This document shows, piece by piece, positions 1 to 64,000 of a stretch of DNA of 64,000 nt. Origin of the DNA: Candidatus Uhrbacteria bacterium (GTDB lineage: Bacteria; Patescibacteriota; Patescibacteriia; UBA9934; GWF2-40-263); NCBI GenBank assembly GCA_023246355.1, contig JAHFIQ010000004.1:2697-66696 (forward strand). Reading direction: 5' to 3'. A model generated the notes under the pieces. That model was not told the origin of the DNA and did not search any database. It saw nothing but the letters and a program-made list of their open reading frames with translations. Within the stretch, counting starts at the first letter, position 1. Each line of letters starts with the position of its first letter. Made by a program: the position numbers and the translations under genes.

Positions 1-373
1 AGCATTCTTCTCGTCTTGCGACAGTCCTTCCGTCGTCGAGCAGGATCGGACAGTACACCTCGCGCCAAAAGGCATTGTCCGCGTCGTCCGTTGGTGGGCC
101 TGGCATCGAGGTTATCGTCTCGTTGGACAGGGCGAACTTCGCCAGGCAGGGAGCTGTGCACTACCGCAATCGTCGATTGACAGCATACGGATCGCACAGC
201 AGAGTCGGGCAAAAGGAGCACCGTCTTGCGACAGCCCGAGTATCGCCCGACCAGACAGGACTACCTGAAAAAGCAGGAGATGTCAAACGCGGCGACCGCC
301 AATCGTTTGACAAATCGGGTGTTTTCTGGCACTGTGTCCGCCTCTGAGGCTGTCGCTTTAGAGCGGAGGATTC

Positions 374-1159
374 GTGTCACAGACCGATTCGCCAACGCCC
401 ACGCTGTGGGATCGTGCCAGACGAGGCGCCGTGATCACGGCCGCGCTCACCGTGGCCGGCTGTCAGCTGTGGATCTCGCCGCCAAGGGCGCCCAAGCAGC
501 TTCGGGTCAGCCAGGTCCGTCAAGATCCAGAAAAGATCACGATCGTCCTCGAGTATCCACACTCCTACGAAGGTGAGGACTCGAGCCAAACGGCCAGGGT
601 CACGGTCCTGCGTGATGGACCCAGGATCGACTGGCAGTTCACGGACAAGTGGCTGTTCGATCTTGAACACAAGGGATCGGGAGCGATCGGCTTGGCCCTC
701 ATGAGCCTGCCGATCACGCTGCCGTTGTCGCCGGTTCTTCTGTCAGTGAACGCCTGGTACGCTCGAGAAGAACGACGAGTGGGAATGTCGCGCCATGCGA
801 TCGCCCTTGTGGATCGCATCAGCAACCAGATCCAACCGCAGGTTCTCGCTGTCCTCGTGGAAGCCCTGCAAGACGACTGGGCGAGGCGTCAGCGTGCTCG
901 TGCCAAGGTGAGCTACCAGGAAGCGATCGATGTGTTGAGTCCCTGCCGACTGGTTTGGTATGAGAAGGACGGATTCATCTCGGCTCACTGGTACGACGAT
1001 GATGAAGGTCGTGCCGTTGCCGTATACGATACGCGTGCGGAGAATGCGATCCTCGTGCTGGGAAGTCGGTTCACGGGTGAACAGCGGGATGTTCTCATCA
1101 CTTGCTTCGATCCATCCAAGAGTGCCGATCGGTACAGCGAGTCCGACGACGAAGACTAG
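374..1159 (+). CDS. hypothetical protein (GC-rich segment)
   Basis: 261 aa ORF with a GTG start 5 nt after GGAGGA; no recognisable motifs; followed by a hairpin terminator. Confidence 0.5.
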   Translation: MSQTDSPTPTLWDRARRGAVITAALTVAGCQLWISPPRAPKQLRVSQVRQDPEKITIVLEYPHSYEGEDSSQTARVTVLRDGPRIDWQFTDKWLFDLEHKGSGAIGLALMSLPITLPLSPVLLSVNAWYAREERRVGMSRHAIALVDRISNQIQPQVLAVLVEALQDDWARRQRARAKVSYQEAIDVLSPCRLVWYEKDGFISAHWYDDDEGRAVAVYDTRAENAILVLGSRFTGEQRDVLITCFDPSKSADRYSESDDED

Positions 1160-1165
1160 AACGTG

Positions 1166-1190
1166 ATCCGCTCATCTGGGCGGATTTTAA
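1166..1190 (+). terminator. rho-independent terminator
   Basis: ATCCGC-tcatctgg-GCGGAT stem followed by a T run. Confidence 0.5.
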
Positions 1191-1214
1191 AATTGAAAAA
1201 CCCGACCGGAAAGG

Positions 1215-1682
1215 TCAGGCAGATTTGGTCTCTTCGACCACGGTGAGCACCGGGTCGCCAGTGGCGCGGGAGACCAGGGCGTGGGTCGGACACTCGCGGT
1301 TGGGACAGCGGTAGATGTGCTTGTCGCGTTGAAGTGGACGCGCCTTCTGGATCGGGATCACGCTCTTGCAGTGCGTGCAATCGAACGCACCGTGAGCGAT
1401 CACACGGCGACGGTCCCACTCAAGCCACCAGGCCGTGAGACGCAGAATGCTCAGAACCGCCTCAGTTGCCTCTTCCATCGTGTCTTCATGGACGACGAAC
1501 TCTTGAATCCTCCCTTGGGCGATCCTCATGATGATCGGGAAGATCAGTGTTTCCAGAGCCGATGGCAACTCACCTGGCGTCTTGGTGTGTTGTTGCATCC
1601 CGATAAGATGCGTCCATTCCAAACCGTTCGGATCAAGTTTGATCGTGAGCGGGAAAGAGGGTTCAGGGAGAGGTAGTGACAA
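1215..1682 (-). CDS. hypothetical protein with C-terminal zinc-ribbon-like Cys pairs
   Basis: 155 aa; TTG start 7 nt downstream of GGAGG; CTHC ... CPNREC spacing typical of a zinc ribbon. Confidence 0.5.
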   Translation of the reverse strand: MSLPLPEPSFPLTIKLDPNGLEWTHLIGMQQHTKTPGELPSALETLIFPIIMRIAQGRIQEFVVHEDTMEEATEAVLSILRLTAWWLEWDRRRVIAHGAFDCTHCKSVIPIQKARPLQRDKHIYRCPNRECPTHALVSRATGDPVLTVVEETKSA

Positions 1683-1724
1683 GGATGACCTCCAGTATCA
1701 GTAAGCCTCTGCTATAATACACCC

Positions 1725-3125
1725 ATGCATTCCACCATCACAGAAAAGACCTTTTATCAATACCTTAAGTGTCCCAACTGGGTCTATTTGGATTTTCACG
1801 CCCTTGAGCCACGGCCGCATGACGTGCTGCTTGCACGACTTCAAGATGACGGACTTCTTCCAGAGAAGGAACACGAGATGGTTTCCGATCGTGAAGATTT
1901 GGTTGAAGTCACAGCGGAAGATCCTGATCAAGCGTTCAAGCAAACGCTTGCGTTCATGCGCGAGGGACGCAAGACCATTTATCACGGCGTGCTTGTCGAC
2001 AAACATTGGGTCGGGCATCCGGATCTCTTGGAACGTGTGGAAGGCCGTTCGCGGTTAGGTGAGTATTATTACGTGGCCGCTGATTTGAAACGCACACGAT
2101 TTGTTCGTGATGATCACAAGTTTCAAGGATGTTTTTATGCTGAGCTTTTGGAGCGTGTGCAAGGTATGAAACCTGTGCAGGGCTATGTGGTGACACCAGA
2201 TCACGTCGCGCTTCCGTATCTTATCGAAGAATTTGAAGCCGAGTACGAACTCACCCTCACTGAGATTGAAAAAATTATAGCGGGCCAGCGACCAGCGCAC
2301 TTCGTCACCTCAGGCTGCAAGCAATCGCCATGGTTTGATGTATGTCGCACAGAGTCGGAAGCCTGCGACGATCTCTCGCTTTTGAATCGCGTGTGGCGAG
2401 AGGAAGTGCATCGACTAGAAGAGGCCGGTGTGAAAACCATTGCAGAGTTGGCTCTCAAGTCTGTTCCTGAGCTTGAGCATCTCTGTCCCACGGTCAGCTC
2501 CGTGCGTCTGGAGACCATGCGTGACCAAGCCATTGCAGTGCGTGAACAGCGTCACATCATTCGTCGCTACGTAAAAATGCCCGAGGCGAACGTGGAATTG
2601 TTTTTTGACATTGAGAGTGATCCACTGCGTGACTTTGATTATTTGTTTGGTGTGCTTGAAGTCAGTGGAAAGGGCGAGCAGTATTACTCGTTTATGGCGC
2701 AGTCACCTGAACAAGAAGGAGCCATGTGGAAAGAATTTGTGGCGTGCGTTGAGAGCCACATGGACTCACCGATCTATCACTACGGCTGGTTTGAACGCGA
2801 AGTGGTGAATCGTTTTGCGGCCAAGTACGGTATTTCAGAAATTGCACGCCAAGCGCTTGAGGAGAACATGATTGATCTGCTCGAGCTGATTCGTCCAGCG
2901 ATTATTTTTCCCTTATCGTTTTATTCCCTCAAAGATTTGGCTGCCTATATTGGGTTTACCTGGAGGAGTGACGATGCGGGCGGCGCGAATTCCGTGCTGT
3001 GGTTTGAGGAGTGGCTCAAAAAGAAAACGCCAAAGCTGTTGCAGAAGATCCTCGAGTATAACGAGGACGATGTGCGTGCCACGCACAAGCTGCAGCGATG
3101 GGTAAGAGAACACGCAAGTTTATGA
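1725..3125 (+). CDS. RecB-family nuclease, TM0106-like (Cas4-like PD-(D/E)XK N-domain plus RNase H-like C-domain)
   Basis: 466 aa; N-terminal YxYLxCPxxVYLD and D..EL.K nuclease signature; Cys cluster C..C..C (FeS-like); C-terminal FFDIESDP ... YHYGWFE ... EDDV exonuclease-fold motifs; -10 TATAAT at 1706-1711. Confidence 0.6.
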   Translation: MHSTITEKTFYQYLKCPNWVYLDFHALEPRPHDVLLARLQDDGLLPEKEHEMVSDREDLVEVTAEDPDQAFKQTLAFMREGRKTIYHGVLVDKHWVGHPDLLERVEGRSRLGEYYYVAADLKRTRFVRDDHKFQGCFYAELLERVQGMKPVQGYVVTPDHVALPYLIEEFEAEYELTLTEIEKIIAGQRPAHFVTSGCKQSPWFDVCRTESEACDDLSLLNRVWREEVHRLEEAGVKTIAELALKSVPELEHLCPTVSSVRLETMRDQAIAVREQRHIIRRYVKMPEANVELFFDIESDPLRDFDYLFGVLEVSGKGEQYYSFMAQSPEQEGAMWKEFVACVESHMDSPIYHYGWFEREVVNRFAAKYGISEIARQALEENMIDLLELIRPAIIFPLSFYSLKDLAAYIGFTWRSDDAGGANSVLWFEEWLKKKTPKLLQKILEYNEDDVRATHKLQRWVREHASL

Positions 3126-3439
3126 AAAAAGCCTTATGGATTTTTGTGCCTGTTGTTCTGATCGGCGCAATCATCGTGCTGATGCTCCTTCAACGAGTTG
3201 ATCGTGGACAGAATGATGCGCGTGACGCCACATCACCAGGTCGATATGAAGCATTGAATGAGACAACGTGTTCAGATATGGGAGGAACGTGGAATGCCTG
3301 CGGTTCTGTTTGTCGTACCACTCCGGAGGAACCGTGTATCGAAGTGTGTGCTACGTACTGTGAATGTACAGGGGATGCTCAATGTCCAACAGGATTCACC
3401 TGCGGTGACTATGTTGATAACGTCGGTGTTTGCCTATGA
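3122..3439 (+). CDS. membrane-anchored Cys-rich small protein
   Basis: ATG at 3122 overlaps the upstream stop (ATGA); N-terminal TM helix; 10 Cys in the last 50 aa. Confidence 0.5.
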   Translation: MKKALWIFVPVVLIGAIIVLMLLQRVDRGQNDARDATSPGRYEALNETTCSDMGGTWNACGSVCRTTPEEPCIEVCATYCECTGDAQCPTGFTCGDYVDNVGVCL

Positions 3440-4287
3440 AAGCCCTTCGTCTTTTTGTCACGTTTGTGATTTTGTCGATCGCGTTTGGAGCGGCGTTGTA
3501 CACGCAGCGAGTGAACGTGATGGATTGGTATCGTGAAGTAACAACGCCCGTGCTGCCAGAGTCGGTTGGGTATGAGGAGGTAGAAAAGGTGGCAGAGGTG
3601 GAGAAGGTGGATGAGGTGGAAGAAGCGGAAGAAGAAAATCCGACGGAGGAATCAGTCCCATTGGTCCCATCCGACCCAGTGGTTACCGAAGATCCATCCG
3701 TCGAAGTGGAGCTGACGGCGGTCAATCTCGCGGTTCCGTTCACGCCGCAAGCTCCGCAAGGAAACTGGGACGAGCCATACCAGGAGGCCTGTGAGGAAGC
3801 GAGTGTGTACATGGTGCAGCAATTTTACGAAGGCACGCCAGAGGGACTCATCAATGCAGATCAGGCAGAGACAGATATTTTAAAAATCGTTGCGTTTGAG
3901 CGTGAGCTGTTTGGGTATTACGAGGACACAACCGCAGAACAAGTCGCCACGTTTGCTGAACTCATGTTTGGCTTCACAACAGAATTGATCGTAGATCCAA
4001 CCATCGACGACATCAAAACACATCTTACCCTCGGCCATCCCGTGATCGTCCCAGCCGCTGGTCGTGAATTGCACAATCCGTATTTCACCGCTCCAGGTCC
4101 CGTGTATCACATGTTGGTTATTCGTGGATTCACAGACGAAGGGCAATTTATTGTGAACGATCCAGGCACCTATCGTGGCGAGGCGTATCTCTACGACTTT
4201 GACACGCTCATGAATGCGATGCACGATTGGAATAACGGCGACGAAATTACAGAGGGAAGAAAAGTGGTGATTGTGTTGACGCCATAA
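3436..4287 (+). CDS. membrane-anchored protein with papain-like C39-type peptidase domain
   Basis: ATGA overlap with the upstream gene; TM helix; acidic EV-repeat linker; QAPQGNW...QEACEEAS(V)YM resembles the Peptidase_C39-like Cys region; His/Asp further downstream. Confidence 0.45.
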   Translation: MKALRLFVTFVILSIAFGAALYTQRVNVMDWYREVTTPVLPESVGYEEVEKVAEVEKVDEVEEAEEENPTEESVPLVPSDPVVTEDPSVEVELTAVNLAVPFTPQAPQGNWDEPYQEACEEASVYMVQQFYEGTPEGLINADQAETDILKIVAFERELFGYYEDTTAEQVATFAELMFGFTTELIVDPTIDDIKTHLTLGHPVIVPAAGRELHNPYFTAPGPVYHMLVIRGFTDEGQFIVNDPGTYRGEAYLYDFDTLMNAMHDWNNGDEITEGRKVVIVLTP

Positions 4288-4857
4288 TTGAAAATAAATT
4301 TTGGATTTTTCATGAAACAACGTCGCAACAACATTGCCTATATTGATGGGGCGAATCTTCACAAAGGCATTTCAGCGCTTGGATGGCGGCTAGATTACCG
4401 TCGTTTTCGTGTTTGGCTTTCTGATAAATACCATGTTCAGACTGCCTATTTGTTTATAGGTCTGATCCCGAGATACAAAGATTTGTATGCATATCTACAA
4501 AAGTGTGGTTTTACTTTGATTTTTAAGGAAGTGGTTTACGATGGTTCTGGCAAGGCAAAGGGGAATTGTGATTCGGATCTTGTGCTTCAAGCCATGCAAG
4601 ATGTCTATGAGTCGGCGTTTGATCAAGCTCTTCTTGTAACAAGCGACGGAGACTATGCGTCGCTCGTCAAGTTTCTATTAAAGCGTGAGAAAATGAATGC
4701 CGTTCTCTCGCCGAGTACATCTAAAAAATGTTCGATTTTGCTCAAACAAACCAACGTAAGGATAGCCTACATGCAGGATCAGCGGACACTGTTGCAAGCC
4801 AAAAAAGAAAAAGCCCCCGGTGGGGACGGAACCCCACAAGGGTCTCTTTCGTGGTGA
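4288..4857 (+). CDS. NYN-domain (LabA-like) predicted RNase
   Basis: IAYIDGANL ... DSDL ... VTSDGDYASL conserved acidic residues of the NYN/PIN-like fold; alternative start at 4312; AT-rich (~40% GC). Confidence 0.65.
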   Translation: MKINFGFFMKQRRNNIAYIDGANLHKGISALGWRLDYRRFRVWLSDKYHVQTAYLFIGLIPRYKDLYAYLQKCGFTLIFKEVVYDGSGKAKGNCDSDLVLQAMQDVYESAFDQALLVTSDGDYASLVKFLLKREKMNAVLSPSTSKKCSILLKQTNVRIAYMQDQRTLLQAKKEKAPGGDGTPQGSLSW

Positions 4858-4912
4858 ATATTGATACAATAGTCCAAAAGGCAGCACGTGTCAAATTGAA
4901 ATCTCACAGAGT

Positions 4913-5740
4913 ATGCAAATAAAGCATTTTTACAGGCTCAAACAAGGCGATATTGTTTCGCTTTTTCGTGAATTTCTAGAAGACGATCTGTTTCGTCGAT
5001 ATCCTGAGTTGGTAGGGAACGTGAGTGTTATCATAACTGGGTCGATTCCATCTGGTCATTATGATCAATATAGCGATATCGATACTGAGTTTTTTTATAC
5101 GCAGGAAGGCGATCGCAAGAAAATGAACGCGTTTGTAAAGGAGTATAAGGCTTCTCTCCGTCAAAGGAAACTACCAATTCAGTTTCATCCTGCCAAGACG
5201 TTTCGTGAAGTGAAAAAAGAGCACTTGACTGGATGGGGTCACGATGACTCGCTGCGGGAATACTCGAGTGCACTTAGTGTGATCGATCCGCAAGATCGTT
5301 TTCAAAAATTACAGCAGCAAATCAAATGGTATCCGAAGGATGTCCTTCAGGAGAAAATAAACTGGTTATTTGCAGAAGCTGTTTTTTCCTATTATGATCG
5401 TTATGTGGTAGCTCTCAAGCGTGGCAATGCCCATTATGCTGAAGCGGTGAAGCTGCATATCCTCAAGTTACTTGGGAATGCTCTTCTCATGACCGCTCAT
5501 ACGTTTCCAGTTTTCGAAAAGCATCTATATTTCGAAATTCGAGAGTTGGGCGATCGTAAACTTCTCTTCTTCTTTGACGAGATGATCGCGGGGCGATCAT
5601 CCACGACACAGAACAATGTCGTTAGAAAATTTTTGAACGTCGTTGAACGTAGATTGATAATAGACGGCTGGATACAAAAGAAGCCGAAGGGCTATTGGAT
5701 TCTTTTGCGGCCAAAGTATAAAGTTGAGTTGGTTTCGTAG
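4913..5740 (+). CDS. Pol-beta-superfamily nucleotidyltransferase, KNTase/ANT(4')-like
   Basis: ITGSIPSGHYDQYSDIDTEF = GS-x9-SDID NTase motif; ~150 aa helical C-domain typical of KNTase_C; AT-rich. Confidence 0.6.
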   Translation: MQIKHFYRLKQGDIVSLFREFLEDDLFRRYPELVGNVSVIITGSIPSGHYDQYSDIDTEFFYTQEGDRKKMNAFVKEYKASLRQRKLPIQFHPAKTFREVKKEHLTGWGHDDSLREYSSALSVIDPQDRFQKLQQQIKWYPKDVLQEKINWLFAEAVFSYYDRYVVALKRGNAHYAEAVKLHILKLLGNALLMTAHTFPVFEKHLYFEIRELGDRKLLFFFDEMIAGRSSTTQNNVVRKFLNVVERRLIIDGWIQKKPKGYWILLRPKYKVELVS

Positions 5741-5745
5741 GGGTT

Positions 5746-6216
5746 ATGAACTATCTCCTTGGCGGATCATTGGGAGGGCTCGTGGCGTTCGCTTTTGCGA
5801 TTCCGGCGATCCTGCTGGAGATCACTCAACAAGGAAAGGTGAGTGAGGCGCCTCTGCTCATCGACGTCAAAACCATTTTTGGCGTGACCATCCGTCACAA
5901 GCATGAAGTTTTTTTTATCGGGCTGTTGCTTCATGTGGTGATCGGATTTTTGTTCGGACTCATCTATGTGACGTTTGTTGAGCGCGGCTGGTTGTTTGTG
6001 ACTCATGCACCGTATACGTTTTTGTCTTTGCTCGTGTATGCCTTTTTGAGTTGGATCGTGGCAAACCTGGTGGTGTATCCCGTTCTTGGCTTGGGAGCAT
6101 TTGGACTCAAAGAAGGTCGTCATGTGTGGATGGAAACGTTTGTGTCCCATCTCATTTTGGGCGTGAGTTTGTGGCTGTTGGTTCAGTATTATCAACCTGT
6201 ATTCTTCGGTTCATGA
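5746..6216 (+). CDS. integral membrane protein (4 TM), unknown function
   Basis: hydrophobic segments; stop overlaps the xseA start (ATGA). Confidence 0.5.
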   Translation: MNYLLGGSLGGLVAFAFAIPAILLEITQQGKVSEAPLLIDVKTIFGVTIRHKHEVFFIGLLLHVVIGFLFGLIYVTFVERGWLFVTHAPYTFLSLLVYAFLSWIVANLVVYPVLGLGAFGLKEGRHVWMETFVSHLILGVSLWLLVQYYQPVFFGS

Positions 6217-7409
6217 CACCCTCACTCTCCGTCTCTCAGTATCTTGAACTCGTCAACGTTTCCCTTGGACAAATCCCAGCCGACTTTGTGATCGAGGGAG
6301 AAATTTCAGATTATAAAGTGTCTCAAGGGAAGTGGGTGAGTTTTGATTTGAAAGACGAAGAGCATCAAGCGTTGCTCAAGTGCTTCATGACGACGTGGCA
6401 GTTGAAGACGCAGATCGAAGACGGGATGCGCGTGCACGTCAAAGGCGCTCCAAAAATTTACGAACGATTTGGAACGTTCAAGTTGAATGTGACGGAGGTG
6501 GAACCGGTTGGCGAAGGAGCCTTGAAACGTGCCTATGAACTTCTCAAGAAAAAATTAGAACGCGAAGGACTTTTCGATGTCTCGCGTAAACGACCTTTAC
6601 CAAGATTTCCAGAGCGCATCGGGTTGATTACGTCACGTGATGCGGCGGCGTACGGTGACTTCTTGCGCATCCTGAACAATCGTTGGAGTGGGGTGCAGGT
6701 CGTCTTTTGTCATGTACACGTGCAAGGCCGTGAAGCGGTTGACGAGATTGTGCACGCCCTCGACCAGTTGAATGGACTTGCAGATCGTCCTGACGTGATG
6801 GTTCTCACGCGCGGCGGTGGGGGACTGGAAGATCTGCATGCATTCAACGATGAGCAAGTCGCACGCGCCATCTATGCGTCAACGATTCCAGTTGTCTGTG
6901 CGGTGGGACATGAACGTGATGAGTCGCTCGCTGATTTTGTGGCCGACGTTCGTGCGTCAACGCCGTCCAATGCGGCTGAACGCGTGGTGCCATCGCGCGA
7001 GGAGGTCCGATACGAAATCGATGCTCTGTCTGCTCATCTGACATCCTGTGTGAGCGACGCGATTCGTGAACGTCTGTCCGTGATTGATCAAGCAACCAGC
7101 CGTGTGCGTTTTCTGTTGGAAAGGCAAAAGGATCGTTTGCGTCGTTTGTCCGAGACCCTTCAATCAGGATCAGCGCTGTGGTTGTCACGACTCAGTGATC
7201 GCCTTGCCCGTCATGCTCTTGTGCTCAAACAACTCGATCCCAGACGTGTCCTCTCACGCGGGTACAGCATTGTTCGCTTTGCTGGTCGCGTGCTTTCAGA
7301 TGTCTCGACCCTTGAAGTGGGGAGTGAGATTCAGGTACAATTTGCGACAGGCTCGGCTGACGCACAGGTACGTCGACTGAACGGCCGCGGTCAACAGAAA
7401 CTTGTATGA
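6213..7409 (+). CDS. xseA: exodeoxyribonuclease VII large subunit
   Basis: N-terminal OB-fold (VSQYLELVN...FVIEGEISDYKV) and central catalytic region typical of XseA; ORF-track start 6051 rejected because it overlaps the upstream gene. Confidence 0.85.
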   Translation: MTPSLSVSQYLELVNVSLGQIPADFVIEGEISDYKVSQGKWVSFDLKDEEHQALLKCFMTTWQLKTQIEDGMRVHVKGAPKIYERFGTFKLNVTEVEPVGEGALKRAYELLKKKLEREGLFDVSRKRPLPRFPERIGLITSRDAAAYGDFLRILNNRWSGVQVVFCHVHVQGREAVDEIVHALDQLNGLADRPDVMVLTRGGGGLEDLHAFNDEQVARAIYASTIPVVCAVGHERDESLADFVADVRASTPSNAAERVVPSREEVRYEIDALSAHLTSCVSDAIRERLSVIDQATSRVRFLLERQKDRLRRLSETLQSGSALWLSRLSDRLARHALVLKQLDPRRVLSRGYSIVRFAGRVLSDVSTLEVGSEIQVQFATGSADAQVRRLNGRGQQKLV

Positions 7410-7612
7410 CAGCAAAAAAATCATTCGCTAAGGATTTTGAAGAGCTCGAACACATCACCCAGTGGTTTGATTCCCAAGATCAGCTGGACCTGGATCTTGG
7501 GCTCAAGCAATTCGAACGTGGTTTGGAGCTCGCCAGTCAGCTGAAAAAGAAACTCTCTGAGGTTGAGAACAAGGTCGAAGAGATCAAACAAAAATTTTCT
7601 TCTGCCACCTGA
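7406..7612 (+). CDS. xseB: exodeoxyribonuclease VII small subunit
   Basis: 68 aa; FEELEHI...LDLDLGLKQFERGLELASQL matches the XseB helical pattern; ATGA coupling to xseA. Confidence 0.8.
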   Translation: MTAKKSFAKDFEELEHITQWFDSQDQLDLDLGLKQFERGLELASQLKKKLSEVENKVEEIKQKFSSAT

Positions 7613-7640
7613 TCCACCTCATCTACCTTTTCCACCTTCC
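7604..7640 (+). repeat. 9 bp-period CCACCT minisatellite (4 units) spanning the xseB stop to the next start codon
   Basis: tgccacctg/atccacctc/atctacctt/ttccacctt tandem 9-mers. Confidence 0.6.
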
Positions 7641-7643
7641 CCT

Positions 7644-7997
7644 ATGTCCTATATCCTCTTCCGCTGGATCATCAACGCTCTCGCGCTGCTCCTGGTCGCC
7701 AATGTTGTGCCAGGTTTTGGTGTGGATTCTTTCTACGCCGCGCTGATTGCGGCTCTGGTCTTGGGACTGGTCAATGCCCTGGTACGACCACTGTTTTTTA
7801 TCTTGACGCTCCCCATCACCATCCTCACACTGGGGTTGTTCACGTTTGTCATTAACGCCTTCATGATTCTACTCGTGTCCACGATCGTGAAAGGATTTGT
7901 GGTGGAAGGCTTTACTCCAGCGTTATTGGCCGCCTTGCTCCTGTGGATGTTTTCTCTCGCAACGAACTGGATTATTAAACAAGCAAAGGAATCATAG
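7644..7997 (+). CDS. holin-like membrane protein (Phage_holin_4_2 / DUF360 family)
   Basis: LLLVANVVPGF...ALVRPLFFILTLPITILTLGLF matches the DUF360 core; ATG at 7644 chosen over the longer ORF. Confidence 0.6.
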   Translation: MSYILFRWIINALALLLVANVVPGFGVDSFYAALIAALVLGLVNALVRPLFFILTLPITILTLGLFTFVINAFMILLVSTIVKGFVVEGFTPALLAALLLWMFSLATNWIIKQAKES

Positions 7998-8017
7998 GCA
8001 CCGTTGGTGCCTTTTTT
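7997..8017 (+). terminator. rho-independent terminator
   Basis: GGCACC-gttg-GGTGCC followed by TTTTTT. Confidence 0.7.
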
Positions 8018-8092
8018 AGTAGCAAGTATCAAGTAGCACGTAGCAAGTATTTTCGAAGCGCATATACTTGCTACTTGATACATGCTACTTGC
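8018..8092. repeat. IVS-like long imperfect inverted repeat (AGTAGCAAGTA family), inverted orientation, no cargo
   Basis: arms agtagcaagtatcaagtagcacgtagcaagtat / atacttgctacttgatacatgctacttgc; loop contains gcttcgaaa (reverse complement of the ctccgaaa loop at other copies). Confidence 0.7.
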
Positions 8093-8103
8093 TTCTTTCC
8101 CTT

Positions 8104-8811
8104 ATGACCCACTCCAACTCACTTAAACCTTCCACGCTCGTCATCTCTGTCGGCGGCTCGCTCGTAGTTCCCAATGGTGGAATCGATGTGGAATTTCTCA
8201 AAGACTTTCGAGAGCTCATTCACAAACACGTGAAGCTCGGTTGGCGTTTTGTGGTCGTGGTTGGTGGTGGGGGCACAGCGCGTCATTATCAAGAAGCCGC
8301 ACGTGACGTCGGCAAACTCACCCGCGACGATCTTGATTGGCTGGGGATTCACTCGACGCGTTTGAACGGACACCTCATGCGCACCGTGCTTCGCGACGTG
8401 GCGCATCCCATCATGATCAAAGACCCGACTGGGTCGTTCCACCACTGGACCAAGCCCGTGCTGGTGGCGGCTGGATGGAAACCAGGCTGGTCCACCGATT
8501 ACGTGGCCACGCGTTTAGCCAAACGTCTCAAGAGCAAACTTGTGGTGAACCTTTCCAACATCGACTACGTCTACACCAAAGATCCACTCAAGCACAAAGA
8601 TGCTGAAGTCATCTGTAACATCACCTGGAAAGAGTTTCGTAAAATGGTCGGCAACACCTGGGACCCGGGCATGAATGTGCCGTTTGATCCCGTGGCCTCA
8701 CGCCTGGCGCATCATTCCAAAATTTCCGTGGCGATTTTGAATGGCAAAAATATTTCAAATCTGGATGGACTCCTAACCGGCGAGCGATTCATTGGAACCG
8801 TGATTGGTTGA
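8104..8811 (+). CDS. pyrH: UMP kinase, archaeal type (amino-acid kinase family)
   Basis: VISVGGSL...VVVVGGGGTARHY...GIHSTRLNG pattern of archaeal-type uridylate kinases; ATG 8104 lies just after the repeat. Confidence 0.6.
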   Translation: MTHSNSLKPSTLVISVGGSLVVPNGGIDVEFLKDFRELIHKHVKLGWRFVVVVGGGGTARHYQEAARDVGKLTRDDLDWLGIHSTRLNGHLMRTVLRDVAHPIMIKDPTGSFHHWTKPVLVAAGWKPGWSTDYVATRLAKRLKSKLVVNLSNIDYVYTKDPLKHKDAEVICNITWKEFRKMVGNTWDPGMNVPFDPVASRLAHHSKISVAILNGKNISNLDGLLTGERFIGTVIG

Positions 8812-8879
8812 CAAAAAAGATGAAATGGAAGAAGAATAACGGATCCTAGATTCATAGGATCCCTTCCAAGGAGCCAACC

Positions 8880-9764
8880 ATGAGGGTCGAATATGTTGTG
8901 GTGAGCGTCCCCTCGTTGAAGGGGACGCCAAGTGAAGATGCCTATCTTGTGGATGGTGAGGGAGGTGGAAAACCTTTCTTCGCCGCGATTGCCGATGGGC
9001 ATGGCGAGGAGGTGGATGAACGAGGTGATCACTTTGAGAGATCTCAGACGGTTGCGAGATTTTCTGGTCGTCTGGTGGGCAGCCTTCACGAACGATTCGT
9101 GCAGTTCCCTGATCCAACATACCTTCCAGACATCTTCGATGTGACGGCACAGGACCTCGATGGAGAGTTTCGTGCACTCACAGAGCGTCAGCACCTGATT
9201 GCATCACTGCGCGTCGGAGCCGTGGCGAGTTGCGTTACGGTCGTGGATGGCAGAATCCATCTGGCACAGACAGGCGACTGCCGGTTCTATGCGGCTTCGG
9301 ATTCTCCTCGAGGATTCATTCAGCTCTCGCGCGACCATGACTGCAACCATCCGGATGAACTTGCCCGACTGCAGCCGATCCTGACACAGGGGAAGTTCGT
9401 GATCTGGCCGCCGTTTCTAGACGAGTCTTCTCCTCCCGTTACTCGCAAGAGGCGGCTGAGTTATTACGTGGGTGAGAACGTGGTGGCTGGAATCCTTCCC
9501 ACCAGAACCTTCGGTGATTGGCGCTACCACCCAGCCGTGATTCACACCCCTGAGGTGAACAGCTTCGAGCTTGCTGCTGTGCCAGAAGGAACGGTGTTTG
9601 CCCTGTGCTCAGACGGTGGGAACCGCTATGTCGAGCATGTGTTGGGGCCGGTGGCTGGGCATTCGCACGAGATTCCGCTTTCAGCTCTGGCAGAGGCCAC
9701 CAAGACACGAATTGATATTCCTGGTGACGATGTGACGATCATCTATTTCCGGGTGTATCATTGA
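8880..9764 (+). CDS. PP2C-family Ser/Thr protein phosphatase
   Basis: ADGHG, GDCRFY (GDSR-like), LSRDH, TRTFGD, CSDG motifs in canonical order; AAGGAG SD. Confidence 0.75.
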   Translation: MRVEYVVVSVPSLKGTPSEDAYLVDGEGGGKPFFAAIADGHGEEVDERGDHFERSQTVARFSGRLVGSLHERFVQFPDPTYLPDIFDVTAQDLDGEFRALTERQHLIASLRVGAVASCVTVVDGRIHLAQTGDCRFYAASDSPRGFIQLSRDHDCNHPDELARLQPILTQGKFVIWPPFLDESSPPVTRKRRLSYYVGENVVAGILPTRTFGDWRYHPAVIHTPEVNSFELAAVPEGTVFALCSDGGNRYVEHVLGPVAGHSHEIPLSALAEATKTRIDIPGDDVTIIYFRVYH

Positions 9765-9802
9765 GCGGCTCTCGTTTTTGATCCTTCCACGCAGGAGGTT
9801 TC

Positions 9803-10045
9803 ATGCCCTCACCCAGTTCCGTTCGTGATCAGAACATGACCACCCCTGTCTGGCTTGGCACAGTGGTTCTCGTGGTCTGCATGGCCATCGTTTTCCTTTC
9901 TGAACAGTTCCTTCCGGTCAACCAGACACATGGTGTGATCTTGGATACTCTGAGGAGCTTTGTGACGAATCCATGGGGCTACGCCAAGCCATTGCTTGTG
10001 AGCCTGTTTGCCTTTTGGATCGCCCTGCGCATCTCCAACTTCTGA
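9803..10045 (+). CDS. small membrane protein, unknown function
   Basis: 80 aa, two hydrophobic helices, AGGAGG SD. Confidence 0.4.
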   Translation: MPSPSSVRDQNMTTPVWLGTVVLVVCMAIVFLSEQFLPVNQTHGVILDTLRSFVTNPWGYAKPLLVSLFAFWIALRISNF

Positions 10046-10096
10046 GCCTCTCGGCTCACACGGTCCCTCCATCCGAGGGATTTTCTATTTCTGAGT

Positions 10097-10117
10097 TGGA
10101 AGCCTGGCTCCCAACTG
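10097..10117. promoter_or_regulatory. perfect hairpin/palindrome GTTGGAAGCCTGGCTCCCAAC, copy 1 of 2
   Basis: near-identical copy at 29135-29157; lies in the rplJ upstream region. Confidence 0.4.
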
Positions 10118-10126
10118 GATAAAAAT

Positions 10127-10155
10127 TTGACACAAAAAGCCTCGTTCGCTATCCT
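10127..10155 (+). promoter_or_regulatory. sigma70-like promoter (TTGACA-17-TATCCT) inside the rplJ leader region
   Basis: hexamers read directly; the 240 nt leader before rplJ may also hold an L10 autoregulatory structure (not verified). Confidence 0.35.
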
Positions 10156-10286
10156 AGGCCTCGAACTGAAGATTTGCCGTAGACAACGAGCTGGCTTGGC
10201 CATAAGTCTCGTCGAGGTAAAAGGTTTCGGCCTTTTTCTACTGCGGCGCAAGTCAGCAGTTTTTTATACCTAAAGGTCGAACAACT

Positions 10287-10805
10287 ATGCCAAAAACACG
10301 TGCTCAGAAAGAAGAAATTCTGGACGAGCTCTCGGAGAAACTTTCACGCATCAAGTCCGCCGTGTTCACCTCGGTCTCTGGGTACACCATGGACGACGCC
10401 AATGCCCTGCGACAAAAAGGTCGTACACAAGGTGTCGAACTGGTGGTTGCCAAGAAAACCCTTCTCACACGAGCCCTTGAGAAAAATGGCCTCCAGGTGA
10501 AAGAAGAGGATCTGACAGGAAGCATTCTCACCACGCTTGGATACCAAGACGAGATCGCTCCTTCAAAGCTCATGGCCGCATTCACAAAAGATCGTGAAGG
10601 CATGAAGGTCATCGGTGGAATTTTGGAGGGGGTCTTCGTGGGGTCAGAGGCCATCAAACAGCTGGCCACCTTGCCAAGTCGCGAAGAGCTTCTCTCAAAA
10701 CTCGTTGGCTCGCTCAATGCTCCTGCCTCAGGGTTTGTGAATGTCCTTGCTGGAAATTTGCGTGGCCTTGTCCAAGTGCTCAATGCTATTGGTGCAGTTA
10801 AATAA
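10287..10805 (+). CDS. rplJ: 50S ribosomal protein L10
   Basis: 172 aa with a typical L10 N-terminus and length, followed by L7/L12. Confidence 0.9.
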   Translation: MPKTRAQKEEILDELSEKLSRIKSAVFTSVSGYTMDDANALRQKGRTQGVELVVAKKTLLTRALEKNGLQVKEEDLTGSILTTLGYQDEIAPSKLMAAFTKDREGMKVIGGILEGVFVGSEAIKQLATLPSREELLSKLVGSLNAPASGFVNVLAGNLRGLVQVLNAIGAVK

Positions 10806-10814
10806 TTTAAAAAG

Positions 10815-10881
10815 AGTAGCAAGTATTTAGTAGCAGGTAGCAAGTATACATGCTACTTGATACTTGCTACTCACTTACTAC
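10815..10881. repeat. IVS-like inverted repeat (AGTAGCAAGTA family), short-loop copy between rplJ and rplL
   Basis: agtagcaagtatttagtagcaggtagcaagtata / tgctacttgatacttgctactcac. Confidence 0.7.
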
Positions 10882-10889
10882 GCTTCCCT

Positions 10890-11288
10890 ATGTCCGACGA
10901 AACACTCGAGGTTCCTGCCAAGTTTCAGGATCTCGTCTCCACGATTGAAAAAATGTCCGTGCTCGATCTTGCTGAACTCGTCAAAGTGCTTGAAAAGAAA
11001 TTTGGGGTGAGCGCAGCCGCTCCTGCCATGATGATGGCTGCTGGCCCTGCCGCCGGTGCTGCCGCCGCGGAAGAGAAAACCAGCTTCGATGTGGAGCTGA
11101 CGGCTGCCGGAGAGAACAAAATCAACGCCATCAAAGCTGTGCGTGCGATCACCGGGCTTGGCCTCAAAGAGGCAAAGGACTTGGTCGACGGCGCTCCCAA
11201 GATGGTGAAGGAAGGTGTCGATAAGGCCACGGCCGATGACATCAAGAAACAACTGGAAGAAGCTGGCGCCAAAGTGACAGTCAAGTAA
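10890..11288 (+). CDS. rplL: 50S ribosomal protein L7/L12
   Basis: MSDETLEV...Ala-rich hinge...[16 protein letters not shown]...EAGAKVTVK. Confidence 0.9.
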
Positions 11289-11291
11289 AAA

Positions 11292-11330
11292 TAAAAATCC
11301 CGCCCTGAGAACGGACGGGATTTTTTTATT
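11292..11330. terminator. bidirectional rho-independent terminator
   Basis: ATCCCGCC-ctgagaa-CGGaCGGGAT with an A run upstream and TTTTTTT downstream; overlaps the stop of the convergent gene. Confidence 0.6.
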
Positions 11331-11703
11331 CACTCACACGCTTCAGAACCGCTCCTTCGATTTGGATCACATCTGGATCATCCGTTGTGACCACGGTCAT
11401 GTCATATTCTTTACTGCCATCGCTGAAGGTTTTTCTCACGGTCATGGATCCATCCAGGAAACGTTCCGTGATGGAGTACGTTCCATCTTCTTTGTAGTAT
11501 GAGTCCGTGGTGAGCGTGTAATGGCGATTTTCAAAGGTATACTCCATCCACCAAGGGTATTCATCCGCACTGGTCCCTTCGGCTCGCCAGGTGCCGGTGA
11601 GTTCGTCTGCGTAGATGTCGGTACTGTGGAGCTTTGGCCAGAGCAGCATGCCTCCTACAACGACAGCGGCGATGGTGAGAACGATCCAGTGATGTGCTTT
11701 CAT
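11326..11703 (-). CDS. membrane-anchored small secreted protein, unknown function
   Basis: 125 aa with an N-terminal TM/signal anchor. Confidence 0.45.
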   Translation of the reverse strand: MKAHHWIVLTIAAVVVGGMLLWPKLHSTDIYADELTGTWRAEGTSADEYPWWMEYTFENRHYTLTTDSYYKEDGTYSITERFLDGSMTVRKTFSDGSKEYDMTVVTTDDPDVIQIEGAVLKRVSE

Positions 11704-11705
11704 AC

Positions 11706-13949
11706 CTATTTGATGTGACTCGCGGCGATAGAATAAATTTTCGATCCTGCTAAAAGATAAATGGTATAGCCCTCTTCGTCAACCACGAAGTCCGTCAGGC
11801 TTGCAAAGGCGCCTGAGCGATATTGCACAACAAATTCGCCGCTCTCCTTTTCAAAGACGATCAGTCGATTCGTCGCAGGTTCCAGAATGTACAGGTAGTT
11901 GCTTTCTGGGCTTGTCCACATTTTCGTGGCGTTTGTGATCGCTGGATCCACGACACCCACATCCCAGCCTTCTTCGCTGCCACTGGCAAATCGAGTGATG
12001 TTCCCATTTTTCATGAGCACGTAGACATTCCCATCCACCGCGAGAGAGATCGCACTATCAAATGAAACCGTCCGCGAGGTGATCCAGTTAGATTCACCTG
12101 AGAACTTGGATCCGCTTCGATCAAATCTCAAAATTTGGCCTTCTTGTCCGCCGGTGCTTGGCCGAAGGACGTACAGACGACTGGCATAGGCTTCTAAATC
12201 CACCCACGTGTTTGAACCGGCTCCTGTGGCTTCAAGTGTGGCGTCCTCTGGAGAGACGAAGTACACGTTTCCGTCTTCACCCAAGAAGTACAAACGGCCC
12301 TCTTCTTCAGAGGCAGACAGGGCAGGAGACGCTTTGGCGTCGTCGCCGATGGTCACTTCAAAGCGCTTGGTCTCGCGGTTGAAGGTATAGATGCGGCCAT
12401 CGGAACCGAAGACGAAGAGTTGACCTTCGCGCTCAATCAAACTATTTCCGAACACACCATCACTCAGATTTGCCAGATCGCCTAGGAGGGGAGGATTGGG
12501 AATAGTGACCACATGTCGAATTTCATCCAGGGCGTTTTCCAGATCCGTGGTCAGGGCGGCCGCTTTGGAGGCACGTTCGGGTGTGTCTGTCGGCAGTTCT
12601 GAAATGAGGGTCTCAGCATTCATGTAGAGGCTTCGCGCTTGATCTTCGTCTTTGTAAATGACCGCTCCACCGGCTCTCTCCATCAGATCATCTATCGTTG
12701 TGAGGCGCTCCTGATACGTTTTTTCTTCGGCTGATCGTGCCTGAGACTGTGAGAGAAATGAAATCCCAACAACCAAGACAACCACCGCGACGCCGATTCC
12801 CAGCAGTAAAAATTTTGTGGCGCGAGGAATACGCTGTGTTCGACGGACTGCCTGTTTTATACGCTCCAGTCCTGTTTCCTTGCTGAGACGGATACGTTTT
12901 TTTAGGCGCGTCCGTTCTTGTTCGTTCGAGAGGGTTTTGATCGCCTGGGTGGTGTGTTTCCATGAACGTTTTCCGAGAAAAAACAGCACACGCCAGAGCA
13001 TGCGTCCTACTCGTTTGATGGCCACCAGGCTTGAGTCCCGCGCGTTCAAGTCTTGTAAGATGCGTGACTTGCTCTGGGTTCGATGTTTGATCCAGGCTAC
13101 GAGTGATTGAACGAGAGATGAGAGTTTTGGACGTTGATCCTCAAGGAGGTCATGGGTTTCAGATTCCATGCGTTGAAACTCATCGACCGACACGTCCGCC
13201 TTTGCCATGGCAGATCGAGCGTCCAAGGTCGAAACAGAGAGTTCTGGTCCACCCACTTTGACGACCGTCAGCAAGAGCCCATCTTTATGAGAAAAATACT
13301 GACGGATTTTTTCGACGGAACTCACTGGAGGGAGGGTGCAGAGAATTTGGTTGAGCTCCTCAGGGGGAATGGCTTGTTGGAGATCGCGATCGCAGACGCA
13401 GAAGACATCACCAGGATGCAGGTCGCCATCCAAGACCACGGCGAATGGCTTTTCCCAGGTTGGGAGAGACTGCTCGGTTTGGATGCCACGGAAGAGATTA
13501 AAAATTTGATAGCGCTGAGAAGGTTTTTTGTGGAGGAACAGTGCGGTGAGTTCTCCGGTTCCGGAGAGAAACATCTGACGAGAGGACGCAACACCCACCA
13601 GGGCATGAACGTGTTCAATCGGGAGGACAAAACGCCCATCACGAACATGGGAGGAAAGGGTTTCATTGAGTGCACCAAGGAATTGTTCAAAGCGGTGCTG
13701 AGGATTGGCTTCTTTTCCGAAGGAGTCAGCCAGGCGATGGATTTGGTCGTTCAAGACCTGGAGAAAAAGGTCAGAGTCTGCGTTTTCTTTTTTCGTGTAC
13801 GCCAGCATGAACACAAAACCTCCTCGATCTTGAACCGGGAGAAGGATGGAAACGCCACGGATATGCTCATCGGGTGACTCGGGCTCCCACTGAGCGGCTT
13901 TGATTTCGGTTGGCATACGATTTGCTCTGATTTCCAGCATTGTGTACAT
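11706..13949 (-). CDS. single-pass membrane protein: cytoplasmic N-domain (possibly degenerate PP2C-like), TM helix, extracellular beta-propeller-like repeats
   Basis: 747 aa; TM FLLLGIGVAVVVLVVGISFL mid-protein; C-terminal repeated DG(R/N)(I/V)Y(T/F/V) blades; N-domain has weak PP2C-like spacing (GGFVF ... SGTGEL ... VCDRDL). Confidence 0.55.
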   Translation of the reverse strand: MYTMLEIRANRMPTEIKAAQWEPESPDEHIRGVSILLPVQDRGGFVFMLAYTKKENADSDLFLQVLNDQIHRLADSFGKEANPQHRFEQFLGALNETLSSHVRDGRFVLPIEHVHALVGVASSRQMFLSGTGELTALFLHKKPSQRYQIFNLFRGIQTEQSLPTWEKPFAVVLDGDLHPGDVFCVCDRDLQQAIPPEELNQILCTLPPVSSVEKIRQYFSHKDGLLLTVVKVGGPELSVSTLDARSAMAKADVSVDEFQRMESETHDLLEDQRPKLSSLVQSLVAWIKHRTQSKSRILQDLNARDSSLVAIKRVGRMLWRVLFFLGKRSWKHTTQAIKTLSNEQERTRLKKRIRLSKETGLERIKQAVRRTQRIPRATKFLLLGIGVAVVVLVVGISFLSQSQARSAEEKTYQERLTTIDDLMERAGGAVIYKDEDQARSLYMNAETLISELPTDTPERASKAAALTTDLENALDEIRHVVTIPNPPLLGDLANLSDGVFGNSLIEREGQLFVFGSDGRIYTFNRETKRFEVTIGDDAKASPALSASEEEGRLYFLGEDGNVYFVSPEDATLEATGAGSNTWVDLEAYASRLYVLRPSTGGQEGQILRFDRSGSKFSGESNWITSRTVSFDSAISLAVDGNVYVLMKNGNITRFASGSEEGWDVGVVDPAITNATKMWTSPESNYLYILEPATNRLIVFEKESGEFVVQYRSGAFASLTDFVVDEEGYTIYLLAGSKIYSIAASHIK

Positions 13950-13986
13950 TATACCCGGATCGATTCAAGGCGCAAACTAGGCCATT

Positions 13987-14592
13987 ATGAACAAAAAACC
14001 GTTCAAGCTTGAACAGATGTTTGGTTCAAAAACGCGTGCCCATCTCTTGGCGCTTTTTCTTCAGCATTCAGAAGAATCGTTCTTTGTTCGGGAACTGACA
14101 CGACGTGTGAACGCACAGCTCAACTCGGTTCGTCGAGAACTGAAGAACTTGGTTGATCTGAATCTGATCGTTGAGAAAGTCGGTGCAGACAAACAATCAA
14201 AAAAACTTTCTGAGAAGAAAAAATACTACGCCGTGAATACGGATTTTATTCTTTATGAAGATTTGCGATCGCTCTTTCAGAAAGTCCAAATTCTTTTGAA
14301 ACAAAATCTTGTCCAAGAGATTCAAGAGAAAGGTCACATTGATTATTTTGCATTCACCGGACGATTCGTTGACGCTCCTGACATTCCCACAGATATTTTG
14401 ATTGTCGGCGCTATCAAGCAGGCAGACTTGGAAAAAATGATCAGCAAGTTTGAGTCGGAGATTCCCTACGAGATCAACTACACCCTCATGCCCAAGGATG
14501 AGTTTCTCGATCGCCGTCAGGTGGCGGATCGCTTCCTCTTTTCGGTATTGAATGGAGAGAAAGTTGTCATGATTGATCGTCTGAGCCATTAA
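13987..14592 (+). CDS. winged-helix DNA-binding protein
   Basis: N-terminal FVRELTRRVNAQLNSVRRELKNL helix-turn-helix; C-domain unassigned. Confidence 0.45.
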   Translation: MNKKPFKLEQMFGSKTRAHLLALFLQHSEESFFVRELTRRVNAQLNSVRRELKNLVDLNLIVEKVGADKQSKKLSEKKKYYAVNTDFILYEDLRSLFQKVQILLKQNLVQEIQEKGHIDYFAFTGRFVDAPDIPTDILIVGAIKQADLEKMISKFESEIPYEINYTLMPKDEFLDRRQVADRFLFSVLNGEKVVMIDRLSH

Positions 14593-14595
14593 TGT

Positions 14596-15000
14596 ATGGA
14601 ACTTGCGATCCTTGCTCAGAACATTGATTCTCTCAGTCTTGCGTTGGTGGTTCAAGGAAACATTCTGCATCAGAGGATGGTTTCTGGGTCACCTGAGCAG
14701 TACTTGAAGTTGATCGATGAGACACTTCATGAGTGGGGGACCGTGCTGAGCGAGCTCTCGGGCGTGTTTATTGTCACAGGTCCTGGATCGTTTACTTCCA
14801 GCCGAGTGAGCACCACCATCGCCAATACGTTGGCATTTGCCCTATCGATTCCTGTCACAGCTGTTGAAAATCCAGATCATCTTTCACTTGAGGAACTACT
14901 CAGATCCACAACGATAGACCGTGTCACAGCTCCTTTTGCTCTGCCTAGCTATAATCGTCCGGCGAATATTACTTACCCTAAGGCAGGGCCTGCATCGTGA
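14596..15000 (+). CDS. TsaB/YeaZ-like protein (short form)
   Basis: GPGSFTSSRVSTTIANTLAFALSIPV matches the TsaB N-terminal ASKHA motif; only 134 aa. Confidence 0.45.
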   Translation: MELAILAQNIDSLSLALVVQGNILHQRMVSGSPEQYLKLIDETLHEWGTVLSELSGVFIVTGPGSFTSSRVSTTIANTLAFALSIPVTAVENPDHLSLEELLRSTTIDRVTAPFALPSYNRPANITYPKAGPAS

Positions 15001-15095
15001 CAGGACCCGCCTCCATGGGGATAAACCGTTGGATGGGACTCCTTTTTAGGTGGTACAGTAGACTTAATTACTAATTCATCTTCAATTTTGCTTCT

Positions 15096-15776
15096 ATGCC
15101 TTTTTCCTACGAAGTGCTTCAGGGCCCGCTCCTTTCGCTCTGGAACACCATCATTGCCTACCTTCCAAATGTGGTCGGGGCGATTGTGGTGTTTCTCATT
15201 GGCCTCATTGTGGCTATGGTTTTACGCTCTGCGGTCGAAAAAATCGTTGCGCTGTTGCGCATTGATGAAATTGCCAAAAAACTTGAGCTGACCCATCAGT
15301 TTGAGCGTGTGGGATTGCGACTCCACATTGGTGGCTTGCTTGGCTGGATTGTGAAGTGGTTCTTCGTAATCATTGCGCTCATTGCCGCCACGGACGTGTT
15401 GGGTTGGGATCAAGTCACGGATTATTTGCAGCAGGTGGTCCTGTTCATTCCAAACGTTATCATTGCGGTGATCATTCTGCTCGCAGGAATCCTCTTGGGG
15501 AACTTTGTGCAGAACGTGGTGAAGTCAGCTGTGGAAGCCGCACAACTTGCCTCAGCAGAATTTCTCTCCGGCATTGCCAAGTGGTCGATTCTCATCTTTA
15601 GCTTCATGGCCGCGATGGTACAGTTGCAGATTGCCCCTGAACTGATCCGCGTTTTGTTCACGGGCCTGGTCGCGATGTTGGCTCTTGCTGGTGGTTTGGC
15701 CTTTGGCCTTGGTGGCAAGGAACACGCCCATCAATTCTTGAATCGGTTGAAGAAAGATATTTCATCAGAGAAATAA
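15096..15776 (+). CDS. membrane protein with repeated conserved TM helices (MscS-N-terminal-like)
   Basis: 226 aa, 4-5 TM helices with internally repeated helix pairs. Confidence 0.45.
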   Translation: MPFSYEVLQGPLLSLWNTIIAYLPNVVGAIVVFLIGLIVAMVLRSAVEKIVALLRIDEIAKKLELTHQFERVGLRLHIGGLLGWIVKWFFVIIALIAATDVLGWDQVTDYLQQVVLFIPNVIIAVIILLAGILLGNFVQNVVKSAVEAAQLASAEFLSGIAKWSILIFSFMAAMVQLQIAPELIRVLFTGLVAMLALAGGLAFGLGGKEHAHQFLNRLKKDISSEK

Positions 15777-17261
15777 ATGACAGATCAGTATCAGTACGGA
15801 CAATCGCGTTTTTGGGAAATGTTCCCCGGCCTGTTGGTTTGGGGGACATTTACGTTTGCGCTTCTCTTGTCTTTTTTGGCTCCTTTGTGGGTGATCGTGT
15901 TCATTCTCATTTTCGATTTGCTCTGGCTCTATCGCGTGTTGTACTTCAATATCTTTGTGCTGATTTCCTGGAAACGGCACCGAGACACCGCGAGCATTGA
16001 CTGGCAGGCAAAGCTCGCAGAGCTGCCGCAGGCAAAGGACATGATCCATCTGGTTTTTTTGCCAACGTACAAAGAAGGCTATCCGATTATTCAGGAGACC
16101 CTTCGTTCACTGCGGGAGAATCGTTTTCCCAACAAACAACTCATGATTGTCTTAGGTGGAGAAGAGGGTGATGCTGAGGCATTTGCCCGACATGCTCTTC
16201 GTGCCAAAAAAGAATTCGGCAACGTGTTTAAGGAATTGATCGTGACGGTTCATCCAAAAGGTTTGGTCGGAGAAATTCCTGGGAAGGGATCGAATTTGAA
16301 TTGGATGGGACATCAGGTGGAAACGTTTTTGCAGACCAACTATCCAGATCTCAAGGACGAAGAGGTCATCGTCTCGTCGTTTGATATCGACACGATTGCG
16401 CACCCACAGTATTTCTCCTACCTCACCTATCTGTACTGCACGACTCAGAGTCCAACACGTTCCTCCTACCAACCCATCGCGTTGTTTTCCAACAACATTT
16501 GGAGAGCCTCAGCGCCTGTGAGGATCGCCGCGTTTGGCACGACCTTCTGGTTGTTCGGTGAGCTCACACGTCCAGACCGTCTGTGGACCTTCTCCTCTCA
16601 CTCCATGCCGTGGAAGATGTTGCGCGATGTCCGGTTTTGGCAGAAAGATATTGTGAGTGAAGACTCACGCATTTTCATGCAAGCGTTTTTGCACTATCAC
16701 GGCGACTACCGCGTAACACCATTGTTTTTGCCCGTGTCCATGGACGCGGTCAGTGGAAAAAATTATTGGGAGTCGCTCAAAGGTCTCTATGTCCAGATGC
16801 GTCGCTGGGCCTGGGGCGTGGAGCATCTTCCGTATTTGGTGCATGGATTTAGAAAGGACAAACAAATTCCGCGCTGGAAAAAGGTGAAGTATTTTTTCAA
16901 TCACGTCGAAGGGATGTACACGTGGGCCACAGCTCCTATAACGATGTTTGTTCTGGGCTGGCTGCCTCTGTGGGTTGCCAAGGGGGAGACGAATGCGCTC
17001 ATTCAGGCCGCGCCGTTTACCCTGGAGCAAATCATGCAATGGGCTATGATCGGTGTGTTTATTTCAGCCGTGATGTCCCTGACGTTGCTTCCACGCAGGC
17101 CTCAGGAGGTGAGGTCTCATGCCTGGATCGTGATGTTGTTCCAGTGGATTCTCTTGCCTGTCACCTTTATTCTGTTTGGCTCCTTTCCTGCGATCGACGC
17201 CCAGACGAGATTGATGCTGGGAAAGTATCTTGGATTTCATGTGACAAAAAAAGCTCGCTGA
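15777..17261 (+). CDS. processive family-2 glycosyltransferase (membrane-embedded, QxxRW type)
   Basis: PTYKE (UDP site), FDIDT (DxD), SEDSRI (TED) and QMRRWAWG (QxxRW) in canonical order with flanking TM helices. Confidence 0.75.
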   Translation: MTDQYQYGQSRFWEMFPGLLVWGTFTFALLLSFLAPLWVIVFILIFDLLWLYRVLYFNIFVLISWKRHRDTASIDWQAKLAELPQAKDMIHLVFLPTYKEGYPIIQETLRSLRENRFPNKQLMIVLGGEEGDAEAFARHALRAKKEFGNVFKELIVTVHPKGLVGEIPGKGSNLNWMGHQVETFLQTNYPDLKDEEVIVSSFDIDTIAHPQYFSYLTYLYCTTQSPTRSSYQPIALFSNNIWRASAPVRIAAFGTTFWLFGELTRPDRLWTFSSHSMPWKMLRDVRFWQKDIVSEDSRIFMQAFLHYHGDYRVTPLFLPVSMDAVSGKNYWESLKGLYVQMRRWAWGVEHLPYLVHGFRKDKQIPRWKKVKYFFNHVEGMYTWATAPITMFVLGWLPLWVAKGETNALIQAAPFTLEQIMQWAMIGVFISAVMSLTLLPRRPQEVRSHAWIVMLFQWILLPVTFILFGSFPAIDAQTRLMLGKYLGFHVTKKAR

Positions 17262-17269
17262 TTGTGTGA

Positions 17270-17440
17270 TTTCCAAAGTAAGGCGCTGTTGAAAAACCGT
17301 CACGGAAGGCCGCACGACTCATTCGATAGGTTAGAAGCATTTTTCTTGCGGCCTGAGTGACGAGGGGCGCCGAGCTCGACCGTTGGGAATAAGCTAAGGT
17401 GGGCGACCCCGTGTTTTGAAACAGCGCCTTGCTTTGGAAA
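17270..17440. other. ~170 bp element bounded by 23-25 bp inverted repeats enclosing two internal hairpins (MITE-like or structured RNA)
   Basis: gatttccaaagtaaggcgctgtt ... aacagcgccttgctttggaaatc; internal CGTCAC/GTGACG plus GGCCGCA/TGCGGCC hairpin and GGGGCGCC/GGCGACCCC hairpin followed by a T run; sits between convergent genes. Confidence 0.35.
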
Positions 17441-18154
17441 TCATCTAGTTTCCTTGAGCACAATCCTTTTTTCAAATCCTCCGCGTTCCTCGCGTTTTTT
17501 TGTTTGGATGAGCTGGAGCTGTTCGCGTGGCACTTTCTGCAGAGCCGTCAGGCTGTGAACGACTTCCAGGATGTCTGCCAGTTCTTCCGTGTCTCCACTC
17601 TCAAGATATTCGAGGACCTCCTCAGCAAGTTTTGCGCGAAGACGTTCTCCGTACTCTTGTAGGTCGGCCGTGTAGAAGTTGGCATGACCTGCTTGTGACT
17701 CAATGATTTCAATGATCTTGTCACGCACCAGTTTATCGTGGAAGACGGCAAGTGGATGATAGCCCTGGGCAAGATGACTTTGGACAGGAGCAAACAAGGG
17801 AGAGGGAAGGGATTCCCACTCAAACCATTCCCAGCCTGAACACTTTTCTGGTTCACAGTTTCGTGCTTCACCCGAGCTCCAGTCAGCACGCATCCAGATG
17901 GTCACATAGTGAGTGCTCCAGTCTGGCTGGTGGTTGTCAACGACGCCACCGAAACGGATATTTTGGATTTCAATCCCAGCTTCTTCCATTGTTTCTCGCC
18001 GTACGCATTGTTCCCAGGTTTCTCCAAATTCTAAATGTCCACCAGGCGGACACCAACTGTGCGCTCCGTGAGCACCCAGACGTTTGCCAAGCAGAACCTT
18101 GCCGTCTTTGACGATCCAGACACCGGTCCCAACTTTTGGTCGTTCAGGATTCAT
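17441..18154 (-). CDS. NUDIX hydrolase fused to MazG/HisE-like NTP pyrophosphohydrolase domain
   Basis: Nudix box [24 protein letters not shown]; C-terminal helical [22 protein letters not shown] pattern typical of MazG/HisE. Confidence 0.65.
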
Positions 18155-18783
18155 ACAGAGACAATAGAAAGAAGGTCTAAGAGATTCGTAAATAAATGAT
18201 CTGGTCGTTCAGACGCAAGAGCTTCTCGTGTGTGGTAGCCGGTTGCAACTCCTGCGGTCACGAGTCCGGCTTCCCGCGCTGAGGTGATATCGTGCGTCGT
18301 GTCTCCCACATAGAGGCTTCTGGCTCGATCGACGTTCAGAATCTGGCAGACGTCCTTCAGAGCGGAAATTTTATTGCGTGCGTCGCCGTGCAGGATTTCA
18401 AAAAACGGCGCGAGTAGATAGTCCTGTGCCTCTTGTTTCAAAAACACGGTTGGATGTGAACTCACGACGGCCGTGGGGATACCTGCCTTTTTGATCTGCA
18501 CAAGAACCTCGTGAGCGTCAGGATACACCTGGGGTCGTACGCCAACCTCGAGTGATTGTTGAAAGTAGGTTCGATAGAGCGCGTAGATCTCATCGCCAGA
18601 ATCTGTGACGCCCTGTTCTCGATAAAACTCGATCGGCGTCATCCTGGTCGTTTGAAAGAATTCCTCGAACGTATTGTTCGCGAGGCCATAGTGCGCCCGC
18701 AGGCCTTTGTTGGCTTCATACACGGGCCGTCGGTCATCGCTGAGCGTCCCGGACCAGTCGAAAATAACGGCATCGAATTTCAT
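18151..18783 (-). CDS. HAD-superfamily hydrolase (phosphatase)
   Basis: motif I FDWSGTL, motif [10 protein letters not shown]. Confidence 0.75.
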
Positions 18784-18815
18784 AGTTTGTTTTCCGGTTC
18801 GTCTTTGTTTATGAT

Positions 18816-19871
18816 ATGCCCGTTATGTATCCAAACGTTTCGATCAACATCGTTGCCTGGAACTCCATGAAGTTTATTCCAGACCTCATGAAGTCCATTA
18901 TGGCCCAGACCTACCGGGACTTCAATGTGGTTATCGTTGACAACGGTTCCAACGATGGGGTGGAGGCATACGTGCGTGAACACTATCCTGATGTTGTGCT
19001 GATTCGCAATGCACGTAATCTTGGCTTTGCTCCGGCGCACAATCAAGGGATTCGCTATGCGCTTGAACATTGGACAGAGACAGACGTGAAAGATCGATTT
19101 GTTCTTGTCACGAATCCAGACATTATTTTTACTCCAACGTACTTGGAAGAGCTGATGGCTCAGGTCCATGCGCATCCTGAGTGCGGAAGTTTTGGAGGAA
19201 AACTTCTCCGGGCCTTTGGAGAGAATCTGACAGACGAAGTGATGAAGGAAACCATTCACTCAGATCGCATTGATTCCACAGGGCTCAATCCTCATCGAAA
19301 TTTTACCGTAACGGATCGTGGAGCAGGGGAAATGGATGAGGGGCAATTTGATACGCAGGGACCGGTGTTTGGGATCAGCGGAGCGCTCGTGCTCTATCGC
19401 GCTGCCGCTTTGCAAGACGCTCGATACAAAGATGAATTCTTTGATCATCATTTTTTTGCGTACAAAGAAGATGTGGATTTGGCCTGGCGTCTCCAACAGC
19501 TTGGCTGGGACGCCCTTTACGTTCCGCAGGCAAAAGCTTTCCATTATCGTGGAATGTATGGTCCTGAGAAGAGCGGTCTCATGCAAAAACTTCGCAACTG
19601 GCGAACAAAATCCGCTATTCGGAATTTTTACTCCACGCGCAATCAGTGGCTTCTGCTCATGAAAAACATGGAGGTCGTTCATGCCATCTTGGCCCTGCCC
19701 TGGCTGCTTCCGTACGAGACGGCTCGGTTTGTCTATGTGGTGCTTTTCGATCGTGGTTTGAAGGCCTTCTTGGGAGCCCTCGCACTTTCTCCGGTCATGC
19801 TCAAAAAGAGACAGGCCACGCGTCTGAAACAGAAACGTTCAGGCAGCGAAATACGTCGATGGTTCATTTGA
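18816..19871 (+). CDS. family-2 glycosyltransferase (soluble, rhamnosyl/ GT-A type)
   Basis: NIVAWNS ... VVIVDNGSNDG ... DxD region; 351 aa. Confidence 0.7.
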   Translation: MPVMYPNVSINIVAWNSMKFIPDLMKSIMAQTYRDFNVVIVDNGSNDGVEAYVREHYPDVVLIRNARNLGFAPAHNQGIRYALEHWTETDVKDRFVLVTNPDIIFTPTYLEELMAQVHAHPECGSFGGKLLRAFGENLTDEVMKETIHSDRIDSTGLNPHRNFTVTDRGAGEMDEGQFDTQGPVFGISGALVLYRAAALQDARYKDEFFDHHFFAYKEDVDLAWRLQQLGWDALYVPQAKAFHYRGMYGPEKSGLMQKLRNWRTKSAIRNFYSTRNQWLLLMKNMEVVHAILALPWLLPYETARFVYVVLFDRGLKAFLGALALSPVMLKKRQATRLKQKRSGSEIRRWFI

Positions 19872-19885
19872 GGTATACTGAACCC

Positions 19886-21847
19886 ATGTCCCATTCAGAA
19901 AAATATCTTGAACGTCATCATCCACGAACCCATACAGCTCGAATTATTTTGGTCGTCACTGTGACAATCGTGGTGCTTTGGGTGGTTGCCGTCATGGTGA
20001 GTGCCACACAGGTCTTTGCTCACATGCTGGATGCCAGAGACGCCCTCATCCAAGCAAAAGAAGAAGCCACAGCGTTTTCTTTTACCTCAGCCTCTTCATC
20101 GCTTGAGAGAGCAGAGGAGGCGTTTGCTGCCTCAGAGCGTTTTCTTCCGGTGCTCTCATCTGTTTCCTGGGTCCCGGTTGTGGGCCACACCATGGCCTCT
20201 GTTTCCGATGTGGTGAGATCGGGTCACGATTTGGTCGAGGCTCTTCAGCCTTTTTTTGATCTTGGTGAAGACGTGGTTCAGCTCTCTGGTCTTTCCGATG
20301 CCTATCTCGCGCAGATGAACGAAGGACTTGTCCCAACCGTGACGTTTGGAGATTTATCCACGCAGACCAAGCGGGCCATGCTCACGCGTTTGAGTGCCTC
20401 CGCCGAGGATTTGGATTTGCTGTTCGCACGATTGGATTTGGTTTCTCAAGAGCTGACGATTCTCGCACAAGAAAGTCCGATCGGTCCTGTGCTCACCCTC
20501 ATGGACCCATTACGTGTTCAAGTGAATGAACTGACAGCTGAGTTAGATTTTTTAAGGTCTCTCGTCCGCCTCTTACCGACGTTTGCAGGTTTGGAAGATG
20601 AAGCCACATCGCTTCTGCTCTTTTTGAATAACAATGAATTGCGTCCAGGGGGTGGCTTCATGGGAACCTACGGCGTGCTCAAGACCTCAGGAGGCGATAT
20701 CACGGAGCTTGAGACCACGGACGTCTATGCCCTGGACGATGCAGCTTCCGACACGGTGACACGGACAGCGCCCTCTCCCTTGCAGAGATACAACGAAACC
20801 ACAAAATGGTTTTTTCGCGATAGCAATTGGTCGCCAGATTTCGCGGTGTCTTCCATGACCGCCTCTGCAATGTTCTTGGAAGAAGGGGGCGTTCCTGTTG
20901 AAAACGTGATTGGGTTTACGCCAACCTTTGCAGCGGACCTGCTCGCCATCACAGGACCCATCACGGTCGGAGGACAAACATTTACACCTGAGAACGTTGC
21001 TGATGCTCTTGAGTATCAGGTCGAGTATGGGTATGCAGAGTCGGGGAAACCTGTTGCGCAACGAAAAGAAATCTTGGCTGATCTCGTGAACGAGATGAAA
21101 GCACGACTGTATGCGCTTCCATCCGCGTCTTGGCAGAAGGTCTTTGATGTGACCCAAAAGGCTCTCGATGAGAAGCAATTGCTGCTATTTAGTTCTGTAG
21201 GGGAGGTGGAAAATGTCATCACCCGATTAGGCTGGGGTGGAAGTGTGGATTCCACAACGGTCGATGCGCTCATGATCGTGGATGCCAATCTCGCGAGCTT
21301 AAAATCCGATCCTGCGGTGAAGCGTGAGGTGACCTACACCCTGGAAAAAGATTCATCAGATCAATGGATCGGCAGGGTTTCGATTCACTACATCCACACA
21401 GGCGATTTTGATTGGAAGACGACCAGGTATCGAACCTACACGCGAGTGTATCTGCCCGTTGGGACAGAGCTTATTGATGTGGAGGGGTCTTGGCTCAATG
21501 ACAAAACACAAAACCCCACTGGGGCAAAAGGACCGGTGGATGTGGAACAAGAGCTTGGACTCACATCGTTTGGCACGTTTACGTCCGTGGAGCCTGGAGA
21601 AGAAAATACGTTGACGTTTACCGTGGCGCTCAGTCCCCAGGTGATTGAGACGATTCACAATGGCGACTATGCACTCTCCGTTCTCAAGCAAGCAGGTGCA
21701 CAAAATAACGCATTGACGCTCGACTTGAATTTTGATAAGAATGTCACGCACGCGACACCATCAGAGGACGAAGGGGAGTGGGGCGACGCCGCCTATCGCT
21801 TGAACACTATTTTAGATCAGGATTTGCAGATAGGGATTAGGTTGTAG
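19886..21847 (+). CDS. DUF4012-family membrane-anchored protein
   Basis: N-terminal TM helix; hallmark LNNNELRPGGGFMGTYGVLKT; alternative start at 19859. Confidence 0.65.
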   Translation: MSHSEKYLERHHPRTHTARIILVVTVTIVVLWVVAVMVSATQVFAHMLDARDALIQAKEEATAFSFTSASSSLERAEEAFAASERFLPVLSSVSWVPVVGHTMASVSDVVRSGHDLVEALQPFFDLGEDVVQLSGLSDAYLAQMNEGLVPTVTFGDLSTQTKRAMLTRLSASAEDLDLLFARLDLVSQELTILAQESPIGPVLTLMDPLRVQVNELTAELDFLRSLVRLLPTFAGLEDEATSLLLFLNNNELRPGGGFMGTYGVLKTSGGDITELETTDVYALDDAASDTVTRTAPSPLQRYNETTKWFFRDSNWSPDFAVSSMTASAMFLEEGGVPVENVIGFTPTFAADLLAITGPITVGGQTFTPENVADALEYQVEYGYAESGKPVAQRKEILADLVNEMKARLYALPSASWQKVFDVTQKALDEKQLLLFSSVGEVENVITRLGWGGSVDSTTVDALMIVDANLASLKSDPAVKREVTYTLEKDSSDQWIGRVSIHYIHTGDFDWKTTRYRTYTRVYLPVGTELIDVEGSWLNDKTQNPTGAKGPVDVEQELGLTSFGTFTSVEPGEENTLTFTVALSPQVIETIHNGDYALSVLKQAGAQNNALTLDLNFDKNVTHATPSEDEGEWGDAAYRLNTILDQDLQIGIRL

Positions 21848-21856
21848 GTTCGTTGT

Positions 21857-22021
21857 TGGCCAGCCAGGGATCTCCTCAAAAACACGGGGTCACCCACCCG
21901 TGTTTTATCCCACCGTTGGTTCTCGGTGCCCCTCGTAACTCGCCTGGCAAGAATGACAGAAGCAGACCGATGGACGCCTCAGCCAGGCTCCGTTACGGTT
22001 TTTTCGGAGATCCCTGGCTGG
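21857..22021. repeat. 165 bp element bounded by perfect 19 bp terminal inverted repeats (MITE-like), enclosing a terminator hairpin
   Basis: TGGCCAGCCAGGGATCTCC at 21858-21876 and its exact reverse complement at 22003-22021. Confidence 0.5.
21882..21910 (+). terminator. rho-independent terminator
   Basis: ACACGGG-gtcaccca-CCCGTGT followed by TTTAT. Confidence 0.55.
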
Positions 22022-22027
22022 CCACCT

Positions 22028-23032
22028 ATGTTTCAAAGAAAAATTGGGATTGATCTTGGGACCACCACCGTCCTCGTTTATGTTCCTAAACGAGGGATTA
22101 TTATTCATGAGCCATCTGTGGTGGCTGTGTCGGTTACGGATAAAAAAGTGCTGGCGGTCGGTAAGGAAGCAAAGGACATGTTGGGTCGCACACCAGACAC
22201 GATCGTTGCTAGACGTCCACTCAAGGATGGCGTGATCGCTGACTATCGAACGACTGAGGCCATGCTGCGCTACTTCATCAACAAGGCGTTGGGTGGTGTG
22301 AGACTTTTTCGACCTGAGGTGATGGTGGCGGTTCCCGGTGGCATCACGTCCACGGAGCGCCGCGCGGTCATCGATGCCACACTCGCGGCCGGTGCCAAAG
22401 CTGCCTACATCATCAAGGAGCCGATCGTGGCTGCCATCGGAGCCAACATTCCGATCGGCTCGCCTTCAGGCCATATGATTATCGACATCGGTGGGGGCAC
22501 GAGCGAGATGGCGGTCATTTCCTTGGGAGGCATTGTGGCTTCGGAATCTGTGCGCATCGGCGGGGTGAAGTTTGACTTGGCAATTTCTGAGTACATTCGG
22601 CGCAAGTACGGGCTTGCCATCGGTGAGCGAACAAGTGAAGACATTAAAATCCAAATTGGGGCGGCCATGTACTTACCCGACAAACTCGCCATGGAAGTGA
22701 AAGGCCGCGATATGGTCACAGGCCTGCCGAAAATTATCGAAGTGACATCAGATGACGTCACGGTTGCCATTCAAAACGAACTGGAGGGCATCATCAATAC
22801 GGTCAAAGAAGTTTTACACAAAACACCCCCAGAGCTTTCAGCCGACGTCATGGACAAAGGCATTGTGCTCTCCGGTGGCTCCTCGCAGCTGAGAAATCTT
22901 GATACACTGATTGCTGAGGCAACCGGTGTTCCAACGTTCGTGGCAGAAGATCCTCAACAATGCGTGGCCAAGGGAACAGGCATTGCGCTTGAAAATTTGG
23001 AAGCGTACAAGAGATCAATTTTTACATCGTAG
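22028..23032 (+). CDS. mreB: rod shape-determining actin homologue MreB
   Basis: GIDLGTTTVLVY, phosphate-1/2 and adenosine motifs; 334 aa. Confidence 0.9.
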   Translation: MFQRKIGIDLGTTTVLVYVPKRGIIIHEPSVVAVSVTDKKVLAVGKEAKDMLGRTPDTIVARRPLKDGVIADYRTTEAMLRYFINKALGGVRLFRPEVMVAVPGGITSTERRAVIDATLAAGAKAAYIIKEPIVAAIGANIPIGSPSGHMIIDIGGGTSEMAVISLGGIVASESVRIGGVKFDLAISEYIRRKYGLAIGERTSEDIKIQIGAAMYLPDKLAMEVKGRDMVTGLPKIIEVTSDDVTVAIQNELEGIINTVKEVLHKTPPELSADVMDKGIVLSGGSSQLRNLDTLIAEATGVPTFVAEDPQQCVAKGTGIALENLEAYKRSIFTS

Positions 23033-23034
23033 TT

Positions 23035-24201
23035 ATGCCAGCCGACTTGAATCTCCTTGCAACACAAACAACCGGAGACATTGTCTACGGCATCGACGCG
23101 TCGTCTGCAAACAAACAAAAGCGCACCGGAGTCGAGAACTATGCGCGAGAGCTAATTCAAGCTCTGAAATTGCAACCGCTCAAAGAACAGGAGCGCGTTG
23201 TTTTATATACACCTACGAAGTTAGATGATGAACTTGGCGTGCTTCCAGCTGGTTGGACCTCGCAGATTCTCCACTGGCCGCTCAAGCGTGGCTGGATGTC
23301 CTGCCGCGTGAGTTGGGAGATGCTGCGTCATCGGCCCAGCGTCTTGTTTGTTCCAGGTCAGGGGCTTCCAAGATTTGCAGGAGTGACTCTTACCACCATT
23401 CACGACCTTGCCTTTGCCCGCCGTCCTGATCTCTACGATCCATCCGTGCGTCGACGGCTCAAGCGCGTGACCAAACATGCGATCAAAAAAGCGACGCGGA
23501 TCTTGGTTCCTAGCCAAGCAACCAAACAAGATCTCGTTGATCTCTATCACGTGACATCTGATCGGATCGTTGTTACACCTGAAGCGGTGAACACCAAAGT
23601 GTTTCATCCTTACTCACCAGAGGACGCTCGAGTTACGCTACAACAGCATCGTCTTGGTGCAAATTTTTTTCTCACCGTCGGCAGGCTCGAAAAGAAAAAG
23701 AATCTCACGACCCTGATTCGAGCCTTTGAGTTGTTCAAGAGCCGTCGGGGAATGGGCGATCCGTTTGAGCTGTTGCTCGTGGGAGAGCCAGGCTTCGGCT
23801 ACACAGAAATTAAAAAGTATATCGATCTTTCTCCTTACAAAAATCAAATTCATGAACTCGGCTATCTTCCCGATGAGGAAGTCGCGCCACTCATGAGTGC
23901 GGCAACCGCGTATGTGTTTCCGTCTTGGTATGAAGGCTTTGGGATTCCGAATCTGGAAGCCATGCTTGCTGGGACAACACTTATCACCTCGGACATCGAA
24001 GCGCATCGTGAAGTCGTTGGCGACGCAGGCTTGCTTGTTGCCCCGGGTGAACCAGAGGCTTGGGCACAAGCTCTCGCGCGAGTCGTCAAAGAGGGAAGTT
24101 TGCGCGCTGAGCTTGTTGAGCGTGGCAAACAAAGAGTCATGGGTTTTTCTTGGCAGAAGACAGCAGCAATGACACTGGACAGCTTGAGATCTTTGGTGTA
24201 G
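23035..24201 (+). CDS. GT4-family (GT-B) glycosyltransferase
   Basis: C-terminal EGFGIPNLEAMLAG signature of the Glycos_transf_1 domain. Confidence 0.8.
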   Translation: MPADLNLLATQTTGDIVYGIDASSANKQKRTGVENYARELIQALKLQPLKEQERVVLYTPTKLDDELGVLPAGWTSQILHWPLKRGWMSCRVSWEMLRHRPSVLFVPGQGLPRFAGVTLTTIHDLAFARRPDLYDPSVRRRLKRVTKHAIKKATRILVPSQATKQDLVDLYHVTSDRIVVTPEAVNTKVFHPYSPEDARVTLQQHRLGANFFLTVGRLEKKKNLTTLIRAFELFKSRRGMGDPFELLLVGEPGFGYTEIKKYIDLSPYKNQIHELGYLPDEEVAPLMSAATAYVFPSWYEGFGIPNLEAMLAGTTLITSDIEAHREVVGDAGLLVAPGEPEAWAQALARVVKEGSLRAELVERGKQRVMGFSWQKTAAMTLDSLRSLV

Positions 24202-24212
24202 TGTCAGGGATT

Positions 24213-24989
24213 ATGGACGAACTCAAAAAAGAACTGCAACACTTGGGGCTTTCTGATAAGGAAGCAAAGGTGTACTTGGCTGCCCTTGAACTTGGCCCAT
24301 CGCCTGTCCAGGACATCTCCCATAAAGCCCATGTGAACCGGGCGACGACCTATGTGATGATTGAGTCATTGGCTTCGCGCGGGCTCATGTCAACCTTTCA
24401 AAAAGGCAAGAAACGTTTTTACGTCTCCGAGAGTCCTGATCGACTGCTCTCGATCATTCAAATCCAGCAAAAAGAATTGGCAGAAAAAGAATCAGAGTTG
24501 CAAGGCGTGATGCCGCTGCTCACCAGCCTCTACAATGCCGAAGGTGCCAAGCCGCAGATTCGATACTTGGAAGGCATGGAAGGCGTGAAAACCGTTCGGG
24601 CGATTTTTGAAAAGCTGCCTGGTGACTTTATCGAGATCGCGCCACTGGACGATGTCCATGAAACAAAAGAGTTAATGGGAGAAGGGCGCGAAGAACATCA
24701 TGCGGTGCTACGACAGAAAGGCGCCAAGTATCGCGTGCTCGCCATCACCAAAAATACCGACCCGATGTGTTTGCCTGACATGGGAGAAGGGGAATGGCGC
24801 ATGCTGCCACCGGAAAAGTTTCCCATTCATGGGAGCATCGTGGTGCGTCGAGATTATGTGTTCCTGTTCTCATATCGTTCGTCGATTTTGTCCGTTGTGA
24901 TTCGTTCGCAGGAAATTGCCGATGCGATCCGTGCCCTGTTTGCCCTGGCGTGGGATGGGGCAAAGGGTTATCCCTCAAAGGGTTGTTAA
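24213..24989 (+). CDS. TrmB-family transcriptional regulator
   Basis: N-terminal wHTH LGLSDKEAKVYLAALELGPSPVQDIS plus a C-terminal sugar-sensor-like domain; AGGGA SD. Confidence 0.6.
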   Translation: MDELKKELQHLGLSDKEAKVYLAALELGPSPVQDISHKAHVNRATTYVMIESLASRGLMSTFQKGKKRFYVSESPDRLLSIIQIQQKELAEKESELQGVMPLLTSLYNAEGAKPQIRYLEGMEGVKTVRAIFEKLPGDFIEIAPLDDVHETKELMGEGREEHHAVLRQKGAKYRVLAITKNTDPMCLPDMGEGEWRMLPPEKFPIHGSIVVRRDYVFLFSYRSSILSVVIRSQEIADAIRALFALAWDGAKGYPSKGC

Positions 24990-24995
24990 AAAGAA

Positions 24996-25022
24996 GACAG
25001 ACCTGCGTGGTCTGTTTTTCGT
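24996..25022 (+). terminator. rho-independent terminator
   Basis: GACAGACC-tgcgt-GGTCTGT followed by TTTTCG. Confidence 0.6.
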
Positions 25023-25435
25023 TTCGTCTGTTGGTCGATGGAGTGGGGATGTGGAGAGAACGTGAGAGTGAGAGTTGTCTCTTGCTAGCTGCCGCCTGGG
25101 CAGATGTAGCAAGGGCAGAACCGCCTGGGATCTTCGTCGACAGCGTGTCGACGAGTCCTGGCCAACCGTGTTGCACGGAAGGCACAAGCGGAATGCAACT
25201 CATTCATCACCATCCTCTCTATCTCCATCACATCCTCCTCACCTTTGTCTGTCCGTTGGACTTATTGTTCGCCGCTCATGTTGAGAAACGACAAGACAAA
25301 CTAACAAGAAGGCTGGTTCTCGTCAAGAGATTCTGTTGGCGAACGTTGGCAAACAAAAAACTCCGACGACTGTCGAAGTTTTTTGCTACTCCTTGGGAGA
25401 GAGTTGGGTAATGAAACCCTCGAAGGGTAGTAGCA

Positions 25436-25516
25436 AGTAGTTAGTAGCAAGTAGCATGTATGTTCACTCCGAAAATACTTGCTACGTGCTACGTGATACT
25501 TGCTACTGCTCTCAGA
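25436..25516. repeat. IVS-like inverted repeat (AGTAGCAAGTA family) at the left junction of the GC-rich segment
   Basis: gtagtagcaagtagttagtagcaagtagcatgtat - gttcactccgaaa - atacttgctacgtgctacgtgatacttgctac. Confidence 0.7.
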
Positions 25517-25570
25517 GCGTCGCCCGACACGTCCTTTCCCCAGCAATGGTTTGAGAGCGTGTCAGGCAGA

Positions 25571-25598
25571 GAGCGCTAGTCACGTCGTTCGCGAACGA
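25571..25598. terminator. perfect 28 bp palindrome AGTCACGTCGTTCGCGAACGACGTGACT (high-GC-style terminator or operator)
   Basis: perfect dyad immediately 3' of the small minus-strand ORF; near-identical palindrome at 27335-27356. Confidence 0.45.
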
Positions 25599-25732
25599 CG
25601 TGACTAGATGATGCCGCGCAGGTGCGGGCCTTCCTCGAAGAGGAGCTTGATCGCGTAGACGGCGGAGAAGGCCATCATCGCATAGAGGACATGCTCGAGC
25701 TCGCACTTCGCGATCAGTTCAATGAAATACAT
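25595..25732 (-). CDS. small hydrophobic protein (45 aa), hypothetical
   Basis: ATG 5 nt after a perfect GGAGGT SD; MYFIELIAKCELEHVLYAMMAFSAVYAIKLLFEEGPHLRGII; shorter than the ORF-track cutoff. Confidence 0.3.
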
Positions 25733-25745
25733 GGGGACCTCCTAG

Positions 25746-25815
25746 TCCTAGCAGGACACGACCGGGGTCATGTTCTCTTAGGACTCGGCGATCGATTTCG
25801 TGTCGATCGCCGTCC
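25746..25815. repeat. ~70 bp upstream element R1 (island repeat family)
   Basis: cctagcaggacacga...atgttctcttagg...GGCGATCGA-tttcgtg-TCGATCGCC; about 87% identical to R3. Confidence 0.6.
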
Positions 25816-25956
25816 GTTGGTTTCTCACCGTGGAGGTTCTGCTCCCTCTGGGCTCACCGTCCGGTGGCCGAAGTTCTCCATTGCTGGATCGCTTCGACCA
25901 CCGGCATCGCAGGTGACGCGCCTGGTTTGAGTCCAGGAACTTGCGGCCGCGGGGAC

Positions 25957-27216
25957 CTACTTCTTCTTGCCCGCCGACTGCATGTCGTTGCGGATCTGGC
26001 GATCCTTCTCGGCGCGCGCTGCCATCTTTGCCAGCTTCCACGCCGGGGCGCCATTGCCGCTCCCGCCGGTCGCACCGCCGTTGCCGACGACGTCTCCGAA
26101 TCGCGGACGCAGGTTCCGGCTGGCCGCCTGGTACTTCAGCTCCTCGTCCATCATCGTCCGCATGGTCTCCTTGAGGGAGTACCCGCGGCCGAAGCGACGG
26201 ATGCAACGCTCGCCGAACGCGTGCCGCCACAGGTCTTTCGACCCGATGCGGCTTCCGTTCTGACGCTCGCGCATCGCACCGATTGGCGGCACCTGGGCCA
26301 CCGACTCGAGCACGAGGTTGCCGCATCCGCAGACGCACCGGAACGCGAGTCCCGACGCGGTGCTGATTCGACCGAAGGGATCGCTCCCCTCGGGCTTCAC
26401 GCTGGGGATCACCAGGATCAGCGGCGCGGACGCAGGGGAGGCCGACTTGCGGGCGGGGAGGACGAGGCCGGGCTTCACGGTCGCCTTGGGCTTGCGGCTC
26501 TCGACGATCTCGCTCACGCGGGCCTGGAGGGCACCCGCGCTGCGGAACAGGAGATCGACACCGAAGCCCGAGAGCTCCGACGGCGTTTCTCCATTCCACC
26601 CGATCACCTTCACGACCTCGCGGTCGTCGGTGAGACGGGCGAGCTCGTCGGCGGCCTTGCACGCGGCGGTGACCGCGGAGAGGTAGTCGGCCTCCATGGC
26701 GCGGGGGTGATCGCTCCACCTCTCCATGATCAGGTCGGTGCGGCTGAAGCCGAACTGCCGGACCAGGACGTGGTCGTCGATCTCATTCACCGCGTCCGCG
26801 AGGCGCGAGAGCCTGTCCGTGTAGACCGCCTCGCCGACGGTGTCGTCGTCGAACTCGTACTCGCTTTCCTCGCTGTCGGCCTCGATCTCCTCGTCGGACG
26901 CCTCTTCCCAGCTCTCGTACGAGCCGGCGAAGTTGTCCCACTCGGTGGCCGTCAGGTAGACCTCGCGGGACTGGACGGACGCGCTCGCGCGCATGCCGCC
27001 GTTCTGCCGACGGTTCAGCTCGCGCTGCCACGCCACGTCCTGCAGAGCCTGGTCCTCGTCGACCATGTCGAGGTTCTCGAGCGCGATGTCCGAGTAGTCG
27101 GGCGAGTTCGCGTCGCCTTCGCTCGTGACGTGGGAAGTGATCCCACGGCGATTGAACTTGATGCCGAGTTCGCGCACGCCTTCGGAGGCGAGGATGGGGC
27201 TGGGGGATCGGGACAT
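25957..27216 (-). CDS. hypothetical acidic protein (419 aa), no recognisable domain
   Basis: ATG 7 nt after AGGAGA; balanced composition unlike the Arg/Pro-rich shadow ORFs on other frames; acidic region (SDEEIEADSEESEYEFDDD); CVCGCG Cys cluster; basic C-terminus GKKK. Confidence 0.5.
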   Translation of the reverse strand: MSRSPSPILASEGVRELGIKFNRRGITSHVTSEGDANSPDYSDIALENLDMVDEDQALQDVAWQRELNRRQNGGMRASASVQSREVYLTATEWDNFAGSYESWEEASDEEIEADSEESEYEFDDDTVGEAVYTDRLSRLADAVNEIDDHVLVRQFGFSRTDLIMERWSDHPRAMEADYLSAVTAACKAADELARLTDDREVVKVIGWNGETPSELSGFGVDLLFRSAGALQARVSEIVESRKPKATVKPGLVLPARKSASPASAPLILVIPSVKPEGSDPFGRISTASGLAFRCVCGCGNLVLESVAQVPPIGAMRERQNGSRIGSKDLWRHAFGERCIRRFGRGYSLKETMRTMMDEELKYQAASRNLRPRFGDVVGNGGATGGSGNGAPAWKLAKMAARAEKDRQIRNDMQSAGKKK

Positions 27217-27254
27217 GAGAATCTCCTGGTTCAGTGGGGGGGGGAAGTAACCTT

Positions 27255-27330
27255 GGGCAAAGCCCTAGCAGTTCACGATTTAAGATCATGGACTCTTAGG
27301 GCTGGGCGAGTCGACTCACGTACGAATCGA
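27255..27330. repeat. ~70 bp upstream element R2 (diverged copy)
   Basis: ccctagcag..cacgat..atcatg..ctcttaggg then GGGCGAgTCGA...TCGAtCGCCC hairpin. Confidence 0.5.
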
Positions 27331-27334
27331 TCGC

Positions 27335-27356
27335 CCACCACGTCGCTCGCGAGCGA
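27335..27356. terminator. perfect 22 bp palindrome CACGTCGCTCGCGAGCGACGTG
   Basis: 3' of the small gene at 27395-27602; paralog of the 25571-25598 palindrome with symmetric T/C and A/G changes. Confidence 0.45.
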
Positions 27357-27394
27357 CGTGGCCGTCGTTCCCTTCGCCGTTGGCGTCTAGCCGT

Positions 27395-27602
27395 TCATCG
27401 AGCGGTCGCGGTCTGCAGGCGGCGGGCCTGCTCCATGCGGCGGACGAAGCGGGGAAGGATCACGGGGACGGCGGGGCGCGGCGGCGGGGTGGTGCCGGTG
27501 CAGAAGATCATGCCGGTCGTGAGAAAACGATCGGCGTCCTCGTCGGTGAAGAAGCGGTCGGTGGCGCGGGCCACCATGAGGATCGTGGGGGAAGGGGGCA
27601 TG
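27395..27602 (-). CDS. small hypothetical protein (69 aa)
   Basis: ATG 7 nt after GGGGAG; the longer ORF to 27715 lacks an SD. Confidence 0.35.
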
Positions 27603-27804
27603 GGAAGACTCCCCTGGTCGGTTGGTTCGGGTCCGACGCAGGAATTCGGAGAAGAATGGTCCAGTGACCTACCCGAAGGTTGGTGTAGACCTGGAACAAC
27701 GGGCATATGGATCAAGTAAGCGTAAGCCTAGTTGGGCCATTTGTTGTTCCTCCTCACGACCGCTTTTGGCGGCCAGAGGTTTCTCTCTCCTCCGAGTTCC
27801 TGTG

Positions 27805-27875
27805 TCAGATTTCCCTAGCAGGACACGATCATCGATCATGTTCTCTTAGGGTTCGGCGATCAATTTCGTGTTGAT
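27805..27875. repeat. ~70 bp upstream element R3
   Basis: cctagcaggacacgatcatcgatcatgttctcttaggg...GGCGATCAA-tttcgtg-TTGATCGCC (compensatory change relative to R1). Confidence 0.6.
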
Positions 27876-28012
27876 CGCCGCCCGTGTGCACCTAGCGTTT
27901 TTTCGGAAGGAGCAGGTGCGCTCCTTCCAACCACCCTTTCGGTTTCCGTTGTTCGCATCCTGTCTGGGACGCGGTAACGGTGGGCTGTGGTGCCCGTGTT
28001 GCTCGCCTCGCG

Positions 28013-28657
28013 CTAGCCGTTGGTTCCGGTTCCTTCGCCCTCGTCCGCCTCGTCCTCATCGGACTCGGCGGGTTCGGGGGCGGCGGTTCCGGCGGCGATC
28101 GCGGCGGCCTCGGCGCGGCGGGCTTCCTCGAGGTCGGCCTTGAACTGCGCGTAGCCTTCCTCGCCGGCGATGAGCTCGAGGATCTGCAGCGAGGTGCGGA
28201 TGTGGAGGCCGTGCTTGCCGATGATCGCGCGCGCGACGGTCTTCTCGGTCTCCTGCGTCGGTGCGTTGAACACCGGCGCGAGGGTCTCGATCAGCACGTC
28301 ACGCTCGCCACGACCGAGCTTCACCGGGCGACCCTCGGGGGTCTTCTTGTCGAGCGCCACGCCTTCCTTGGCCGCCTTCATCTCCGGGATCCAGCTCTGG
28401 AAGTACCACTCGCGGCTGCCGGCTTCGAGCTCGACCTTGGCCATGGCCCACCCGATCTGCACGATCGCGAAGGCGGACTGGCGGGACGAGATCGCGAAGT
28501 CGAACAGCTTCTGTCCGTGGTCCTTGAGCGGCTCGTAGAGACCGACGATGAGTTGGACCGCGAGGTCCGCTTCGTCGCGGGACACCACGGGCGTGGTCTG
28601 GCGCGGAGCCTGGCGGGGGGCGACGGCACTGTTGCGGGTCGGGAGCGTGAGAGACAT
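28013..28657 (-). CDS. hypothetical protein (214 aa) with acidic Ala-rich tail
   Basis: ATG 7 nt after AGGAG; no recognisable motifs. Confidence 0.5.
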   Translation of the reverse strand: MSLTLPTRNSAVAPRQAPRQTTPVVSRDEADLAVQLIVGLYEPLKDHGQKLFDFAISSRQSAFAIVQIGWAMAKVELEAGSREWYFQSWIPEMKAAKEGVALDKKTPEGRPVKLGRGERDVLIETLAPVFNAPTQETEKTVARAIIGKHGLHIRTSLQILELIAGEEGYAQFKADLEEARRAEAAAIAAGTAAPEPAESDEDEADEGEGTGTNG

Positions 28658-29134
28658 TGGGACTCCTGTTCTTGCGGTTGCGGCCGTGTGGCCAGGGAAC
28701 TGAATCGCTCGACGGTCAGAAATGATCCCGTCAGCCTACTGGAGGCCAGCCGTCGCCCTTGCGGGCTATGGCTGGTAAATAGTGGTGCATTGACCGATCC
28801 GAGGATCTGGTGTGCACCGTGGAGATCGGGTGTGTGGGGTGAGTGAGCCAAGGCCCAGTCAATCCACTTGATCTCCTCCGCTCATCGCGGCCGAAGCGTT
28901 GATGAGACGGTTTTACTCTCTCCTCCATGAGGCTGATGGCATCAGAACAAAAACCGGTTGTTGAATACATCGTCCAGAGAGAGATGCGTACAACAACCGG
29001 CCTTTGTGAAGGTTACGATTGATGGCCATTTACTTGGCCTGAGTACTCTCTCCCCAGAAAGTGTTTCGTTGTAAGCTTTGTGTGATCTTGTATGGACGCA
29101 GTCTATCATATTTTGTCAACTTTGTCAAGACTTG

Positions 29135-29157
29135 TTGGGAGCCAGGCTCCCAACTCT
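29135..29157. promoter_or_regulatory. perfect hairpin/palindrome GTTGGGAGCCAGGCTCCCAAC, copy 2 of 2
   Basis: same dyad as 10097-10117, in the 350 bp non-coding region upstream of holB. Confidence 0.4.
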
Positions 29158-29250
29158 AAGCTAAAATTAGCTTAAAATAGCAATACACTCAGTGTTTACA
29201 ATACTGGACATCACAGGGCAATTTCAGCCTCGTGTTATACTAGTGCCTGT

Positions 29251-30150
29251 ATGGGACTTTTTTCTTCCCTCATCGGACACACAAAAGCAAAAGACGTTCT
29301 TTCAAGGATGATCGAACACAAAACCCTTCCACATGCCCTGCTTTTTGTCGGGCCAGATCACGTGGGAAAGACTCTGCTTGCCAAAACGCTGAGTCGTCAG
29401 GTTCTGGGGGTGCAGAATCTTGAGACTCAGCCTGACTATCTCGAGCTCAAACGTTTGGATGATGAAAAAACAGGCAAGCGCAAGTCCAATATCTCTGTGC
29501 GTCAGGTTCGAGAATTGGTGGGAAGGCTATCCATGACCTCGTTTACTGGAGGAGCCAAAGTGATTTTTGTAGAAGAGGCACATAGGCTCTCCATGGGCGG
29601 GGCGAACGCGCTTTTGAAAACATTGGAAGAACCAAAAGGCCAAACGCTTTTTGTCTTGCGAGCTCCGAGCGTTGAAGACGTTCCTGCGACTATTGCATCT
29701 CGTTGTCAGGTCATGCATTTCACGGTGGTCTCTGCATCTGCAATTGTTGATGGGCTTGTGCGAGCTGGATTCAGTCAAGCCGATGCACAAGAGGCGGCGC
29801 TTCACAGCGAAGGTCGGCCAGGACTCGCGCTGCGCTATCTCAAAGACAGTGAGTATCGAGCGCAGCGTGAAACCGATCGAGTGCAAGCAGAGACGTTTTT
29901 GGCAGCGAGTTTGCCAGAGCGTTTGCGCCTGGTGACAGAGCTCATTCCAAAAGCAGAAGTGAACAGTGCGAGTCGTTTGCAAAAAGTGATCACCGAATTG
30001 CAGATGGTCGCTCGTCGAGATCTTCTTGCCACCTCATCTACCTCCTCCACCTTATCCACCTTTCTCGAGCGTCTCTCAGAAGTCCGCCAAGCCGCACGTC
30101 ACAACATCAACCCTCATTTAGCTCTTGAGCACATTGCTCTTGCCACATAA
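29251..30150 (+). CDS. holB: DNA polymerase III delta-prime subunit
   Basis: LPHALLFVGPDHVGKT (Walker A-like), VIFVEEAHRL, SRCQV box; carries an in-frame TSSTSSTLST insert encoded by the CCACCT minisatellite. Confidence 0.8.
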   Translation: MGLFSSLIGHTKAKDVLSRMIEHKTLPHALLFVGPDHVGKTLLAKTLSRQVLGVQNLETQPDYLELKRLDDEKTGKRKSNISVRQVRELVGRLSMTSFTGGAKVIFVEEAHRLSMGGANALLKTLEEPKGQTLFVLRAPSVEDVPATIASRCQVMHFTVVSASAIVDGLVRAGFSQADAQEAALHSEGRPGLALRYLKDSEYRAQRETDRVQAETFLAASLPERLRLVTELIPKAEVNSASRLQKVITELQMVARRDLLATSSTSSTLSTFLERLSEVRQAARHNINPHLALEHIALAT

Positions 30151-30151
30151 T

Positions 30152-31198
30152 ATGAAACGTTTTTCACTCATTGCTCTTTCCCTCATCTTGATCGGCGCTG
30201 GCTGCTCAAGTTCCTCATCTTCTGGTTCAGACGGCGGAATTTTTTCCTCCGCAAACGCTGGTCAGGACTGGACACAGACCGTGATCGTTCCCACCGCCTC
30301 AGGCATCGGCACACTCGCGACCACGGATGTGCTCAACATGGAAATGGATCCAGAGGACGATACGTTCATGTACATCGGCACGCGCCAAAACGGGGTGCTC
30401 TACTCGCAAGACTCGGGTATCTCGTGGATGCAACCTGAGAGTGATGCTCTTTCCGACGGACTGATTTATCACATCGAGGTGGACCCCACAGATGTCTGTA
30501 CCGTGTATGTTGCCAAGGGTTCTCGTTTGTATAGCACACGAGATTGTATGCGCTCGTTTGATTCAGAAACGTACGTGGATAACAGAAGTGGCGTGTCAGT
30601 TGTGCAAGTGGCTGTGGACTGGTTCAGCGCAAGTACGATTTGGATTGGTCTCTCAAACGGAGATGTACTCAAGAGCACAGACTCAGGTGACACGTGGCAG
30701 ACGGTTCTCAAAACAGGAGAGGAAATTTCCAACATCCTGATTCACACAACCGACTCAAGAAACGTTCTCGTTTCGACCTTTGGAAAAGGCTTGTACAAAA
30801 CAGAGGACGCGGGTGCTGATTGGGATGAAGTTGATGGCGGACTTTCTGATCTGAAAAAATCTGAAACCGTGTACAGCCTGATTCAAAGCGATGATTCATC
30901 TGTGGTAATCGCAGCCAATGGGTATGGACTTGTGCGCTCAACAGATTTTGGTTCGACATGGGAGGCGATTGAGCTGGTGACCTCCGCCGGTCAGGTAACG
31001 ATCCGTGCTGTGGGCATGGACGTCACGGATCCTGACACGCTTTACTATGCTGCCAACGCCACGTTCTATCATTCAGACGATGCAGGCTCCACCTGGGACA
31101 CAGAAAAACTTCCGTCCTCTCGCGTGCCACGAGCCATGCTGGTTGACCCTGATGAGCCGGCGGTGTTATATATCGGAGTCGCGAGTGCGACGGATTAG
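30152..31198 (+). CDS. lipoprotein with BNR/Asp-box repeats (Ycf48/sialidase-like beta-propeller)
   Basis: lipobox LIGAGCSS; five SxDxGxTW repeats. Confidence 0.65.
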   Translation: MKRFSLIALSLILIGAGCSSSSSSGSDGGIFSSANAGQDWTQTVIVPTASGIGTLATTDVLNMEMDPEDDTFMYIGTRQNGVLYSQDSGISWMQPESDALSDGLIYHIEVDPTDVCTVYVAKGSRLYSTRDCMRSFDSETYVDNRSGVSVVQVAVDWFSASTIWIGLSNGDVLKSTDSGDTWQTVLKTGEEISNILIHTTDSRNVLVSTFGKGLYKTEDAGADWDEVDGGLSDLKKSETVYSLIQSDDSSVVIAANGYGLVRSTDFGSTWEAIELVTSAGQVTIRAVGMDVTDPDTLYYAANATFYHSDDAGSTWDTEKLPSSRVPRAMLVDPDEPAVLYIGVASATD

Positions 31199-31201
31199 TG
31201 T

Positions 31202-31756
31202 ATGCATGCACTTCTGATTCAAAAAAAACCATCGTTTGATAGCGCGCTTGAGCATCTCCAAAAAGAGTTGGGACAGTTGCGCACCGGACGTGCCACGCCA
31301 GCACTTGTGGAAAATATTTCGGTTTCTGCCTACGACGCATTCATGGAGATCAAGGGCTTGGCTTCCATTTCCACAGCCGATGCCAAAACGATTGTGATTG
31401 ATCCGTGGGACAAGAGCCTGCTCAAGAATATCGAAAAGGGCATTCGCGATGCCGGCGTTGGGCTTTCACCGGTCGTGGATAGTGATGTGATTCGCATCAT
31501 GATGCCGCAAATGACCGAGGACAACCGCAAGGCCATGGTCAAAAAGATGAAAGAGTTTTTAGAAGAGACACGCGTGTCGCTGCGCCAGGTTCGTGAAGAA
31601 ATTCGTGGAGAAGTCGTTGCCATGGAAAAAGACAAGGCGATCAGTGAAGATGAAAAGTTCAAGCTGTTTGATGAGGTTGATAAGCTCACCAAAGAATACG
31701 TGGATCGTGTGGAAGAAACGGGTGACAATAAAGAAAAAGAAATAATGACCGTTTAA
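31202..31756 (+). CDS. frr: ribosome recycling factor
   Basis: 184 aa; typical RRF pattern across the length. Confidence 0.9.
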   Translation: MHALLIQKKPSFDSALEHLQKELGQLRTGRATPALVENISVSAYDAFMEIKGLASISTADAKTIVIDPWDKSLLKNIEKGIRDAGVGLSPVVDSDVIRIMMPQMTEDNRKAMVKKMKEFLEETRVSLRQVREEIRGEVVAMEKDKAISEDEKFKLFDEVDKLTKEYVDRVEETGDNKEKEIMTV

Positions 31757-31854
31757 GTAGCAAACTGTTTAAGTAGCAAGTAGTTAGTAGCAAGTAGCAT
31801 GTATATCTGCTCCGAAAATACTTGCTACATGCTACTTGATACTTGCTACTTCGC
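31754..31854. repeat. IVS-like inverted repeat (AGTAGCAAGTA family), longest empty copy
   Basis: taagtagcaaactgtttaagtagcaagtagttagtagcaagtagcatgtat - atctgctccgaaa - atacttgctacatgctacttgatacttgctacttcgc. Confidence 0.7.
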
Positions 31855-31856
31855 TT

Positions 31857-33188
31857 ATGAACACAAACGTCACCATGGAAAAACTCGTTGCCCTCGCGAA
31901 GTCGCGGGGGTTCGTGTTTCCGGGCTCGGATATTTATGGAGGATTGGCTAACTCTTGGGATTACGGACCTCTTGGGGTGGAGTTGAAAAAGAACATTGTC
32001 GATGCCTGGTGGAAGCGCTTTGTTAGTTCGCGGCGCGATATGGTTGGCATCGACGCGGCGTTGGTGATGAATCCGAAAGTTTGGGAGGCGTCGGGGCATG
32101 TCGCTACGTTCACCGATCCGCTCGTGGAATGCAAAACCTGTCATGAACGCTATCGTGCTGATCAAATTGATTTGAATGCGGCTTGCCAGAAATGCGGCAA
32201 CAAAGGCACGTTCACCGATCCAGCGGCGTTTAACATGATGTTGAAAACGTGGCTTGGTCCGAAGGAGGATGCAAGCGCGGTCGCTTATTTCCGTCCCGAA
32301 ACGGCTCAAGCGATGTTTGTGGATTTCCCCCAAGTTCTTCAAAGCTCGCGCAAACGCGTTCCGTTTGGTATTGCTCAAGTCGGCAAAGCCTTTCGCAACG
32401 AGATCACGCCAGGAAATTTTATTTTCCGTACACGCGAGTTCAACCTAATGGAATTTGAGTATTTTATTCACCCATCGGAGTGGGAAAAGTGGTTCGAATA
32501 CTGGCTAGAAGAGATGAAGGCTTGGCTGAGATTTCTCGGGGTCAAGGATGATGAATTGGTTTTCCACGAAATTGAAGACGGTGAACGCGCGCACTACTCC
32601 AAGCGCACCGTCGATATTGAATATTATTATCCGTTTGGTCTGAAGGAATTGTATGGTTTGGCTTACCGCACCGATTTTGATTTAAAACTGCACATGGAAT
32701 CCTCAGGGAAGGATTTGCGCTATACCGACCCTCAGACGAACGAGAAGTATCTCCCGCACGTCATTGAGCCGGCTTTCGGTGTGGATCGATCGGTTCTTGT
32801 GACGCTGCTTTCAGCCTACCACGAAGAAGAAGCCCCGACGTCAGAGGAAGGGGAAACAGATAAACGTGTGGTGCTGAAACTTCCCAAAGCGCTTGCGCCG
32901 TTTAAGATCGCGGTGTTGCCGCTTTCCAAAAAAGACGAACTCGCTGTGGTCGCAGGACCTCTCGCAGATCGTTTGCGCCAGAGGTGGGCGACCGATTACG
33001 ACGAAACCCAATCCATTGGCAAACGTTATCGACGTCAAGACGAAATCGGCACGCCGTACTGCGTCACGGTAGATTTCGACACGCTCACAGATCAGGCCGT
33101 CACCGTCCGCGATCGAGACACGATGAAACAGGATCGAGTGAAGATAGATGATTTGGAAGTTTATTTTTCAGAGCGCCTCGCAGGCTAA
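31857..33188 (+). CDS. glyQS: glycine--tRNA ligase (dimeric class II)
   Basis: MEKLVALAKSRGFVFPGSDIYGGLANSWDYGPLG N-terminus and class II motifs. Confidence 0.9.
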   Translation: MNTNVTMEKLVALAKSRGFVFPGSDIYGGLANSWDYGPLGVELKKNIVDAWWKRFVSSRRDMVGIDAALVMNPKVWEASGHVATFTDPLVECKTCHERYRADQIDLNAACQKCGNKGTFTDPAAFNMMLKTWLGPKEDASAVAYFRPETAQAMFVDFPQVLQSSRKRVPFGIAQVGKAFRNEITPGNFIFRTREFNLMEFEYFIHPSEWEKWFEYWLEEMKAWLRFLGVKDDELVFHEIEDGERAHYSKRTVDIEYYYPFGLKELYGLAYRTDFDLKLHMESSGKDLRYTDPQTNEKYLPHVIEPAFGVDRSVLVTLLSAYHEEEAPTSEEGETDKRVVLKLPKALAPFKIAVLPLSKKDELAVVAGPLADRLRQRWATDYDETQSIGKRYRRQDEIGTPYCVTVDFDTLTDQAVTVRDRDTMKQDRVKIDDLEVYFSERLAG

Positions 33189-33195
33189 AGCCTGC

Positions 33196-33237
33196 GGCTA
33201 CCTCATCCACCTGATCCACCTCGTCCACCTTACCACC
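33196..33237 (+). repeat. 9 bp-period CCACCT minisatellite (4.5 units) filling the glyQS-M16 intergenic spacer
   Basis: ggctacctc/atccacctg/atccacctc/gtccacctt/accacct immediately 5' of ATG 33239. Confidence 0.6.
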
Positions 33238-33238
33238 T

Positions 33239-34510
33239 ATGAAAACCCCCCTTGCTCTTTCAAACGGCCTGCGTGTGCATCTGCTTCCATATTCTGGCAC
33301 ACAGGCGGTGACCATGTTGGTGCTCATCAAAGTTGGTTCGCGTTATGAATATTCAGCGATCAATGGCGCGTCGCATTTTATTGAGCATCTCATGTTCAAA
33401 GGCACCAAGCGTCGTCCAACCACGCTGGATATTAGTCGTGATCTCGATGCGGTGGGCGCCGAGTACAACGCGTTCACCGGAAAGGAATACACCGGTTACT
33501 ACGTGACCATCGAAGCCTCGAAGCTGCCCTTGGCAGTCGACCTGTTGCATGACATGATTTTTCACTCGAAGTACGATCCCAAAGAAATGAATCGTGAACG
33601 GCGTGTCATCATCGAGGAGATCAAAATGTACAACGAGAACCCCGTCATGCACGTGGAAGAGTTGCTGGAGCAGACGATGTTTGATGGCTCACCCCTTGGA
33701 TGGGATATTGCTGGCGATGCAAAACGGATGTTGTCGATGACGCGCAAGGACGTGATTGCGTACCGTGATCAGCATTACGTGCCATCGCGGATGGTGATTG
33801 CTCTGGCCGGTTGCGTGGACAAGAAAGCTCTAGCGCTTGTGAAAAAAACATTTGGATCTGTGAAAGGGAGACACACACCCGTTGCGTTTCAGGCTTTTCA
33901 CGGAGCAAAGAATCACTCTTTGCGCTGTCGAATCGAACAGAAAAAGTTGGAACAGATTCAGCTCGCGCTAGGCTTTCCGTCCTATGGTGTTGCCGACAAG
34001 CGCAATGCAGCTGTTTCACTTTTAGCGACGATTCTTGGCGGCACGATGTCGTCTCGATTGTTTATCTCGGTACGTGAACGCAAAGGCTTGTGCTATCACG
34101 TTCGTGCGGAGAACGGAACGTATGATGATGTAGGAGCGTTCATGATTCGCTCAGGCCTGGATGCGTCGCGTCTCAAAGACGCGGTGAAGACGATTTTGGC
34201 TGAAGTGGCTAAAATAAAAAAGACAGGAGTGACCGCGCGTGAACTCAAAGACGCAAAAGAAAATTATCGTGGCCGCATTTTGCTCAAGCTCGAAGAATCA
34301 TCCGCTCGTGCCGATTGGTATGCGAGACAGGAGTTGCTCTTGGGTCGTGCCCTGACACCAGAAGAACGCATGAGGGAGATTGACGCGGTGACTCTGCGCG
34401 AGGTACAACACGTCGCGCAGGAAATTTTGGACACCACAAAGATGTCTGTGGCGGCGATCGGGCCGTTTGCCGATGAACAAGCGTTTTTGAAAGCGGCTGG
34501 GTTATCATGA
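33239..34510 (+). CDS. M16-family (pitrilysin/insulinase-like) zinc peptidase
   Basis: HFIEHLMFKGT (HxxEH) plus a downstream Glu; 423 aa. Confidence 0.8.
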   Translation: MKTPLALSNGLRVHLLPYSGTQAVTMLVLIKVGSRYEYSAINGASHFIEHLMFKGTKRRPTTLDISRDLDAVGAEYNAFTGKEYTGYYVTIEASKLPLAVDLLHDMIFHSKYDPKEMNRERRVIIEEIKMYNENPVMHVEELLEQTMFDGSPLGWDIAGDAKRMLSMTRKDVIAYRDQHYVPSRMVIALAGCVDKKALALVKKTFGSVKGRHTPVAFQAFHGAKNHSLRCRIEQKKLEQIQLALGFPSYGVADKRNAAVSLLATILGGTMSSRLFISVRERKGLCYHVRAENGTYDDVGAFMIRSGLDASRLKDAVKTILAEVAKIKKTGVTARELKDAKENYRGRILLKLEESSARADWYARQELLLGRALTPEERMREIDAVTLREVQHVAQEILDTTKMSVAAIGPFADEQAFLKAAGLS

Positions 34511-34528
34511 TACTGAGCTTGTCGAAGT

Positions 34529-35305
34529 ATGAAAACCATTATTGCCAACTGGAAAATGAACGTGGGAGTGAGAGAATCAGTCGCCCTTGCGCGCGGCACG
34601 CTGTTGACGTTGCGTGGTCGCAAACATATTCCCGAGTTGGTGATTCTTCCACCGTTTGTCGCGCTCTCGGAAGTGCGCAAAGTTGTGGCGCGATCCGGGG
34701 CAATTTTGGGAGCACAGAATGTCTTTTGGGAAGACGCCGGTGCCTACACCGGAGAAATTTCTGCGCGCATGCTTCAAGAAGTGGGTGTGACCCATGTTTT
34801 GATAGGTCACTCAGAACGCCGACAGGTGCTTCACGAGACCGATGAAATGATCAACAAAAAAATCCTCCACGTCTTTGAACTGGGCTTGAAGCCGATTCTG
34901 TGCGTGGGTGAAACAGCACAGGTACATCAGGCGGGGAAGTCAAAAGACGTGGTCGCTCAGCAACTCAAAGCCGCGTTCTCATCTGCTCATCTTCGCCCAT
35001 CTGATCGATTGTCTATTGCCTACGAACCCGTGTGGGCGATCGGGACAGGACAATCGGCAACCGTATCGGAAATCGTGGAGATGCATGTGTTCATCCGTTC
35101 TCTGACGCAAGAGATACTCGGTGAACGCGTACTCAGTCAGATTCGTGTGCTCTACGGAGGATCCGTGGACGGCGAGAATGCGTACCGGTTTCTTCGTGAA
35201 AAGGAAGTTGATGGCGTGCTCGTGGGAGGCGCAAGTGTCAAGATCAATCAGTTCAAAGACATTGTTCAGGCGGCCTGTGAAGTCTTAGAAGCACAAAGCG
35301 TATGA
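34529..35305 (+). CDS. tpiA: triosephosphate isomerase
   Basis: ANWKMN, IGHSERR, IAYEPVWAIGTG, YGGSV motifs. Confidence 0.9.
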   Translation: MKTIIANWKMNVGVRESVALARGTLLTLRGRKHIPELVILPPFVALSEVRKVVARSGAILGAQNVFWEDAGAYTGEISARMLQEVGVTHVLIGHSERRQVLHETDEMINKKILHVFELGLKPILCVGETAQVHQAGKSKDVVAQQLKAAFSSAHLRPSDRLSIAYEPVWAIGTGQSATVSEIVEMHVFIRSLTQEILGERVLSQIRVLYGGSVDGENAYRFLREKEVDGVLVGGASVKINQFKDIVQAACEVLEAQSV

Positions 35306-36150
35306 ACGGGTTTCTTCTTCTGCTCATTGTTGGTTCTCTTGGCGTGATAGCCGCTGTCCTCTTTCGAAAGCTTCCACAGCTTCGTGTGATTGATGTTGCG
35401 TCGATTCCCAAGGAGCGCGAGCGGCAGGTAAAAGAGCAAATCATTCTTTCCAAACTTCAGCGCACCGGCTCTGCCAAGCTGCAGCATGTGGCTCGATGGA
35501 TGTCGGACGCTGTAAAAATGTTGTCACGCCACGGACGACGTGCGGTTCAGCGACTCTATCGACTGGAGCAGTACTATCAACGCTTGAGACGGACCGCCTC
35601 TGAGGGGACAAACAGTTATAGTGAGGATCGCATCAAGCAACGACTTGAAGAAGCGCAGAAATTGATCGATCAAGATGAATTTATTCCAGCGGAGAAGATT
35701 TTTATCGACGTCATCAGCCACAACCCAAAGAGTGTTGACGCATATGAAGCGCTTGGGAACATGTACATTGAGAGTGGTCAGGTGGAACAAGCTCGTGAGA
35801 CCCTGCAGTTTACGCTTCGACTTTCTCCTGATGATGCGTCTGTCCATGTGTCGCTTGCGGAACTTGAAATGAAACAAGAACATCCGAAACAAGCGCTGAC
35901 CTATTTGCGCAAGGCGGTTGAAAAGCGACCGAAGAATCCTCGGTACTTGGATTTTTATATTCATGCCGCGCTTTCGACCGGCTCTCTCAAAGATGCACGA
36001 AAAGGCATTTTGGCTCTCAAAGACGTGAACCCGGAGAATCAAAAGATCGAAGAGTTTGAACGGCTGTTTCAGGAAAAGAAAGATGCGTATATTCGCAAAA
36101 CCTCCCGTGAGGCTGAGAAACCCACAGACATGCCTTCACAAGAGGGATGA
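35302..36150 (+). CDS. membrane-anchored TPR-repeat protein
   Basis: N-terminal TM helix then 3-4 TPR-like helical repeats. Confidence 0.55.
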   Translation: MNGFLLLLIVGSLGVIAAVLFRKLPQLRVIDVASIPKERERQVKEQIILSKLQRTGSAKLQHVARWMSDAVKMLSRHGRRAVQRLYRLEQYYQRLRRTASEGTNSYSEDRIKQRLEEAQKLIDQDEFIPAEKIFIDVISHNPKSVDAYEALGNMYIESGQVEQARETLQFTLRLSPDDASVHVSLAELEMKQEHPKQALTYLRKAVEKRPKNPRYLDFYIHAALSTGSLKDARKGILALKDVNPENQKIEEFERLFQEKKDAYIRKTSREAEKPTDMPSQEG

Positions 36151-36174
36151 GCTTTGTTACCATCATCGCGCTTC

Positions 36175-36250
36175 GCCGTTGTAGCTCAGTTGGTAGAGCA
36201 CATCCATGGTAAGGATGAGGTCACCGGTTCAATCCCGGTCAACGGCTCCA
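36175..36250 (+). tRNA. tRNA-Thr (anticodon GGU), CCA encoded
   Basis: cloverleaf folded by hand: acceptor GCCGTTG/CAACGGC, anticodon loop ATGGTAA, T-loop TTCAATC. Confidence 0.85.
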
Positions 36251-36256
36251 GGTTTC

Positions 36257-36342
36257 GGGCAGGTACCGAAGTGGTCAAACGGGGGAGACTGTAAATCTCC
36301 TGGCTTACGCCTTCGAAGGTTCGAACCCTTCCCTGCCCACCA
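36257..36342 (+). tRNA. tRNA-Tyr (anticodon GUA), long variable arm, CCA encoded
   Basis: near-collinear with the canonical bacterial tRNA-Tyr; anticodon loop CTGTAAA. Confidence 0.85.
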
Positions 36343-36378
36343 AAAAACAATCAAGCATGCTTGATTGTTTTTTGTTAC
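36343..36378. terminator. bidirectional terminator
   Basis: AACAATCAAGC-atg-CTTGATTGTT followed by TTTTGTT. Confidence 0.7.
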
Positions 36379-37430
36379 AGCAAGAGACAGTCCACGGTCC
36401 AGGAACTCATGCCAGGTCCGTCAAAGGCCTCATCGAGTGCAAGACCGATGGGATGATAGATCGGATTTGTTTGGGAGAGATCAATGAAAAAAAGTCGAGA
36501 GAAACTCACGGTTCCCTTTGTGTCCGTGTTGCACGAGGTGCTCACAAGCAGGTGTTCATCATCACCACAGAAGGTCGGATAGTTGAAGCTGGCGCCCTCA
36601 CAGGAGGAAAAGACGGGGTCGTACTTTGTGAGCGCTTCTGGTTTGAGATCTGCAAGAAACAGCGAGCTCTCGCCCAGTGATCCGTTTATCCACGAGCGAG
36701 CAAACAAGCCCCCACCTTTGGAGTTGTCACACACCGTGAGGGTCCCTGATGGAGAAAAGGCACAATGACCGCTTTTATTTTCCCAGGTGGCTGTGTCTCC
36801 CGTCTGTGTATCCAAGATCACTCCATGTGCGCCGTCATCCAAAATTTCATGAAGAATAATCGTGTGCCCGTCTGGTGCGTAATCAGGATCGCCCTGTTCG
36901 TTTTCTTCGGTGAGTGCCGAAGATTCAGAGATCGAGAGGCCGTTCAGTGTCAGAGCAGCGGACATGAGTCTGTCTGTATCACTTGTGACATACAGAAGCG
37001 TTGTTCCCTCAGGGCTCACCTCTGGCCAGGTGGCGAGAGAGAGCAGTGTGTCTGTGACGCCTGTTGTGAGATCGACGTAGTTGATGAGCTTCTGTGTGAT
37101 CGTCTCAAACACACTCGCGTAGACCACCATGCCATTTGGATTCCAAACAGGATAGGACTCGCTGATCTCGGGTGTCTCTGTCACTTGCTTCACGTCGTCT
37201 ACAGAACCTGCGTCCAGATCAAGATTCGCGGTAAAGAGATCACAAGCGTCTGTGCTACTGTGATCAGCGCAACCTTCATCTGTGGCAAAGTCAGAAGCGA
37301 AAACGAGTCGGGCCTGTGTTGAGGAAGGTGGAGAGGTGGACAAGGTGGACGAGGGAGATGAGGTGGATATCACAACAAGGATGATCATGATCACACACAG
37401 GAACAGACATACTCCAAAAGTTTTCTTCAT
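36375..37430 (-). CDS. secreted protein with beta-propeller-like repeats and S/T-rich linker
   Basis: signal/TM anchor; the STSSPSSTLSTSPPSST linker is encoded by the CCACCT minisatellite; 351 aa. Confidence 0.5.
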   Translation of the reverse strand: MKKTFGVCLFLCVIMIILVVISTSSPSSTLSTSPPSSTQARLVFASDFATDEGCADHSSTDACDLFTANLDLDAGSVDDVKQVTETPEISESYPVWNPNGMVVYASVFETITQKLINYVDLTTGVTDTLLSLATWPEVSPEGTTLLYVTSDTDRLMSAALTLNGLSISESSALTEENEQGDPDYAPDGHTIILHEILDDGAHGVILDTQTGDTATWENKSGHCAFSPSGTLTVCDNSKGGGLFARSWINGSLGESSLFLADLKPEALTKYDPVFSSCEGASFNYPTFCGDDEHLLVSTSCNTDTKGTVSFSRLFFIDLSQTNPIYHPIGLALDEAFDGPGMSSWTVDCLLL

Positions 37431-37466
37431 AGATTTCTATTCTACCGCATCTCTTGACAAATCACT

Positions 37467-37495
37467 CCCACATGACATACTTTCCCTCTGCTCAC
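37467..37495 (+). promoter_or_regulatory. putative sigma70-like promoter (TTGACA-17-ATACTT)
   Basis: hexamers read directly, upstream of the J-domain gene. Confidence 0.3.
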
Positions 37496-37508
37496 CCACG
37501 GAGACAGC

Positions 37509-38048
37509 ATGACTCACTACGAGTTGCTCGCTGTCCCCATGGACGCGAGCACTGACGATATTCGACGCGGCTTTCGAGAGAAGGCTCAGGTTCTTCACCC
37601 GGATCGGTTTGCCAAGCTCGGCGAGTCGAAGGAGCAACAGACTGAACGGGCTCGCGTGTTTCAGCAACTGCGCGATGCCTACGAAACGCTCATAGATGAA
37701 CGTAAGCGTCGGGCCTATGACCGCCTGATTCAGGTTCCACAGGGTCTTGCTGATCTTGTGCGGCTTCCTGAAGGTCGGCGCGCCATGGCACGACTGCTTC
37801 CTCGAGCGACCAAGCAGGCTCGGGAAGGGGAAGATCGTCTCGTCCTCATCGAGGCTCCGCTATCTTTGCTCAGAACAGGAGGAGTGCTTGAGCTCACAGT
37901 GATTTCTTTACCCGGCTACGATCCACTGTTTGTGCCGCCGAACGCTCTTGACATGCCCTGGGCACATCTGAGCGAGCTGGGAAATCCGGGCGAAAACGAA
38001 GGAAATCCTGGAAACCTCTACCTCTTGCTGATTCCAAGCGCTTCTTGA
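37509..38048 (+). CDS. J-domain (DnaJ-like) protein with unknown C-terminal domain
   Basis: YELLAVPMDASTDDIRRGFREKAQVLHPDR carries the HPD tripeptide; elevated GC. Confidence 0.65.
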   Translation: MTHYELLAVPMDASTDDIRRGFREKAQVLHPDRFAKLGESKEQQTERARVFQQLRDAYETLIDERKRRAYDRLIQVPQGLADLVRLPEGRRAMARLLPRATKQAREGEDRLVLIEAPLSLLRTGGVLELTVISLPGYDPLFVPPNALDMPWAHLSELGNPGENEGNPGNLYLLLIPSAS

Positions 38049-38139
38049 CCCTTTCGGGGGTCATTTTCTTTTGCCCGCTTTTCTTGACATTCTCAGTCGT
38101 TTTGATAGTCTGAGTCCTCCTCTTCCAGGAGTAGGAAAC

Positions 38140-38595
38140 ATGGCCCTGTTTTCACGCAGTGGCGCTCGAAGCGCCCTGTCTACATTCGTTCGTCAAAATG
38201 ATGAAGGCGGCAGCACGGACAGCCGTGCGACTCAGTCCGCTCGATTGCTTCAAGCAGGCTTCGCCCCGATCCTGTGGGACGATGAGCTTGGCGGATTCGT
38301 GAGCGACCCGGCGATCTTCGCCGCGGCCGTGAGTCACATCGCTACTGCCTCCATGGCTCCCGCAAAGCTCGAGGAACTCAAAGCAGTGAAGACCATCCAG
38401 GCGATGCGAGCACTCGCAAAGGACGTGGACGCCAGCATCGTGACGCCCGAGGATGGGGCACTCTCTGCCTTCCTGCGCGGCGTTGCGGCTCTGGGAACCG
38501 ACGGCCGTGTGTGGCTCTTGCTCGTCGCGGCTCATCTTGGCAGCTTGAAAGCAACTGCGCAGCTGCGCCCTCTCATCTACCCCAACCTCAAGTAG
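38140..38595 (+). CDS. hypothetical protein (151 aa)
   Basis: ATG 11 nt after AGGAG; Ala-rich helical; elevated GC. Confidence 0.4.
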   Translation: MALFSRSGARSALSTFVRQNDEGGSTDSRATQSARLLQAGFAPILWDDELGGFVSDPAIFAAAVSHIATASMAPAKLEELKAVKTIQAMRALAKDVDASIVTPEDGALSAFLRGVAALGTDGRVWLLLVAAHLGSLKATAQLRPLIYPNLK

Positions 38596-38601
38596 GATGC
38601 C

Positions 38602-39372
38602 ATGCCCATCGATCCCAGTGACCTGAACGCACTTGCCGATGACAGGTTTCGACAAGGAGAAGGAGGCACAGCGCTCGCAAGGCGCGTGCAAGAAGACCCG
38701 GTCTCTGCTCTGCAGTTGATCGGCTCAACCTCGCTCGCCAGGGGGCAGAGCGCCAAAGCCTTGGACAACATCATCGGCGCGATCGGCGACGATGCGAAGG
38801 CCAAGGACTTGGTCGCGGAGCACGTGACCGCGGAAGTCCAAGCGGAAATCCTGGTGGCATGGGGGGACCGAGTGAGCTCGCTCGCTCAGATCGCCGACCC
38901 GGAAACGCTCATCCAGGCCATCTTCCGGATGAGCCATGAGGAAGGACATCTGGATCTGGCCGTGGCCTGCGCAACGGTTCGGGGGCTCGCGATGCAGATT
39001 CACGATCGTTCTGACTGGGACGAAGTGCTGGATCTGGAACTTTCCAGTGACTTCACCCTGCGGGATCTGCTCGTGATCGCGGTAGCTGCCGAGGTCGATC
39101 CTGTGGACTTGGATCCCAAGGACGCCGGTGATGATGACGAGGATGACGAGACGTCCAGTCAAGGAGCTCGACCGGCGGACGCCTGGGTGAATGTGGGACT
39201 CAATCCCGATGAGGCCGAAGAGCGACTGGAGGAGTTGGAACAGATGTCGCCAGACATCTGGCGCGAAGTGACGGATACGGCTCTGTTCTCTGCTCGTCTG
39301 GCTCTTTCCAAGAAGCGTGAAGAGCTCGGTCTGCCTGCGGATGCGACCCGCGGTTCGGCTCACGACGTGTAG
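38602..39372 (+). CDS. hypothetical acidic protein (256 aa)
   Basis: poly-acidic stretch DAGDDDEDDE; no known motif. Confidence 0.45.
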   Translation: MPIDPSDLNALADDRFRQGEGGTALARRVQEDPVSALQLIGSTSLARGQSAKALDNIIGAIGDDAKAKDLVAEHVTAEVQAEILVAWGDRVSSLAQIADPETLIQAIFRMSHEEGHLDLAVACATVRGLAMQIHDRSDWDEVLDLELSSDFTLRDLLVIAVAAEVDPVDLDPKDAGDDDEDDETSSQGARPADAWVNVGLNPDEAEERLEELEQMSPDIWREVTDTALFSARLALSKKREELGLPADATRGSAHDV

Positions 39373-39490
39373 CTCGCGATCGGCTTACCCACGCAGGGAG
39401 CCGATTTTCTTTCCCGTGACGGTCACGGGAGTTTTCTTCGCCGGTCATGATTCTCATGAACGTCGATTGAACCTTTCACTTGGGGATGCC

Positions 39491-41494
39491 ATGGAGACCG
39501 CACTTGTTCCTGTGCGGCGTTCCATCGCCCCACAGGTTTCTATCTCGCCCTTTGGAGCCATGATTGCCGATCTGGAAGCGCGTGCTTCACAGACCGGCCA
39601 CACTCACTTTGGCCGTGTCACGTGGTCGGCCCTTCCGGTGCGCCACCTGCTTGCTGATGCTGCCGCGCTCATCATCGATGCGGTGGGGAAGCGCAGTGAG
39701 ATGCGTTTGGGAACTCAGACAGACGCAGAACATATCGCCGAAGCCACAGATGCTCGGCTGAACGTGGGAGTGCTTCTGCTGTATGGAACACCTCAATCCG
39801 CGGCTGACGCCTTTGAGCTTCAAGTCTTTGGAGCCTTTAACCGTGCGATCAAAGTCGGATACCGTCCTGGGATGATTCTGACCGACGACGCGTGGCGGGC
39901 CCTGATGCGTGGTGCCTCAGGAATGGCTGTTCAGGAATTGAAGTCGCAGACGCCCTCGGGGGAGCAAGGAGATCTTGCGACCTTCTGGTGTCGTCCGGCG
40001 TATCTGTTTCTGGCGGCCTGTGTGAAGCGCGGAAGGGAACACACAGAAACCATGCGTGCTCGTGCAACGCAGCTCAACCATGAGAACGCTGTTCGCGTTT
40101 CTGAAGTTCATGTCCTGAGTGGTCTGTCTGGCCGTACCATCCGTTGGTTGGAAGGAGATAGCTCGCTCAAAGACCAGCTTGGGAAGGCCCTGCAGCTTTC
40201 CGCCAAGCTCGATGCCTACGAGGCCCTGCTTGCCGTGGGCATTGCCACGCTCAAAGCAGAACAGCCTCTGCGTGGTCACGAGATGTGCGTAGAAGAAAAT
40301 GGGATCTTTCTTCCCTGGCTCAACACCGCGGTTCTCAAGGTCGCCTTGGGGGATGTGAACATCACTCCAGGAGCACTCTCTCCCGAGCAAGCGGTTGAGG
40401 CACAGCAACGGTTGCGTGAACTCGACACCTCGGTGGTCACCGAGCAAGTGGTGTCCGTGGTTCGTTCAAGAGCCCGTCGCGTCGCACCTGCCTTGCTGGT
40501 CCGAGGCCTTGTCCAAGTTCGCGAACATCTCACCGGGCAGGTGGCGAGGCTTGTGAAGAGTCAGCATGCTCCCATGCTGGGTGATCATTTCATTGACCCC
40601 TACTTGGGAAACATCGCAAAGGTCGTGCTCACGCATGAATCCGCCATGGAGTACCTCGATCCCTTCAGCAATGATGATGTCCGCGAGCCATTGCCCGATG
40701 AGCTCATGGCCGCGATCGAAGCCGCGCTTGAGTGGAAACGGTTTGACCCAGAAGAGTTGCAGATGCTGATTGAGGGAGGCTCGCTTCCCCATGAGGTCAT
40801 CGTCAGACACCTGGGCGATCTGACCGCATCCGCCAAAAAGAAAGCTGTTGACACGCTGGTGGAATATCATCCAGAGCTCGTCAACGTGTTGCTCTCTACA
40901 GGGCATCTCGTGTGGGGGCGGGGTTTGGCTGAACGCTGTCTGCCGCATCTGTCTCCGGAATACCTGGCTCGTGCGCTCTGCGAGTCGCTTCTTCAGGAAA
41001 CCGCGTTTGAAGACACTCTGTCCAAATACGTCGGGATCATGCTCTTGCTGCCAGAGGCAAGGCTTCGAGAGATTTGGGCAGACCCCAGGTATCACGAAGC
41101 GCTCGTTGACTTCATGGACGCATTCCTCTTTGACAGTGGTGCCACGGACATTTCAGATGTACAGGAGAAGGCTCTTGCTGAGCGTGTTCTTACGTCCTTT
41201 CGGACCTACGGGCTTGAGGCCTACGTCAAGTTCCGCTCGGCGATCTACGGTGAGGAACCGCTCGTGCCCAAGTCAGAGCGGATGATGCCTCGATGGGAAC
41301 AGACCGCGTCGAGCAAACGCACGAGTTGGACCCTGGTCGTGCGCATGCGGCGGGTCTTTTCCAAGCACCTCGCTGCGATGATCGGTGAACTGTCAGAGGA
41401 AGAGTGTTTTCGACGCTTGGTCCATGACCGCCCAGATCGTGATCAACGTGTGCACGTGTTCCTTGCCAATCGGTCACGCTTCTACGGACCGTAA
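39491..41494 (+). CDS. large hypothetical protein (667 aa), mostly helical, no nucleotide-binding motif found
   Basis: ATG 39491 after GGGGA; the longer ORF-track start overlaps the previous gene; no Walker or catalytic motifs recognised. Confidence 0.5.
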   Translation: METALVPVRRSIAPQVSISPFGAMIADLEARASQTGHTHFGRVTWSALPVRHLLADAAALIIDAVGKRSEMRLGTQTDAEHIAEATDARLNVGVLLLYGTPQSAADAFELQVFGAFNRAIKVGYRPGMILTDDAWRALMRGASGMAVQELKSQTPSGEQGDLATFWCRPAYLFLAACVKRGREHTETMRARATQLNHENAVRVSEVHVLSGLSGRTIRWLEGDSSLKDQLGKALQLSAKLDAYEALLAVGIATLKAEQPLRGHEMCVEENGIFLPWLNTAVLKVALGDVNITPGALSPEQAVEAQQRLRELDTSVVTEQVVSVVRSRARRVAPALLVRGLVQVREHLTGQVARLVKSQHAPMLGDHFIDPYLGNIAKVVLTHESAMEYLDPFSNDDVREPLPDELMAAIEAALEWKRFDPEELQMLIEGGSLPHEVIVRHLGDLTASAKKKAVDTLVEYHPELVNVLLSTGHLVWGRGLAERCLPHLSPEYLARALCESLLQETAFEDTLSKYVGIMLLLPEARLREIWADPRYHEALVDFMDAFLFDSGATDISDVQEKALAERVLTSFRTYGLEAYVKFRSAIYGEEPLVPKSERMMPRWEQTASSKRTSWTLVVRMRRVFSKHLAAMIGELSEEECFRRLVHDRPDRDQRVHVFLANRSRFYGP

Positions 41495-41579
41495 CAGTCA
41501 CAACGACCTGGCCAGCAAATGGCCGGGTTTTATTATTGGACAGCTGTTTGCCAATCGCTTATACTCATCGAGAATTGAG

Positions 41580-41654
41580 GCCGGTGTAGCTCAGGGGTAG
41601 AGCAACACTTTTGTAAAGTGAAGGTCGTGGGTTCGAATCCCTCCACCGGCTCCA
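41580..41654 (+). tRNA. tRNA-Thr (anticodon UGU), CCA encoded
   Basis: acceptor GCCGGTG/CACCGGC, anticodon loop TTTGTAA, T-loop TTCGAAT; one U-U mismatch in the T stem. Confidence 0.75.
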
Positions 41655-41693
41655 TTGACTTATTTCAACGCCACCAGTAGGATCCTCCCATCT

Positions 41694-41849
41694 ATGTCAC
41701 AAGATAATCTCGTCAACCTCGAATGTACGCAGTGCAAACGCGTTGGATACCAGAGCAAGAAGAACAAAAAAAAGCTCAAGGATCGTCTTGAGATGAAGAA
41801 GTTTTGTAAGTGGTGCAAAGGACACGTCCTCCATAAGGAGACAAAATAA
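41694..41849 (+). CDS. rpmG: 50S ribosomal protein L33
   Basis: 51 aa; CTQCKRVGYQSKKNKKK...CKWCKGHVLHKETK zinc-ribbon L33 pattern. Confidence 0.85.
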   Translation: MSQDNLVNLECTQCKRVGYQSKKNKKKLKDRLEMKKFCKWCKGHVLHKETK

Positions 41850-41970
41850 GACTGTTGAAATTCCTTCATCTGCTGCGTTGCGGGACCCGGCCATCGCTTC
41901 GCTGTAGGATTACCTACAGCTCCAGCGACTGGCCACCCGCGCCTTGCAGCTGAAGTTTTTCAACAGTCTT
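41850..41970 (-). ncRNA. ~120 nt structured element, copy A (reverse orientation), candidate sRNA or complex terminator
   Basis: 12 bp closing stem GACTGTTGAAA/TTTCAACAGTC; conserved cores identical to the copy at 61956-62076; apical hairpin CTGTAGG-atta-CCTACAG. Confidence 0.45.
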
Positions 41971-42034
41971 AAATGAAAATCCCCACCTGTTGGTGAGGAG
42001 TGGAGATCGACCGCGTGTCGATCTTTTCGTTTGG

Positions 42035-42601
42035 CTACTCGCTCTGGAGCGCCTTTTCGATCTCGGTCCAGTTGTGCGGATCCTGACCTTCGCCGCCCGA
42101 GACCCAGCTTGCGCGCACGCGACCATCCTGGATCAGGATCAGTGCGTTCTTGGTGCGGCTGCTGAGGTTCGGAGGGTTGATCCTCAGAAGTCGCGACAGC
42201 GTGGCGCTGGGGGAGAACACGGTGCAGCGGGTGGGCTCACGTGTCAGGCCATGCAGGCCCGTGAGGATTCCGCAGCTGTAGAGGACACTGCCGATGAAGT
42301 CGGTCGCGCCACCACCGACCATGACGACCGGTACGCCGAGCCGCTCGCCGTGGCGAAGTACTTGTCCGATTGCGCCGTAATCAGCGAGATCTTCCACACA
42401 CACGAGAAGGTAGGTGCCGTCGCCGGGAAGGAGTTCGCCCACATGGAGCGTTCCGCCGTTGACTGGGGTCACACCACCCACGGGCTTTCGATGGATCTGG
42501 AAGGTGGCGTCTTCTGGCCACTCGATGAGGCTGGTGCTGTGGCCCTTGGACGGGCCGGAGGGAGCAAGGGCGGGAGGAGGAAGAGCGGGCGAGAGAGACA
42601 T
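42035..42601 (-). CDS. hypothetical protein, possibly divergent redoxin/peroxiredoxin-like fold
   Basis: ATG after GGAG; loose Bcp-like spacing (LLVCVED ... ILIQDGRV) but no canonical PGCT; GC ~62%. Confidence 0.3.
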   Translation of the reverse strand: MSLSPALPPPALAPSGPSKGHSTSLIEWPEDATFQIHRKPVGGVTPVNGGTLHVGELLPGDGTYLLVCVEDLADYGAIGQVLRHGERLGVPVVMVGGGATDFIGSVLYSCGILTGLHGLTREPTRCTVFSPSATLSRLLRINPPNLSSRTKNALILIQDGRVRASWVSGGEGQDPHNWTEIEKALQSE

Positions 42602-42750
42602 GGGTGCGTTCAACTCCGGGGGATGGTGGATGTGCATCCGCAAACAGGAGTGTTTCGGAAACACGAGCGCGATTCTACCCTGGCACTCTGAGCAAGTCAA
42701 TGCATGCCTGTGGATGGCGGGGATTCGCTCTGTGGTAGAATTTCACCACT

Positions 42751-43926
42751 ATGGTTTCACAAGATCTCGTCATCATCGGTGGAGGCTTTGCTGGAGTGTA
42801 TACCGCCCGTGGGCTGCTCAAGCGCGGCATTCCTGTGACCCTGGTGAGCGATGATAATCACTTCACGTTCACGCCTCTGCTGCACGAGGTTGCCACCGGT
42901 TCGCTGCTTCCCAATGACATTATTTTTGAATACGAACGTTTTTTTCATTCCAAGGCATTTCGGTTTATTCGAGGCCGCGTGGAAGATCTTGATCCTGAGA
43001 AAAAAACGATTCGCCTTACAGGCGGGCATAGCCTTGAGTATTCGTATCTGGTGATCGCCACCGGTTCTGTGACCAATCTCACCCAGGTGGCAGGATCACA
43101 ACATGCCTTTGTGCTCAAAGACGTGCATGATGCCGTGAAATTGAAGTCCGCGATTCTCGCTCGTGCACAAGATTACAATCGTCACGTCGCCATTTCGGTG
43201 GTGGGAGGCGGGCCGACAGGACTCGAACTCGTGTTTGATTTGGATTTGATGTTGCGCGCTTTACGTCGCAAGAATCCAGATTCTCACTACACGCTGCGCG
43301 TCGTTCATGGCTCTGACACGTTTTGTTCCATGAGTGTTCCACCGGTTCAAAAGTATATTCGCCGGGCGCTTGAGAGAGCAGGAATCGAGATTATCTGCAA
43401 CGCGATGGCGCAGGAGATCACACAGGACGAAATCAAGACGACTCAAGGAACATTTCATTCAGATGTGACGATTCTCTGTGCAGGTGTCTTACCCAACACC
43501 TCAATGCTTGGCACGCTCAAAAAAGACGAGAAAGGTCATATTCCCGTGAACGCGTTTTTGCAGACCCTGGAGCATCCTTCGATCTTTGCGTTGGGCGACA
43601 TCATTGCGGTGAATGGCACACCGGTTCCCAAACTTGCACAGACCGCTGTGAGAGAGGCAGATGTGGTTGCAGCCAATATCCAGAGTCTCATCAACAGTGA
43701 GCCACCTCGCGTTTCATACAAAGCGCAAGTCATTGGCATGCTGTTCTCCCTTGGATTTGGCGACGGTGTGGGAGTGATCGGACGGGTTGTGGTCAAAGGT
43801 ATTCCCGCCTGGTATCTTTGGCGCACGGTGTATCTCTTTAAAACTCCTGGCCTGTTTAACAAACTGCGCGTTGCCTTTACGTGGACGCTTGGCTTGTTTC
43901 AGGGCAGAAACTTAACAGAACTCTAA
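42751..43926 (+). CDS. ndh: type II NADH dehydrogenase (NDH-2) / pyridine nucleotide-disulfide oxidoreductase
   Basis: two dinucleotide folds IIGGGFAG and VVGGGPTG. Confidence 0.8.
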   Translation: MVSQDLVIIGGGFAGVYTARGLLKRGIPVTLVSDDNHFTFTPLLHEVATGSLLPNDIIFEYERFFHSKAFRFIRGRVEDLDPEKKTIRLTGGHSLEYSYLVIATGSVTNLTQVAGSQHAFVLKDVHDAVKLKSAILARAQDYNRHVAISVVGGGPTGLELVFDLDLMLRALRRKNPDSHYTLRVVHGSDTFCSMSVPPVQKYIRRALERAGIEIICNAMAQEITQDEIKTTQGTFHSDVTILCAGVLPNTSMLGTLKKDEKGHIPVNAFLQTLEHPSIFALGDIIAVNGTPVPKLAQTAVREADVVAANIQSLINSEPPRVSYKAQVIGMLFSLGFGDGVGVIGRVVVKGIPAWYLWRTVYLFKTPGLFNKLRVAFTWTLGLFQGRNLTEL

Positions 43927-43937
43927 TTCTCACTTCT

Positions 43938-44630
43938 ATGTTCAAGTCCTTGTTTCCCGCACTGCTGTTTCCCCTTCTTCTGATCGGTGCTGGCTGTTCC
44001 AAAACGTCTCTTTCCACGAACGCCGATTCACAACTTACCATCACCCCTGTCTCGATCGAAGAATCGGCTCCGGTTGATGCGACGGTTTTGGTTGATGGGA
44101 CCTACACACTTGATACAGCATCGAGTTCCATTGTTTGGAACGCGGAAAAACGTGTGGGTGCGCATCACACCGGAACCGTTGAGGCAGAACAAGGCGCGGT
44201 GGTGATTGAAAACGGTGAGGTGACCGGCGGTTCGATGGAGGTGAATATGCGCTCCATCGCGGATACGGATTTGACCAGTGAAGAGGATAATAAAAAACTC
44301 GTTGGCCACTTGAAGTCAGAAGACTTTTTCAATGTCGCTGTCTATCCAACCGCCACGTTTGCTCTTACGAGCGTGACCACGGTGGAAGGTGAGGAGACAC
44401 CGCAGGCGACGGGCATCATGACGATCAAAGGGATTGAAAACGAAGTGACGTTTCCAGCGATGTTTGTGATGACCGATGCAGGTGTTCGTCTCACGGGAGT
44501 CGTCACCTTGGATCGAACACTGTGGGACATCCGTTACGGCTCTGAAACGTTTTTTGAAAATCTCGGCGATAATTTGATTGAGGACCAGTTCGCTCTGACA
44601 TTGGATGTGGTGTTTGCGAGTGCGGAGTAA
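43938..44630 (+). CDS. YceI-family periplasmic lipoprotein
   Basis: lipobox LIGAGCS; YceI-like beta-barrel pattern. Confidence 0.7.
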   Translation: MFKSLFPALLFPLLLIGAGCSKTSLSTNADSQLTITPVSIEESAPVDATVLVDGTYTLDTASSSIVWNAEKRVGAHHTGTVEAEQGAVVIENGEVTGGSMEVNMRSIADTDLTSEEDNKKLVGHLKSEDFFNVAVYPTATFALTSVTTVEGEETPQATGIMTIKGIENEVTFPAMFVMTDAGVRLTGVVTLDRTLWDIRYGSETFFENLGDNLIEDQFALTLDVVFASAE

Positions 44631-44645
44631 GTCAAACAAAAATCG

Positions 44646-44675
44646 CCCAGCTCGCAGGGCGGTTTTTTTGTTGTT
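44646..44675. terminator. bidirectional terminator
   Basis: CGCCC-agctcgca-GGGCG followed by TTTTTTT. Confidence 0.7.
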
Positions 44676-44689
44676 CAAGTATGACCTCG

Positions 44690-45637
44690 TCATCGTGTTT
44701 GAGATCCATTTCCGGTAACGAATAAGATCGACAACACCGTAAACAACGTGATGTGAGCGTAGACTTGTTCGCCGAAGAAGAAAAAAGAAAGGGAGAGAAC
44801 AATGAAGGCGATCAGGGAGACCAGACGAGTTTTGATGCCCAGCACGAGCAGGATTCCGATCGCGAGTTCCACCATGCCCACCCATAGCACCCAGGCTTCG
44901 GGAGTGATGGGAATAAAACGTGTCAGTGAAAATTGTTCAACGACCAGGGCGCTGGCATGTGGATTCAGAAATTTTTCATAGATCGCCAGAAAGATCATGG
45001 ACACTCCAATCCCCAGGCGCAGGATCAGCGGCACAAAACGACGTAGGTGTTTGAAAGGAGAGAGAAAGGGAAGTTCAAGCAGATGATCAAGTCCTGGCCG
45101 TGGGTCGGCAAAGATGAGCAGGGAGAGAGCGAGGGCGAGAAATTCGGTGGATCCGAGTGTGTACGAGTTCATGCCAAGCGCAAAGAAAAAAAGCAGGATC
45201 GTTGCAAGAGTCGCTGGTGTCAGAAGAAATCCAACCAGAATCAAGAAGCCGAGAAGAAATTCAATCGTGGCGATGAACGGAAACGTTTCCATTCCAGGAC
45301 TTAGCAAGGCCTGCGAGCTTCCTGCGCCAATGAGCGTGATGCCCAGAGCCAAGCGGATCATCCACGGGAAAAAGGCTTCATACTGATGACGGCAGTCAAC
45401 GATATGCGCGTGTTCGTCCTTCACGAGTCGACTCCGTGAAGCGAGGACGTAGATGACGCTGAACACGATGAGAGAAGCACCAAGTAAGATCCACGCCGAG
45501 TGATCACTCAAAGCTCGCAGAAGAAACAGGTCGTCCCGTCCTGCCCAGGCGTCGAAAGACTCACCTGACACCACGTAACGGACATGCGCCTCTGCGAGCC
45601 TTGGAAGCAAGAGAGGAAGAGCAAAAAGCCATTTCAT
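44690..45637 (-). CDS. polytopic membrane protein (DoxX-like repeats)
   Basis: 315 aa, about 8 TM helices. Confidence 0.45.
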   Translation of the reverse strand: MKWLFALPLLLPRLAEAHVRYVVSGESFDAWAGRDDLFLLRALSDHSAWILLGASLIVFSVIYVLASRSRLVKDEHAHIVDCRHQYEAFFPWMIRLALGITLIGAGSSQALLSPGMETFPFIATIEFLLGFLILVGFLLTPATLATILLFFFALGMNSYTLGSTEFLALALSLLIFADPRPGLDHLLELPFLSPFKHLRRFVPLILRLGIGVSMIFLAIYEKFLNPHASALVVEQFSLTRFIPITPEAWVLWVGMVELAIGILLVLGIKTRLVSLIAFIVLSLSFFFFGEQVYAHITLFTVLSILFVTGNGSQTR

Positions 45638-45669
45638 ATAACGCTATCTTATCACGAATCTTGCAAGGG

Positions 45670-46695
45670 ATGAGAAAAAATCGTAGAGTCATGCGCATGA
45701 AATCGACTCTCGAGAATCATTTGCGTGACATGCTCACACTCGCGATTGTCCATAAACCATCGGCACGAGCATTGATTGTGTTTGACCATGCGTCAGGGTT
45801 AGCACGGCTGCTCACCGATGCCTACCACGCGATTCTCCCTACGGCCACGATGATTGAATTCTCTCCAGAAGCAGCTGGGGAGATTCGTGCAAGCGCCAAC
45901 GCTTTATCGCCTGGGGATCTGGTGATCCTTGTTCAGTCATCGAGTTTTCGTTTGAACGATTTTCGTTTTCGCTTGGAGTTATTTAATCGGAACCTTGCGG
46001 TTATTGAGCATCCCCATCTTGGTCGAATGCCTGAGAGTGAATTTCAAACGTATATCGATTCACTTGCGTATGATGCTGGTTATTATCGAACATTGGGTCC
46101 AAAGCTCAAAGAACGGATCGATAAAGCGAAGAAGATTCTTGTGAATGGTCCAGGGGCACAGCTTGAGTACTCCACGACGTTTGAAACAGCCAAACTGAAC
46201 ATTGGCGACTACACAGGCATGAAAAATATTGGCGGACAGTTTCCCATTGGAGAAGTGTTTACCGAACCTGTGAATCTCGATGGTGTGAACGGAACGGTGA
46301 AGTTGTTTGCCTACGGTGGGATGGGTTTCAAATTGGCGGTGCCAGAGGAGCCTGTTCTGGTCGTGATTGAAAAAGGGTTGATCGTGGATGCTCCAAACGC
46401 GCCGCACTCATTTACCGAGGTCCTTGATCAAATTCGTCAGGACGAACCGCTCTGGGTCCGTGAACTTGGCTTTGGTATGAACCGTGCCCTGACCCGAAGT
46501 CGGTTGCTCACGGACATCGGCAGCTACGAACGCATGTGTGGCATTCACCTTTCGCTTGGACAGAAGCACACGGTCTACGCCAAGCCGGGTTTTTCAAAAC
46601 GCAAAAGCAAATATCATGTGGATGTCTTCGTTGATGTGACGACCGTGCAGATCGAAGGGGAGACGGTGTACCGAGATGGTGCCTACTGCATCTGA
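45670..46695 (+). CDS. aminopeptidase-like protein (possibly M29 family)
   Basis: GGQFPIGEVFTEP and HLSLG ... HVDVFVD resemble thermophilic aminopeptidase motifs; low certainty. Confidence 0.35.
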   Translation: MRKNRRVMRMKSTLENHLRDMLTLAIVHKPSARALIVFDHASGLARLLTDAYHAILPTATMIEFSPEAAGEIRASANALSPGDLVILVQSSSFRLNDFRFRLELFNRNLAVIEHPHLGRMPESEFQTYIDSLAYDAGYYRTLGPKLKERIDKAKKILVNGPGAQLEYSTTFETAKLNIGDYTGMKNIGGQFPIGEVFTEPVNLDGVNGTVKLFAYGGMGFKLAVPEEPVLVVIEKGLIVDAPNAPHSFTEVLDQIRQDEPLWVRELGFGMNRALTRSRLLTDIGSYERMCGIHLSLGQKHTVYAKPGFSKRKSKYHVDVFVDVTTVQIEGETVYRDGAYCI

Positions 46696-46731
46696 AACGA
46701 AAAACGATCACCTTGCGATGATCGTCTCTCG

Positions 46732-46806
46732 TGGCAGGGGCGCAGGGATTCGAACCCTGAATGAGAGTTTTGGAGACTCTAGTGATAGCCATTTCACTAC
46801 ACCCCT
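46732..46806 (-). tRNA. tRNA-Trp (anticodon CCA), CCA encoded
   Basis: reverse complement folds as AGGGGTG...CTCCAAA...CAGGGTTCGAATCCCTG...CGCCCCTGCCA, near-collinear with the bacterial tRNA-Trp. Confidence 0.85.
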
Positions 46807-46896
46807 ATTTGGAAACAGTCCCTGTCTAACTTTGGACGGCTGCATTATAATGGACACGACTAAGTCTTACAAGCTCGTCATGAGCATTCTTTTCTT

Positions 46897-47862
46897 ATGA
46901 AACGCTTTATTCCTCTTCTTTTTCCGCTCATTGTTTTAGGCTTCGGATGCGCTTCTGCTGATTCACCTTCCGCGTCATCGACGAGCGAGGTTGAAGCGGA
47001 TGCGTCCACAACCACTGAAGCCGTAAACGAGGAGACAGCCATTGAGAACGAAGTCGAGCAGCCTGAACTCAATCCTGATCTCCCACCCATCATCGACACA
47101 CATGCTCATATTTATCCTGTGTCCAAAGAAGCCAACGAAGCCTACGTGGATGATCTTGTGGCTGCGGCCATGGAAAACGGGGTGAGCAAAATTTTGCTTG
47201 GTTTGAATGCGCGCCAGGTTCCAGATCGTCCGCCAACGTTTTCTTCCGAGCATGACGAAATGGTTTTGGATGCCTACGAACGCTATCCGGACGTGATCGT
47301 TCCGACGCTCAATGGATTTGATCCTGAAGATGAAGCTGCGCCCGAGTATGTTCGTGAGCAGTTGAAAACAGGGAAGTGGAAAATGGTCGGAGAGCTGGAT
47401 GTACGCAATCCCATCAAGCAGAATTCGATCGCCGCAGATTCCGATGTCCTCATGGACATTTACGACATCGCCGGTGAGTATCATGTTCCTGTGATGCTGC
47501 ACTTTACCTTTGCTTTTGGAACAGACGCCGAGAGTGGCAAGGCAGAGCTTGAACGCGCACTCTCTGGCAATCCGGACACGATCTTTATCTACGCGCATAG
47601 CTGTGCTTCCGAGATTGCGCTTCTCATGAGGTCGCATGACAACCTGTACTGTGAACAAGAATCCGGTTCTCCTGCCCCGGGCATTGATTTTTCGCGAGTC
47701 ATTCTGGGCACAGACATTCAGGTGACGGAGCGCGCACCAGAAAAAGTGGCGGACCATTATGCAGACGTGATCGATGCATTGCGTGACACCATCTCCACCT
47801 GGAGCGATGCAGATCAGCTCGCGGCTCGGATCGAGACGCCCACGGCTTTGTTTGGATTATGA
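46897..47862 (+). CDS. amidohydrolase-superfamily metal-dependent hydrolase (lipoprotein)
   Basis: lipobox LGFGCAS; IIDTHAHIYP HxH metal site. Confidence 0.6.
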   Translation: MKRFIPLLFPLIVLGFGCASADSPSASSTSEVEADASTTTEAVNEETAIENEVEQPELNPDLPPIIDTHAHIYPVSKEANEAYVDDLVAAAMENGVSKILLGLNARQVPDRPPTFSSEHDEMVLDAYERYPDVIVPTLNGFDPEDEAAPEYVREQLKTGKWKMVGELDVRNPIKQNSIAADSDVLMDIYDIAGEYHVPVMLHFTFAFGTDAESGKAELERALSGNPDTIFIYAHSCASEIALLMRSHDNLYCEQESGSPAPGIDFSRVILGTDIQVTERAPEKVADHYADVIDALRDTISTWSDADQLAARIETPTALFGL

Positions 47863-48647
47863 CAACACTGGCATTCGTTCTTCTTTCGACCTTTGGCATT
47901 GCCGTTCTTTCTCTGGTTGGGATTGTCTTTTTATCCGTGAGCGAACATCGCCTCGCGCCTCTTGTGCTTCTGTTGGTCGCGCTCTCGGCCGGCGCCATGT
48001 TGGGTAATGTCGTGTTTCATCTGTTGCCTGAAACCTTTGAAACCGTACAAGCCGGGGAGATCACCTTGTTCTTGGCCATGTTGCTCTTTGTTGGTTCGTT
48101 TGTTCTTGCGTTTTTCTTTGAATTATTTTTTTCTGCGTACCATTGCCACAACGTCGCTCACGCTGGTGAAGGAGAGAGTGTCATTGTCTGCAACCATCGC
48201 ATCAAGCCATTTGCGCAACTCGTTCTCTATAGTGATGCGCTTCACAATTTCATCGATGGGCTGATTATCGCTGCTTCGTTTGCTGTGTCTATTCCCTTGG
48301 GACTCACCACAACCCTGGCGGTTGCCCTCCATGAGATTCCTCAAGAGCTGGGAGATTTTGCGGTGTTGCTCCACGGAGGTTACAAAAAAAAACAAGCGCT
48401 CCTGTATAATTTCATCTCGGCGCTGACCGTCGTTGTCGGTGGAGTGATTGGATACTTTGTCACGTCTTCCGTGAGCGTTGCGGTTCCTGTGCTTTTGCCC
48501 TTTGCGGCTGGTAGCTTTCTTTATATCGCTGCCGCAGACTTGATGCCAGAGTTGAAGCATCAAGAAAAAATGAGCGAGACCGTTCTTCATGCGTCAGTGT
48601 TTTTGGTTGGGTTAGTGCTGATGGCGCTTACGGCCTTTCTTGAGTAG
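47859..48647 (+). CDS. zupT: ZIP-family zinc transporter
   Basis: HNFIDGL and HEIPQELGDFAVL signature helices. Confidence 0.8.
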   Translation: MTTLAFVLLSTFGIAVLSLVGIVFLSVSEHRLAPLVLLLVALSAGAMLGNVVFHLLPETFETVQAGEITLFLAMLLFVGSFVLAFFFELFFSAYHCHNVAHAGEGESVIVCNHRIKPFAQLVLYSDALHNFIDGLIIAASFAVSIPLGLTTTLAVALHEIPQELGDFAVLLHGGYKKKQALLYNFISALTVVVGGVIGYFVTSSVSVAVPVLLPFAAGSFLYIAAADLMPELKHQEKMSETVLHASVFLVGLVLMALTAFLE

Positions 48648-48648
48648 C

Positions 48649-49068
48649 TCAGTTTGCTTTCCTAAAGCAGAGAAACGCGATCGCGCCTCCAATCAGACCT
48701 AGCATCAAGTCCGCCATGGTATCCTGCAAAGAGACTTGGGCCTGGGGCCAGCCCATCCAAACTGTGAAGGTGTGATCAAGAACGTATTCGTGAAATTCCC
48801 ACAGGACAGCGATCAGAGCAACGAAGGAAATGACGAATAAAAAATGGTACCAGCCTGAAACGTGTTTGGTGCGAGCGTGTAAAATTTCACAGTGGTGAAC
48901 GGCAAGACCGAGCATGCCCATAGCAAAGCCTCCGGCAAAATGCATGGGGCCGTCAATTCCTGGAATCAAAAAATAGCCGTCCGTGAACAGAAGGATGCTG
49001 TGGAAGACAAGAACCGTAAGAATCGCATAAGAAGCCTTTGTAAACGTCATAACCGCATTATACATCAC
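48649..49068 (-). CDS. small membrane protein, unknown function
   Basis: 139 aa, 4 TM helices. Confidence 0.4.
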   Translation of the reverse strand: MMYNAVMTFTKASYAILTVLVFHSILLFTDGYFLIPGIDGPMHFAGGFAMGMLGLAVHHCEILHARTKHVSGWYHFLFVISFVALIAVLWEFHEYVLDHTFTVWMGWPQAQVSLQDTMADLMLGLIGGAIAFLCFRKAN

Positions 49069-49070
49069 TT

Positions 49071-49652
49071 ATGTTTACCCTTCCCGATCTCCCTTTTGCA
49101 AAAGACGCTCTGGCTCCTTGGACCAGCGCACAGACGCTTGAGTTCCATCATGGCAAACATCATGCCGGGTACGTGAGTAAGCTCAACGATGCTGTTGTTG
49201 GCACAGAATTTTTAGACAAGAGTCTTGAGGAGGTGATCGCATCTGCACGGAGTAAAAATCAGAAAGTGTTTAACCTTGCGGCTCAGCATTTCAATCATAG
49301 CTTCTTCTGGAATTGTTTGACGGGAGCCTCACAACAACCCTCTGCACATCTTCTTACCATGCTCGAACGAGATTTTGGATCCATCGATGCGTTCCGTGAT
49401 CAATTCTCCGCCGTGGCCGCAGCTCACTTTGGCTCTGGTTGGGCCTGGCTTGTGCAGGATCAGGCGGGGAAATTGATCGTGAAAGATTTTCACGATGCTG
49501 AAACTCCTGTGGGCACAGAGCTGCGTCCTATTCTGACTCTCGACGTTTGGGAGCATGCCTATTATCTTGATTTTAAAAATGACCGAGCCAGCTTTATCAA
49601 AGGTTTTTGGGAGCGTGTGAACTGGGCGTTTGTCGCTGAGCAACTTGTATGA
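49071..49652 (+). CDS. sodA: Fe/Mn superoxide dismutase
   Basis: HHGKHH ... DVWEHAYY signature. Confidence 0.9.
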   Translation: MFTLPDLPFAKDALAPWTSAQTLEFHHGKHHAGYVSKLNDAVVGTEFLDKSLEEVIASARSKNQKVFNLAAQHFNHSFFWNCLTGASQQPSAHLLTMLERDFGSIDAFRDQFSAVAAAHFGSGWAWLVQDQAGKLIVKDFHDAETPVGTELRPILTLDVWEHAYYLDFKNDRASFIKGFWERVNWAFVAEQLV

Positions 49653-50848
49653 TGAAAAAAAATTGGATCATTTGGTTTTCTGTTCTTGTCGGAGTCGTTG
49701 TTTTGGGTGGCGTGGCGTTCGTGCTTTTTCATGCACCAAACGAAACATCGAAGACAGAGTCATCCTCTGAGATTTCAGATGTAGGTGAGGATCAGGAACA
49801 GGAAGAGTCCACCACACAACAGACAGCAGACGAACGTGCGGTTGAGATTCCAACAGAAAAACCCACGAGCCCGGTGATTTATGCAACCGTGTTTACTCAT
49901 AATGAAGACGGTTTGGGAATAGAGGACCCAGATTACACACAGGACGAGGACGAGTTTTGGACGGATCGCGAAGCCGTGATTGAATTTGCGCAGATGCTCC
50001 AAGATCACCACGTTGGATATGATTTTCAATCGGACTGGAATTTTTTGCTCGCCATCCAAGCCTTTGATGAGGGCACAGACTCCACGGACGGGAAAAATGT
50101 CCTGCGCTATCTGTCGGAGGATCTCGATGCACAAGTGGACATCCATTCCCACCAGAACATGGGCTATAACACGGCCGATGTCGGCTATCTGATGACACAG
50201 CTTGGCGTGACGCCCTCTGGCATTGTGGGAGGCATGATCGCCTCTCCAGCCGAGGATTCTTTGCTCGAAGATTTTTGGGAACCGATGAAGGCCAACAAAT
50301 TTGATTACACCTGGAGTGCAGAAGCGGTCTTCGGTGGAGGGACGGGTTTGCATCAAGATGAAGAATCTTTGTGGACGTCCGGCGTGTGGCGACCACAGGA
50401 CAAGGAGCATTATCTTGTGCATGATGACGATGCGCCGATTCCATCGATTGGGCATTATGAATCGAACTGGGATGGACTGGATAATTTGTTAGCTCACCAA
50501 GAGGCCGGCGATCTTGAAGCGGGAAAGATGTACACGATCGCCATCAACGCGCATCAGCGAGATTTCAACGAGGCGTTCAAGAATGAATTCGAGGCACAAC
50601 TGAAAACATACGATGATGAAACACAAGAAGGAAGAATCGTCTGGGTGACGCTCAATGAAGTGTTAGACATTTGGCATACGACCTACAACGAGGAACCAAC
50701 CATTTTCAAATTTGATGGCGAGGCATCAAGCACGACAGACGCTCCGACCCTGCAACCTGGTGGAACCGGAACCGGCGGCAGCTGCGGAAACGGTGTCTGT
50801 GAAGCCTTGGAGAGAAAGATGAAGTTGTGCCCGGAGGATTGTTCGTAG
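49649..50848 (+). CDS. membrane-anchored extracellular protein, unknown function, Cys-rich C-terminus
   Basis: N-terminal TM helix, acidic linker, C-terminal CGNGVCE ... CPEDC. Confidence 0.45.
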   Translation: MMKKNWIIWFSVLVGVVVLGGVAFVLFHAPNETSKTESSSEISDVGEDQEQEESTTQQTADERAVEIPTEKPTSPVIYATVFTHNEDGLGIEDPDYTQDEDEFWTDREAVIEFAQMLQDHHVGYDFQSDWNFLLAIQAFDEGTDSTDGKNVLRYLSEDLDAQVDIHSHQNMGYNTADVGYLMTQLGVTPSGIVGGMIASPAEDSLLEDFWEPMKANKFDYTWSAEAVFGGGTGLHQDEESLWTSGVWRPQDKEHYLVHDDDAPIPSIGHYESNWDGLDNLLAHQEAGDLEAGKMYTIAINAHQRDFNEAFKNEFEAQLKTYDDETQEGRIVWVTLNEVLDIWHTTYNEEPTIFKFDGEASSTTDAPTLQPGGTGTGGSCGNGVCEALERKMKLCPEDCS

Positions 50849-51026
50849 CTGCCTCGCTTGACGTAATTCGTTCCATCAGGTAAAAAGATCTCTCTCATAT
50901 TTAACGCCGAAAAGCGCTATGACAACCACACGCACCATTTGTCTGTACATGGCCGCCGATACTGGTTTTCCAGTCTCGGAGATGTCTTTTATTTCGGCGT
51001 GGAGTCTCAAGGTTTAAGCAAAAAAC

Positions 51027-52985
51027 TTGAAACGCCCCGCTGAATCCTCAGAGGAGGATAAGACGGGGCCTATTTTGTTCCTTTCATCTTCACGTTCGGA
51101 GGCAGCTGTGGACGAAGACATTCGGAGTTACAAGGCTGATACGTCACTCAAGGACTACTTGAGGTCGATGAGTGAAACCGTCGAAGTGCTCTCTTGGTGC
51201 TTTTCTCAGTTTGTGAACGGGACGGCTTGGGGATACGTCAAGCGCATTCTCGCTTGGTCCAGCCTGTCGCGGATTTCAAGTCTGACCTATCCCTGGTTCA
51301 TGGGGCTTGGGATCGAAGGACTCATGACTCACAACGCGGCTCATGCCCTGACGGCGCTCTTGGGCATCTGGCTTTCCTACATGCTCGGCTCGGTCTTTGA
51401 ATGGCGAGCCGGACATTTCATCGAGCTCACGCTTGGTGAAAATCTGGCGACCATGGATCATCGCATCAACCAGCTGTTCTTCGAGAAAGACTTGGGACTG
51501 CATTTGGAGGAGGGGAGTCGGCTCACGCAGGAGAATATGGAAAAGGGCTGGAATCGATTCCACCAGGTTCAGCAGTCTGTGCTGTTCGCTGGCATTGATT
51601 CAGGACTTTCGTTTCTCATCTCGTTTGTGATGCTGATGGTCTTGAGTCCCGTCTGCGGTGGGATCGTTCTTACGATTCTCATGGCCAACATCCTTCTCTC
51701 GCTTCACCTCAACCGTTTCATCACGGTTGCGATGGGGCCAGTGGAATCGCGTTTTCGCGCGCTGCATCGGCGACGTGGAGAACGCTGGTTGGGTGTTGAA
51801 CGCGTCGTCACTTCGGGTCGGCACAGGGCTGAGGTCGAGGAGATGGACGCAGAGTTCCGTGCGACGATCGAAGAAGATCGCAAGATCTGGTTGCGCTACA
51901 TTCGTGGCACCATGCCGCGGTCTATTCTGTCGGGCTTTGCCGCAACTGCGACCGGGCTGTGGGCTGGTTGGCAGGTGTGGACAGGGACGATGAACGCCTC
52001 TGACATGATCCCGATTCTGACCTGGGCCGGCATGGCCACGCAGCAGATTCGATTCCTGGCTCGCGTTGAGCGGGAAGTCAACTGGTGCACACCAAGTCTG
52101 AAGTCACTGCGTGAAGCACTGACACTTCCTGTTCGTGTGATCGAGTCGGCCGATGCCCATGTCCTTCCCGACGAACCGATCACGATTCAGATTTCTGAAG
52201 TCGGACATCGCTACGAGCAGGGTCGTGGAGTGAAAGAAGGGAGGCAGACTCGTGTACTCCAAGGGCTCACCTTCACGATTCAACCGAGGGAAAAGGTCGC
52301 ACTCATCGGTCCCAGTGGCGCTGGCAAAAGCACGGTCACACGTCTTCTGCAGCGCTACATGGATCCGGAGCAGGGGGTCATTCACCTCAACGGCCATCAT
52401 CTTGGAGCCGTGAATCTACCCTCTTGGCGACGGTTGGTGGGAACGATTCCCCAAAGCCCGAAACTCTTCGATGGGACACTCAAAGACAATTTGCTCTACG
52501 CTCTCACCCCAGAACAACGAGCGCTGCTCACCGACGACCAGATCTGGGAGGTGATGCGATTGCTGCGGGTGGACTTCGGTCCACGACTGACTCATGGCCT
52601 TGAAACGCGCGTGGGTCGCAACGGAGTAAAACTCTCTGGTGGAGAAGCGCAGCGTGTGATGATTGCCTCGGTTGCTCTCAAGCGTCCGCGGTTCATGATT
52701 ATCGACGAGGCGACGAGTTCGCTCGACGCGGAGAATCAAGCCGCTGTCCAAGCCGGTCTCGAATCGCTCCTCGCAAGCATGGACGCCTCGGCTCTCATCA
52801 TCGCCCATCGACTTTCAACCGTCATGGGCTGTGACACGTTCGTGGTGCTCAAACCTGTGGACACGCTTGAAAACGGCAACAGCCAAATCGAGTGCATCGC
52901 GCACTCCAAGGAAGAAGTCTTCGCGAGTTCCCCGACCTTCCGTCGGCTCGCAGAACTCGAAGGCGTTCGCCTCACGGTTGCCTAG
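51027..52985 (+). CDS. ABC transporter, fused permease/ATPase (exporter type)
   Basis: N-terminal TMD; Walker A GPSGAGKST, signature LSGGEAQR, Walker B IIDEATSSLD. Confidence 0.8.
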   Translation: MKRPAESSEEDKTGPILFLSSSRSEAAVDEDIRSYKADTSLKDYLRSMSETVEVLSWCFSQFVNGTAWGYVKRILAWSSLSRISSLTYPWFMGLGIEGLMTHNAAHALTALLGIWLSYMLGSVFEWRAGHFIELTLGENLATMDHRINQLFFEKDLGLHLEEGSRLTQENMEKGWNRFHQVQQSVLFAGIDSGLSFLISFVMLMVLSPVCGGIVLTILMANILLSLHLNRFITVAMGPVESRFRALHRRRGERWLGVERVVTSGRHRAEVEEMDAEFRATIEEDRKIWLRYIRGTMPRSILSGFAATATGLWAGWQVWTGTMNASDMIPILTWAGMATQQIRFLARVEREVNWCTPSLKSLREALTLPVRVIESADAHVLPDEPITIQISEVGHRYEQGRGVKEGRQTRVLQGLTFTIQPREKVALIGPSGAGKSTVTRLLQRYMDPEQGVIHLNGHHLGAVNLPSWRRLVGTIPQSPKLFDGTLKDNLLYALTPEQRALLTDDQIWEVMRLLRVDFGPRLTHGLETRVGRNGVKLSGGEAQRVMIASVALKRPRFMIIDEATSSLDAENQAAVQAGLESLLASMDASALIIAHRLSTVMGCDTFVVLKPVDTLENGNSQIECIAHSKEEVFASSPTFRRLAELEGVRLTVA

Positions 52986-52998
52986 ACATTCCTCTCAC

Positions 52999-53025
52999 CC
53001 CCACTCTCTCGGTGGGGTTTTTGAT
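52999..53025 (+). terminator. rho-independent terminator
   Basis: CCCCAC-tctctcg-GTGGGG followed by TTTTTG. Confidence 0.7.
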
Positions 53026-53097
53026 TGTCAAAGTTGTTTAAGCATGCTAGTCTCCAATCTCGTCCAACAAGGACGAGACCGTTTTGGAGTCCCTCAA

Positions 53098-54075
53098 ATG
53101 AGCCAAGAAGTAACCGCAGACCAGCTGCTCACATTGATGAGTAAGCTGGTTGTACGACTCAGCAAGGAGATCGAGCTTCCAATAAGGGGAAAAACGTCAC
53201 GACCCCTCGCGAACGGAGAATTGTTCATTTGCAGCGAGAATGTGTTCATTCGTAGCGACGTGGATGATTGTCTCATAGGACGGGGTCCAGCGAGTCTGCA
53301 GGTGCTAGAAAATTTCTTGATTTGGGTGCTCATCAAGCATGAGCGAGTGTGTTTTGCTGATGATTACTTCGCAGACATAGAGAGGGCACAGCAAACAGAA
53401 GCGTTCATTCGTCTGACGACATTTCGTGAGAAGGTGTTGTCAGGTGAAGTCATCGTTCCTTGGTCACCGGAGGAGTTGTGGGATACGTTGTTTCTTCCAT
53501 GGCCAGATGATCTTCCAATGACCGTCCCTGTCCCGGAGGTTGAGTATTCTCTTGGGAGGCACATGACACCTGGGGAGGAGCTTCGCACGGCGTGGATTAA
53601 ATTTTGGAAAAGGCTTTTCTTTCACAACATGGATAGGGATGTTCCAGTTCAAGGTGCGCCATCCTTTTTTCGGCGAGCTGTACGAATCAGAGGTCTCGGG
53701 TTTTCTACTCTGACTGCGCGAGCGGAATCCCTGCCGGTGGAAGCGAGATCCCAGCTGGATCTGCGAGCGTCTACACAGACAGAACTCATTCGACATCGGT
53801 TTCCCGTGGGCCCCATGTACATGAAGCCGATAAGGGGTGGAGAGAGCGAGTTAGAGTTCAAGACACGACACTTCGACACACACGGACCCTGGAGCGGAAG
53901 TTTTCCGCTTGTCTACATCGATGACAAGCCAGAAGTCGTCAACGCCTACATTCGCTCGATGGAACGACAGGGAGTCAAAACGTATCTGGGTGTTCATTTC
54001 CAAGGTTCCTATAAATCCACAACTCCCTTGGACGCAAGAGCCGTTGTTCTCAAGAGCTATGTTTCCAAGCCATGA
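53098..54075 (+). CDS. hypothetical protein (325 aa)
   Basis: ATG after GGAG; no recognisable motif. Confidence 0.4.
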   Translation: MSQEVTADQLLTLMSKLVVRLSKEIELPIRGKTSRPLANGELFICSENVFIRSDVDDCLIGRGPASLQVLENFLIWVLIKHERVCFADDYFADIERAQQTEAFIRLTTFREKVLSGEVIVPWSPEELWDTLFLPWPDDLPMTVPVPEVEYSLGRHMTPGEELRTAWIKFWKRLFFHNMDRDVPVQGAPSFFRRAVRIRGLGFSTLTARAESLPVEARSQLDLRASTQTELIRHRFPVGPMYMKPIRGGESELEFKTRHFDTHGPWSGSFPLVYIDDKPEVVNAYIRSMERQGVKTYLGVHFQGSYKSTTPLDARAVVLKSYVSKP

Positions 54076-54177
54076 ATCTCCTACGGCCTCAGATTACTCT
54101 GGGGTTTTTGATTACAGCGCGGGGGCTTAGCCACCGCGGCACGGAAGCCTAGCCTCGGTTTTCAATCGGGAAAACAA

Positions 54178-54210
54178 AAATCCTCTGGACGAATCCAGAG
54201 GATTTTTGAA
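54178..54210. terminator. bidirectional terminator
   Basis: AAAAATCCTCTGG-acgaa-TCCAGAGGATTTTT. Confidence 0.7.
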
Positions 54211-54213
54211 AGC

Positions 54214-54468
54214 TTATTCAGCTTTTGGACGGGCGAGGGACACGCTGATCGCGCGGCCTTCGACCATCATACCGTCGGCGCCTTCGATGGCGGCTTGAGC
54301 GGAAGCGTCGTCAGCATACTCGACGAAGCCGAATCCGCGGCTGCGGCCACTCTCCCGGTCTGTGACAACGCGAGCAGAGACGACTTCACCAAACTTGGCA
54401 AAGATTTCCATCAGAGCGGCGTCGTCGGTTGCCCAGGGGAGGGAGCCGACAAATAACTTGTTCTTCAT
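54214..54468 (-). CDS. RRM-type RNA-binding protein
   Basis: RNP-2 LFVGSL and RNP-1 RGFGFVEY. Confidence 0.8.
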   Translation of the reverse strand: MKNKLFVGSLPWATDDAALMEIFAKFGEVVSARVVTDRESGRSRGFGFVEYADDASAQAAIEGADGMMVEGRAISVSLARPKAE

Positions 54469-54616
54469 AGCAAGAGAAGTGACAAGGGGAACCGAAGTTC
54501 CATCAAAGAGTTAGGAGCTTCTCTGACCACAAAGGGAACAAGAGGAAGCAAGGAAAGTATCTCACAAAAGTCGATCGATGTCAATGGGCCGGGTCTCGGG
54601 TATACTGGAAGGAACT

Positions 54617-55153
54617 ATGCAGCAGAGATCCTTGCTCTGGGTTTTATTGGTCGCATCGGTCTTATTGGTCGGTTGTGGAAAAACGACTGAACACGTTGAC
54701 GAGTCGGCTGCTTTGACGTTGCCAGTGGAGGTCGCGGGTTCGGTCTACCAGAACACGCGTTTTGCTTACGAATTTACAGTTTCAGATGGAATACTCGTGT
54801 ACGCTCTGAATCTTGAAGACCAAACCGCCAGGCTGGCAGGGCCTGAGGATGAGATTGTGTTTGTGGCAGGTGAGGGGACCAACGTGCTCACAGTTCGAGG
54901 GGTCGAGGGACAAGGATCACCTCATGAGTGGCTCACGAGTCATGTGACGTTTTTTTATCCCAAGGGCGAAGCCGCCCAGCAGATTCAAGATCTGGATGGG
55001 AAACAAGCGATCACTCTCTACGGTGACGGCACCAGTGACTCACCAGCTCGACTACTCGTCGCACAACATGACGACCAGTTGATCATCATTACCTTTGAAC
55101 AAGAGGACGAACGTTTTGATCAGATCCTTTCCTCGTTCACGTTTACCCCTTGA
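54617..55153 (+). CDS. lipoprotein, unknown function
   Basis: signal peptide with lipobox LLVGCG. Confidence 0.4.
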   Translation: MQQRSLLWVLLVASVLLVGCGKTTEHVDESAALTLPVEVAGSVYQNTRFAYEFTVSDGILVYALNLEDQTARLAGPEDEIVFVAGEGTNVLTVRGVEGQGSPHEWLTSHVTFFYPKGEAAQQIQDLDGKQAITLYGDGTSDSPARLLVAQHDDQLIIITFEQEDERFDQILSSFTFTP

Positions 55154-56423
55154 GAGCCTGGCGCATCTGTGTTTTGTAGAGCTCGACTTCTGGTTGGTCA
55201 AACGCGTTGACGTCCATGAGTCGTGCCAGATACATCACCTCGATCATGCGCCACTGAAGGTAATAGCCAAGTTCCCACGTGCCGATTCCTTCCAGGTCGA
55301 TGAGAAGACAAGGTCGATGTAATTGTCCGTAGGTTGCTTTCACGCCTGTGACGATCGCCTTCATGACCTGTTCAAGAGATTTGTTTTGCAGGTCAGACAC
55401 AAGACCAGAGAACAGCGGCTGACGAGGGACTTGATTGACATCTCCGCTCATGGAATAGATGAGGTGCGTTACTTTGTCATCAGGTCCGGCGAAATACAGT
55501 TGAGCCTGCGAATGTAAATCCGTTGATCCGATGGAGACGATCGGCGTGATACCCTTACCGTCTTTTCCCAGACTCTCGGCCATCAACTGTCGGTACCATT
55601 TTCCGAGTGACTCGAGTTTTGGTGAAAAAAGAAAGCTGTTGTGGATCGTACGACCAGCGCGGCGGTGACAATCGGTGATAATGGCGCTTGCCATGGCCGT
55701 GTTGACCTGTAGATCCTCCTGCGTGTTGTCGACAACTGACTGGCGTGCACCTTCCAGCAATCCCTCCACATCGATGCCGGAAAGCAACAAGGGAAGCAGT
55801 CCGACCGCGGTGAAGACAGAGTAGCGTCCACCGACCATGCTCGGGATCGACAGGCGCGCGATTTTTTTCTCCCCAGCTTGGTTCCAGAGTTTGGATCCTT
55901 CGTCGGTAATGGCGACAAACCGAGATCTGGGATCGCCAAAATGTTCACTCAGGTACGCAAAGAGGACCTCGGCATTGGCGATCGTCTCCGTGGTGGTGCC
56001 TGATTTGCTGATCACGATCACCGCAAAGTCGTCTTTCTTGGGAAGACGTTCGAGTGTACGCGTGACAGACGTCATTTTTTCATCGCTGACCGTATCGAGG
56101 AATAGCAGTTTGGGAAGGCGATCCACGAGCAAGTTCATGGATCCGGCCACGGCATCGTACACAGCCTGTGTTCCCAGGTTCGATCCGCCGATGCCGATCA
56201 CGACCACATATTGAAGCGTGTTGGTTTTGATGGCCGCGGCGACGTCGCGGACCTGTTTGAGGATTTGTTCATCAAAAGGAAGATGCAGAGAACTTTCAGG
56301 CTCGAGGTAGTCTGTTTGCGTTGAGATTTTTTTGAAACGCGAGACAGAGTCGCAGAGGGAACCAGCTCGGTCTTTGAGTTCAGCTTCGGAAACCAGAGCC
56401 CCAGCGTCGTGGATGAATTTCAT
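55143..56423 (-). CDS. pgi: glucose-6-phosphate isomerase
   Basis: SIS-domain motifs GIGGSNLG and SKSGTTTET. Confidence 0.8.
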   Translation of the reverse strand: MKFIHDAGALVSEAELKDRAGSLCDSVSRFKKISTQTDYLEPESSLHLPFDEQILKQVRDVAAAIKTNTLQYVVVIGIGGSNLGTQAVYDAVAGSMNLLVDRLPKLLFLDTVSDEKMTSVTRTLERLPKKDDFAVIVISKSGTTTETIANAEVLFAYLSEHFGDPRSRFVAITDEGSKLWNQAGEKKIARLSIPSMVGGRYSVFTAVGLLPLLLSGIDVEGLLEGARQSVVDNTQEDLQVNTAMASAIITDCHRRAGRTIHNSFLFSPKLESLGKWYRQLMAESLGKDGKGITPIVSIGSTDLHSQAQLYFAGPDDKVTHLIYSMSGDVNQVPRQPLFSGLVSDLQNKSLEQVMKAIVTGVKATYGQLHRPCLLIDLEGIGTWELGYYLQWRMIEVMYLARLMDVNAFDQPEVELYKTQMRQALKG

Positions 56424-56548
56424 ACACCACCATCATATCAAAGCCACGTGTGGATAACCATTTTCCTCTCTTGACTCACAAAATGCTACGATAGATCCAT
56501 AATTTATTTTTCTTTGCAGCTTTCGCTTTCGAAAGCTGAGATCATCGT

Positions 56549-56761
56549 ATGATGAATTCATCTAAGTGCGGCATCCACTGTGTCGCCTGGTGGCTCCTTT
56601 GGGTAGGAGGCATCAACTGGGGTCTGGTCGGTCTGCTCGACTGGAACCTCGTCGACACATTGCTCGGCGGCTGGCCATGGCTCGTGAAGCTCGTGTATAT
56701 CCTCGTGGGTATCTCAGCTCTGCTCGTGTTGCTTGAAAAGAAGTGTACGAAGTGTAAGTAG
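56549..56761 (+). CDS. DUF378-family small membrane protein
   Basis: 70 aa, two TM helices with a GLVGLLDWNLV motif. Confidence 0.5.
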   Translation: MMNSSKCGIHCVAWWLLWVGGINWGLVGLLDWNLVDTLLGGWPWLVKLVYILVGISALLVLLEKKCTKCK

Positions 56762-56880
56762 GATTCAAACAAAAAATGAGGATTGCTCCTCGTTTTTTGT
56801 TTGAAGGTCTTGCCAAAGTGTGGTTTTATTGTTAGTCTGAAACTGCCATTTGGCAAAACTCTGCAACCTACGGAGGACAC

Positions 56881-57036
56881 ATGTCCTTTCTTCTCTCCGG
56901 TGAAATTACCAACGAGCTCTTGGACGGCGGCTACATCACGGACGGCGGGACCCCGATCATCTCCGGCGGTGGCGGCGCCCAGCTCGTCGACGGCGGCCGC
57001 GTCAGCCAAGGCAAGACCGATAGCGGAACGCTCTGA
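56881..57036 (+). CDS. small Gly-rich protein (51 aa), unannotated in the ORF track
   Basis: ATG 6 nt after a perfect GGAGG SD; own terminator at 57082-57110; MSFLLSGEITNELLDGGYITDGGTPIISGGGGAQLVDGGRVSQGKTDSGTL. Confidence 0.4.
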   Translation: MSFLLSGEITNELLDGGYITDGGTPIISGGGGAQLVDGGRVSQGKTDSGTL

Positions 57037-57081
57037 TCAACCTCCAAGGCTGATCTCACACCAACGCTCCCCACGCACCCC

Positions 57082-57110
57082 GAGTCCACACTCGGGTTTT
57101 CTATTTGTGC
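57082..57110 (+). terminator. rho-independent terminator
   Basis: CCCGAGT-ccaca-ACTCGGG followed by TTTTCTATTT. Confidence 0.65.
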
Positions 57111-57124
57111 TAAACTAGAATCCT

Positions 57125-57601
57125 ATGATGAAAAAAGGCATGAAGGCTCCGGGGTTTTCACTTCCGGATCAGGAGGGGACCGTTCACTCACTCGCCGATT
57201 ACAAGGGCCAGTGGGTGCTGCTGTATTTTTATCCTAAAGACGATACGCCTGGTTGTACAAAAGAAGCCTGCATGATTCGTGACTCCTGGCCGAAGTTTAA
57301 AAAACTTTCCCTGAACGTTTTTGGTGTGAGTGTGGACTCGGTGAAGAGTCATGGAAAGTTTGTGAAGAAGTATGACCTGCCGTTTATCCTATTGGCTGAC
57401 GAGGACAAGGCGATCGTCAAAAAGTACGGCGTGTGGGGAAAGAAAAAGTTCATGGGTCGGGAGTATCTGGGAACGAATCGGATGTCGTTTCTGATCGACC
57501 CAACAGGCAAGATCGCCAAAGTGTACGAGAATGTGAAGCCAGAGGCCCATGCAGATGAGGTGCTCACAGACCTGAAAATACTCACCAAAAAAGCAGGCTA
57601 A
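57125..57601 (+). CDS. bcp: thiol peroxidase Bcp / peroxiredoxin Q
   Basis: FYPKDDTPGCTKEAC active-site motif. Confidence 0.85.
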   Translation: MMKKGMKAPGFSLPDQEGTVHSLADYKGQWVLLYFYPKDDTPGCTKEACMIRDSWPKFKKLSLNVFGVSVDSVKSHGKFVKKYDLPFILLADEDKAIVKKYGVWGKKKFMGREYLGTNRMSFLIDPTGKIAKVYENVKPEAHADEVLTDLKILTKKAG

Positions 57602-57617
57602 GCCTGCTTTTTCCTTA
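57590..57617. terminator. bidirectional terminator
   Basis: AAAAAGCAGGC-taa-GCCTGCTTTTT. Confidence 0.7.
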
Positions 57618-58637
57618 CTCCTTTCGCATGGCTCGTGCCATCTGTTCAAATTCTGTCCCGAGTTTCTTCTGTCGCGCTGGAAGGATTTGTTTGTAGACGC
57701 GTTCTTGATCGGCTTTGATACGAGCAAGCTTGGTCTTGAGCATCTTGCCTTTTTCGCCAAACCATTTTTGTACGAACCCAAGCTGTGCATACTCTGCATC
57801 TGCATCTTGCTGTTCTTGTCTTAAGATCATCCATTTTTTCTCAAGAAGCATTTGTTGTCTTGCCTCAACGCTTTCCTGTGATGGCTCACCCATTTTGGTG
57901 ATGACCTCGTGGCTGCCCCCAACGGCTCCTGTTTTTTTGAGTGCGATGTCTGATGGCCCCAGCACGTTGTCATGGGATCCGCCTAATCCACCGGTGGCTT
58001 TGAGCCGAGCGTCCAACAGTGTTCGCTGAGACTCACGCAACGTCTTACGCGACCCTGGGTTTTTTTCAAGGTCTTTGAGTACCTGCATGTACGCCTGGTG
58101 GGGAATGAATTCTGTTGCTGAGATTCGATCTGCATCTTGATCATTTACTTCTTCCAGTTTATTTTCAAGTTCTTGAGAGATTTCTTCTCCCCGTGTGAGC
58201 AAATAAGCTACATCAGCGCCGCTGGCAAGTTGCGCTAAAACTTTTTCACGCGCCTCAAACAAAGCAACCGCTTTGAGTTGTTCTTCAACTTGTTTTGCAT
58301 GAAAACGTGTCTCGTTGGCGAGCGTGGCCTGTTTATCTTCAACAAGACCTCGTCGTTGCTGTGCAAGTTCTTCCAACTCCATGAGCAGATGTCTCTTGTA
58401 TTCATCCATGTCTGCCCCTGTTTTGATTCTTGCTTCAACAAGTTCAATCGCCTGTTGTCGAGCGTTTTGCTCGCGTCGAATAACGTGTTCACGTTTGGGA
58501 ACCGTCCAGATGACGCCCTTGGTATCCACCACATCATCAGGTCGATCAAGTGGTACTCGCGCTGGTCTGGTGATGAGATCTTGATCTACATGCTGTTCTC
58601 CGTGTGGGCTCATATTTTGTGTATACAAATTACCCAC
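57615..58637 (-). CDS. coiled-coil protein, unknown function
   Basis: 340 aa of heptad-like, E/K/Q/L-rich sequence. Confidence 0.45.
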   Translation of the reverse strand: MGNLYTQNMSPHGEQHVDQDLITRPARVPLDRPDDVVDTKGVIWTVPKREHVIRREQNARQQAIELVEARIKTGADMDEYKRHLLMELEELAQQRRGLVEDKQATLANETRFHAKQVEEQLKAVALFEAREKVLAQLASGADVAYLLTRGEEISQELENKLEEVNDQDADRISATEFIPHQAYMQVLKDLEKNPGSRKTLRESQRTLLDARLKATGGLGGSHDNVLGPSDIALKKTGAVGGSHEVITKMGEPSQESVEARQQMLLEKKWMILRQEQQDADAEYAQLGFVQKWFGEKGKMLKTKLARIKADQERVYKQILPARQKKLGTEFEQMARAMRKE

Positions 58638-58708
58638 TCAGTATAGTCTGCCCAGGCTCTTGACGCCAAGGGTCAGTGGATAAACCACCATGGTATAATT
58701 CTGTCCGT

Positions 58709-59152
58709 ATGAAGGTGATCCTGCTCTCAAGCGTCAAGCCGCTTGGAAAAGAAGGGGACGTGGTCGAGGTGTCGGACGGGCACGCACGCAACTTTTTGTT
58801 CCCACAAAGTCTGGCGGTACCAGCAACGGACGAGGCCCTGAAGAAAAAGGCCGAGCGAGAAAAAATCGCCTCAGGCAAAGCCAGCAAGGCCCTTTCAGCG
58901 GCTGGAGACTTGGCGCACAAATTGGAAGGACACGAAGTGTTGCTTGAAGAAAAGGTCAGCGACGGAGGGGTGTTCTTTGCTGCGGTCACAGGAAAGATGA
59001 TTGCCTCAGCGCTCAAGAAAGAGGGTTTTCCGGTCGAAACGGATTGGATCCACATCGAGAGTCCGATCAAAGAACCAGGAGACTACACAGCTTCTGTGTC
59101 CCTGCCTCACGGCTTTGAAGCCGAAATAAAAATCATTGTCGAAGAGAAGTAG
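58709..59152 (+). CDS. rplI: 50S ribosomal protein L9
   Basis: MKVILLSSVKPLGKEGDVVEVSDGHARNFLFP N-terminus. Confidence 0.85.
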   Translation: MKVILLSSVKPLGKEGDVVEVSDGHARNFLFPQSLAVPATDEALKKKAEREKIASGKASKALSAAGDLAHKLEGHEVLLEEKVSDGGVFFAAVTGKMIASALKKEGFPVETDWIHIESPIKEPGDYTASVSLPHGFEAEIKIIVEEK

Positions 59153-59185
59153 CAAGTATCAAGTAGCATGTAGCAAGTATGCTCA
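59152..59185. repeat. IVS-like element, left arm (with cargo gene)
   Basis: agtagcaagtatcaagtagcatgtagcaagtat. Confidence 0.7.
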
Positions 59186-59562
59186 TAGGAATGAATGGAA
59201 ATGAAGGTCAGATAAAGAATTTTACAGATCTTGTTACATGGCAGAAAGGACATACTCTCGTCATCACAGTCTACAAACTAACGAAAAATTTTCCAGCAGA
59301 TGAACGATACGGACTGGTAAGCCAAATGAGACGCTGTTCTGTTTCAATCACCTCTAACATTGCTGAGGGTTTTGGAAGAAGAACAGGAAAAGAAAAAATT
59401 CGATTTTATGATATAGCCATTGGTTCTTTGTTCGAGCTTCAAAATCAGGTTCTCCTCTCGCAGGGGCTTGGATATCTTGATGAATCTCAAATTGCTCTTA
59501 TCCAACCACTTGCTTTAGAGGTGAATCGTTTATTGAATGGCTTAATCAAAACAGCCATCTAG
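59179..59562 (+). CDS. four-helix-bundle protein of the 23S rRNA intervening-sequence (S23p) family
   Basis: ERYGLVSQMRRCSVSITSNIAEGFGRR...FYDIAIGSLFEL hallmark of the PF05635/TIGR02436 family; flanked by inverted-repeat arms. Confidence 0.7.
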   Translation: MLIGMNGNEGQIKNFTDLVTWQKGHTLVITVYKLTKNFPADERYGLVSQMRRCSVSITSNIAEGFGRRTGKEKIRFYDIAIGSLFELQNQVLLSQGLGYLDESQIALIQPLALEVNRLLNGLIKTAI

Positions 59563-59565
59563 CTA

Positions 59566-59612
59566 ATATACTTGCTACTTACTACTTGATACTTGCTACT
59601 TTCCTTTATGAA
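59566..59612. repeat. IVS-like element, right arm
   Basis: atacttgctacttactacttgatacttgctacttt; the pyrG start lies at its edge. Confidence 0.7.
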
Positions 59613-61227
59613 ACATCGTTACATTTTTGTCGTAGGAGGCGTGATGTCAGGTGTTGGAAAGGGAGTGACCACGGCGTCTATTGGTAAAATTCTCCAGTCG
59701 CGTGGTTTGCATGTGACCGCCATCAAGATCGATCCGTATGTGAATGTCGATGCAGGCACCATGAACCCGGTTGAACATGGAGAGGTGTTTGTGACGGACG
59801 ACGGGGACGAGACCGATCAGGACATGGGAAATTACGAGCGGTTTTTGGAAGCGGATTTGACGAGCACGAATTACATGACCACAGGCCGTGTCTACCAGAC
59901 GGTGATCGAGAAGGAGCGCAACTTGGAGTACAAGGGAAAGTGTGTAGAAGTCGTGCCGCATATTCCACTGGAAGTGATTCGTCGTATCAAGAACGCAGCA
60001 CAGATGGCGAAGGCCGATGTCACGATGGTCGAGGTTGGAGGGACGGTCGGTGAGTATCAAAACATTTTATTTTTGGAAGCCGCGCGCATGATGCATTTGG
60101 ACGATCCTGAGAACGTCTTGTTTGTGTTGGTGAGTTACTTGCCTGTGCCAAAGCACTTGGGAGAGATGAAAACCAAGCCGACGCAGTATGCGACCAGAAC
60201 CTTGAATAGCGCGGGTATTCATCCAGACTTTATTGTCTGTCGCGGAGAGCAGTTCATGGACAAACCTCGGCGAGAAAAGTTGAGTGTGTTTTGCAATGTG
60301 AAGCCAGAGGCCGTGATCACCGCGCCGGATGTTCCTTCTATTTATGATATTCCGGCCTTGTTTGAGTCACAGGATCTGTCCAGCACGATTTTGAAAAAAT
60401 TTAAGATGAAGCCTCGCTCTACGGACTTGCGTACCTGGAAGGCCATGGCCGATGTTCAACGGACGGCCAAACGTACCGTAAAGATTGGCGTTGTTGGAAA
60501 GTACTTTGCCACAGGCGACTACACCCTTTCTGACTCCTACATCTCGGTGATAGAAGCACTCAAGGCTGCGGCGTGGAGTCACAAGGTCAAAATTCAGCTT
60601 GACTGGATTAACTCAGAAGATTTTGAAACGCATCCAAAATCCATTTCTCGCTTGAAAGAATACGATGGCATTCTGGTGCCTGGTGGATTCGGCACACGCG
60701 GCATCGAAGGGATCATTGCGGCGATCAAGTATTGTCGCGAGAAAAAAGTTCCGTATTTTGGATTGTGCTATGGCATGCAACTGGCCTGTGTGGAGTTTGC
60801 CAGGCATGTGCTTGGAAAGACGACGGCCCATACGGTGGAAGTCGATGAGGCAACGGTTGATCCAATCATTCATGTGAGTCCGATTCAGTTGAAGAACATT
60901 CGTGAGAATCGTTATGGCGGCACCATGCGTTTGGGGGCGTTCGATTGCAAATTGCAGCCTGGGACGCTCACGGCAAAGGCCTACCGAGCAAGTGTGATTT
61001 CTGAACGTCATCGCCATCGTTATGAGTTTAACAATGACTATGCAGAGGCGATTGAGAAAAAAGGTTTAATGATCACCGGTGTGAATCCCGGATCTGGTTT
61101 GGTGGAGATCGTCGAGCTTAAGAACCACCCGTTCTTCGTGGGTGTCCAGTTCCATCCAGAATTCAAATCTCGTCCGCTCAATCCACATCCACTGTTTAAG
61201 GCATTTATTGGCGCTGCGTTGAAATAA
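59608..61227 (+). CDS. pyrG: CTP synthase
   Basis: YIFVVGGVMSGVGKG N-terminus; C-terminal glutamine amidotransferase domain with GLCYGMQ. Confidence 0.9.
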   Translation: MKHRYIFVVGGVMSGVGKGVTTASIGKILQSRGLHVTAIKIDPYVNVDAGTMNPVEHGEVFVTDDGDETDQDMGNYERFLEADLTSTNYMTTGRVYQTVIEKERNLEYKGKCVEVVPHIPLEVIRRIKNAAQMAKADVTMVEVGGTVGEYQNILFLEAARMMHLDDPENVLFVLVSYLPVPKHLGEMKTKPTQYATRTLNSAGIHPDFIVCRGEQFMDKPRREKLSVFCNVKPEAVITAPDVPSIYDIPALFESQDLSSTILKKFKMKPRSTDLRTWKAMADVQRTAKRTVKIGVVGKYFATGDYTLSDSYISVIEALKAAAWSHKVKIQLDWINSEDFETHPKSISRLKEYDGILVPGGFGTRGIEGIIAAIKYCREKKVPYFGLCYGMQLACVEFARHVLGKTTAHTVEVDEATVDPIIHVSPIQLKNIRENRYGGTMRLGAFDCKLQPGTLTAKAYRASVISERHRHRYEFNNDYAEAIEKKGLMITGVNPGSGLVEIVELKNHPFFVGVQFHPEFKSRPLNPHPLFKAFIGAALK

Positions 61228-61233
61228 GTGTAA

Positions 61234-61296
61234 TGGGGTCAGGTCGGGTTATGGGCATTGTGAAAAACAAAATGCCCATAACCCGACCTGACCCCA
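61234..61296. repeat. perfect 24 bp-stem hairpin (REP-like)
   Basis: GGGGTCAGGTCGGGTTATGGGCAT - tgtgaaaaacaaa - ATGCCCATAACCCGACCTGACCCC. Confidence 0.6.
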
Positions 61297-61299
61297 TGA

Positions 61300-61328
61300 C
61301 AAATCACGGTTGACAGCACCGTGATTTT
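61300..61328 (+). promoter_or_regulatory. sigma70-like promoter TTGACA-17-TAGATT, overlapping a terminator hairpin
   Basis: AATCACGGT-tgacagc-ACCGTGATTTT hairpin contains the -35 hexamer. Confidence 0.4.
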
Positions 61329-61367
61329 GTGATAGATTCTTTCGTTCCGAATCTTCAGGAGGAACCC

Positions 61368-61853
61368 ATGTTTCTGTACAACTGTGCATTGGGTGCGCTT
61401 GCTGGTCTTGGTGCTATTTTCGCTGGGCCCTGGGTTTTGCGCAGCGGTTGGCATTGGGCAGCGAAGCTGATCGTTTTTGGAATGCTCGGTGTCATGCTCT
61501 ACCAGAGTTGGGCGCTCATCATGGGCGGACCAGGTTCGGACTTGCGCATCGTGACCGAGCTTCTGGCCTCCTACGGCGGAATCACCGCCGCCTCGAGGAT
61601 CGTGCAGCGTCCGGGAAACCCCTGGGTTCAGTACGGTATTCCTGCTCTGCTCGTTATCTTTCTCACCATCACCTGGTGGGAGCAGATTGAGCGGTTTCAG
61701 GATGGAGGAGCACGTGCTTTTGTCGGTGACCAAGTGACTCCCGACCAGGCGCAGCCCGCTTCGCAACCGCAGGAGGCCACTCCCCGCAAGAACTTCTGCG
61801 ACGAGAACATCTCAGTCTACCAACGAGAGCAGCTGGGATGTCCACCCAAGTAG
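61368..61853 (+). CDS. membrane protein, unknown function
   Basis: ATG 6 nt after AGGAGG; 161 aa; 3-4 TM helices. Confidence 0.5.
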   Translation: MFLYNCALGALAGLGAIFAGPWVLRSGWHWAAKLIVFGMLGVMLYQSWALIMGGPGSDLRIVTELLASYGGITAASRIVQRPGNPWVQYGIPALLVIFLTITWWEQIERFQDGGARAFVGDQVTPDQAQPASQPQEATPRKNFCDENISVYQREQLGCPPK

Positions 61854-61955
61854 CCGATCACGACTCCGACCCCGCGTCGGAGTTTTCTATTGACATTTTT
61901 TTCTCGTTTCGTTATGCTTTTCGCAAATAATACTTAGATTAAACTTCTGTTCATC

Positions 61956-62076
61956 CGGGAGCTCTGAAAAGCTCCAGCTGCAAGGCGCGGGTGGCCAGTC
62001 GCCAGAGCTGTAGCAGCGCTACTGCGAGGCGATGGCCGGGTCCCGCAACGCAGCAGATGGACGTTTCAGAGCTCCC
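61956..62076 (+). ncRNA. ~120 nt structured element, copy B (forward), candidate sRNA, leader or terminator immediately 5' of rpmA
   Basis: 13 bp closing stem GGGAGCTCTGAAA/TTTCAGAGCTCCC; conserved cores CAGCTGCAAGGCGCGGGTGGCCAGTCGC and GCGATGGCCGGGTCCCGCAACGCAGCAGATG; apical hairpin CAGTAGC-gc-TGCTACTG. Confidence 0.45.
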
Positions 62077-62078
62077 CT

Positions 62079-62360
62079 ATGGCACATAAAAAAGCAGGTG
62101 GTTCTACCCAGCTCGGACGTGACTCTGCTGGTCAACGTCTGGGCGTGAAAATCGCCGATGGACAGTACGCACTTCCCGGACAAATCATTGTCCGCCAGCG
62201 CGGTACGAAAATTCATCCAGGCACCGGTGTCCTTCGCGCTAAGGACGACACGCTCTATGCCGGCGTCAAAGGCATCGTGAAGTTCACGCAAAAAAAGATG
62301 GCGAATTTCCATGGAGTCTTGAAACATCGGACGTTTGCAAAAATGGTCTCTGAAAAGTAA
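62079..62360 (+). CDS. rpmA: 50S ribosomal protein L27
   Basis: [24 protein letters not shown] canonical N-terminus. Confidence 0.9.
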
Positions 62361-62431
62361 CCGAATACATCCAGCTCACCTGGATGTTTTGGTTTGCTCA
62401 AAACACAAAAAAAGGCTATCATAAAACGACT

Positions 62432-62671
62432 ATGAACGAGACGATAGAACAACAGATTGAACGCGTCCTTGAACAAGTCCGTCCCGCGCTTCGTCTGGAT
62501 GGCGGCGGAATTGAATTGGTGAAGTATGACGCACAGACCGGCGCGGTGCATGTGAAAATGCAAGGCGCCTGCGTTGGATGTCCGATGTCTCAGATTACTC
62601 TGAAGATGGGAGTTGAGGCTGCACTGCAGGACGCCATTCCTGAGATTAAAGAAGTGATTCCTGTTTCGTAA
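62432..62671 (+). CDS. NifU-like (Nfu) Fe-S cluster scaffold domain protein
   Basis: GACVGCPMS CxxC motif inside the Nfu fold pattern. Confidence 0.7.
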   Translation: MNETIEQQIERVLEQVRPALRLDGGGIELVKYDAQTGAVHVKMQGACVGCPMSQITLKMGVEAALQDAIPEIKEVIPVS

Positions 62672-62672
62672 T

Positions 62673-63074
62673 GTGGTGAAACATCATTACAAAAAATCTC
62701 TTCAGCAGTTTTTTAAGGACGGGGCAGAGTGTTTTAAGACGACGCGTCTCACGCAGGTGAGCTTGCTCGTCTCGATTCTGTTTCTTGTTCTCACCTTTGC
62801 CCTTCCCATCTGGCGCCTGGTTCCTCTGGCTTCTGAGTTGCCATTTATCGCCCTGCACTACAACATTTATTTGGGAGTAGATCAGTTTGGATCACTCTAC
62901 AGTATTTTTCTGCTACCGGTTTTAGGGCTGTTTTTTCTTGTATTGAATGTGGTTATTGAGGTCGCATCGTTTCGCAAACAAAAAATTCTTTCGATGTTTT
63001 TTGCCGGCGCCAATCCACTGCTTCAGGTTTTGTTATTGGTGGCGGTCTCACTCATTATTCTTGTCAATGTATGA
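62673..63074 (+). CDS. membrane protein, unknown function
   Basis: 133 aa, 3 TM helices. Confidence 0.4.
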   Translation: MVKHHYKKSLQQFFKDGAECFKTTRLTQVSLLVSILFLVLTFALPIWRLVPLASELPFIALHYNIYLGVDQFGSLYSIFLLPVLGLFFLVLNVVIEVASFRKQKILSMFFAGANPLLQVLLLVAVSLIILVNV

Positions 63075-64000
63075 ACCTTGAGTCATTTGAAATCGTCCGC
63101 GTGCTCCTGCTCTCGGCTGTGGCGTTTGTGTTTGCGTTTGCTTGGGCGCCGTTGTTGGTTCGTGCCTTGCATCGCCTCAAGGTCGGGAAATCCATTCGAG
63201 GTGAGGAACACGCACCCGTCTTTGCCAAGCTCCACGAAAAAAAACGCGGCACGCCCACGATGGGAGGGATTCTCATTTGGTGGACAGTGTTGGTGTTGGC
63301 CATCGTGCTGTATTATCTCGCGCCTTTTCTTCCTGCGAGCTCGCTTCTTTCACGTCTCAACTTTTTAACACGCTCTGAAACCCTTTTGCCCCTGGGCGCG
63401 CTCGTTGCCTCGGCCATCGTTGGATTTGTGGATGATTATTTTAACGTTCGAGGAATCGGTCCAAAGGGCGGGGGATTGCGCATGCGCCATCGTCTGCTCA
63501 TCTACACCGCGATTGCCGTGGTCGGCGCTTGGTGGTTTCGTGTGAAGCTCGATTGGGATCTTTTACATATTCCCTTCGTCGGCGACTTTAACATTGGGTT
63601 TTGGTATGTCCCATTTTTTATTCTCGTCATCGTCTCAACCGCGTTTTCTGTGAACGAAGCCGATGGGCTTGATGGTCTGGCCGGCGGTGCCTTGCTCACG
63701 TCTTTTGGGGCGTATGCCGTGATCGCCTTTGCACAGGGACATTATGACCTCGCGGTTTTTTGTGGCGTGATTTTGGGCGCGCTTCTTGCTTTTCTTTGGT
63801 TCAATATTCATCCAGCCAGTTTTTTCATGGGAGACACGGGTGCCATGTCTTTGGGGGTCACGCTGGGCGTTGTGGCCATGCTCACGAACTCCGCATTGTT
63901 TCTTCCGATCATCGGGTTTGTGTTTGTCATCGAATCCTTGTCCGTCCTTGTGCAACTCTTTTTCCGGCGAGTGCTCAAGCGGCGTCTCTTTAAATCATCG
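63071..64000 (+). CDS. mraY: phospho-N-acetylmuramoyl-pentapeptide transferase (partial, runs off the window)
   Basis: VDDYFNVRG, NEADGLDGLAGG, NIHPASFFMGDTGAMSLG MraY signatures; no stop before position 64000. Confidence 0.85.
   Translation, partial: MNLESFEIVRVLLLSAVAFVFAFAWAPLLVRALHRLKVGKSIRGEEHAPVFAKLHEKKRGTPTMGGILIWWTVLVLAIVLYYLAPFLPASSLLSRLNFLTRSETLLPLGALVASAIVGFVDDYFNVRGIGPKGGGLRMRHRLLIYTAIAVVGAWWFRVKLDWDLLHIPFVGDFNIGFWYVPFFILVIVSTAFSVNEADGLDGLAGGALLTSFGAYAVIAFAQGHYDLAVFCGVILGALLAFLWFNIHPASFFMGDTGAMSLGVTLGVVAMLTNSALFLPIIGFVFVIESLSVLVQLFFRRVLKRRLFKSS

Follow-up and report, generated by a model that had tools for sequence, protein, structure and literature searches.

[quoted passage not shown]

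Several gene spacers of an Uhrbacteria genome (candidate phyla radiation, CPR) contain long imperfect inverted repeats, one of which encloses a gene of the protein family found in the intervening sequences (IVSs) of 23S rRNA. What kind of element are these repeats, and how does the gene belong to them? Our analysis covered a window of 64,000 nt, the whole stretch of DNA considered here, which contains five hairpin elements (E1–E5) of one small type with arms composed of 7-base tandem repeats. We consider it fairly probable that E1–E5 represent an IVS-type selfish cassette within transcription units, together with its miniature derivatives.

A dispersed family of five elements

Each element has two inverted arms, with about 4.5 GTAGCAA-type heptamers per arm. 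Allowing at most one mismatch, GTAGCAAGTA matches the window 35 times against 1.2 expected, a number reached in none of 100 shuffles. All 35 matches lie within five clusters, each formed by a plus-strand run followed by a minus-strand run. A period-7 scan of the window returned ten arrays, every one an arm of E1–E5; nine of the ten arms were detected, with the E2 left arm missed and the E1 right arm counted twice. The imperfect long inverted repeats described in an earlier note on this DNA were found again with refined coordinates, but at five loci instead of the six in its title.

E1 (8018–8095) is located in the spacer between a holin-like gene and pyrH, right behind a terminator-like hairpin with a T-run (intrinsic type, 7997–8017) that follows the holin-like gene. 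Its left arm (8018–8049) reads AGTAGCAA GTATCAA GTAGCAC GTAGCAA GTA, whereas the right arm (8065–8095) consists of TACTTGC-type units, with the stem ending at 8089 and the pyrH ATG at 8104. E2 (10815–10872; arms 10815–10846 and 10847–10872) is a short-loop hairpin in the rplJ–rplL spacer, with the rplL ATG at 10890. E3 (25428–25508; arms 25428–25460 and 25476–25508, loop 25461–25475) is placed past the terminator of a TrmB-like gene and faces minus-strand ORFs at their 3' end. It lies outside any obvious operon spacer and adjoins neither a translation gene nor a start codon. E4 (31771–31851) occupies the frr/glyQS spacer, with a partial extra unit at 31757–31765. Its left arm (31771–31803) is preceded by a duplicated GTTTAAGTAGCAA (31751–31763) in which the frr stop codon lies, the loop spans 31804–31818, and the right arm (31819–31851) is followed by the glyQS ATG at 31857. 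E5 (59147–59601) is located in the rplI/pyrG spacer. The rplI stop codon (TAG, 59150–59152) lies inside the first unit of its left arm (59147–59181), and the last unit, GTATG, provides the start codon of the cargo ORF (59179–59562), which is followed by the right arm (59567–59601) and the pyrG ATG at 59609. All elements, arms and the cargo ORF are given on the plus strand, and profile matches agree with the flanking genes named earlier (holin-like/pyrH, rplJ/rplL, frr/glyQS, rplI/pyrG).

E3 and E4 show about 90% identity, non-repeat loop included, and E1 matches both in reverse orientation; the three, unlinked and with both orientations represented, share the order of variant units and the loop. 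The loops of E3 and E4 both end in CTCCGAAA, and CTCCGAAAATAC is found exactly in these two loops only. The E1 loop (8050–8064) carries CTTCGAAAATAC on the minus strand, so E1 is inverted relative to E3 and E4, as the earlier note had recognized. Its claim of a loop ending common to three empty copies holds exactly for E3 and E4 and in reverse for E1, but not for E2, which has no such loop. These observations support the five loci as one dispersed family.

The start codons of the downstream genes, said before to lie inside the right arms, are located past them, the distance from stem end to ATG being 15 nt for pyrH, 18 for rplL, 6 for glyQS and 8 for pyrG. These ATGs are kept in relatives and fit the family models; only artificial TTG-extended ORFs extend into the arms. 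GGAGG is absent between the right arms of E1, E2, E4 and E5 and their ATGs. The proposed preference for translation genes had a basis of five cases, all from one small CPR genome, and is not supported either: elsewhere the cassettes occupy accBC, thyA-folA, aaRS, efflux and restriction-like operons, and E3 adjoins none.

Predicted folds

All five loci give long predicted stems, as had been supposed, and their ends form a long closing stem as in IVSs. The predicted folds of E1–E4 have energies of -32 to -50 kcal/mol (z = -5 to -8.8), while the arms of E5 are predicted to pair with each other over its insert of 384 nt (z = -6). The stems are 28–37 bp long and imperfect, with periodic mismatches. 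Arm complementarity arises mostly from both arms being arrays of one unit, not from a strictly mirrored unit order, with an identity of 0.62 observed against 0.60 when the unit order is shuffled. Since same-unit arrays in both arms explain most of the pairing, selection for one precise helix appears weak.

The cargo protein

E5 is the sole copy with a gene, and the ORF (384 nt, 127 aa) forms exactly the loop. The earlier assignment of the 384-bp cargo of this split copy is borne out by profile matches to PF05635 (E = 6e-36) and TIGR02436 (E = 3e-34), which mark a four-helix-bundle protein only, without known catalytic domain. The nearest solved structure is 2GSC (XCC0516), an entry with five chains, and the XCC0516 protein has been described as a homopentamer (PMC4990558). 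Compared with the ortholog in a more distant relative (L126), the cargo shows a dN/dS of about 0.06 at a dS of about 1.7; judged from these rates, the gene is under purifying selection.

The cargo also belongs to the same four-helix-bundle fold family as Avd of diversity-generating retroelements (bAvd, PF22296; PDB 4DWL). We rejected a role as DGR accessory Avd: the cargo scores below both cutoffs (36.8 against 40 for PF22296, E = 6e-9; 25.1 against 80 for DGR-Avd NF033474), and, unlike with Avd, neither a reverse transcriptase nor a template/variable repeat adjoins the gene, whose neighbours are rplI and pyrG. bAvd is a pentamer.

The arm–ORF–arm layout in other genomes

Inverted heptamer arrays bracket PF05635 genes in other CPR bacteria (L126, L127 and L129), in Xanthomonas, in plasmids of Cyanobacteria, Bacteroidota and Chloroflexota, and in viral contigs. 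The unit sequence changes between loci (for example GAATTAT, GTATTAT, GGGAATC and CAATTCG), whereas the 7-nt period and the arm-to-arm match persist, and the unit type is common within a genome but different between genomes; one cyanobacterial locus (L102) has the layout with GTAGCAA units. For 74 distinct metagenomic PF05635 loci, self-identity of the flanking sequence at lag 7 reaches 0.56 on the upstream side and 0.51 on the downstream side, compared with 0.25–0.35 at other lags and 0.32 for 72 control ORFs. Moreover, the median arm-pairing score is 12 against 6 in the controls, and scores of at least 14 occur in 27 of the 74 loci and in none of the 72 controls. Within the sequences compared, the layout is thus shown to be general for PF05635 genes across phyla, and the link between the hairpin family and the 23S-IVS protein family is stronger than the earlier note had guessed. 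The recurrence of the layout in many phyla connects several types of bacterial heptamer repeat that had lacked an explanation.

At CPR loci the arm ends themselves supply the start and stop codons of the ORF. In plasmids of Cyanobacteria the left array is followed first by a short spacer with a Shine-Dalgarno-like sequence and then by the ATG. All nine annotated examples of gene-carrying copies run in the direction of the gene that follows them. The gene-carrying form is oriented like its neighbours and shows no evident promoter of its own. ORF-less heptamer hairpins are numerous in CPR contigs. Particularly, one CPR locus contains an internally deleted copy (L129, 5310–5456) that retains both arms, the ATG and a C-terminal ORF remnant, ...VYRLVNGIISFVS*, one residue off the end of an intact copy 1 kb away. 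This copy shows, at the level of sequence, that ORF-less forms can arise by internal deletion.

Gain, loss and conservation in relatives

Relatives with 86–88% L10 identity and the same synteny (L210–L214) lack E1 and E2, a presence/absence polymorphism of the kind seen with MITEs. The rplJ–rplL spacer measures 26–49 nt in syntenic relatives of this L10 identity (86–88%), and the holin–pyrH spacer is 23–24 nt long and hairpin-free in two syntenic relatives. In L212 and L213 the pyrH ATG directly follows the terminator T-run, representing an empty site. The absence of the pyrH and rplL copies suggests that the element was recently gained or lost. This is consistent with the mobile module proposed in the earlier note: E1 and E2 behave as a gained or lost insertion, while E5 with its gene is kept in L126. 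Comparison of filled and empty sites at E1 and E2, the only comparable ones, showed no target-site duplication.

The E5 arms are conserved relative to L126 despite saturated synonymous sites, with 39 of 41 positions identical in the right arm plus leader and 25 of 32 in the left arm. The alignment thus shows conservation of the protein and the arms, and above all of the right arm with the downstream leader. Relatives also have direct heptamer or octamer arrays in the E1 and E2 spacers, which suggests that some arrays may arise locally.

The earlier note is thus partly confirmed. As observation, the repeat family, the folds and the cargo stand, but not the six sites, the common loop or the start codons in the arms; as interpretation, one family, the IVS link and gain and loss stand, but neither the start codons in the arms nor the translation-gene bias.

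Comparison with 23S rRNA intervening sequences

RNase III cuts IVSs out of the 23S rRNA transcript, and the resulting ends are not religated. Those of Leptospira, Coxiella burnetii and others resemble the present elements in that inverted ends form a long stem with a PF05635 (S23p) ORF in the loop, the position that the E5 ORF takes. Short ORF-less versions are common and their distribution is sporadic, suggesting horizontal spread. In addition, tandem heptamers directly precede the ORF of the Coxiella IVS, GACAGAT being repeated three times just before the S23p ATG, and the RNase III cut coincides with the start of the first repeat (PMC4990558). CPR rRNA genes also contain 23S_rRNA_IVP ORFs and short IVS-like inserts (PMC11270868). 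Unlike 23S IVSs, which occupy rRNA helices 25/45, the cassette here lies in the rplJ–rplL, frr–glyQS and rplI–pyrG spacers and upstream of pyrH. None of E1–E5 is inside a 23S or 16S rRNA helix, all being between protein-coding genes; Rfam finds no rRNA in the window, and no fetched PF05635 locus has a universal 23S motif. Furthermore, the Coxiella IVS ORF is reported to be decaying, whereas the cargo here is under strong purifying selection.

We propose that E1–E5 are copies of one hairpin cassette that belongs to the same class as the ORF-carrying IVSs of 23S rRNA. Its full form would be an inverted heptamer array, a PF05635 gene and a complementary heptamer array, with the start codon and the stop codon of the gene at the stem top; E5 would be a full copy, and E1–E4 ORF-less miniatures that spread or persist alone. 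Its home would be short spacers inside transcription units. By analogy with rRNA IVSs, the cassette is probably removed from transcripts by host RNase III cutting the 28–37-bp stem; no rnc gene or motif was found within the 64-kb window. Such a cut would remove the element, release the cargo mRNA and separate the flanking cistrons, and the leader left to the downstream gene would be short, pyrimidine-rich and without Shine-Dalgarno sequence. The 7-nt period may reflect slippage-driven growth and homogenization of the arms, which would be selected only for length and mutual complementarity. Neither a transposase nor a target-site duplication or excision footprint came to light at the loci examined.

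Alternative origins

The arrays could instead be locally born simple-sequence repeats, which we regard as unlikely. They would arise by slippage in leaders lacking a Shine-Dalgarno sequence and provide landing pads for ribosomes or S1/Csp, or act as regulators, in the manner of the Beggiatoaceae TAACTGA repeats; the inverted partner would have evolved on the spot as an anti-leader. A Shine-Dalgarno sequence is indeed absent from most genes of these genomes, the right arm and leader are the most conserved part, and direct C/T-rich 7–8-mer arrays of relatives (ACCTACA.., CCACCTAA.., TTCCNNN x4) abut the same starts. Heptamers ending a few nucleotides before starts are known from Beggiatoaceae, Cyanobacteria and Bacteroidetes (MacGregor 2015, PMC4679880), and a Nostoc preprint speculates on a translation effect of such repeats. 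Several observations speak against local birth: the non-repeat loop and the order of variant units are common to E1, E3 and E4, which are unlinked and occur in both orientations; unit types agree within genomes and differ between them; one copy (L129) is a deletion derivative of the ORF-carrying form; and no start codon follows E3. Local birth also leaves unexplained the PF05635 ORF exactly between the arms in many phyla.

There is a slim chance that we are dealing with non-autonomous hairpins of REP/PATE type, mobilized in trans by a Y1 (HUH) transposase whose gene lies elsewhere (for example RAYT or IS200/IS605 TnpA), with PF05635 as a passenger gene that often lands in their loops. Hairpin ends, small copies dispersed in intergenic spacers in both orientations and the lack of target-site duplication at two comparable sites would fit, and the GTAG of the heptamer unit recalls what we take to be the conserved REP tetranucleotide. 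However, we identified no transposase at the loci examined, and nothing resembling a transposase gene showed up in the ORF scan of the 64-kb window. Start and stop codons built into the arm ends of CPR loci are unexpected for a passenger, REPs are not known to consist of tandem heptamers, and the free variation of units between loci argues against a sequence-specific Y1 recognition hairpin. A role of the hairpins as intergenic terminators or attenuators of transcription is scarcely credible: they are stable stem-loops just past stop codons, but no T-run follows the stems of E1–E5, a canonical terminator sits immediately upstream of E1, a terminator scan of 24700–32200 reported neither E3 nor E4, stems of 28–37 bp with 15-nt loops are unlike the GC-rich short stem and U-run of intrinsic terminators, and E2 lies within rplJ–rplL and E5 with its orthologs within conserved gene pairs.

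Relation to other repeat families

The IVS-type cassette also resembles the MITE-type hairpin repeats of Neisseria (Correia/nemis) and enterobacteria (ERIC/IRU), which are RNase III substrates: small, dispersed, near-palindromic and co-transcribed, they form long dsRNA and affect mRNA processing. The four ORF-less copies (E1–E4) agree with MITEs in size (58–81 bp), dispersal and terminal inverted repeats. Unlike E1 and E2, where no target-site duplication is seen, Correia/nemis and ERIC/IRU have such duplications along with defined terminal inverted repeats and kinship to transposase-bearing elements; here the ORF-carrying partner encodes a four-helix-bundle protein instead of a transposase, with internal deletion seen in L129. 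To our knowledge, those repeats have neither a tandem heptamer build nor a PF05635 partner. Cyanobacterial STRR heptamers, said to have been described by Mazel et al. 1990, reportedly also have a period of 7.

TAACTGA repeats share the period of 7, arrays close before starts without Shine-Dalgarno sequence, and occurrence in Cyanobacteria and Bacteroidota with suspected horizontal spread (MacGregor 2015, PMC4679880). The right arms of E1, E2, E4 and E5 are placed like such leaders, their distances to the ATG being 15, 18, 6 and 8 nt; E3 is a misfit. TAACTGA arrays are mostly one-sided and direct, without an enclosed gene, and only one inverted case is reported in the Maribeggiatoa genome (PMC4679880), whereas every array here has an inverted partner.

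The GGGAATC heptamers of Xanthomonas (Rehm et al. 2015, PMC4692102), which form some 70 convergent (inverted) pairs, are likewise tandem, intergenic and often paired, and vary in length among related genomes. Their unit is of different sequence, G-rich and studied there as a G-quadruplex former, and the passages of that paper retrieved by term search draw no link to PF05635. In X. campestris and X. sacchari assemblies, a PF05635 gene of the XCC0516 family is located between GGGAATC arrays in the accB–accC spacer.

Five hairpin elements with heptamer arms

The window contains five hairpin elements, E1 (8018-8095), E2 (10815-10872), E3 (25428-25508), E4 (31771-31851) and E5 (59147-59601). The arms of all five are tandem 7-nt units arranged in near-palindromes, with GTAGCAA as the unit and GTATCAA, GTAGCAT/C and GTAGTTA as its variants. 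Allowing at most one mismatch, GTAGCAAGTA is found 35 times in the window, compared with 1.2 matches expected, and none of 100 shuffles reaches this number. All matches fall into five clusters, each composed of a run on the plus strand and then one on the minus strand, and a period-7 scan of the 64 kb returns ten arrays, every one an arm of E1-E5. The six intergenic sites counted in the earlier note are thus reduced to five.

Each locus is predicted to form a long stem, in line with the earlier proposal. The four short elements fold at -32 to -50 kcal/mol (z = -5 to -8.8) with nearly equal stability on both strands, and the arms of E5 pair across a 384-nt insert (z = -6). E3 and E4 share about 90% identity over 80 nt, including the non-repeat loop (..CTCCGAAAATAC). 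Comparison confirms that E1 is the same element in the opposite orientation (CTTCGAAAATAC), and E2 has lost the shared loop. The common loop, the E3/E4 identity and the inversion of E1 indicate dispersed copies of one sequence rather than five independent microsatellites. Rfam gives nothing in the whole window at gathering thresholds and nothing credible in 25300-29200 at relaxed thresholds, where the only match, a miRNA precursor on E3 (E = 0.38), was judged to be chance. At 31751-31782, the 13-nt GTTTAAGTAGCAA is present as two direct copies with a distance of 16 nt. The frr stop codon falls within the first of them, and the left arm of E4 starts with the second.

The neighboring genes are those named previously. 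E1 is located between a holin-like gene and pyrH, E2 between rplJ and rplL, E4 between frr and glyQS, and E5 follows rplI, with its insert preceding pyrG. The insert (59179-59562, plus strand) encodes a 127-aa protein of the suggested PF05635/TIGR02436 type (E = 6e-36 and 3e-34, respectively), whose closest solved structure is Xanthomonas XCC0516 (PDB 2GSC). Judged by its L10 homologs, the organism belongs to Candidatus Uhrbacteria (Patescibacteria/CPR). The start codons of the downstream genes had been placed within the right arms. Only TTG-extended ORFs enter the arms; the true ATGs (8104, 10890, 31857 and 59609), kept in relatives and consistent with the family models, lie 15, 18, 6 and 8 nt beyond the stems. 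The cassette layout accounts for the TTG-extended mis-annotation of these genes. In addition, a 10-nt deletion relative to the ortholog on contig L126 (window 59120-59152, L126 3932-3975) removes the rplI stop codon, and L9 now ends at a TAG in the opening heptamer of the left arm of E5.

E3 is positioned downstream of a TrmB-like gene and its terminator, facing the 3' end of minus-strand ORFs that have very high GC3 and no known domain. A role of E3 as the boundary of a structured RNA was rejected, because the GC-rich stretch downstream is minus-strand coding sequence (GC3 about 0.9). This stretch (25700-28900) has 57-69% GC, compared with about 50% for the genome, and may be a foreign island; neither of its minus-strand ORFs (25957-27216 and 28013-28657; GC3 about 0.9) has a match in Pfam or NCBIfam.

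Gain, loss and conservation

Copies of the element are gained or lost without visible target duplication. In three syntenic relatives (86-88% L10 identity), the rplJ-rplL spacers are 26-49 nt long and lack the hairpin, and in two of the three the pyrH ATG directly follows the T-run of the upstream terminator, forming a clean empty site for E1. Comparison of filled and empty sites in these relatives reveals no target-site duplication. Another relative retains the rplI-cargo-pyrG order, with a cargo 83% identical. The two cargo orthologs differ by a dN of about 0.10 and a dS of about 1.7, therefore the protein is functional. Between the same E5 orthologs, the right arm and pyrG leader are identical at 39 of 41 positions and the left arm at 25 of 32, far above the expectation from saturated synonymous sites, so the arms are constrained too. 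This comparison indicates purifying selection on both protein and arms.

ORF-less hairpins are numerous in CPR contigs, and their unit is often that of a gene-carrying copy on the same contig; some contigs (L199, L130) hold two unit types. On the CPR contig L129, the locus 5310-5456 retains both arms, the ATG and a C-terminal ORF remnant (...VYRLVNGIISFVS*); the intact copy P0027, located 1 kb away, differs from this remnant at its end by a single residue (...VYRLVNGLISFVS). The locus is a direct intermediate between the gene-carrying and ORF-less forms. Moreover, E1, E3 and E4 constitute their own subfamily with a common loop, hence the miniatures multiply as such too.

The arm-ORF-arm layout across phyla

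The arm-ORF-arm layout is general, and the elements lie inside co-directional gene pairs, the downstream gene being co-directional with the cassette in 9/9 annotated cases. In the CPR contigs L126, L127 and L129, every cargo homolog lies between inverted period-7 arrays; the one on the left closes with ..GTATG, the ATG of which is the start codon, and the right array starts a few nucleotides past the stop. Arms typically hold 3-6 units. A metagenome scan added 80 PF05635 loci, 74 of which are distinct and were used for flank statistics. Nearly all show the same layout with locus-specific units, such as GAATTAT/GAATCAT, GTATTAA/GTATTAT, TAGAATG/TAGAATA, GTAGCTA and GTAGTAA. In many cases the ATG and the last left unit overlap, and in many the stop codon adjoins or runs into the first right-arm unit. 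Lag-7 self-identity at the 74 loci is 0.56 upstream and 0.51 downstream, compared with 0.25-0.35 at other lags and 0.32 for 72 neighboring control ORFs. The median arm-pairing score is 12 for PF05635 flanks and 6 for controls, and scores of at least 14 occur at 27/74 PF05635 loci and 0/72 controls.

The layout extends to cyanobacteria, where GTAGCAA arms on L102 enclose a 24%-identical family member, and to plasmids of Nostoc (CAATTCG), Dolichospermum (CGTAATT/TGGAATT), N. punctiforme (GTCGGAG), Planktothrix (CCCCAAT/CGTAAAT), Bernardetia (TTAGTGA), Gloeocapsa and Chlorohelix. GC-rich viral contigs carry it with TGAGGCG-type units. In Xanthomonas, an XCC0516-family gene is located between GGGAATC arrays in the accB-accC spacer, with the right array ending at the accC ATG. 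An exception to the inverted rule is the Treponema saccharophilum plasmid pTS1 (L224, 215-760), in which a four-helix-bundle gene is flanked by direct CTCTCCG-type arrays. Five plasmid loci (L222, L225, L227, L228 and L229) have PF05635 cassettes inside an RND efflux operon or defence/restriction-looking operons, the latter including helicase-related protein/N6 methylase and DUF1156/Swt1-HEPN. Contigs with close PF05635 homologs are mostly only about 1 kb long, possibly because the repeat arms break short-read assemblies.

The exact GTAGCAA unit is itself widespread. The scan for its 17-mer covered 596 Gb, for which about 70 chance matches are expected, thus its wide taxonomic spread alone is not evidence of homology. 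Among the ORFs of 120 genome loci, phmmer with the cargo alone finds nothing and the family HMM finds only L102; a further PF05635 locus, at a contig end (L005), was recognized by eye. Most plain public (GTAGCAA)n arrays therefore enclose no gene. In Waterburya MAGs (L001 751-790, L002 3582-3620, L004 1556-1600 and L028), such arrays are followed by TTTTACCTCTCGTTAAAACAAGAGGATTGAAAC, a stretch of about 35 nt common to these loci; it constitutes a further dispersed repeat and contains a hairpin. In three CPR genomes, an in-frame heptamer array of (AAAGTCA)n or GTATNNN units lies inside the thymidylate synthase gene (L192 788-832, L181 794-835 and L194 807-838), encoding a SQKSKVKSQK-like peptide at the same protein position; at these loci a PF05635 cassette also lies between thyA and folA.

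Structure, probable processing and origin of the arms

The two arms of one locus have a common unit type, which differs between loci. Arm identity is 0.62 in the best register, 0.52 when shifted by 7, 0.28 out of phase and 0.60 with unit order shuffled, showing that complementarity comes mostly from the use of one unit in both arrays. Base-by-base covariation within a fixed helix is not claimed, as the mirrored-unit-order test gives a marginal excess only (0.62 vs 0.60). Retention of the 7-nt period with a free unit and mostly unit-based complementarity favors slippage-driven growth and homogenization: slippage would lengthen and homogenize the arms, and selection would keep them long and complementary. 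A sequence-specific protein site at the arms is less likely.

By analogy with intervening sequences (IVSs) of rRNA, the stems are probably RNase III substrates. Cutting would take the element out of the host transcript and free the cargo mRNA, and the downstream cistron would keep a short leader rich in C and U. Such a leader is consistent with the scarcity of Shine-Dalgarno sequences, absent from most genes in these genomes, and with the direct C/T-rich 7-8-mer arrays that many genes have before the ATG. No relevant 23S motif turned up in any of the loci, nor did a relevant RNase III signature in the 64-kb window.

In the Uhrbacteria relatives L210 (3300-3370, 5525-5552), L212 (5522-5572) and L213 (640-700, 5525-5556 and upstream of 6391(-)), direct C/T-rich arrays of 7-8-nt units (CCACCTA/ACCTACA/TTCCNNN) run up to start codons of genes that have no Shine-Dalgarno sequence. 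Their CCACCT core is in the same sense as the 3' tail of 16S rRNA rather than complementary to it. Local evolution of the elements as heptamer leaders would account for these direct arrays; we consider it unlikely, as it leaves the common loops, the two orientations, the deletion intermediate and the enclosed gene unexplained. The absence of target duplication is consistent with REP/PATE-type mobilization by a Y1 transposase, a very unlikely origin given the free unit sequence and, at CPR loci, arm ends that themselves supply the start and stop codons. The notion that the elements are transcription terminators has practically no chance of being right, being excluded by the lack of U-runs and by their placement.

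Relation to intervening sequences and known repeats

The element is probably an IVS-type cassette outside rRNA. The earlier observation is real with corrections, and its interpretation stands in part: the mobile, IVS-related hairpin module is supported and the start codons inside the arms are not. The 23S IVS of Coxiella has three GACAGAT repeats and one degenerate copy directly before the S23p ATG, and RNase III cuts at the first of these repeats (PMC4990558). Heptamers thus stand directly upstream of a PF05635 ORF there, the same placement as in E5-type cassettes. In the literature library searched, PF05635 or IVS in combination with heptamers leads only to this Coxiella paper, and no general link of PF05635 with heptamer arms is described there; the layout, general across phyla, appears to be undescribed so far.

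The arm-ORF-arm layout, with its 7-nt period, start and stop codons at the stem top and ORF-less derivatives inside essential operons, links four separate unexplained things. These are the ORF-carrying 23S IVSs; the very large PF05635/TIGR02436 "four helix bundle protein" family, related to DGR Avd; the heptamer repeats (cyanobacterial STRR, Xanthomonas GGGAATC pairs and TAACTGA arrays); and the short hairpins filling spacers in reduced CPR genomes. It is possible, though unlikely, that PF05635 and inverted heptamer arrays together represent one ancient cross-phylum selfish cassette in host transcription units of both rRNA and mRNA. Its pentameric four-helix-bundle protein would recognize the 7-nt-periodic arms with one unit per subunit and be needed for maintenance, spread or control of its own expression; its products or remnants would be 23S IVSs, ORF-less hairpins, the inverted GGGAATC pairs of Xanthomonas and some of the heptamer repeats of Cyanobacteria and Bacteroidota (STRR, TAACTGA-like). 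The arm-ORF-arm layout itself makes RNase III cutting of the stems, protein-arm binding and movement without a transposase testable.

About 70 convergent GGGAATC array pairs without a known function are present in X. campestris (PMC4692102). '23S rRNA IVP' occurs in a figure legend on CRISPR-linked proteins in a CRISPR-discovery study (PMC10910872), a link to CRISPR that flanking periodic arrays might explain.

Follow-up and report, generated by a model that had tools for sequence, protein, structure and literature searches.

A GC-rich locus of orphan genes with a structured leader and repeated two-hairpin modules at a fixed chromosomal site in Candidatus Uhrbacteria

Several described systems resemble parts of the locus reported below. 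Integron gene cassettes with attC sites include integrase-less arrays (CALINs), and attC sites are generally laid out with a paired base that is conserved, internal loops and a terminal structure that varies. RNase III sites of the phage T7 early region and REP/BIME elements are intercistronic RNA hairpins, and REP/BIME elements protect upstream mRNA. O-antigen/capsule clusters and bacteriocin/immunity loci are hypervariable, fixed-site chromosomal loci whose GC content is atypical, usually below that of the genome, and whose products are recognisable as enzymes or transporters. Other partial counterparts are riboswitch or attenuator leaders, type III toxin-antitoxin systems and the GC clusters of yeast mitochondria. 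In a 64,000-nt stretch of Candidatus Uhrbacteria DNA (the window), we analysed a GC-rich segment that we tentatively regard as coding DNA at the heart of a resident operon particular to this patescibacterial (CPR) lineage, and not as newly inserted DNA; ‘resident’ could still mean site-specific and mobile. Judged by sequence, its leader is a new structured RNA, its modules are a new two-hairpin element and its genes are orphan and fast-evolving.

The segment at 25520-28900 has a GC content of 0.647, against 0.514 in the rest of the window, and reaches 0.66-0.70 in 400-nt windows. Its tetranucleotide profile correlates with the host mean at r = 0.21, as compared with 0.46 ± 0.06 (minimum 0.39) for host segments of 3.35 kb. 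The island reported in the initial annotation is thus real and sharply bounded. GC3 is 0.86-0.90 in the four island genes (Table 1) and 0.42-0.69 in every other long ORF of the window, so codon and GC statistics do differ from those of the flanks. GC1/GC2/GC3 in the island are 0.65-0.70/0.47/0.90. The GC3 values support the four frames, all on the minus strand as annotated, and SD-like boxes (AGGAG/GGGGAG) are visible ahead of the ORFs. Long ORFs overlapping these genes were rejected as by-products, their GC peak sitting at codon position 1. Two of the annotated gene sizes were exact (419 and 214 aa), and two needed slight correction (45 to 42 aa and 69 to 68 aa). Likewise, the GC-rich block had been placed correctly, but the functional unit, ∼3.5 kb as a whole, also takes in a leader whose GC is ordinary and so ends only at 29128. 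A regulatory syntax differing from that of the flanks was also borne out.

Table 1. Coordinates of genes and non-coding features of the locus (window positions)
Feature	Position	Strand	Description
Sigma70-type promoter	29100-29128	-	TTGACA, 17-nt spacer, TG-n-TAGACT; divergent from holB
Structured leader RNA, ~430 nt (predicted)	28658-29093	-	P1, P2, P3, P4-P7
Leader P1	29045-29062	-	helix
Leader P2	29024-29040	-	helix
Leader GGRGRAGAGAG boxes	29046-29058 and 28916-28928	-	
P3 hairpin and U-tract	28945-29004	-	inverted repeat I5; intrinsic-terminator/attenuator element inside the leader
P4-P7 multi-helix junction domain	28724-28943	-	closing helix CAGCCUCAUGGAGG / CCUCCAGUAGGCUG
Mid gene, 214 aa	28013-28657	-	all-helical orphan protein, acidic C-terminal tail
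Module R3 (H1 + H2)	27808-27883	-	3′ of mid gene; covariance-model score 83.5 bits
Second leader domain	27602-27800	-	upstream of small gene; P6/P7-like hairpins
Small gene, 68 aa	27395-27601	-	GC3 0.89; called in independent assemblies
Palindrome CACGTCGCTCGCGAGCGACGTG	27339-27360	.	perfect, GC-rich; inserted mini-element
Module R2	27258-27339	-	3′ of small gene, 5′ of large gene; covariance-model score 74.2 bits
Large gene, 419 aa	25957-27216	-	GC3 0.90
Module R1	25741-25815	-	3′ of large gene; covariance-model score 87.3 bits
Tiny ORF, 42 aa	25604-25732	-	GC3 0.86; called in independent assemblies
Palindrome copy 2 CACGTCGTTCGCGAACGACGTG	25581-25602	.	CTAG on both sides

Island proteins and RNAs had no match in Pfam, PHROGs, NCBIfam, PADLOC, PDB, BFVD, Rfam, IMG/VR, phage or plasmid records, and the lack of any Pfam, PHROG or NCBIfam match agrees with the annotation of the genes as undescribed. 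The large protein is acidic in its N-terminal part and helical in the middle; a conserved CxCxC...H...C domain comes next, followed by a Gly-rich linker and, at the C-terminus, a basic helix. Its AF2 model is poor (pLDDT 49.5), and it found no match in Pfam, PADLOC or PDB; the structure and homology searches suggested for this protein thus gave no relative in PDB. The small protein is 42-47% identical to small ORFs of three related loci (L007, L008 and L009). The tiny ORF encodes one hydrophobic helix (top 17-residue Kyte-Doolittle hydrophobicity 1.81) and a conserved C-terminus, ...GPHLRGII, and has a 46-aa homologue in L007.

Both junctions of the island are 100% identical in ENA assemblies ERZ27280116 and ERZ27297344 and in Logan assemblies SRR14366785 and SRR14366787. 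An assembly chimera, against which the initial annotation had cautioned, was rejected, since these independent assemblies share identical junctions. The order holB / island / TrmB-GT4-MreB was found in every relative whose contig reaches the flanks. The named records carrying the island are Candidatus Uhrbacteria; the relatives are MAGs from different studies. Because island proteins or motifs were the route to every locus, the common site is a statement about island-bearing genomes. Protein identity at this common site falls to 29%, and flanking housekeeping proteins of the island-bearing MAGs are 49-98% identical. In all lineages, the most distant family members included, island GC3 is 0.74-0.98 and host GC3 0.33-0.66. 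Between these lineages, synonymous changes in host genes have reached saturation (pS 0.57-0.76), and a passive foreign GC signature should therefore have been erased by now.

These data bear on the proposal that the segment was acquired horizontally from a high-GC source. A recent acquisition of this kind would explain the 13-point GC step, the deviant tetranucleotide profile and hairpins that lack a U-tract, as in high-GC bacteria. Nevertheless, either recent acquisition or a chimera is scarcely credible: MAGs from different studies carry the same genes at the same site with junctions reproduced in independent assemblies, the anomaly persists where host synonymous sites are saturated, and the protein family is confined to the locus. 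A set of 1.84 billion proteins holds just 29 representatives of the large-protein family, and those with a named source do not come from high-GC taxa. The conservation of promoter and leader in all islands likewise speaks against the proposal. The absence of an integrase, tRNA or border direct repeat had been correctly reported: no tRNA lies within 7 kb of the island, no convincing direct repeat or att-like repeat marks its borders, and no recombinase was found among its called neighbours or within about 10 kb in any locus.

The promoter is the only promoter-like site within 25200-29300, and its -35 box and extended -10 box are kept in 7/7 aligned loci. Transcription would start near 29093, and because the unit holds no other such site, a single polycistronic transcript would cover it. 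RNAalifold predicted 91 pairs in the leader from seven sequences, with compensatory changes in 33. Leader cells were paired in 94.1% of cases, against 37-43% with partners slid, and none of 500 shuffles reached the observed value. A single G-U pair never varies when the sense strand is read, and a 20-nt core is unchanged in all loci. The leader, which adjoins the modules, would clearly act as a sense-strand RNA. Its P3 helix covaries and the U-run behind it is retained in 7/7 loci; helices 5-12 of the P4-P7 domain are 86-100% paired, most with pairs altered on both sides. The second leader domain begins with UCGGAGGAGAGAG (27783-27795) and resembles the P7 region (local similarity score 28; shuffles 16.6 ± 2.2). 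It shares 80-83% nucleotide identity with L008, L009 and L024, above that of coding DNA, and in other clades it directly follows leader domain 1. As in riboswitch or attenuator leaders and type III toxin-antitoxin systems, structured RNA lies behind a promoter and carries an intrinsic terminator, which would limit read-through into the genes downstream. Unlike these, however, the leader matches no Rfam family and has most of its structure (P4-P7) after the terminator, and the island lacks the tandem antitoxin repeats and ToxN-like protein of type III systems.

The second element is a ∼75-nt repeat. Its three diverged copies with compensatory stems, described in the initial annotation, were located by a covariance model and the stems quoted were correct; their significance was confirmed by the bit scores in Table 1 and by 3 matches to the strict H2 pattern where 0 were expected. 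Double changes affect 16/24 module pairs, and 91.7% of module cells are paired, against 25-43% with partners slid (0/500 shuffles reach the observed value). Each module comprises H1, a strong hairpin free of sequence constraint, and H2, a hairpin whose base and internal loops are invariant and whose tip varies freely. These loops are symmetric, without extrahelical bases; invariant motifs are CCUAAGAG...CAUGA / UCGUG...CUGCUAGG, and the box sequences read CCCTAAG...GCTAGGG. H2 tip length ranges from 3 nt to about 200 nt. A dsDNA operator bound by a dimer is thereby excluded, whereas a single strand folded on itself would show such variation. Wobble counts (17 G-U against 16 A-C, one U-G pair being invariant) leave the folding strand ambiguous, and the module could act as single-stranded DNA.

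The repeats had been viewed as cassettes upstream of genes, but in every related island one module lies 3′ of each core gene, always in gene orientation. In R1, an SD box and the tiny ORF come straight after H2, the SD-ATG sequences of the tiny ORFs directly abutting it. Like T7 RNase III sites and REP/BIME elements, the modules are irregular internal-loop hairpins between cistrons, in sense orientation and without a U-tract, a likeness that would suit processing and 3′-end protection. They differ in carrying invariant motifs of their own and in being limited to one locus, REP elements being genome-wide. The host has its own genome-wide hairpin repeat, a heptamer repeat unlike the modules, with at least six copies; one of these (25416-25520) is the IVS-like hairpin that had been placed exactly at the left junction but actually lies ∼60 nt outside the island end.

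Comparison of the window with the near-identical locus L012 revealed exchange of a single gene. Flank, leader-2, R3, R2 and R1 are 98-100% identical (R2, 100%), whereas the large proteins are only 49-50% identical. The breaks fall at the SD/start of the large gene and at the 5′ edge of R1, which bounds the exchanged segment on the right. SRR14366783 and ERZ27296333 contain both alleles. Divergence of island proteins is discordant with host divergence: the mid genes of the window and L011 differ at pS 0.23, against 0.61-0.69 for host genes. dN/dS was 0.36-0.70 in island genes (one poorly aligned pair left out) and 0.06-0.13 in host genes, the island dS being an underestimate, given the restriction of third positions to G/C. 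All arrays share one set of three gene families. Clades are not alike in gene order, with one change across all loci: in the window's clade the mid gene and its module have moved to the first position behind the promoter and leader, and a ‘mid’-type module precedes the large gene. Of the modular cassettes first proposed, then, clade-specific order and one exact gene exchange are upheld, and upstream promoter cassettes are not.

Such an array recalls a CALIN in which gene and 3′ hairpin form a cassette and H2 is an attC-like site, folded in single-stranded DNA and recombined by a tyrosine recombinase encoded elsewhere. Co-oriented ORFs with unassigned function, each followed by an imperfect palindrome, fit this model, as do the conserved paired base, internal loops and 3-200-nt terminal structure of H2, the ambiguous wobble evidence and allele exchange bounded by modules; the promoter-proximal mid gene and module are what excision and re-insertion at an attI-like position would give. 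We nonetheless consider it improbable. The boxes are not RYYYAAC...GTTRRRY and lack the AAC/GTT triplets, the symmetric loops lack extrahelical bases, every unit has the extra hairpin H1, and neither IntI nor any other recombinase was found within about 10 kb in any locus. Moreover, gene content is fixed across species where cassette cargo would vary, order changed only once, a structured leader, clearly sense-strand in its predicted action, takes the place of attI/Pc, and the segment exchanged with L012 leaves out the module that a cassette would carry.

An old mobile element (tiny and virus-, plasmid- or satellite-like) that integrates only here, or is exchanged through homologous recombination in its flanks, and circulates among Uhrbacteria with its own composition is somewhat less improbable, though still unlikely. 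Lysis or toxin functions would then fall to the tiny membrane peptides, and the modules would be genome-structure or packaging signals. Composition and tetranucleotide signature are unlike the host in every lineage, the GC1/GC2/GC3 pattern is that of a ∼67% GC replicon, and the genes, tiny single-TM ORFs among them, form a compact set that runs in one direction. The low pS of the L011 mid gene and the discordant divergence both fit lateral exchange, and four contigs carry the island only (L007, 3495 nt; L018; L022; L027). However, no integrase, Rep, capsid, polymerase, or viral or plasmid hallmark is present, att-like border repeats are missing, and the integrated replicon or virus-like unit suggested initially has zero relatives in IMG/VR, INPHARED phages, PLSDB plasmids and BFVD. 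No gene order is a circular permutation of another, and a promoter and leader whose GC resembles the host's are, along with the site, conserved even where holB is only ∼50% identical. The only coverage values, given in contig names, do not indicate a multicopy element: a contig with nothing but the island has cov 2, and one with island and flank has cov 4.

Near-identical palindromes following two genes had been annotated as terminators. Both 22-nt palindromes are exact (2 matches, 0 expected), but those at 27339-27360 and 25581-25602 correspond to insertions of 27 nt and 28 nt, respectively, missing from otherwise identical L012; a role as ancestral terminators was accordingly rejected. Further copies occur elsewhere (L011:5286), bringing the distinct sites seen to three, and from these comparisons the two palindromes are strain-specific mini-element insertions. 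They alone resemble yeast mitochondrial GC clusters, being short, perfect, GC-rich, present or absent between near-identical genomes and located at unrelated intergenic sites, one of them flanked by duplicated CTAG; organism and sequence are different, and the sites here number three.

In the resident operon that we favour, the conserved promoter divergent from holB would start the leader, whose own terminator would probably make entry into the genes conditional (attenuation). Three fast-evolving orphan genes (small, mid and large) and one or two tiny membrane-peptide genes would follow. Between cistrons, the modules may serve in RNA as processing, 3′-end-protection or protein-binding sites, and may also gate translation of an ORF starting right after H2. 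Like O-antigen/capsule and bacteriocin loci, the island has a fixed position between conserved genes, a deviant composition, and highly divergent alleles that coexist in a population and are exchanged via recombination in conserved borders; small hydrophobic peptides are shared with bacteriocin loci. It differs in its extreme and high GC3, its exclusively orphan proteins and the dominance of structured RNAs in its non-coding parts.

Island coding regions fold no better than synonymous shuffles (z -0.2 to -1.4), so specific mRNA structure does not explain GC3. The weakly conserved 3′ spacers are only 57% GC, a value that does not fit cleanly with a force acting purely on codons or with one acting purely on the region. 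G/C-ending codons would be maintained by codon or mRNA selection, or by GC-biased conversion at a recombination hot spot. The extreme GC3 would then be a maintained property of the locus and not the fading signature of a donor. As the modules are far better conserved than the genes, modules and leader would provide the homology for allele exchange between strains and lineages, which would make this a recombining, diversifying (‘conflict-type’) locus of Candidatus Uhrbacteria.

The 25520-28900 segment differs from the rest of the window in GC content (64.7% vs 51.4%) and in tetranucleotide profile: its correlation with the mean profile of the host is r = 0.21, whereas 17 host segments of the same size gave 0.46 +/- 0.06 (minimum 0.39). 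GC peaks at 0.66-0.70 in 400-nt windows and changes sharply at both edges, confirming the high-GC island described in the initial annotation. Two ENA assemblies, as well as Logan assemblies made from separate runs, contain the island and both junctions with 100% identity, which answers the concern that the segment might be a chimera. The same four minus-strand genes were found by independent gene callers and have GC3 values of 0.86-0.90, supporting the view that they are real. Long ORFs overlapping the island in other frames are by-products, since the GC peak sits at codon position 1.

All loci compared here were found by way of proteins or motifs of the island, and presence counts cover island-bearing loci only. 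Every member of the large-protein family whose contig reaches the flanks lies between holB (DNA polymerase III delta') and TrmB/GT4/MreB, even where identity to the window protein is only 29-43% (loci L008, L009, L011, L014, L016/L017, L019, L024, L025 and L029). Named family records belong to Candidatus Uhrbacteria, including GW2011_GWF2_39_13. Locus L011 (CAYHRJ010000007.1) is titled 'uncultured Gammaproteobacteria bacterium'; its gene order is that of Uhrbacteria and its proteins are 80-98% identical to those of the window flanks, so judged by its sequence the bin is probably mislabelled.

The horizontal acquisition initially suggested predicts an atypical composition absent from relatives at the same site. 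All retrieved loci share the island and its anomaly, and the synonymous sites of flanking genes are saturated between these lineages (pS 0.57-0.76, dN/dS 0.06-0.13). Taken with the intact junctions, these results make a recent transfer or an assembly chimera scarcely credible. The suggestion of an integrated replicon or virus also found no support: integrase, Rep, capsid, terminase and relaxase genes were absent above threshold in Pfam, PHROGs, NCBIfam and PADLOC, and no virus or plasmid relatives were found in IMG/VR (pattern and protein scans), INPHARED, PLSDB (tblastn) or BFVD. Among the genes called up to about 10 kb away at seven loci (holB, BNR protein, RRF, tRNA synthetase, TrmB, GT4, MreB, DUF4012, GT2), none matched Phage_integrase. 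As first reported, the borders carry neither a convincing direct repeat nor a tRNA, and no tRNA lies within 7 kb. An old mobile element that has become bound to this site would fit the constant position; with no mobility gene among those sought, we consider it unlikely. Two further origins were rejected. For an RNA-phage-like origin, prompted by the size, the hairpins and a tiny lysis-like ORF, replicase, coat and maturation families were undetectable. For a dif/Xer element (IMEX), cumulative GC skew shows an unbroken rise from 20 to 34 kb and flanking genes lie on the same strand on both sides.

The compositional anomaly is almost entirely synonymous, because the island ORFs combine their high GC3 with ordinary GC2; GC3 in the remaining long ORFs is 0.42-0.69. 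TTC, ATC, AAG and CAG are used at about 0.96 in the island, whereas host genes prefer TTT, ATT, AAA and CAA. Across all related loci, GC3 is 0.74-0.98 in island genes and 0.33-0.66 in neighbouring genes. Given the saturation of the flanks, a foreign signature carried along passively would have faded, and the extreme GC3 thus appears to be actively maintained across lineages rather than a foreign remnant. Three possible causes found no support. Specific mRNA folding gave z of only -0.2 to -1.4 against synonymous-shuffle controls; the absolute fold stability per nucleotide of island coding regions is much above that of host genes. Translational selection of the host type is at odds with a GC3 of 0.53 in rplJ and with opposite host codon preferences. 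Antisense overlapping genes were rejected because of the codon-position-1 peak and the interruption of the long antisense ORFs in L011. The weakly conserved 3' spacers of the islands reach 57% GC, compared with 49% in host intergenic DNA. GC-biased conversion at a recombination hot spot, or another force acting on the region, may play a part in the composition; it falls far short of explaining GC3. The overall GC1/GC2/GC3/spacer pattern resembles that of a genome of ~67% GC. Elsewhere in the window, several ORFs at 38000-42700 have mildly raised GC3 (0.62-0.74 vs a norm of about 0.5-0.6), far below the island.

The absence of recognisable domains was borne out. The four window proteins gave only sub-threshold noise against Pfam, PHROGs, NCBIfam and PADLOC, as did ten distant family members against Pfam, and profile searches of PDB sequences returned nothing except one designed protein (E = 0.006). 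The large-protein family is very small (29 of 1.84 billion cluster representatives), and a profile search of a word-indexed database yielded one further member only; an alignment of 20 of its sequences proved too divergent to serve for scanning loci. From the N-terminus onwards, the large protein shows an acidic stretch, a helical central part, a CxCxC...H...C segment that is strongly conserved, a linker rich in Gly and, at the C-terminus, a basic helix; AF2 modelled it poorly. The mid protein is predicted to fold into a bundle of helices and has an acidic tail, without a fold neighbour. Hydrophobic single-helix peptides of 40-46 aa, in two families, recur directly behind the repeated hairpin modules. 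Further tiny single-helix ORFs of high GC3 were noted at L024:5117-5242, L022:159-281, L019:7819-7947 and L007:3179-3459. A tiny-ORF family beginning MKFRDI... lies directly behind a module between the small and mid genes, and L007 carries two tandem tiny ORFs downstream of the large gene.

Features of the island and related hairpins (window coordinates unless a locus is named)
Feature	Position	Strand	Description
Sigma70-like promoter	29128-29100	minus	TTGACA, 17-nt spacer, TAGACT, upstream TG
P1	leader	minus	predicted 5' hairpin (RNAalifold)
P2	leader	minus	predicted second hairpin (RNAalifold)
P3	28945-29004	minus	predicted long hairpin, then conserved U-tract (RNAalifold)
P4-P7	28724-28943	minus	predicted multi-helix junction (RNAalifold)
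Mid gene	28013-28657	minus	214 aa
Module R3	27808-27883	minus	two-hairpin module
Leader domain 2	27602-27800		partly paralogous to domain 1
Small gene	27395-27601	minus	68 aa
Module R2	27258-27339	minus	two-hairpin module
Large gene	25957-27216	minus	419 aa
Module R1	25741-25815	minus	two-hairpin module
Tiny ORF	25604-25732	minus	42 aa
Palindrome	25581-25602, 27339-27360; L011:5286-5307		22 nt, perfect, CACGTCGYTCGCGARCGACGTG
Bidirectional terminator	25354-25385		A-run, hairpin, T-run
Heptamer hairpins	8019-8095, 10816-10870, 25430-25506, 31773-31849, 59149-59180, 59568-59599		host-wide family

A single sigma70-like promoter was identified in 25200-29300, and it is kept in 7/7 aligned loci. 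It is followed by a leader of ~430 nt which has ordinary GC and is far better conserved than the genes, with a 20-nt core that is invariant even between loci sharing only ~50% identity in the holB protein. RNAalifold, applied to seven sequences only, found compensatory changes in 33 of 91 leader pairs. Pairing was present in 94.1% of cells, compared with 37-43% when partners were slid by 1-3 columns, and the covariation was reached by 0/500 column shuffles. One G-U pair is invariant on the sense (minus) strand. On this comparative evidence the leader can be assigned as a structured RNA of the sense strand, in which P3 is a predicted intrinsic terminator; within the unit, only P3 has the U-tract terminator layout, in 7/7 loci. 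Domain 2 of the leader precedes the small gene. Rfam at gathering scores identified four tRNAs only in the whole window, and at E <= 10 gave only chance miRNA-type matches in 25300-29200, none on the leader or modules. The leader of L009 contains two extra insertions of ~100-150 nt (L009:7620-7770 and 7860-7960), including heptamer-like repeats, at positions occupied by short linkers in other loci, so the leader tolerates insertions between helices.

The three repeat copies and their hairpins were present as described, a strict pattern finding 3 copies in the window where 0 were expected. They had been placed 5' of genes; instead, the small, the mid and the large gene each have one module on their 3' side. 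Searched more widely, the strict pattern had no match in IMG/VR and revealed six further metagenomic loci, all GC-rich islands. A covariance model built from 12 copies detected 23 copies in ten sources, all within islands and in gene orientation. The first hairpin, H1, has 9-15 bp, and its sequence changes freely while pairing is kept. The second, H2, has an invariant base and internal loops (CCCUA-AG-AG-n-nCAUGA ... UCGUGn-n-CU-GC-UAGGG) and an apical part of 3 nt to about 200 nt. Its base reads CCCTAAG...GCTAGGG in 22 distinct copies, with variants CCCTGAG/GTCAGG and CCTTGAG/CCAAGG. Double changes occur in 16 of 24 module pairs, and cells were paired in 91.7% of cases as against 25-43% in slid controls, a level matched by 0/500 shuffles. 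A dimeric double-stranded DNA operator was excluded because the spacing of the H2 half-sites varies from 3 to about 200 nt, which points to a module acting as a folded single strand. With the invariant U-G pair set aside, wobble counts (17 G-U vs 16 A-C) showed no strand preference. We favour folding as RNA since the modules lie in sense orientation and in 3'-UTR position, with a leader RNA adjacent and the SD-ATG of tiny ORFs directly after H2. R1-R3 lack a U-run and are not canonical terminators. In L008, heptamer repeats have been inserted inside the H2 apex of the module behind the large gene (L008:7060-7215), so the variable tip tolerates large insertions; in L011 such repeats adjoin a module (~6800-7000). 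These arrays, (GTAGTCG)n and (CCAACTT)n-like, are in the style of the host heptamer hairpins.

Genes each followed by a module that would act as a single strand recall an integron-like array of ssDNA cassettes, an idea we judge improbable. The AAC/GTT triplets of the attC boxes (R'' RYYYAAC, R' GTTRRRY) are absent from the H2 base. Extrahelical bases make the folded attC strand asymmetric, whereas H2 is predicted to be symmetric, with a 2x2 internal loop and a 1x1 mismatch. Integrons have an adjacent IntI tyrosine recombinase, unlike the seven loci, where none was called within about 10 kb. Finally, integron cargo is variable and exchangeable, whereas here all arrays carry the same small, mid and large families and vary only by one order change and allele replacement.

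The two near-identical palindromes that had been read as terminators are indeed present and perfect. They also lack a U-run, and both are precisely absent from a 2.5-kb contig of a near-identical strain (L012), relative to which they are insertions of 27 nt and 28 nt, the latter flanked by CTAG on both sides. The third copy, in L011, occupies an unrelated intergenic site near the holB start. By this distribution the palindrome would be a small mobile insertion outside the ancestral design. The IVS-like hairpin does sit at the left junction; it is not specific to the island, because it is one of a host genome-wide family of intergenic hairpins composed of inverted arrays of the heptamer GTAGCAA/GTATCAA (31 matches vs 0.2 expected). 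The canonical, bidirectional intrinsic terminator that separates the island from the convergent TrmB gene indicates that the host uses ordinary U-tract terminators.

Comparison with L012 revealed allele exchange. The flank, leader domain 2, R3, R2 and R1 are 98-100% identical, whereas the large gene, between R2 and R1, encodes proteins only 49-50% identical, with 30-80% nucleotide identity per 60-nt block. The break in identity falls at the SD/start codon of the large gene, and high identity returns precisely at the 5' edge of R1. Other, shorter stretches of divergence affect the N-terminal end of the small gene and the central part of the tiny ORF, and both large-gene alleles are present in the same samples. 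Across lineages, island-protein divergence is discordant with that of the host: host proteins of L009 are 82-91% identical to those of the window and the large protein 49%, and for L008 the values are 75-83% (MreB 98%) and 65%. Island genes have dN/dS of 0.36-0.70 (one poorly aligned pair excluded) and pN up to 0.35. The mid gene has a pS of 0.23 between the window and L011, below host genes (0.61-0.69). Most loci have their genes in the order small-mid-large, and the clade of the window has mid-small-large, a change best read from the sequences as one relocation that brought the mid gene and a module to directly behind leader domain 1. Taken together, allele exchange, discordant divergence, fast evolution and the order change indicate a recombining, diversifying locus in which conserved RNA elements mark the points of exchange.

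The reading we prefer, somewhat tentatively, is that of a resident Uhrbacteria operon. The structured leader would act as an attenuator ahead of the genes, the two-hairpin modules would work as intercistronic RNA elements, fast-evolving orphan genes would be exchanged at the modules, and the extreme codon composition would be actively maintained. A more speculative reading, which we regard as a long shot, is a chromosomally fixed, RNA-centred element of a new kind, whose proteins would use the H2 hairpins and the domains of the leader to act on or package its own heavily structured transcript, with codons tuned to a non-Uhrbacteria regime, e.g., expression in or exchange with a high-GC bacterium hosting the episymbiont. 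If true, this would amount to a T-DNA-like logic for a CPR symbiont.

Full-text searches of the literature gave no description of this locus, and nothing comparable emerged there or in the databases searched. If the findings are confirmed, two new, well-supported classes of structured RNA would be added for the poorly known CPR bacteria: the multi-helix leader of ~430 nt and the double-hairpin module of 75 nt. The locus would also be a rare, clean case of a vertically sited bacterial locus that keeps a 30-60-point GC3 excess over its genome in lineages with saturated synonymous sites. What sets GC3, be it selection, biased gene conversion or a foreign origin, could then be tested directly at a single small locus, with host GC3 values from 0.33 to 0.66 serving as natural replicates. 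It would further be a warning for island-finding methods, as a compositional island without mobility genes is here a lineage-wide resident and no recent import. Finally, four or five orphan protein families would be added, fast-evolving and with very divergent alleles co-occurring in one population. Such fast evolution and allele coexistence typify conflict or recognition systems, here in bacteria whose host interactions are largely unknown.

Follow-up and report, generated by a model that had tools for sequence, protein, structure and literature searches.

A conserved four-gene module centred on a minimal J-domain protein, with three undescribed protein families, between tRNA genes of Candidatus Uhrbacteria

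The DNA analysed here, referred to as the window, is a stretch of 64,000 nucleotides from Candidatus Uhrbacteria bacterium (GCA_023246355.1 JAHFIQ010000004.1:2697-66696), in which five open reading frames, designated A to E, lie between two groups of tRNA genes. To the left are tRNA-Thr(GGU) (36175-36250) and tRNA-Tyr(GUA) (36257-36342), and to the right tRNA-Thr(UGU) (41580-41654) and rpmG (41694-41849; ribosomal protein L33, 51 aa, Pfam PF00471 at 2.1e-18), all on the plus strand. ARAGORN and Rfam agree on the tRNA genes and, together with Pfam, confirm the layout given in the initial annotation: tRNA-Thr(GGU)/tRNA-Tyr at 36175-36342, tRNA-Thr(UGU)-rpmG at 41580-41849 and five genes between them. 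Gene A is encoded on the minus strand and B to E, hereafter the cassette, on the plus strand; the cassette flanks in the window comprise TIM, a TPR protein, rpmG and NDH-2. A contiguous Thr-Tyr-Thr array had been taken as the ancestral state, an assumption that fails in this clade, where the order is Thr-Tyr/cassette/Thr-rpmG in the window, Thr/cassette/Tyr-Thr-rpmG in lineage L001 and Thr/cassette/inverted rpmG in L007; no tuf gene was found downstream of these tRNAs in the window, L001 or L007. The tRNA-Thr(GGU) gene, which marks the left-hand cassette boundary conserved within this clade, is identical at 76/76 positions to the L001 copy and at 74/76 to that of L007, both of which likewise stand ahead of the cassette, and tRNA-Thr(UGU), the right-hand neighbour, matches its L001 counterpart at 74/75 positions. 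Since tRNA-Tyr (79/86 identical between the two) precedes the cassette in the window but follows it in L001, the locus does rearrange; the rpmG orthologue is flipped in orientation in L007 and L008.

Directly after the left tRNA pair lies a perfect palindrome (36341-36374; 17+17 nt, 100% complementary, with A and T runs on its sides), which is probably a bidirectional terminator that serves both the tRNA pair and the convergent gene A. The latter (36375-37430, minus strand) encodes an anchored or secreted protein of 351 aa with an N-terminal hydrophobic anchor and weak similarity to TolB propellers (NCBIfam TIGR02800 at 1.6e-3; PDB TolB at about 1e-3). Its tblastn matches are confined to the strain of the window (L009, L010), and its slot is occupied by unrelated ORFs in L001 and L004 and by just 104 nt in L007. 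On this distribution, gene A is a strain-specific filler outside the module; of the five-gene insertion originally proposed, B to E hold together and gene A, known from the window's strain alone, drops out.

Gene B (37509-38048, plus strand) encodes a protein of 179 aa whose residues 2-71 match the J-domain (PF00226, 8.9e-16), with the HPD motif at residues 30-32, bearing out the earlier reading of an HPD-containing J-protein; the motif is retained in all homologues read. The C-terminal half has profile matches to DnaJ (6jzb, 8.3e-7) and to a CbpA-like protein (3lz8, 1.1e-3), the homologues in L023 and L025 match PF01556 weakly, and the G.pG.NgG..GDLyv motif typical of the DnaJ/CbpA C-terminal domain (CTD) is present. 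The C-terminal half has space for a single CTD-like unit some 70 residues long, which aligns to either CTD of DnaJ 6jzb. B resembles the class B and class A J-domain proteins CbpA and DnaJ in its N-terminal J-domain and in a C-terminal β-sandwich homologous to the substrate-binding CTD, but differs in its small size, in having one CTD instead of two, and in the lack of a G/F region (residues 72-110 are not Gly/Phe-rich in either the sequence or the alignment), of a zinc finger (Cys clusters are absent from the sequence) and of any evident dimerisation domain. Because it is without G/F region, zinc finger and second CTD, B is assigned, under the class definitions for J-domain proteins (A/B/C) of PMC12799103, to class C, as a minimal member that combines an HPD J-domain with a single DnaJ-type client-binding β-sandwich. 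The NCBIfam HscB matches span the J-domain only and are far under cut-off, and the best PADLOC match (PDC-M46A, E 0.041) is non-significant and also falls on the J-domain. No DnaK/Hsp70 gene is present within the window.

Genes C (38140-38595, 151 aa) and D (38602-39372, 256 aa) follow on the plus strand. The start of C was placed at the ATG at 38140, not at the TTG at 38071, on the basis of homologues and of a promoter-like site at 38084-38111. C belongs to a small, well conserved family that has no Pfam, NCBIfam, PADLOC or PDB match and only two weak PHROG matches (E > 0.1). D is strongly acidic, with an acidic run and a net charge of -33 (-24 to -35 across most lineages), and searches of Pfam, NCBIfam, PADLOC, PHROG and PDB gave no significant family or structure match. 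Of the 13 lineages read, 11 have a C-terminal tail of D that ends in ..DV, ..DDA or ..DDL(DL/DM/DF); the acidic tail is not conserved in L022 and L024. The two genes are fused in L020 and L022, and where they are separate, start and stop overlap or are no more than 15 nt apart in all lineages except L023 (34-nt gap). The fusions, the close or overlapping codons and the poor AF2 model of C alone (pLDDT 51) led us to treat C·D as one unit, in which C is probably the partner of D.

Gene E (39491-41494, plus strand; start fixed by homologue alignment) encodes a protein of 667 aa that had been described as helical and devoid of an NTPase motif, and this description stands: the structure model is all-helical and no Walker A motif was found. 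Searches of Pfam, NCBIfam, PADLOC, PHROG and PDB returned no match, and the model matches no known fold. As judged from these searches, E founds an undescribed family of proteins of about 590-735 aa, with 126 clusters of similar length. Residues P49, A104, F108, F173, W276, W415, W602 and E636 are near-invariant in both alignments (67-104 members), and R582 also belongs to the near-invariant set. Since the protein is all-α, lacks Walker A and has conserved residues that are mostly aromatic or hydrophobic, it is better viewed as a putative scaffold than as an enzyme. Remote-homology searches with C, D and E thus upheld their initial designation as unknowns, and by the same comparisons they are three undescribed protein families.

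The distribution of predicted transcription signals speaks against the co-transcription of the four plus-strand genes initially suggested: with promoter-like sites ahead of B and C and terminator-like hairpins after B, D and E, a single transcript is improbable. B is preceded by a σ70-like promoter (37454-37481, plus strand; TTGACA-16-CATACT with TG, a consensus match only) and followed by a terminator-like hairpin with a T-run found by sequence scan (38046-38063, plus strand); inspection by eye of the other lineages that have a B-C gap revealed a GC hairpin and T-run at the same place. The C-D promoter-like site (38084-38111, plus strand; TTGACA, 16 nt, TGaTAGTCT) was read from the sequence, the scan having missed it because its -10 hexamer matches at 3/6 positions only, and TTGAC(A/G)-16..18-TAnnnT recurs at the equivalent position in L001, L004, L007, L015, L016, L017 and L022. 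Two tandem terminator-like hairpins, each followed by TTTTCTT, lie after D (39379-39431, plus strand; 39411-39431 by scan, 39379-39405 by eye), a layout also seen in close relatives. For E, no σ70-like promoter was found by the scan. Its leader contains a conserved hairpin (39431-39473, plus strand) terminating in the motif GCGATTGAACC, some 25 nt ahead of the start codon; RNAalifold over 7 lineages predicts 16 pairs and shows compensatory changes at 9. The hairpin has no Rfam match and the motif GCGATTGAACC is not enriched in the window; we consider this structure a candidate cis-regulatory element. Downstream of E, the scan identified an intrinsic-terminator-like hairpin (41505-41529, plus strand) and a promoter-like site for the tRNA-Thr(UGU)-rpmG unit (41537-41565, plus strand; TGGACA-17-TATACT). 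Because predicted terminators stand between B and C-D and again between C-D and E, these three units may be regulated independently.

The same succession of genes, namely a J-protein, a protein of about 150 aa, an acidic protein of about 250-300 aa and a helical protein of about 670-730 aa, is complete in 12 of 13 distinct lineages, and in the thirteenth, L016, the contig ends inside E, near its start. All four genes keep one order in every lineage read completely, which answers in the affirmative the question, raised at the outset, of whether they co-occur. The orthology of the distant B, D and mostly C proteins was confirmed with local HMMs, by which B of distant loci aligns full-length (1e-24 to 1e-40) and D of distant loci gives matches of 1e-16 to 1e-30. 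The cassette was found in about ten different genomic neighbourhoods: in the Uhrbacteria L001 and L007 it occupies the same TIM-TPR-tRNA-Thr(GGU) junction as in the window, L023 and L025 have a common site distinct from that of the window, and in more distant Uhrbacteria and Magasanikbacteria it lies among unrelated housekeeping genes. Across the 13 lineages its neighbours are housekeeping genes, not defence islands. The preservation of one order in 12/13 lineages and about ten neighbourhoods argues for a functional module. In the three syntenic genomes the cassette proteins are 52-63% identical, compared with 75-90% for flanking housekeeping proteins; this divergence is compatible with fast evolution and does not by itself prove vertical descent.

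The locus had been proposed to be a tRNA-targeted island, that is, a mobile element or defence cargo placed between tRNA-Tyr and tRNA-Thr(UGU) and splitting an ancestral array, an explanation we now regard as very improbable. As in tRNA-integrated islands, the cassette has tRNA flanks and raised GC (0.584 for B-E, 0.516 in the remainder of the window, 6.8 GC points). Also in favour of an island, C, D and E show a moderate increase in GC3 (synonymous-site GC 0.62-0.69 versus 0.50-0.57 in neighbouring genes), tRNA-Tyr lies on opposite cassette sides in the window and L001, and at the distant locus L018 an IS30-like transposase adjoins the cassette. The reported GC increase is real (58% versus 52%) yet neither unique in the window nor clearly island-like, since 5.4% of 4-kb windows reach the cassette value, all of them in a separate block at about 24-30 kb. 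The excess, which resides partly in GC1 (amino-acid composition) and partly in GC3, is probably a property of the genes, as in 6/6 hosts tested the cassette is richer in GC than its flanks and follows the GC of the host. Unlike tRNA-integrated islands, the cassette lacks an integrase or recombinase (none among the five proteins in Pfam, NCBIfam and PHROG), att-like repeats, variable presence at the site (L001 and L007 compared) and mobile relatives: A to E have neither a significant PADLOC nor a significant PHROG match, and relatives of E are absent from IMG/VR, INPHARED phages, PLSDB plasmids and BFVD folds. The search for direct repeats at the edge of the supposed island revealed no copy of a tRNA 3' end over 36000-42000, only chance-level pairs of 14-28 nt and the 5' acceptor stem common to both tRNA-Thr genes. 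Comparison with related genomes also goes against the proposal, since L001 and L007 hold B-C-D-E at the same left junction although TIM is just about 75% identical, and in other lineages with enough flank (L017-L026 being outside the tRNA scan) no tRNAs adjoin the cassette, a tRNA-His in L004 lying about 2.3 kb away. Insertion into a tRNA array is therefore largely refuted, and the junctions shared by L001/L007 and by L023/L025 likewise argue against an island.

Known J-proteins offer partial parallels. HscB is a small dedicated J-protein with a helical client-binding domain, encoded in the isc operon together with IscU and a dedicated Hsp70, HscA. The logic at the B-C-D-E locus may be the same, with a small J-protein adjoining proteins putatively handed to Hsp70, but B has a client-binding domain of the DnaJ-CTD type and no neighbouring Hsp70 gene, and its putative clients come from new families; this last point, that B sits beside three proteins of undescribed families, also sets it apart from CbpA-CbpM. 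In class B J-domain proteins (Sis1/DNAJB1) the CTD binds the EEVD tail of Hsp70, and docking of the DnaJ-type CTD of B on the ..DDV/..DDL tail of D would resemble this interaction, with the difference that the acidic tail belongs here to a neighbouring non-Hsp70 protein and the contact is hypothetical.

On the basis of these data, we propose, with a probability of about one half, that B-C-D-E (37509-41494) forms a lineage-specific chromosomal module, inherited vertically in Uhrbacteria/Magasanikbacteria-type Patescibacteria, and that within this module B would bring DnaK to a C·D-E complex. The description of a J-protein-centred module without an adjacent Hsp70 gene, put forward initially, is fair in that the four genes are kept together. 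B would act as a dedicated co-chaperone, its J-domain triggering ATP hydrolysis in the presumed housekeeping DnaK encoded elsewhere and its CTD-like domain docking on the module's own proteins, plausibly on the conserved acidic C-terminal tail or an acidic linker of D. C and D, translationally coupled or fused, would form one unit and, with the all-α E, a scaffold-like complex in the cytoplasm that would rely on DnaK for its assembly, disassembly or conformation. Expression appears to be split into B, C-D and E, with the amount of E probably governed by the tandem terminators and the conserved structured leader ahead of its gene.

Alternatively, B could be a general small DnaJ/CbpA-like co-chaperone of these reduced genomes that stands next to C-D-E through common regulation or history and not through a dedicated partnership. 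Its own predicted promoter and terminator and a CTD resembling generic DnaJ client-binding domains are compatible with this, but adjacency and order persist in about ten unrelated neighbourhoods in which everything else has changed, and the B subfamily, which can be recognised from end to end, was found next to E in all lineages with a sufficiently long contig, so that we hold this explanation unlikely. There is also a slim chance of a vertically kept conflict system of the abortive infection or toxin-antitoxin type, with E or D as effector or sensor, restrained by the other proteins, and the J-protein coupling it to the chaperone state of the host. A multi-gene set of unassigned proteins in strict order, evolving faster than its housekeeping neighbours, slightly deviant in GC and including the non-significant resemblance of B to PDC-M46A, would suit such a system; motif and profile searches of C, D and E, however, gave no sign of a nuclease, NTPase, protease, TIR, Sir2 or transmembrane motif, the genes around the cassette are of the ordinary housekeeping kind, each sublineage keeps the cassette at a stable position and the conserved residues of E look structural.

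Returning to the vertically inherited chaperone-recruiting module, we tentatively suggest a more specific form of it, in which C·D and E constitute an Hsp70-dependent cytoplasmic machine or scaffold specific to Uhrbacteria/Magasanikbacteria-type Patescibacteria, E adopts a new all-α fold, the single-CTD J-protein recognises the acidic C-terminal tail of D and a structured RNA leader controls the dose of E. If this is true, the module would represent a new cytoplasmic machine or scaffold with a new fold and a new RNA leader.

The separation of tRNA-Thr(GGU) (36175-36250) and tRNA-Tyr (36257-36342) from tRNA-Thr(UGU) (41580-41654) and the downstream rpmG gene (L33; 41694-41849) by five protein genes, described in the initial annotation, is borne out by ARAGORN and Rfam, which are concordant for all three tRNAs. 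Gene A (36375-37430, minus strand) encodes a 351 aa protein with a hydrophobic anchor at its N-terminus and weak TolB-propeller similarity. The four plus-strand genes, referred to here as the cassette (37509-41494), are B (37509-38048; 179 aa), a J-domain protein with the HPD motif (PF00226, 8.9e-16), C (38140-38595; 151 aa), D (38602-39372; 256 aa, net charge -33) and E (39491-41494; 667 aa), for which the model is all-helical. Family scans of A-E (Pfam, NCBIfam, PADLOC, PHROG) recognised only the J-domain and the weak TolB signal. The raised GC reported for the locus is real (0.584 for B-E versus 0.516 in the remaining window) and is matched by 5.4% of 4-kb windows, all of them in a separate block at ~24-30 kb; the excess lies partly in first codon positions, owing to amino-acid composition, and partly in third positions (GC3 of 0.62-0.69 in C, D and E versus 0.50-0.57 in neighbours). 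Two other regions of the window deviate in composition. A block at 25800-28800 reaches 61-71% GC inside a roughly 51% GC window and holds two acidic minus-strand ORFs (25957-27216, 419 aa; 28013-28657, 214 aa) with GC3 ~0.90 versus ~0.55 in adjoining genes and no match in Pfam or PHROG; its composition is far more island-like than that of the cassette. The 0.9 kb between rpmG and an NDH-2-like gene is 59% GC and contains (41990-42700) ORFs overlapping on opposite strands (233 aa on the plus strand, 221 aa on the minus strand) that have no Pfam match, and gene calls at the equivalent position in relatives place a gene of 175-188 aa on the minus strand.

An initial search with E returned only nine relatives, the named ones being Candidatus Uhrbacteria or Patescibacteria, and an exhaustive profile search (E<=1e-3) extended the family to 126 clusters at 50% identity; members that appear complete almost all measure 590-735 aa, and those that are named belong to Uhrbacteria, Magasanikbacteria or the "Patescibacteria group". 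Genomic context was available for 13 distinct lineages, represented by the window (including loci L009 and L010) and by the relatives' loci L001 (including L011), L004 (L005, L006, L013), L007 (L008, L014), L015, L016, L017, L018 (L019), L020 (L021), L022, L023, L024 and L026, with the close relatives L023 and L025, which share one site, counted as one lineage. The co-occurrence of the four plus-strand genes holds throughout: 12 of the 13 lineages have the complete order of a J-protein (173-194 aa), a 143-164 aa protein, an acidic protein (239-307 aa) and an E homologue, and the 13th, L016, has the same order on a contig that stops within E. The GTDB and metagenome scans were pattern-based and recovered only three loci each. 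HMMs built locally from close relatives matched the B proteins of distant lineages across their full length (1e-24 to 1e-40) and the D proteins at 1e-16 to 1e-30; matches to C were weaker (1.5e-7 to 3e-3) and not significant in L018. In L020 and L022, C and D are replaced by one protein of 383 or 404 aa, the C-terminal part of which corresponds to D; the N-terminal part matches C in L022 and is not significant in L020, leaving the L022 fusion better supported. Gene A occurs solely in the window's own strain, its slot being taken by an unrelated ORF in L001 and by just 104 nt, with a terminator and a promoter, in L007. A 4.3 kb contig labelled "uncultured Gammaproteobacteria bacterium" (CAYYFM010000029.1; L012) also carries D and E, and is probably a mis-binned Patescibacteria contig.

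The profile of the C-terminal half of B matches the substrate-binding C-terminal domains (CTDs) of two proteins, DnaJ (6jzb, 8.3e-7) and the CbpA-like 3lz8 (1.1e-3); the match takes in the G.pG.NgG..GDLyv signature, and two distant B homologues give a weak match to PF01556. B lacks both a G/F region and a zinc finger and contains a single CTD. Under the J-protein class definitions of PMC12799103, B is a class C J-protein that retains one DnaJ-type client-binding domain. When Hsp70 was sought in the window, the actin-fold motif was found in MreB only.

As for the three proteins described as unknowns, C, D and E, singly or as profiles, gave no significant match in Pfam, NCBIfam, PADLOC, PHROGs or PDB sequences, and hhalign detected no paralogy between them. 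Matches of D to SDR/FabG proteins (E ~1e-5), far below cut-offs, were judged compositional and rejected. The AF2 model of C alone (pLDDT 51) is too poor for a fold search, which is consistent with C requiring D. D is strongly acidic and closes with a conserved acidic C-terminal tail (..DV, ..DDA, ..DDL-DL/DM/DF), present in 11 of the 13 lineages for which it was read. The large protein E matched no fold and, as first reported, has no NTPase motif (no Walker A); a Pfam search of 67 diverse members of its family produced only four singleton matches, ascribed to chance.

The expression layout was derived from consensus matches and comparative reading and is a prediction rather than proof. A promoter-like site for B (37454-37481) and a terminator-like hairpin after it (38046-38063) are consensus matches, and comparative reading places a promoter-like site for C-D at 38084-38111, a position at which TTGAC(A/G)-16..18-TAnnnT occurs in seven further lineages. 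Downstream of D, two tandem terminator-like hairpins (39379-39431) are followed by a 16-pair leader hairpin (about 39431-39473), supported at 9 pairs by compensatory substitutions among seven lineages, which leads into a conserved GCGATTGAACC motif ~25 nt upstream of the E start codon. This conserved combination of two terminator-like hairpins, compensated hairpin and GCGATTGAACC motif makes the D-E spacer a candidate new cis-regulatory leader; an Rfam search of the cassette's internal intergenic regions, this spacer included, matched no family. The D-E spacers of L001, L004, L007, L012, L015 and L016 have the architecture of 39379-39473. No sigma-70-like promoter was found for E, and predicted regulated readthrough may drive its expression. 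A terminator-like hairpin follows E (41505-41529), and the tRNA-Thr(UGU)-rpmG unit has its own promoter-like site. The leader motif GATTGAACC (39465-39473, plus strand) is not enriched in the window. Against a chance expectation of ~0.5 exact copies there is a single further one (36226-36234, minus strand), antisense to the T-arm of tRNA-Thr(GGU) and probably a coincidence.

The locus had been read as a ~5.2 kb tRNA-targeted island, possibly of mobile or defence cargo, that splits a conserved contiguous tRNA array. We consider it highly probable that the cassette is instead an ancestral chromosomal module. Comparison of synteny does not sustain the island: the related genomes L001 and L007 have the cassette at the window's left junction, so that the order TIM-TPR-tRNA-Thr(GGU)-cassette is common to three genomes (TIM ~75% identical). 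L023 and L025 have the cassette at one common site that differs from this junction; elsewhere its neighbours are unrelated housekeeping genes (RecJ; HisRS; RecA; XseAB and a UvrD-type helicase; glycosyltransferases), and at those other sites no tRNA adjoins it in the lineages scanned. A search for direct repeats at the edge found none resembling att, no integrase was found at the locus, PADLOC and PHROG gave no significant signal, and searches of IMG/VR and of phage and plasmid collections turned up no relatives for E. The sole mobile-element gene observed beside any cassette copy is an IS30-like transposase (HTH_38 and rve) in the distant lineage L018 (4365-5357), ~540 bp upstream. The raised GC, which would favour an island, recurs in all six hosts tested, with cassette and flank values of 0.504 versus 0.481, 0.575 versus 0.504, 0.584 versus 0.516, 0.619 versus 0.522, 0.633 versus 0.586 and 0.666 versus 0.621; the excess is thus tied to the genes themselves and tracks the GC of each host. 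Nor is the array conserved in this clade: the window has its tRNA-Tyr gene ahead of the cassette and L001 has the orthologue (12122-12207; 79/86 identical) behind it, L007 has an inverted rpmG (12095-12241), and no tuf lies downstream of the tRNA/rpmG unit in the window, L001 or L007. These rearrangements are local and carry no mobile-element signature; the tRNA/rpmG surroundings rearrange and the cassette remains intact. Since tRNA and rpmG order is fluid in these reduced genomes, finding such an array interrupted says little for an insertion there. An island or mobile cargo is very improbable.

For the role of the module, we favour B as a dedicated co-chaperone, with a probability of about 0.5 for the mechanism as a whole. 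B stands next to C, D and E without exception, and C-D fusion is possible. B would recruit the housekeeping DnaK to a complex of C, D and E, in which E would be a large scaffold-like component, its dose possibly set by the structured leader. Class B CTDs bind EEVD tails and, by analogy, B may dock on the acidic tail or linker of D. Were B a general co-chaperone, its proximity to C-D-E would be incidental; the retained client-binding domain would allow this, and given the invariable adjacency we hold it unlikely. A conflict system kept by vertical inheritance is less likely still.

J-proteins specialised for dedicated partners are already known as a kind of system. The J-domain plus single-CTD architecture and the three partner families appear to be undescribed, and a targeted literature search found no J-domain publications on Uhrbacteria or Patescibacteria. 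With the false island call removed, the locus is left as four genes kept tightly together in bacteria that are poorly understood, a set in which an unusually small J-domain co-chaperone is paired with three families lacking known relatives and known folds. Patescibacteria have many such conserved sets of hypothetical genes, yet this one is unusually clean and offers features open to testing, namely the fusion of C with D, the motif in the D tail, the leader RNA and the large protein E, for which no fold matched. Should the partnership prove real, the cassette would be a compact, tractable case of a J-protein targeting Hsp70 to a dedicated client complex, and would open a first way into an aspect of Patescibacteria cell biology that is specific to this lineage.
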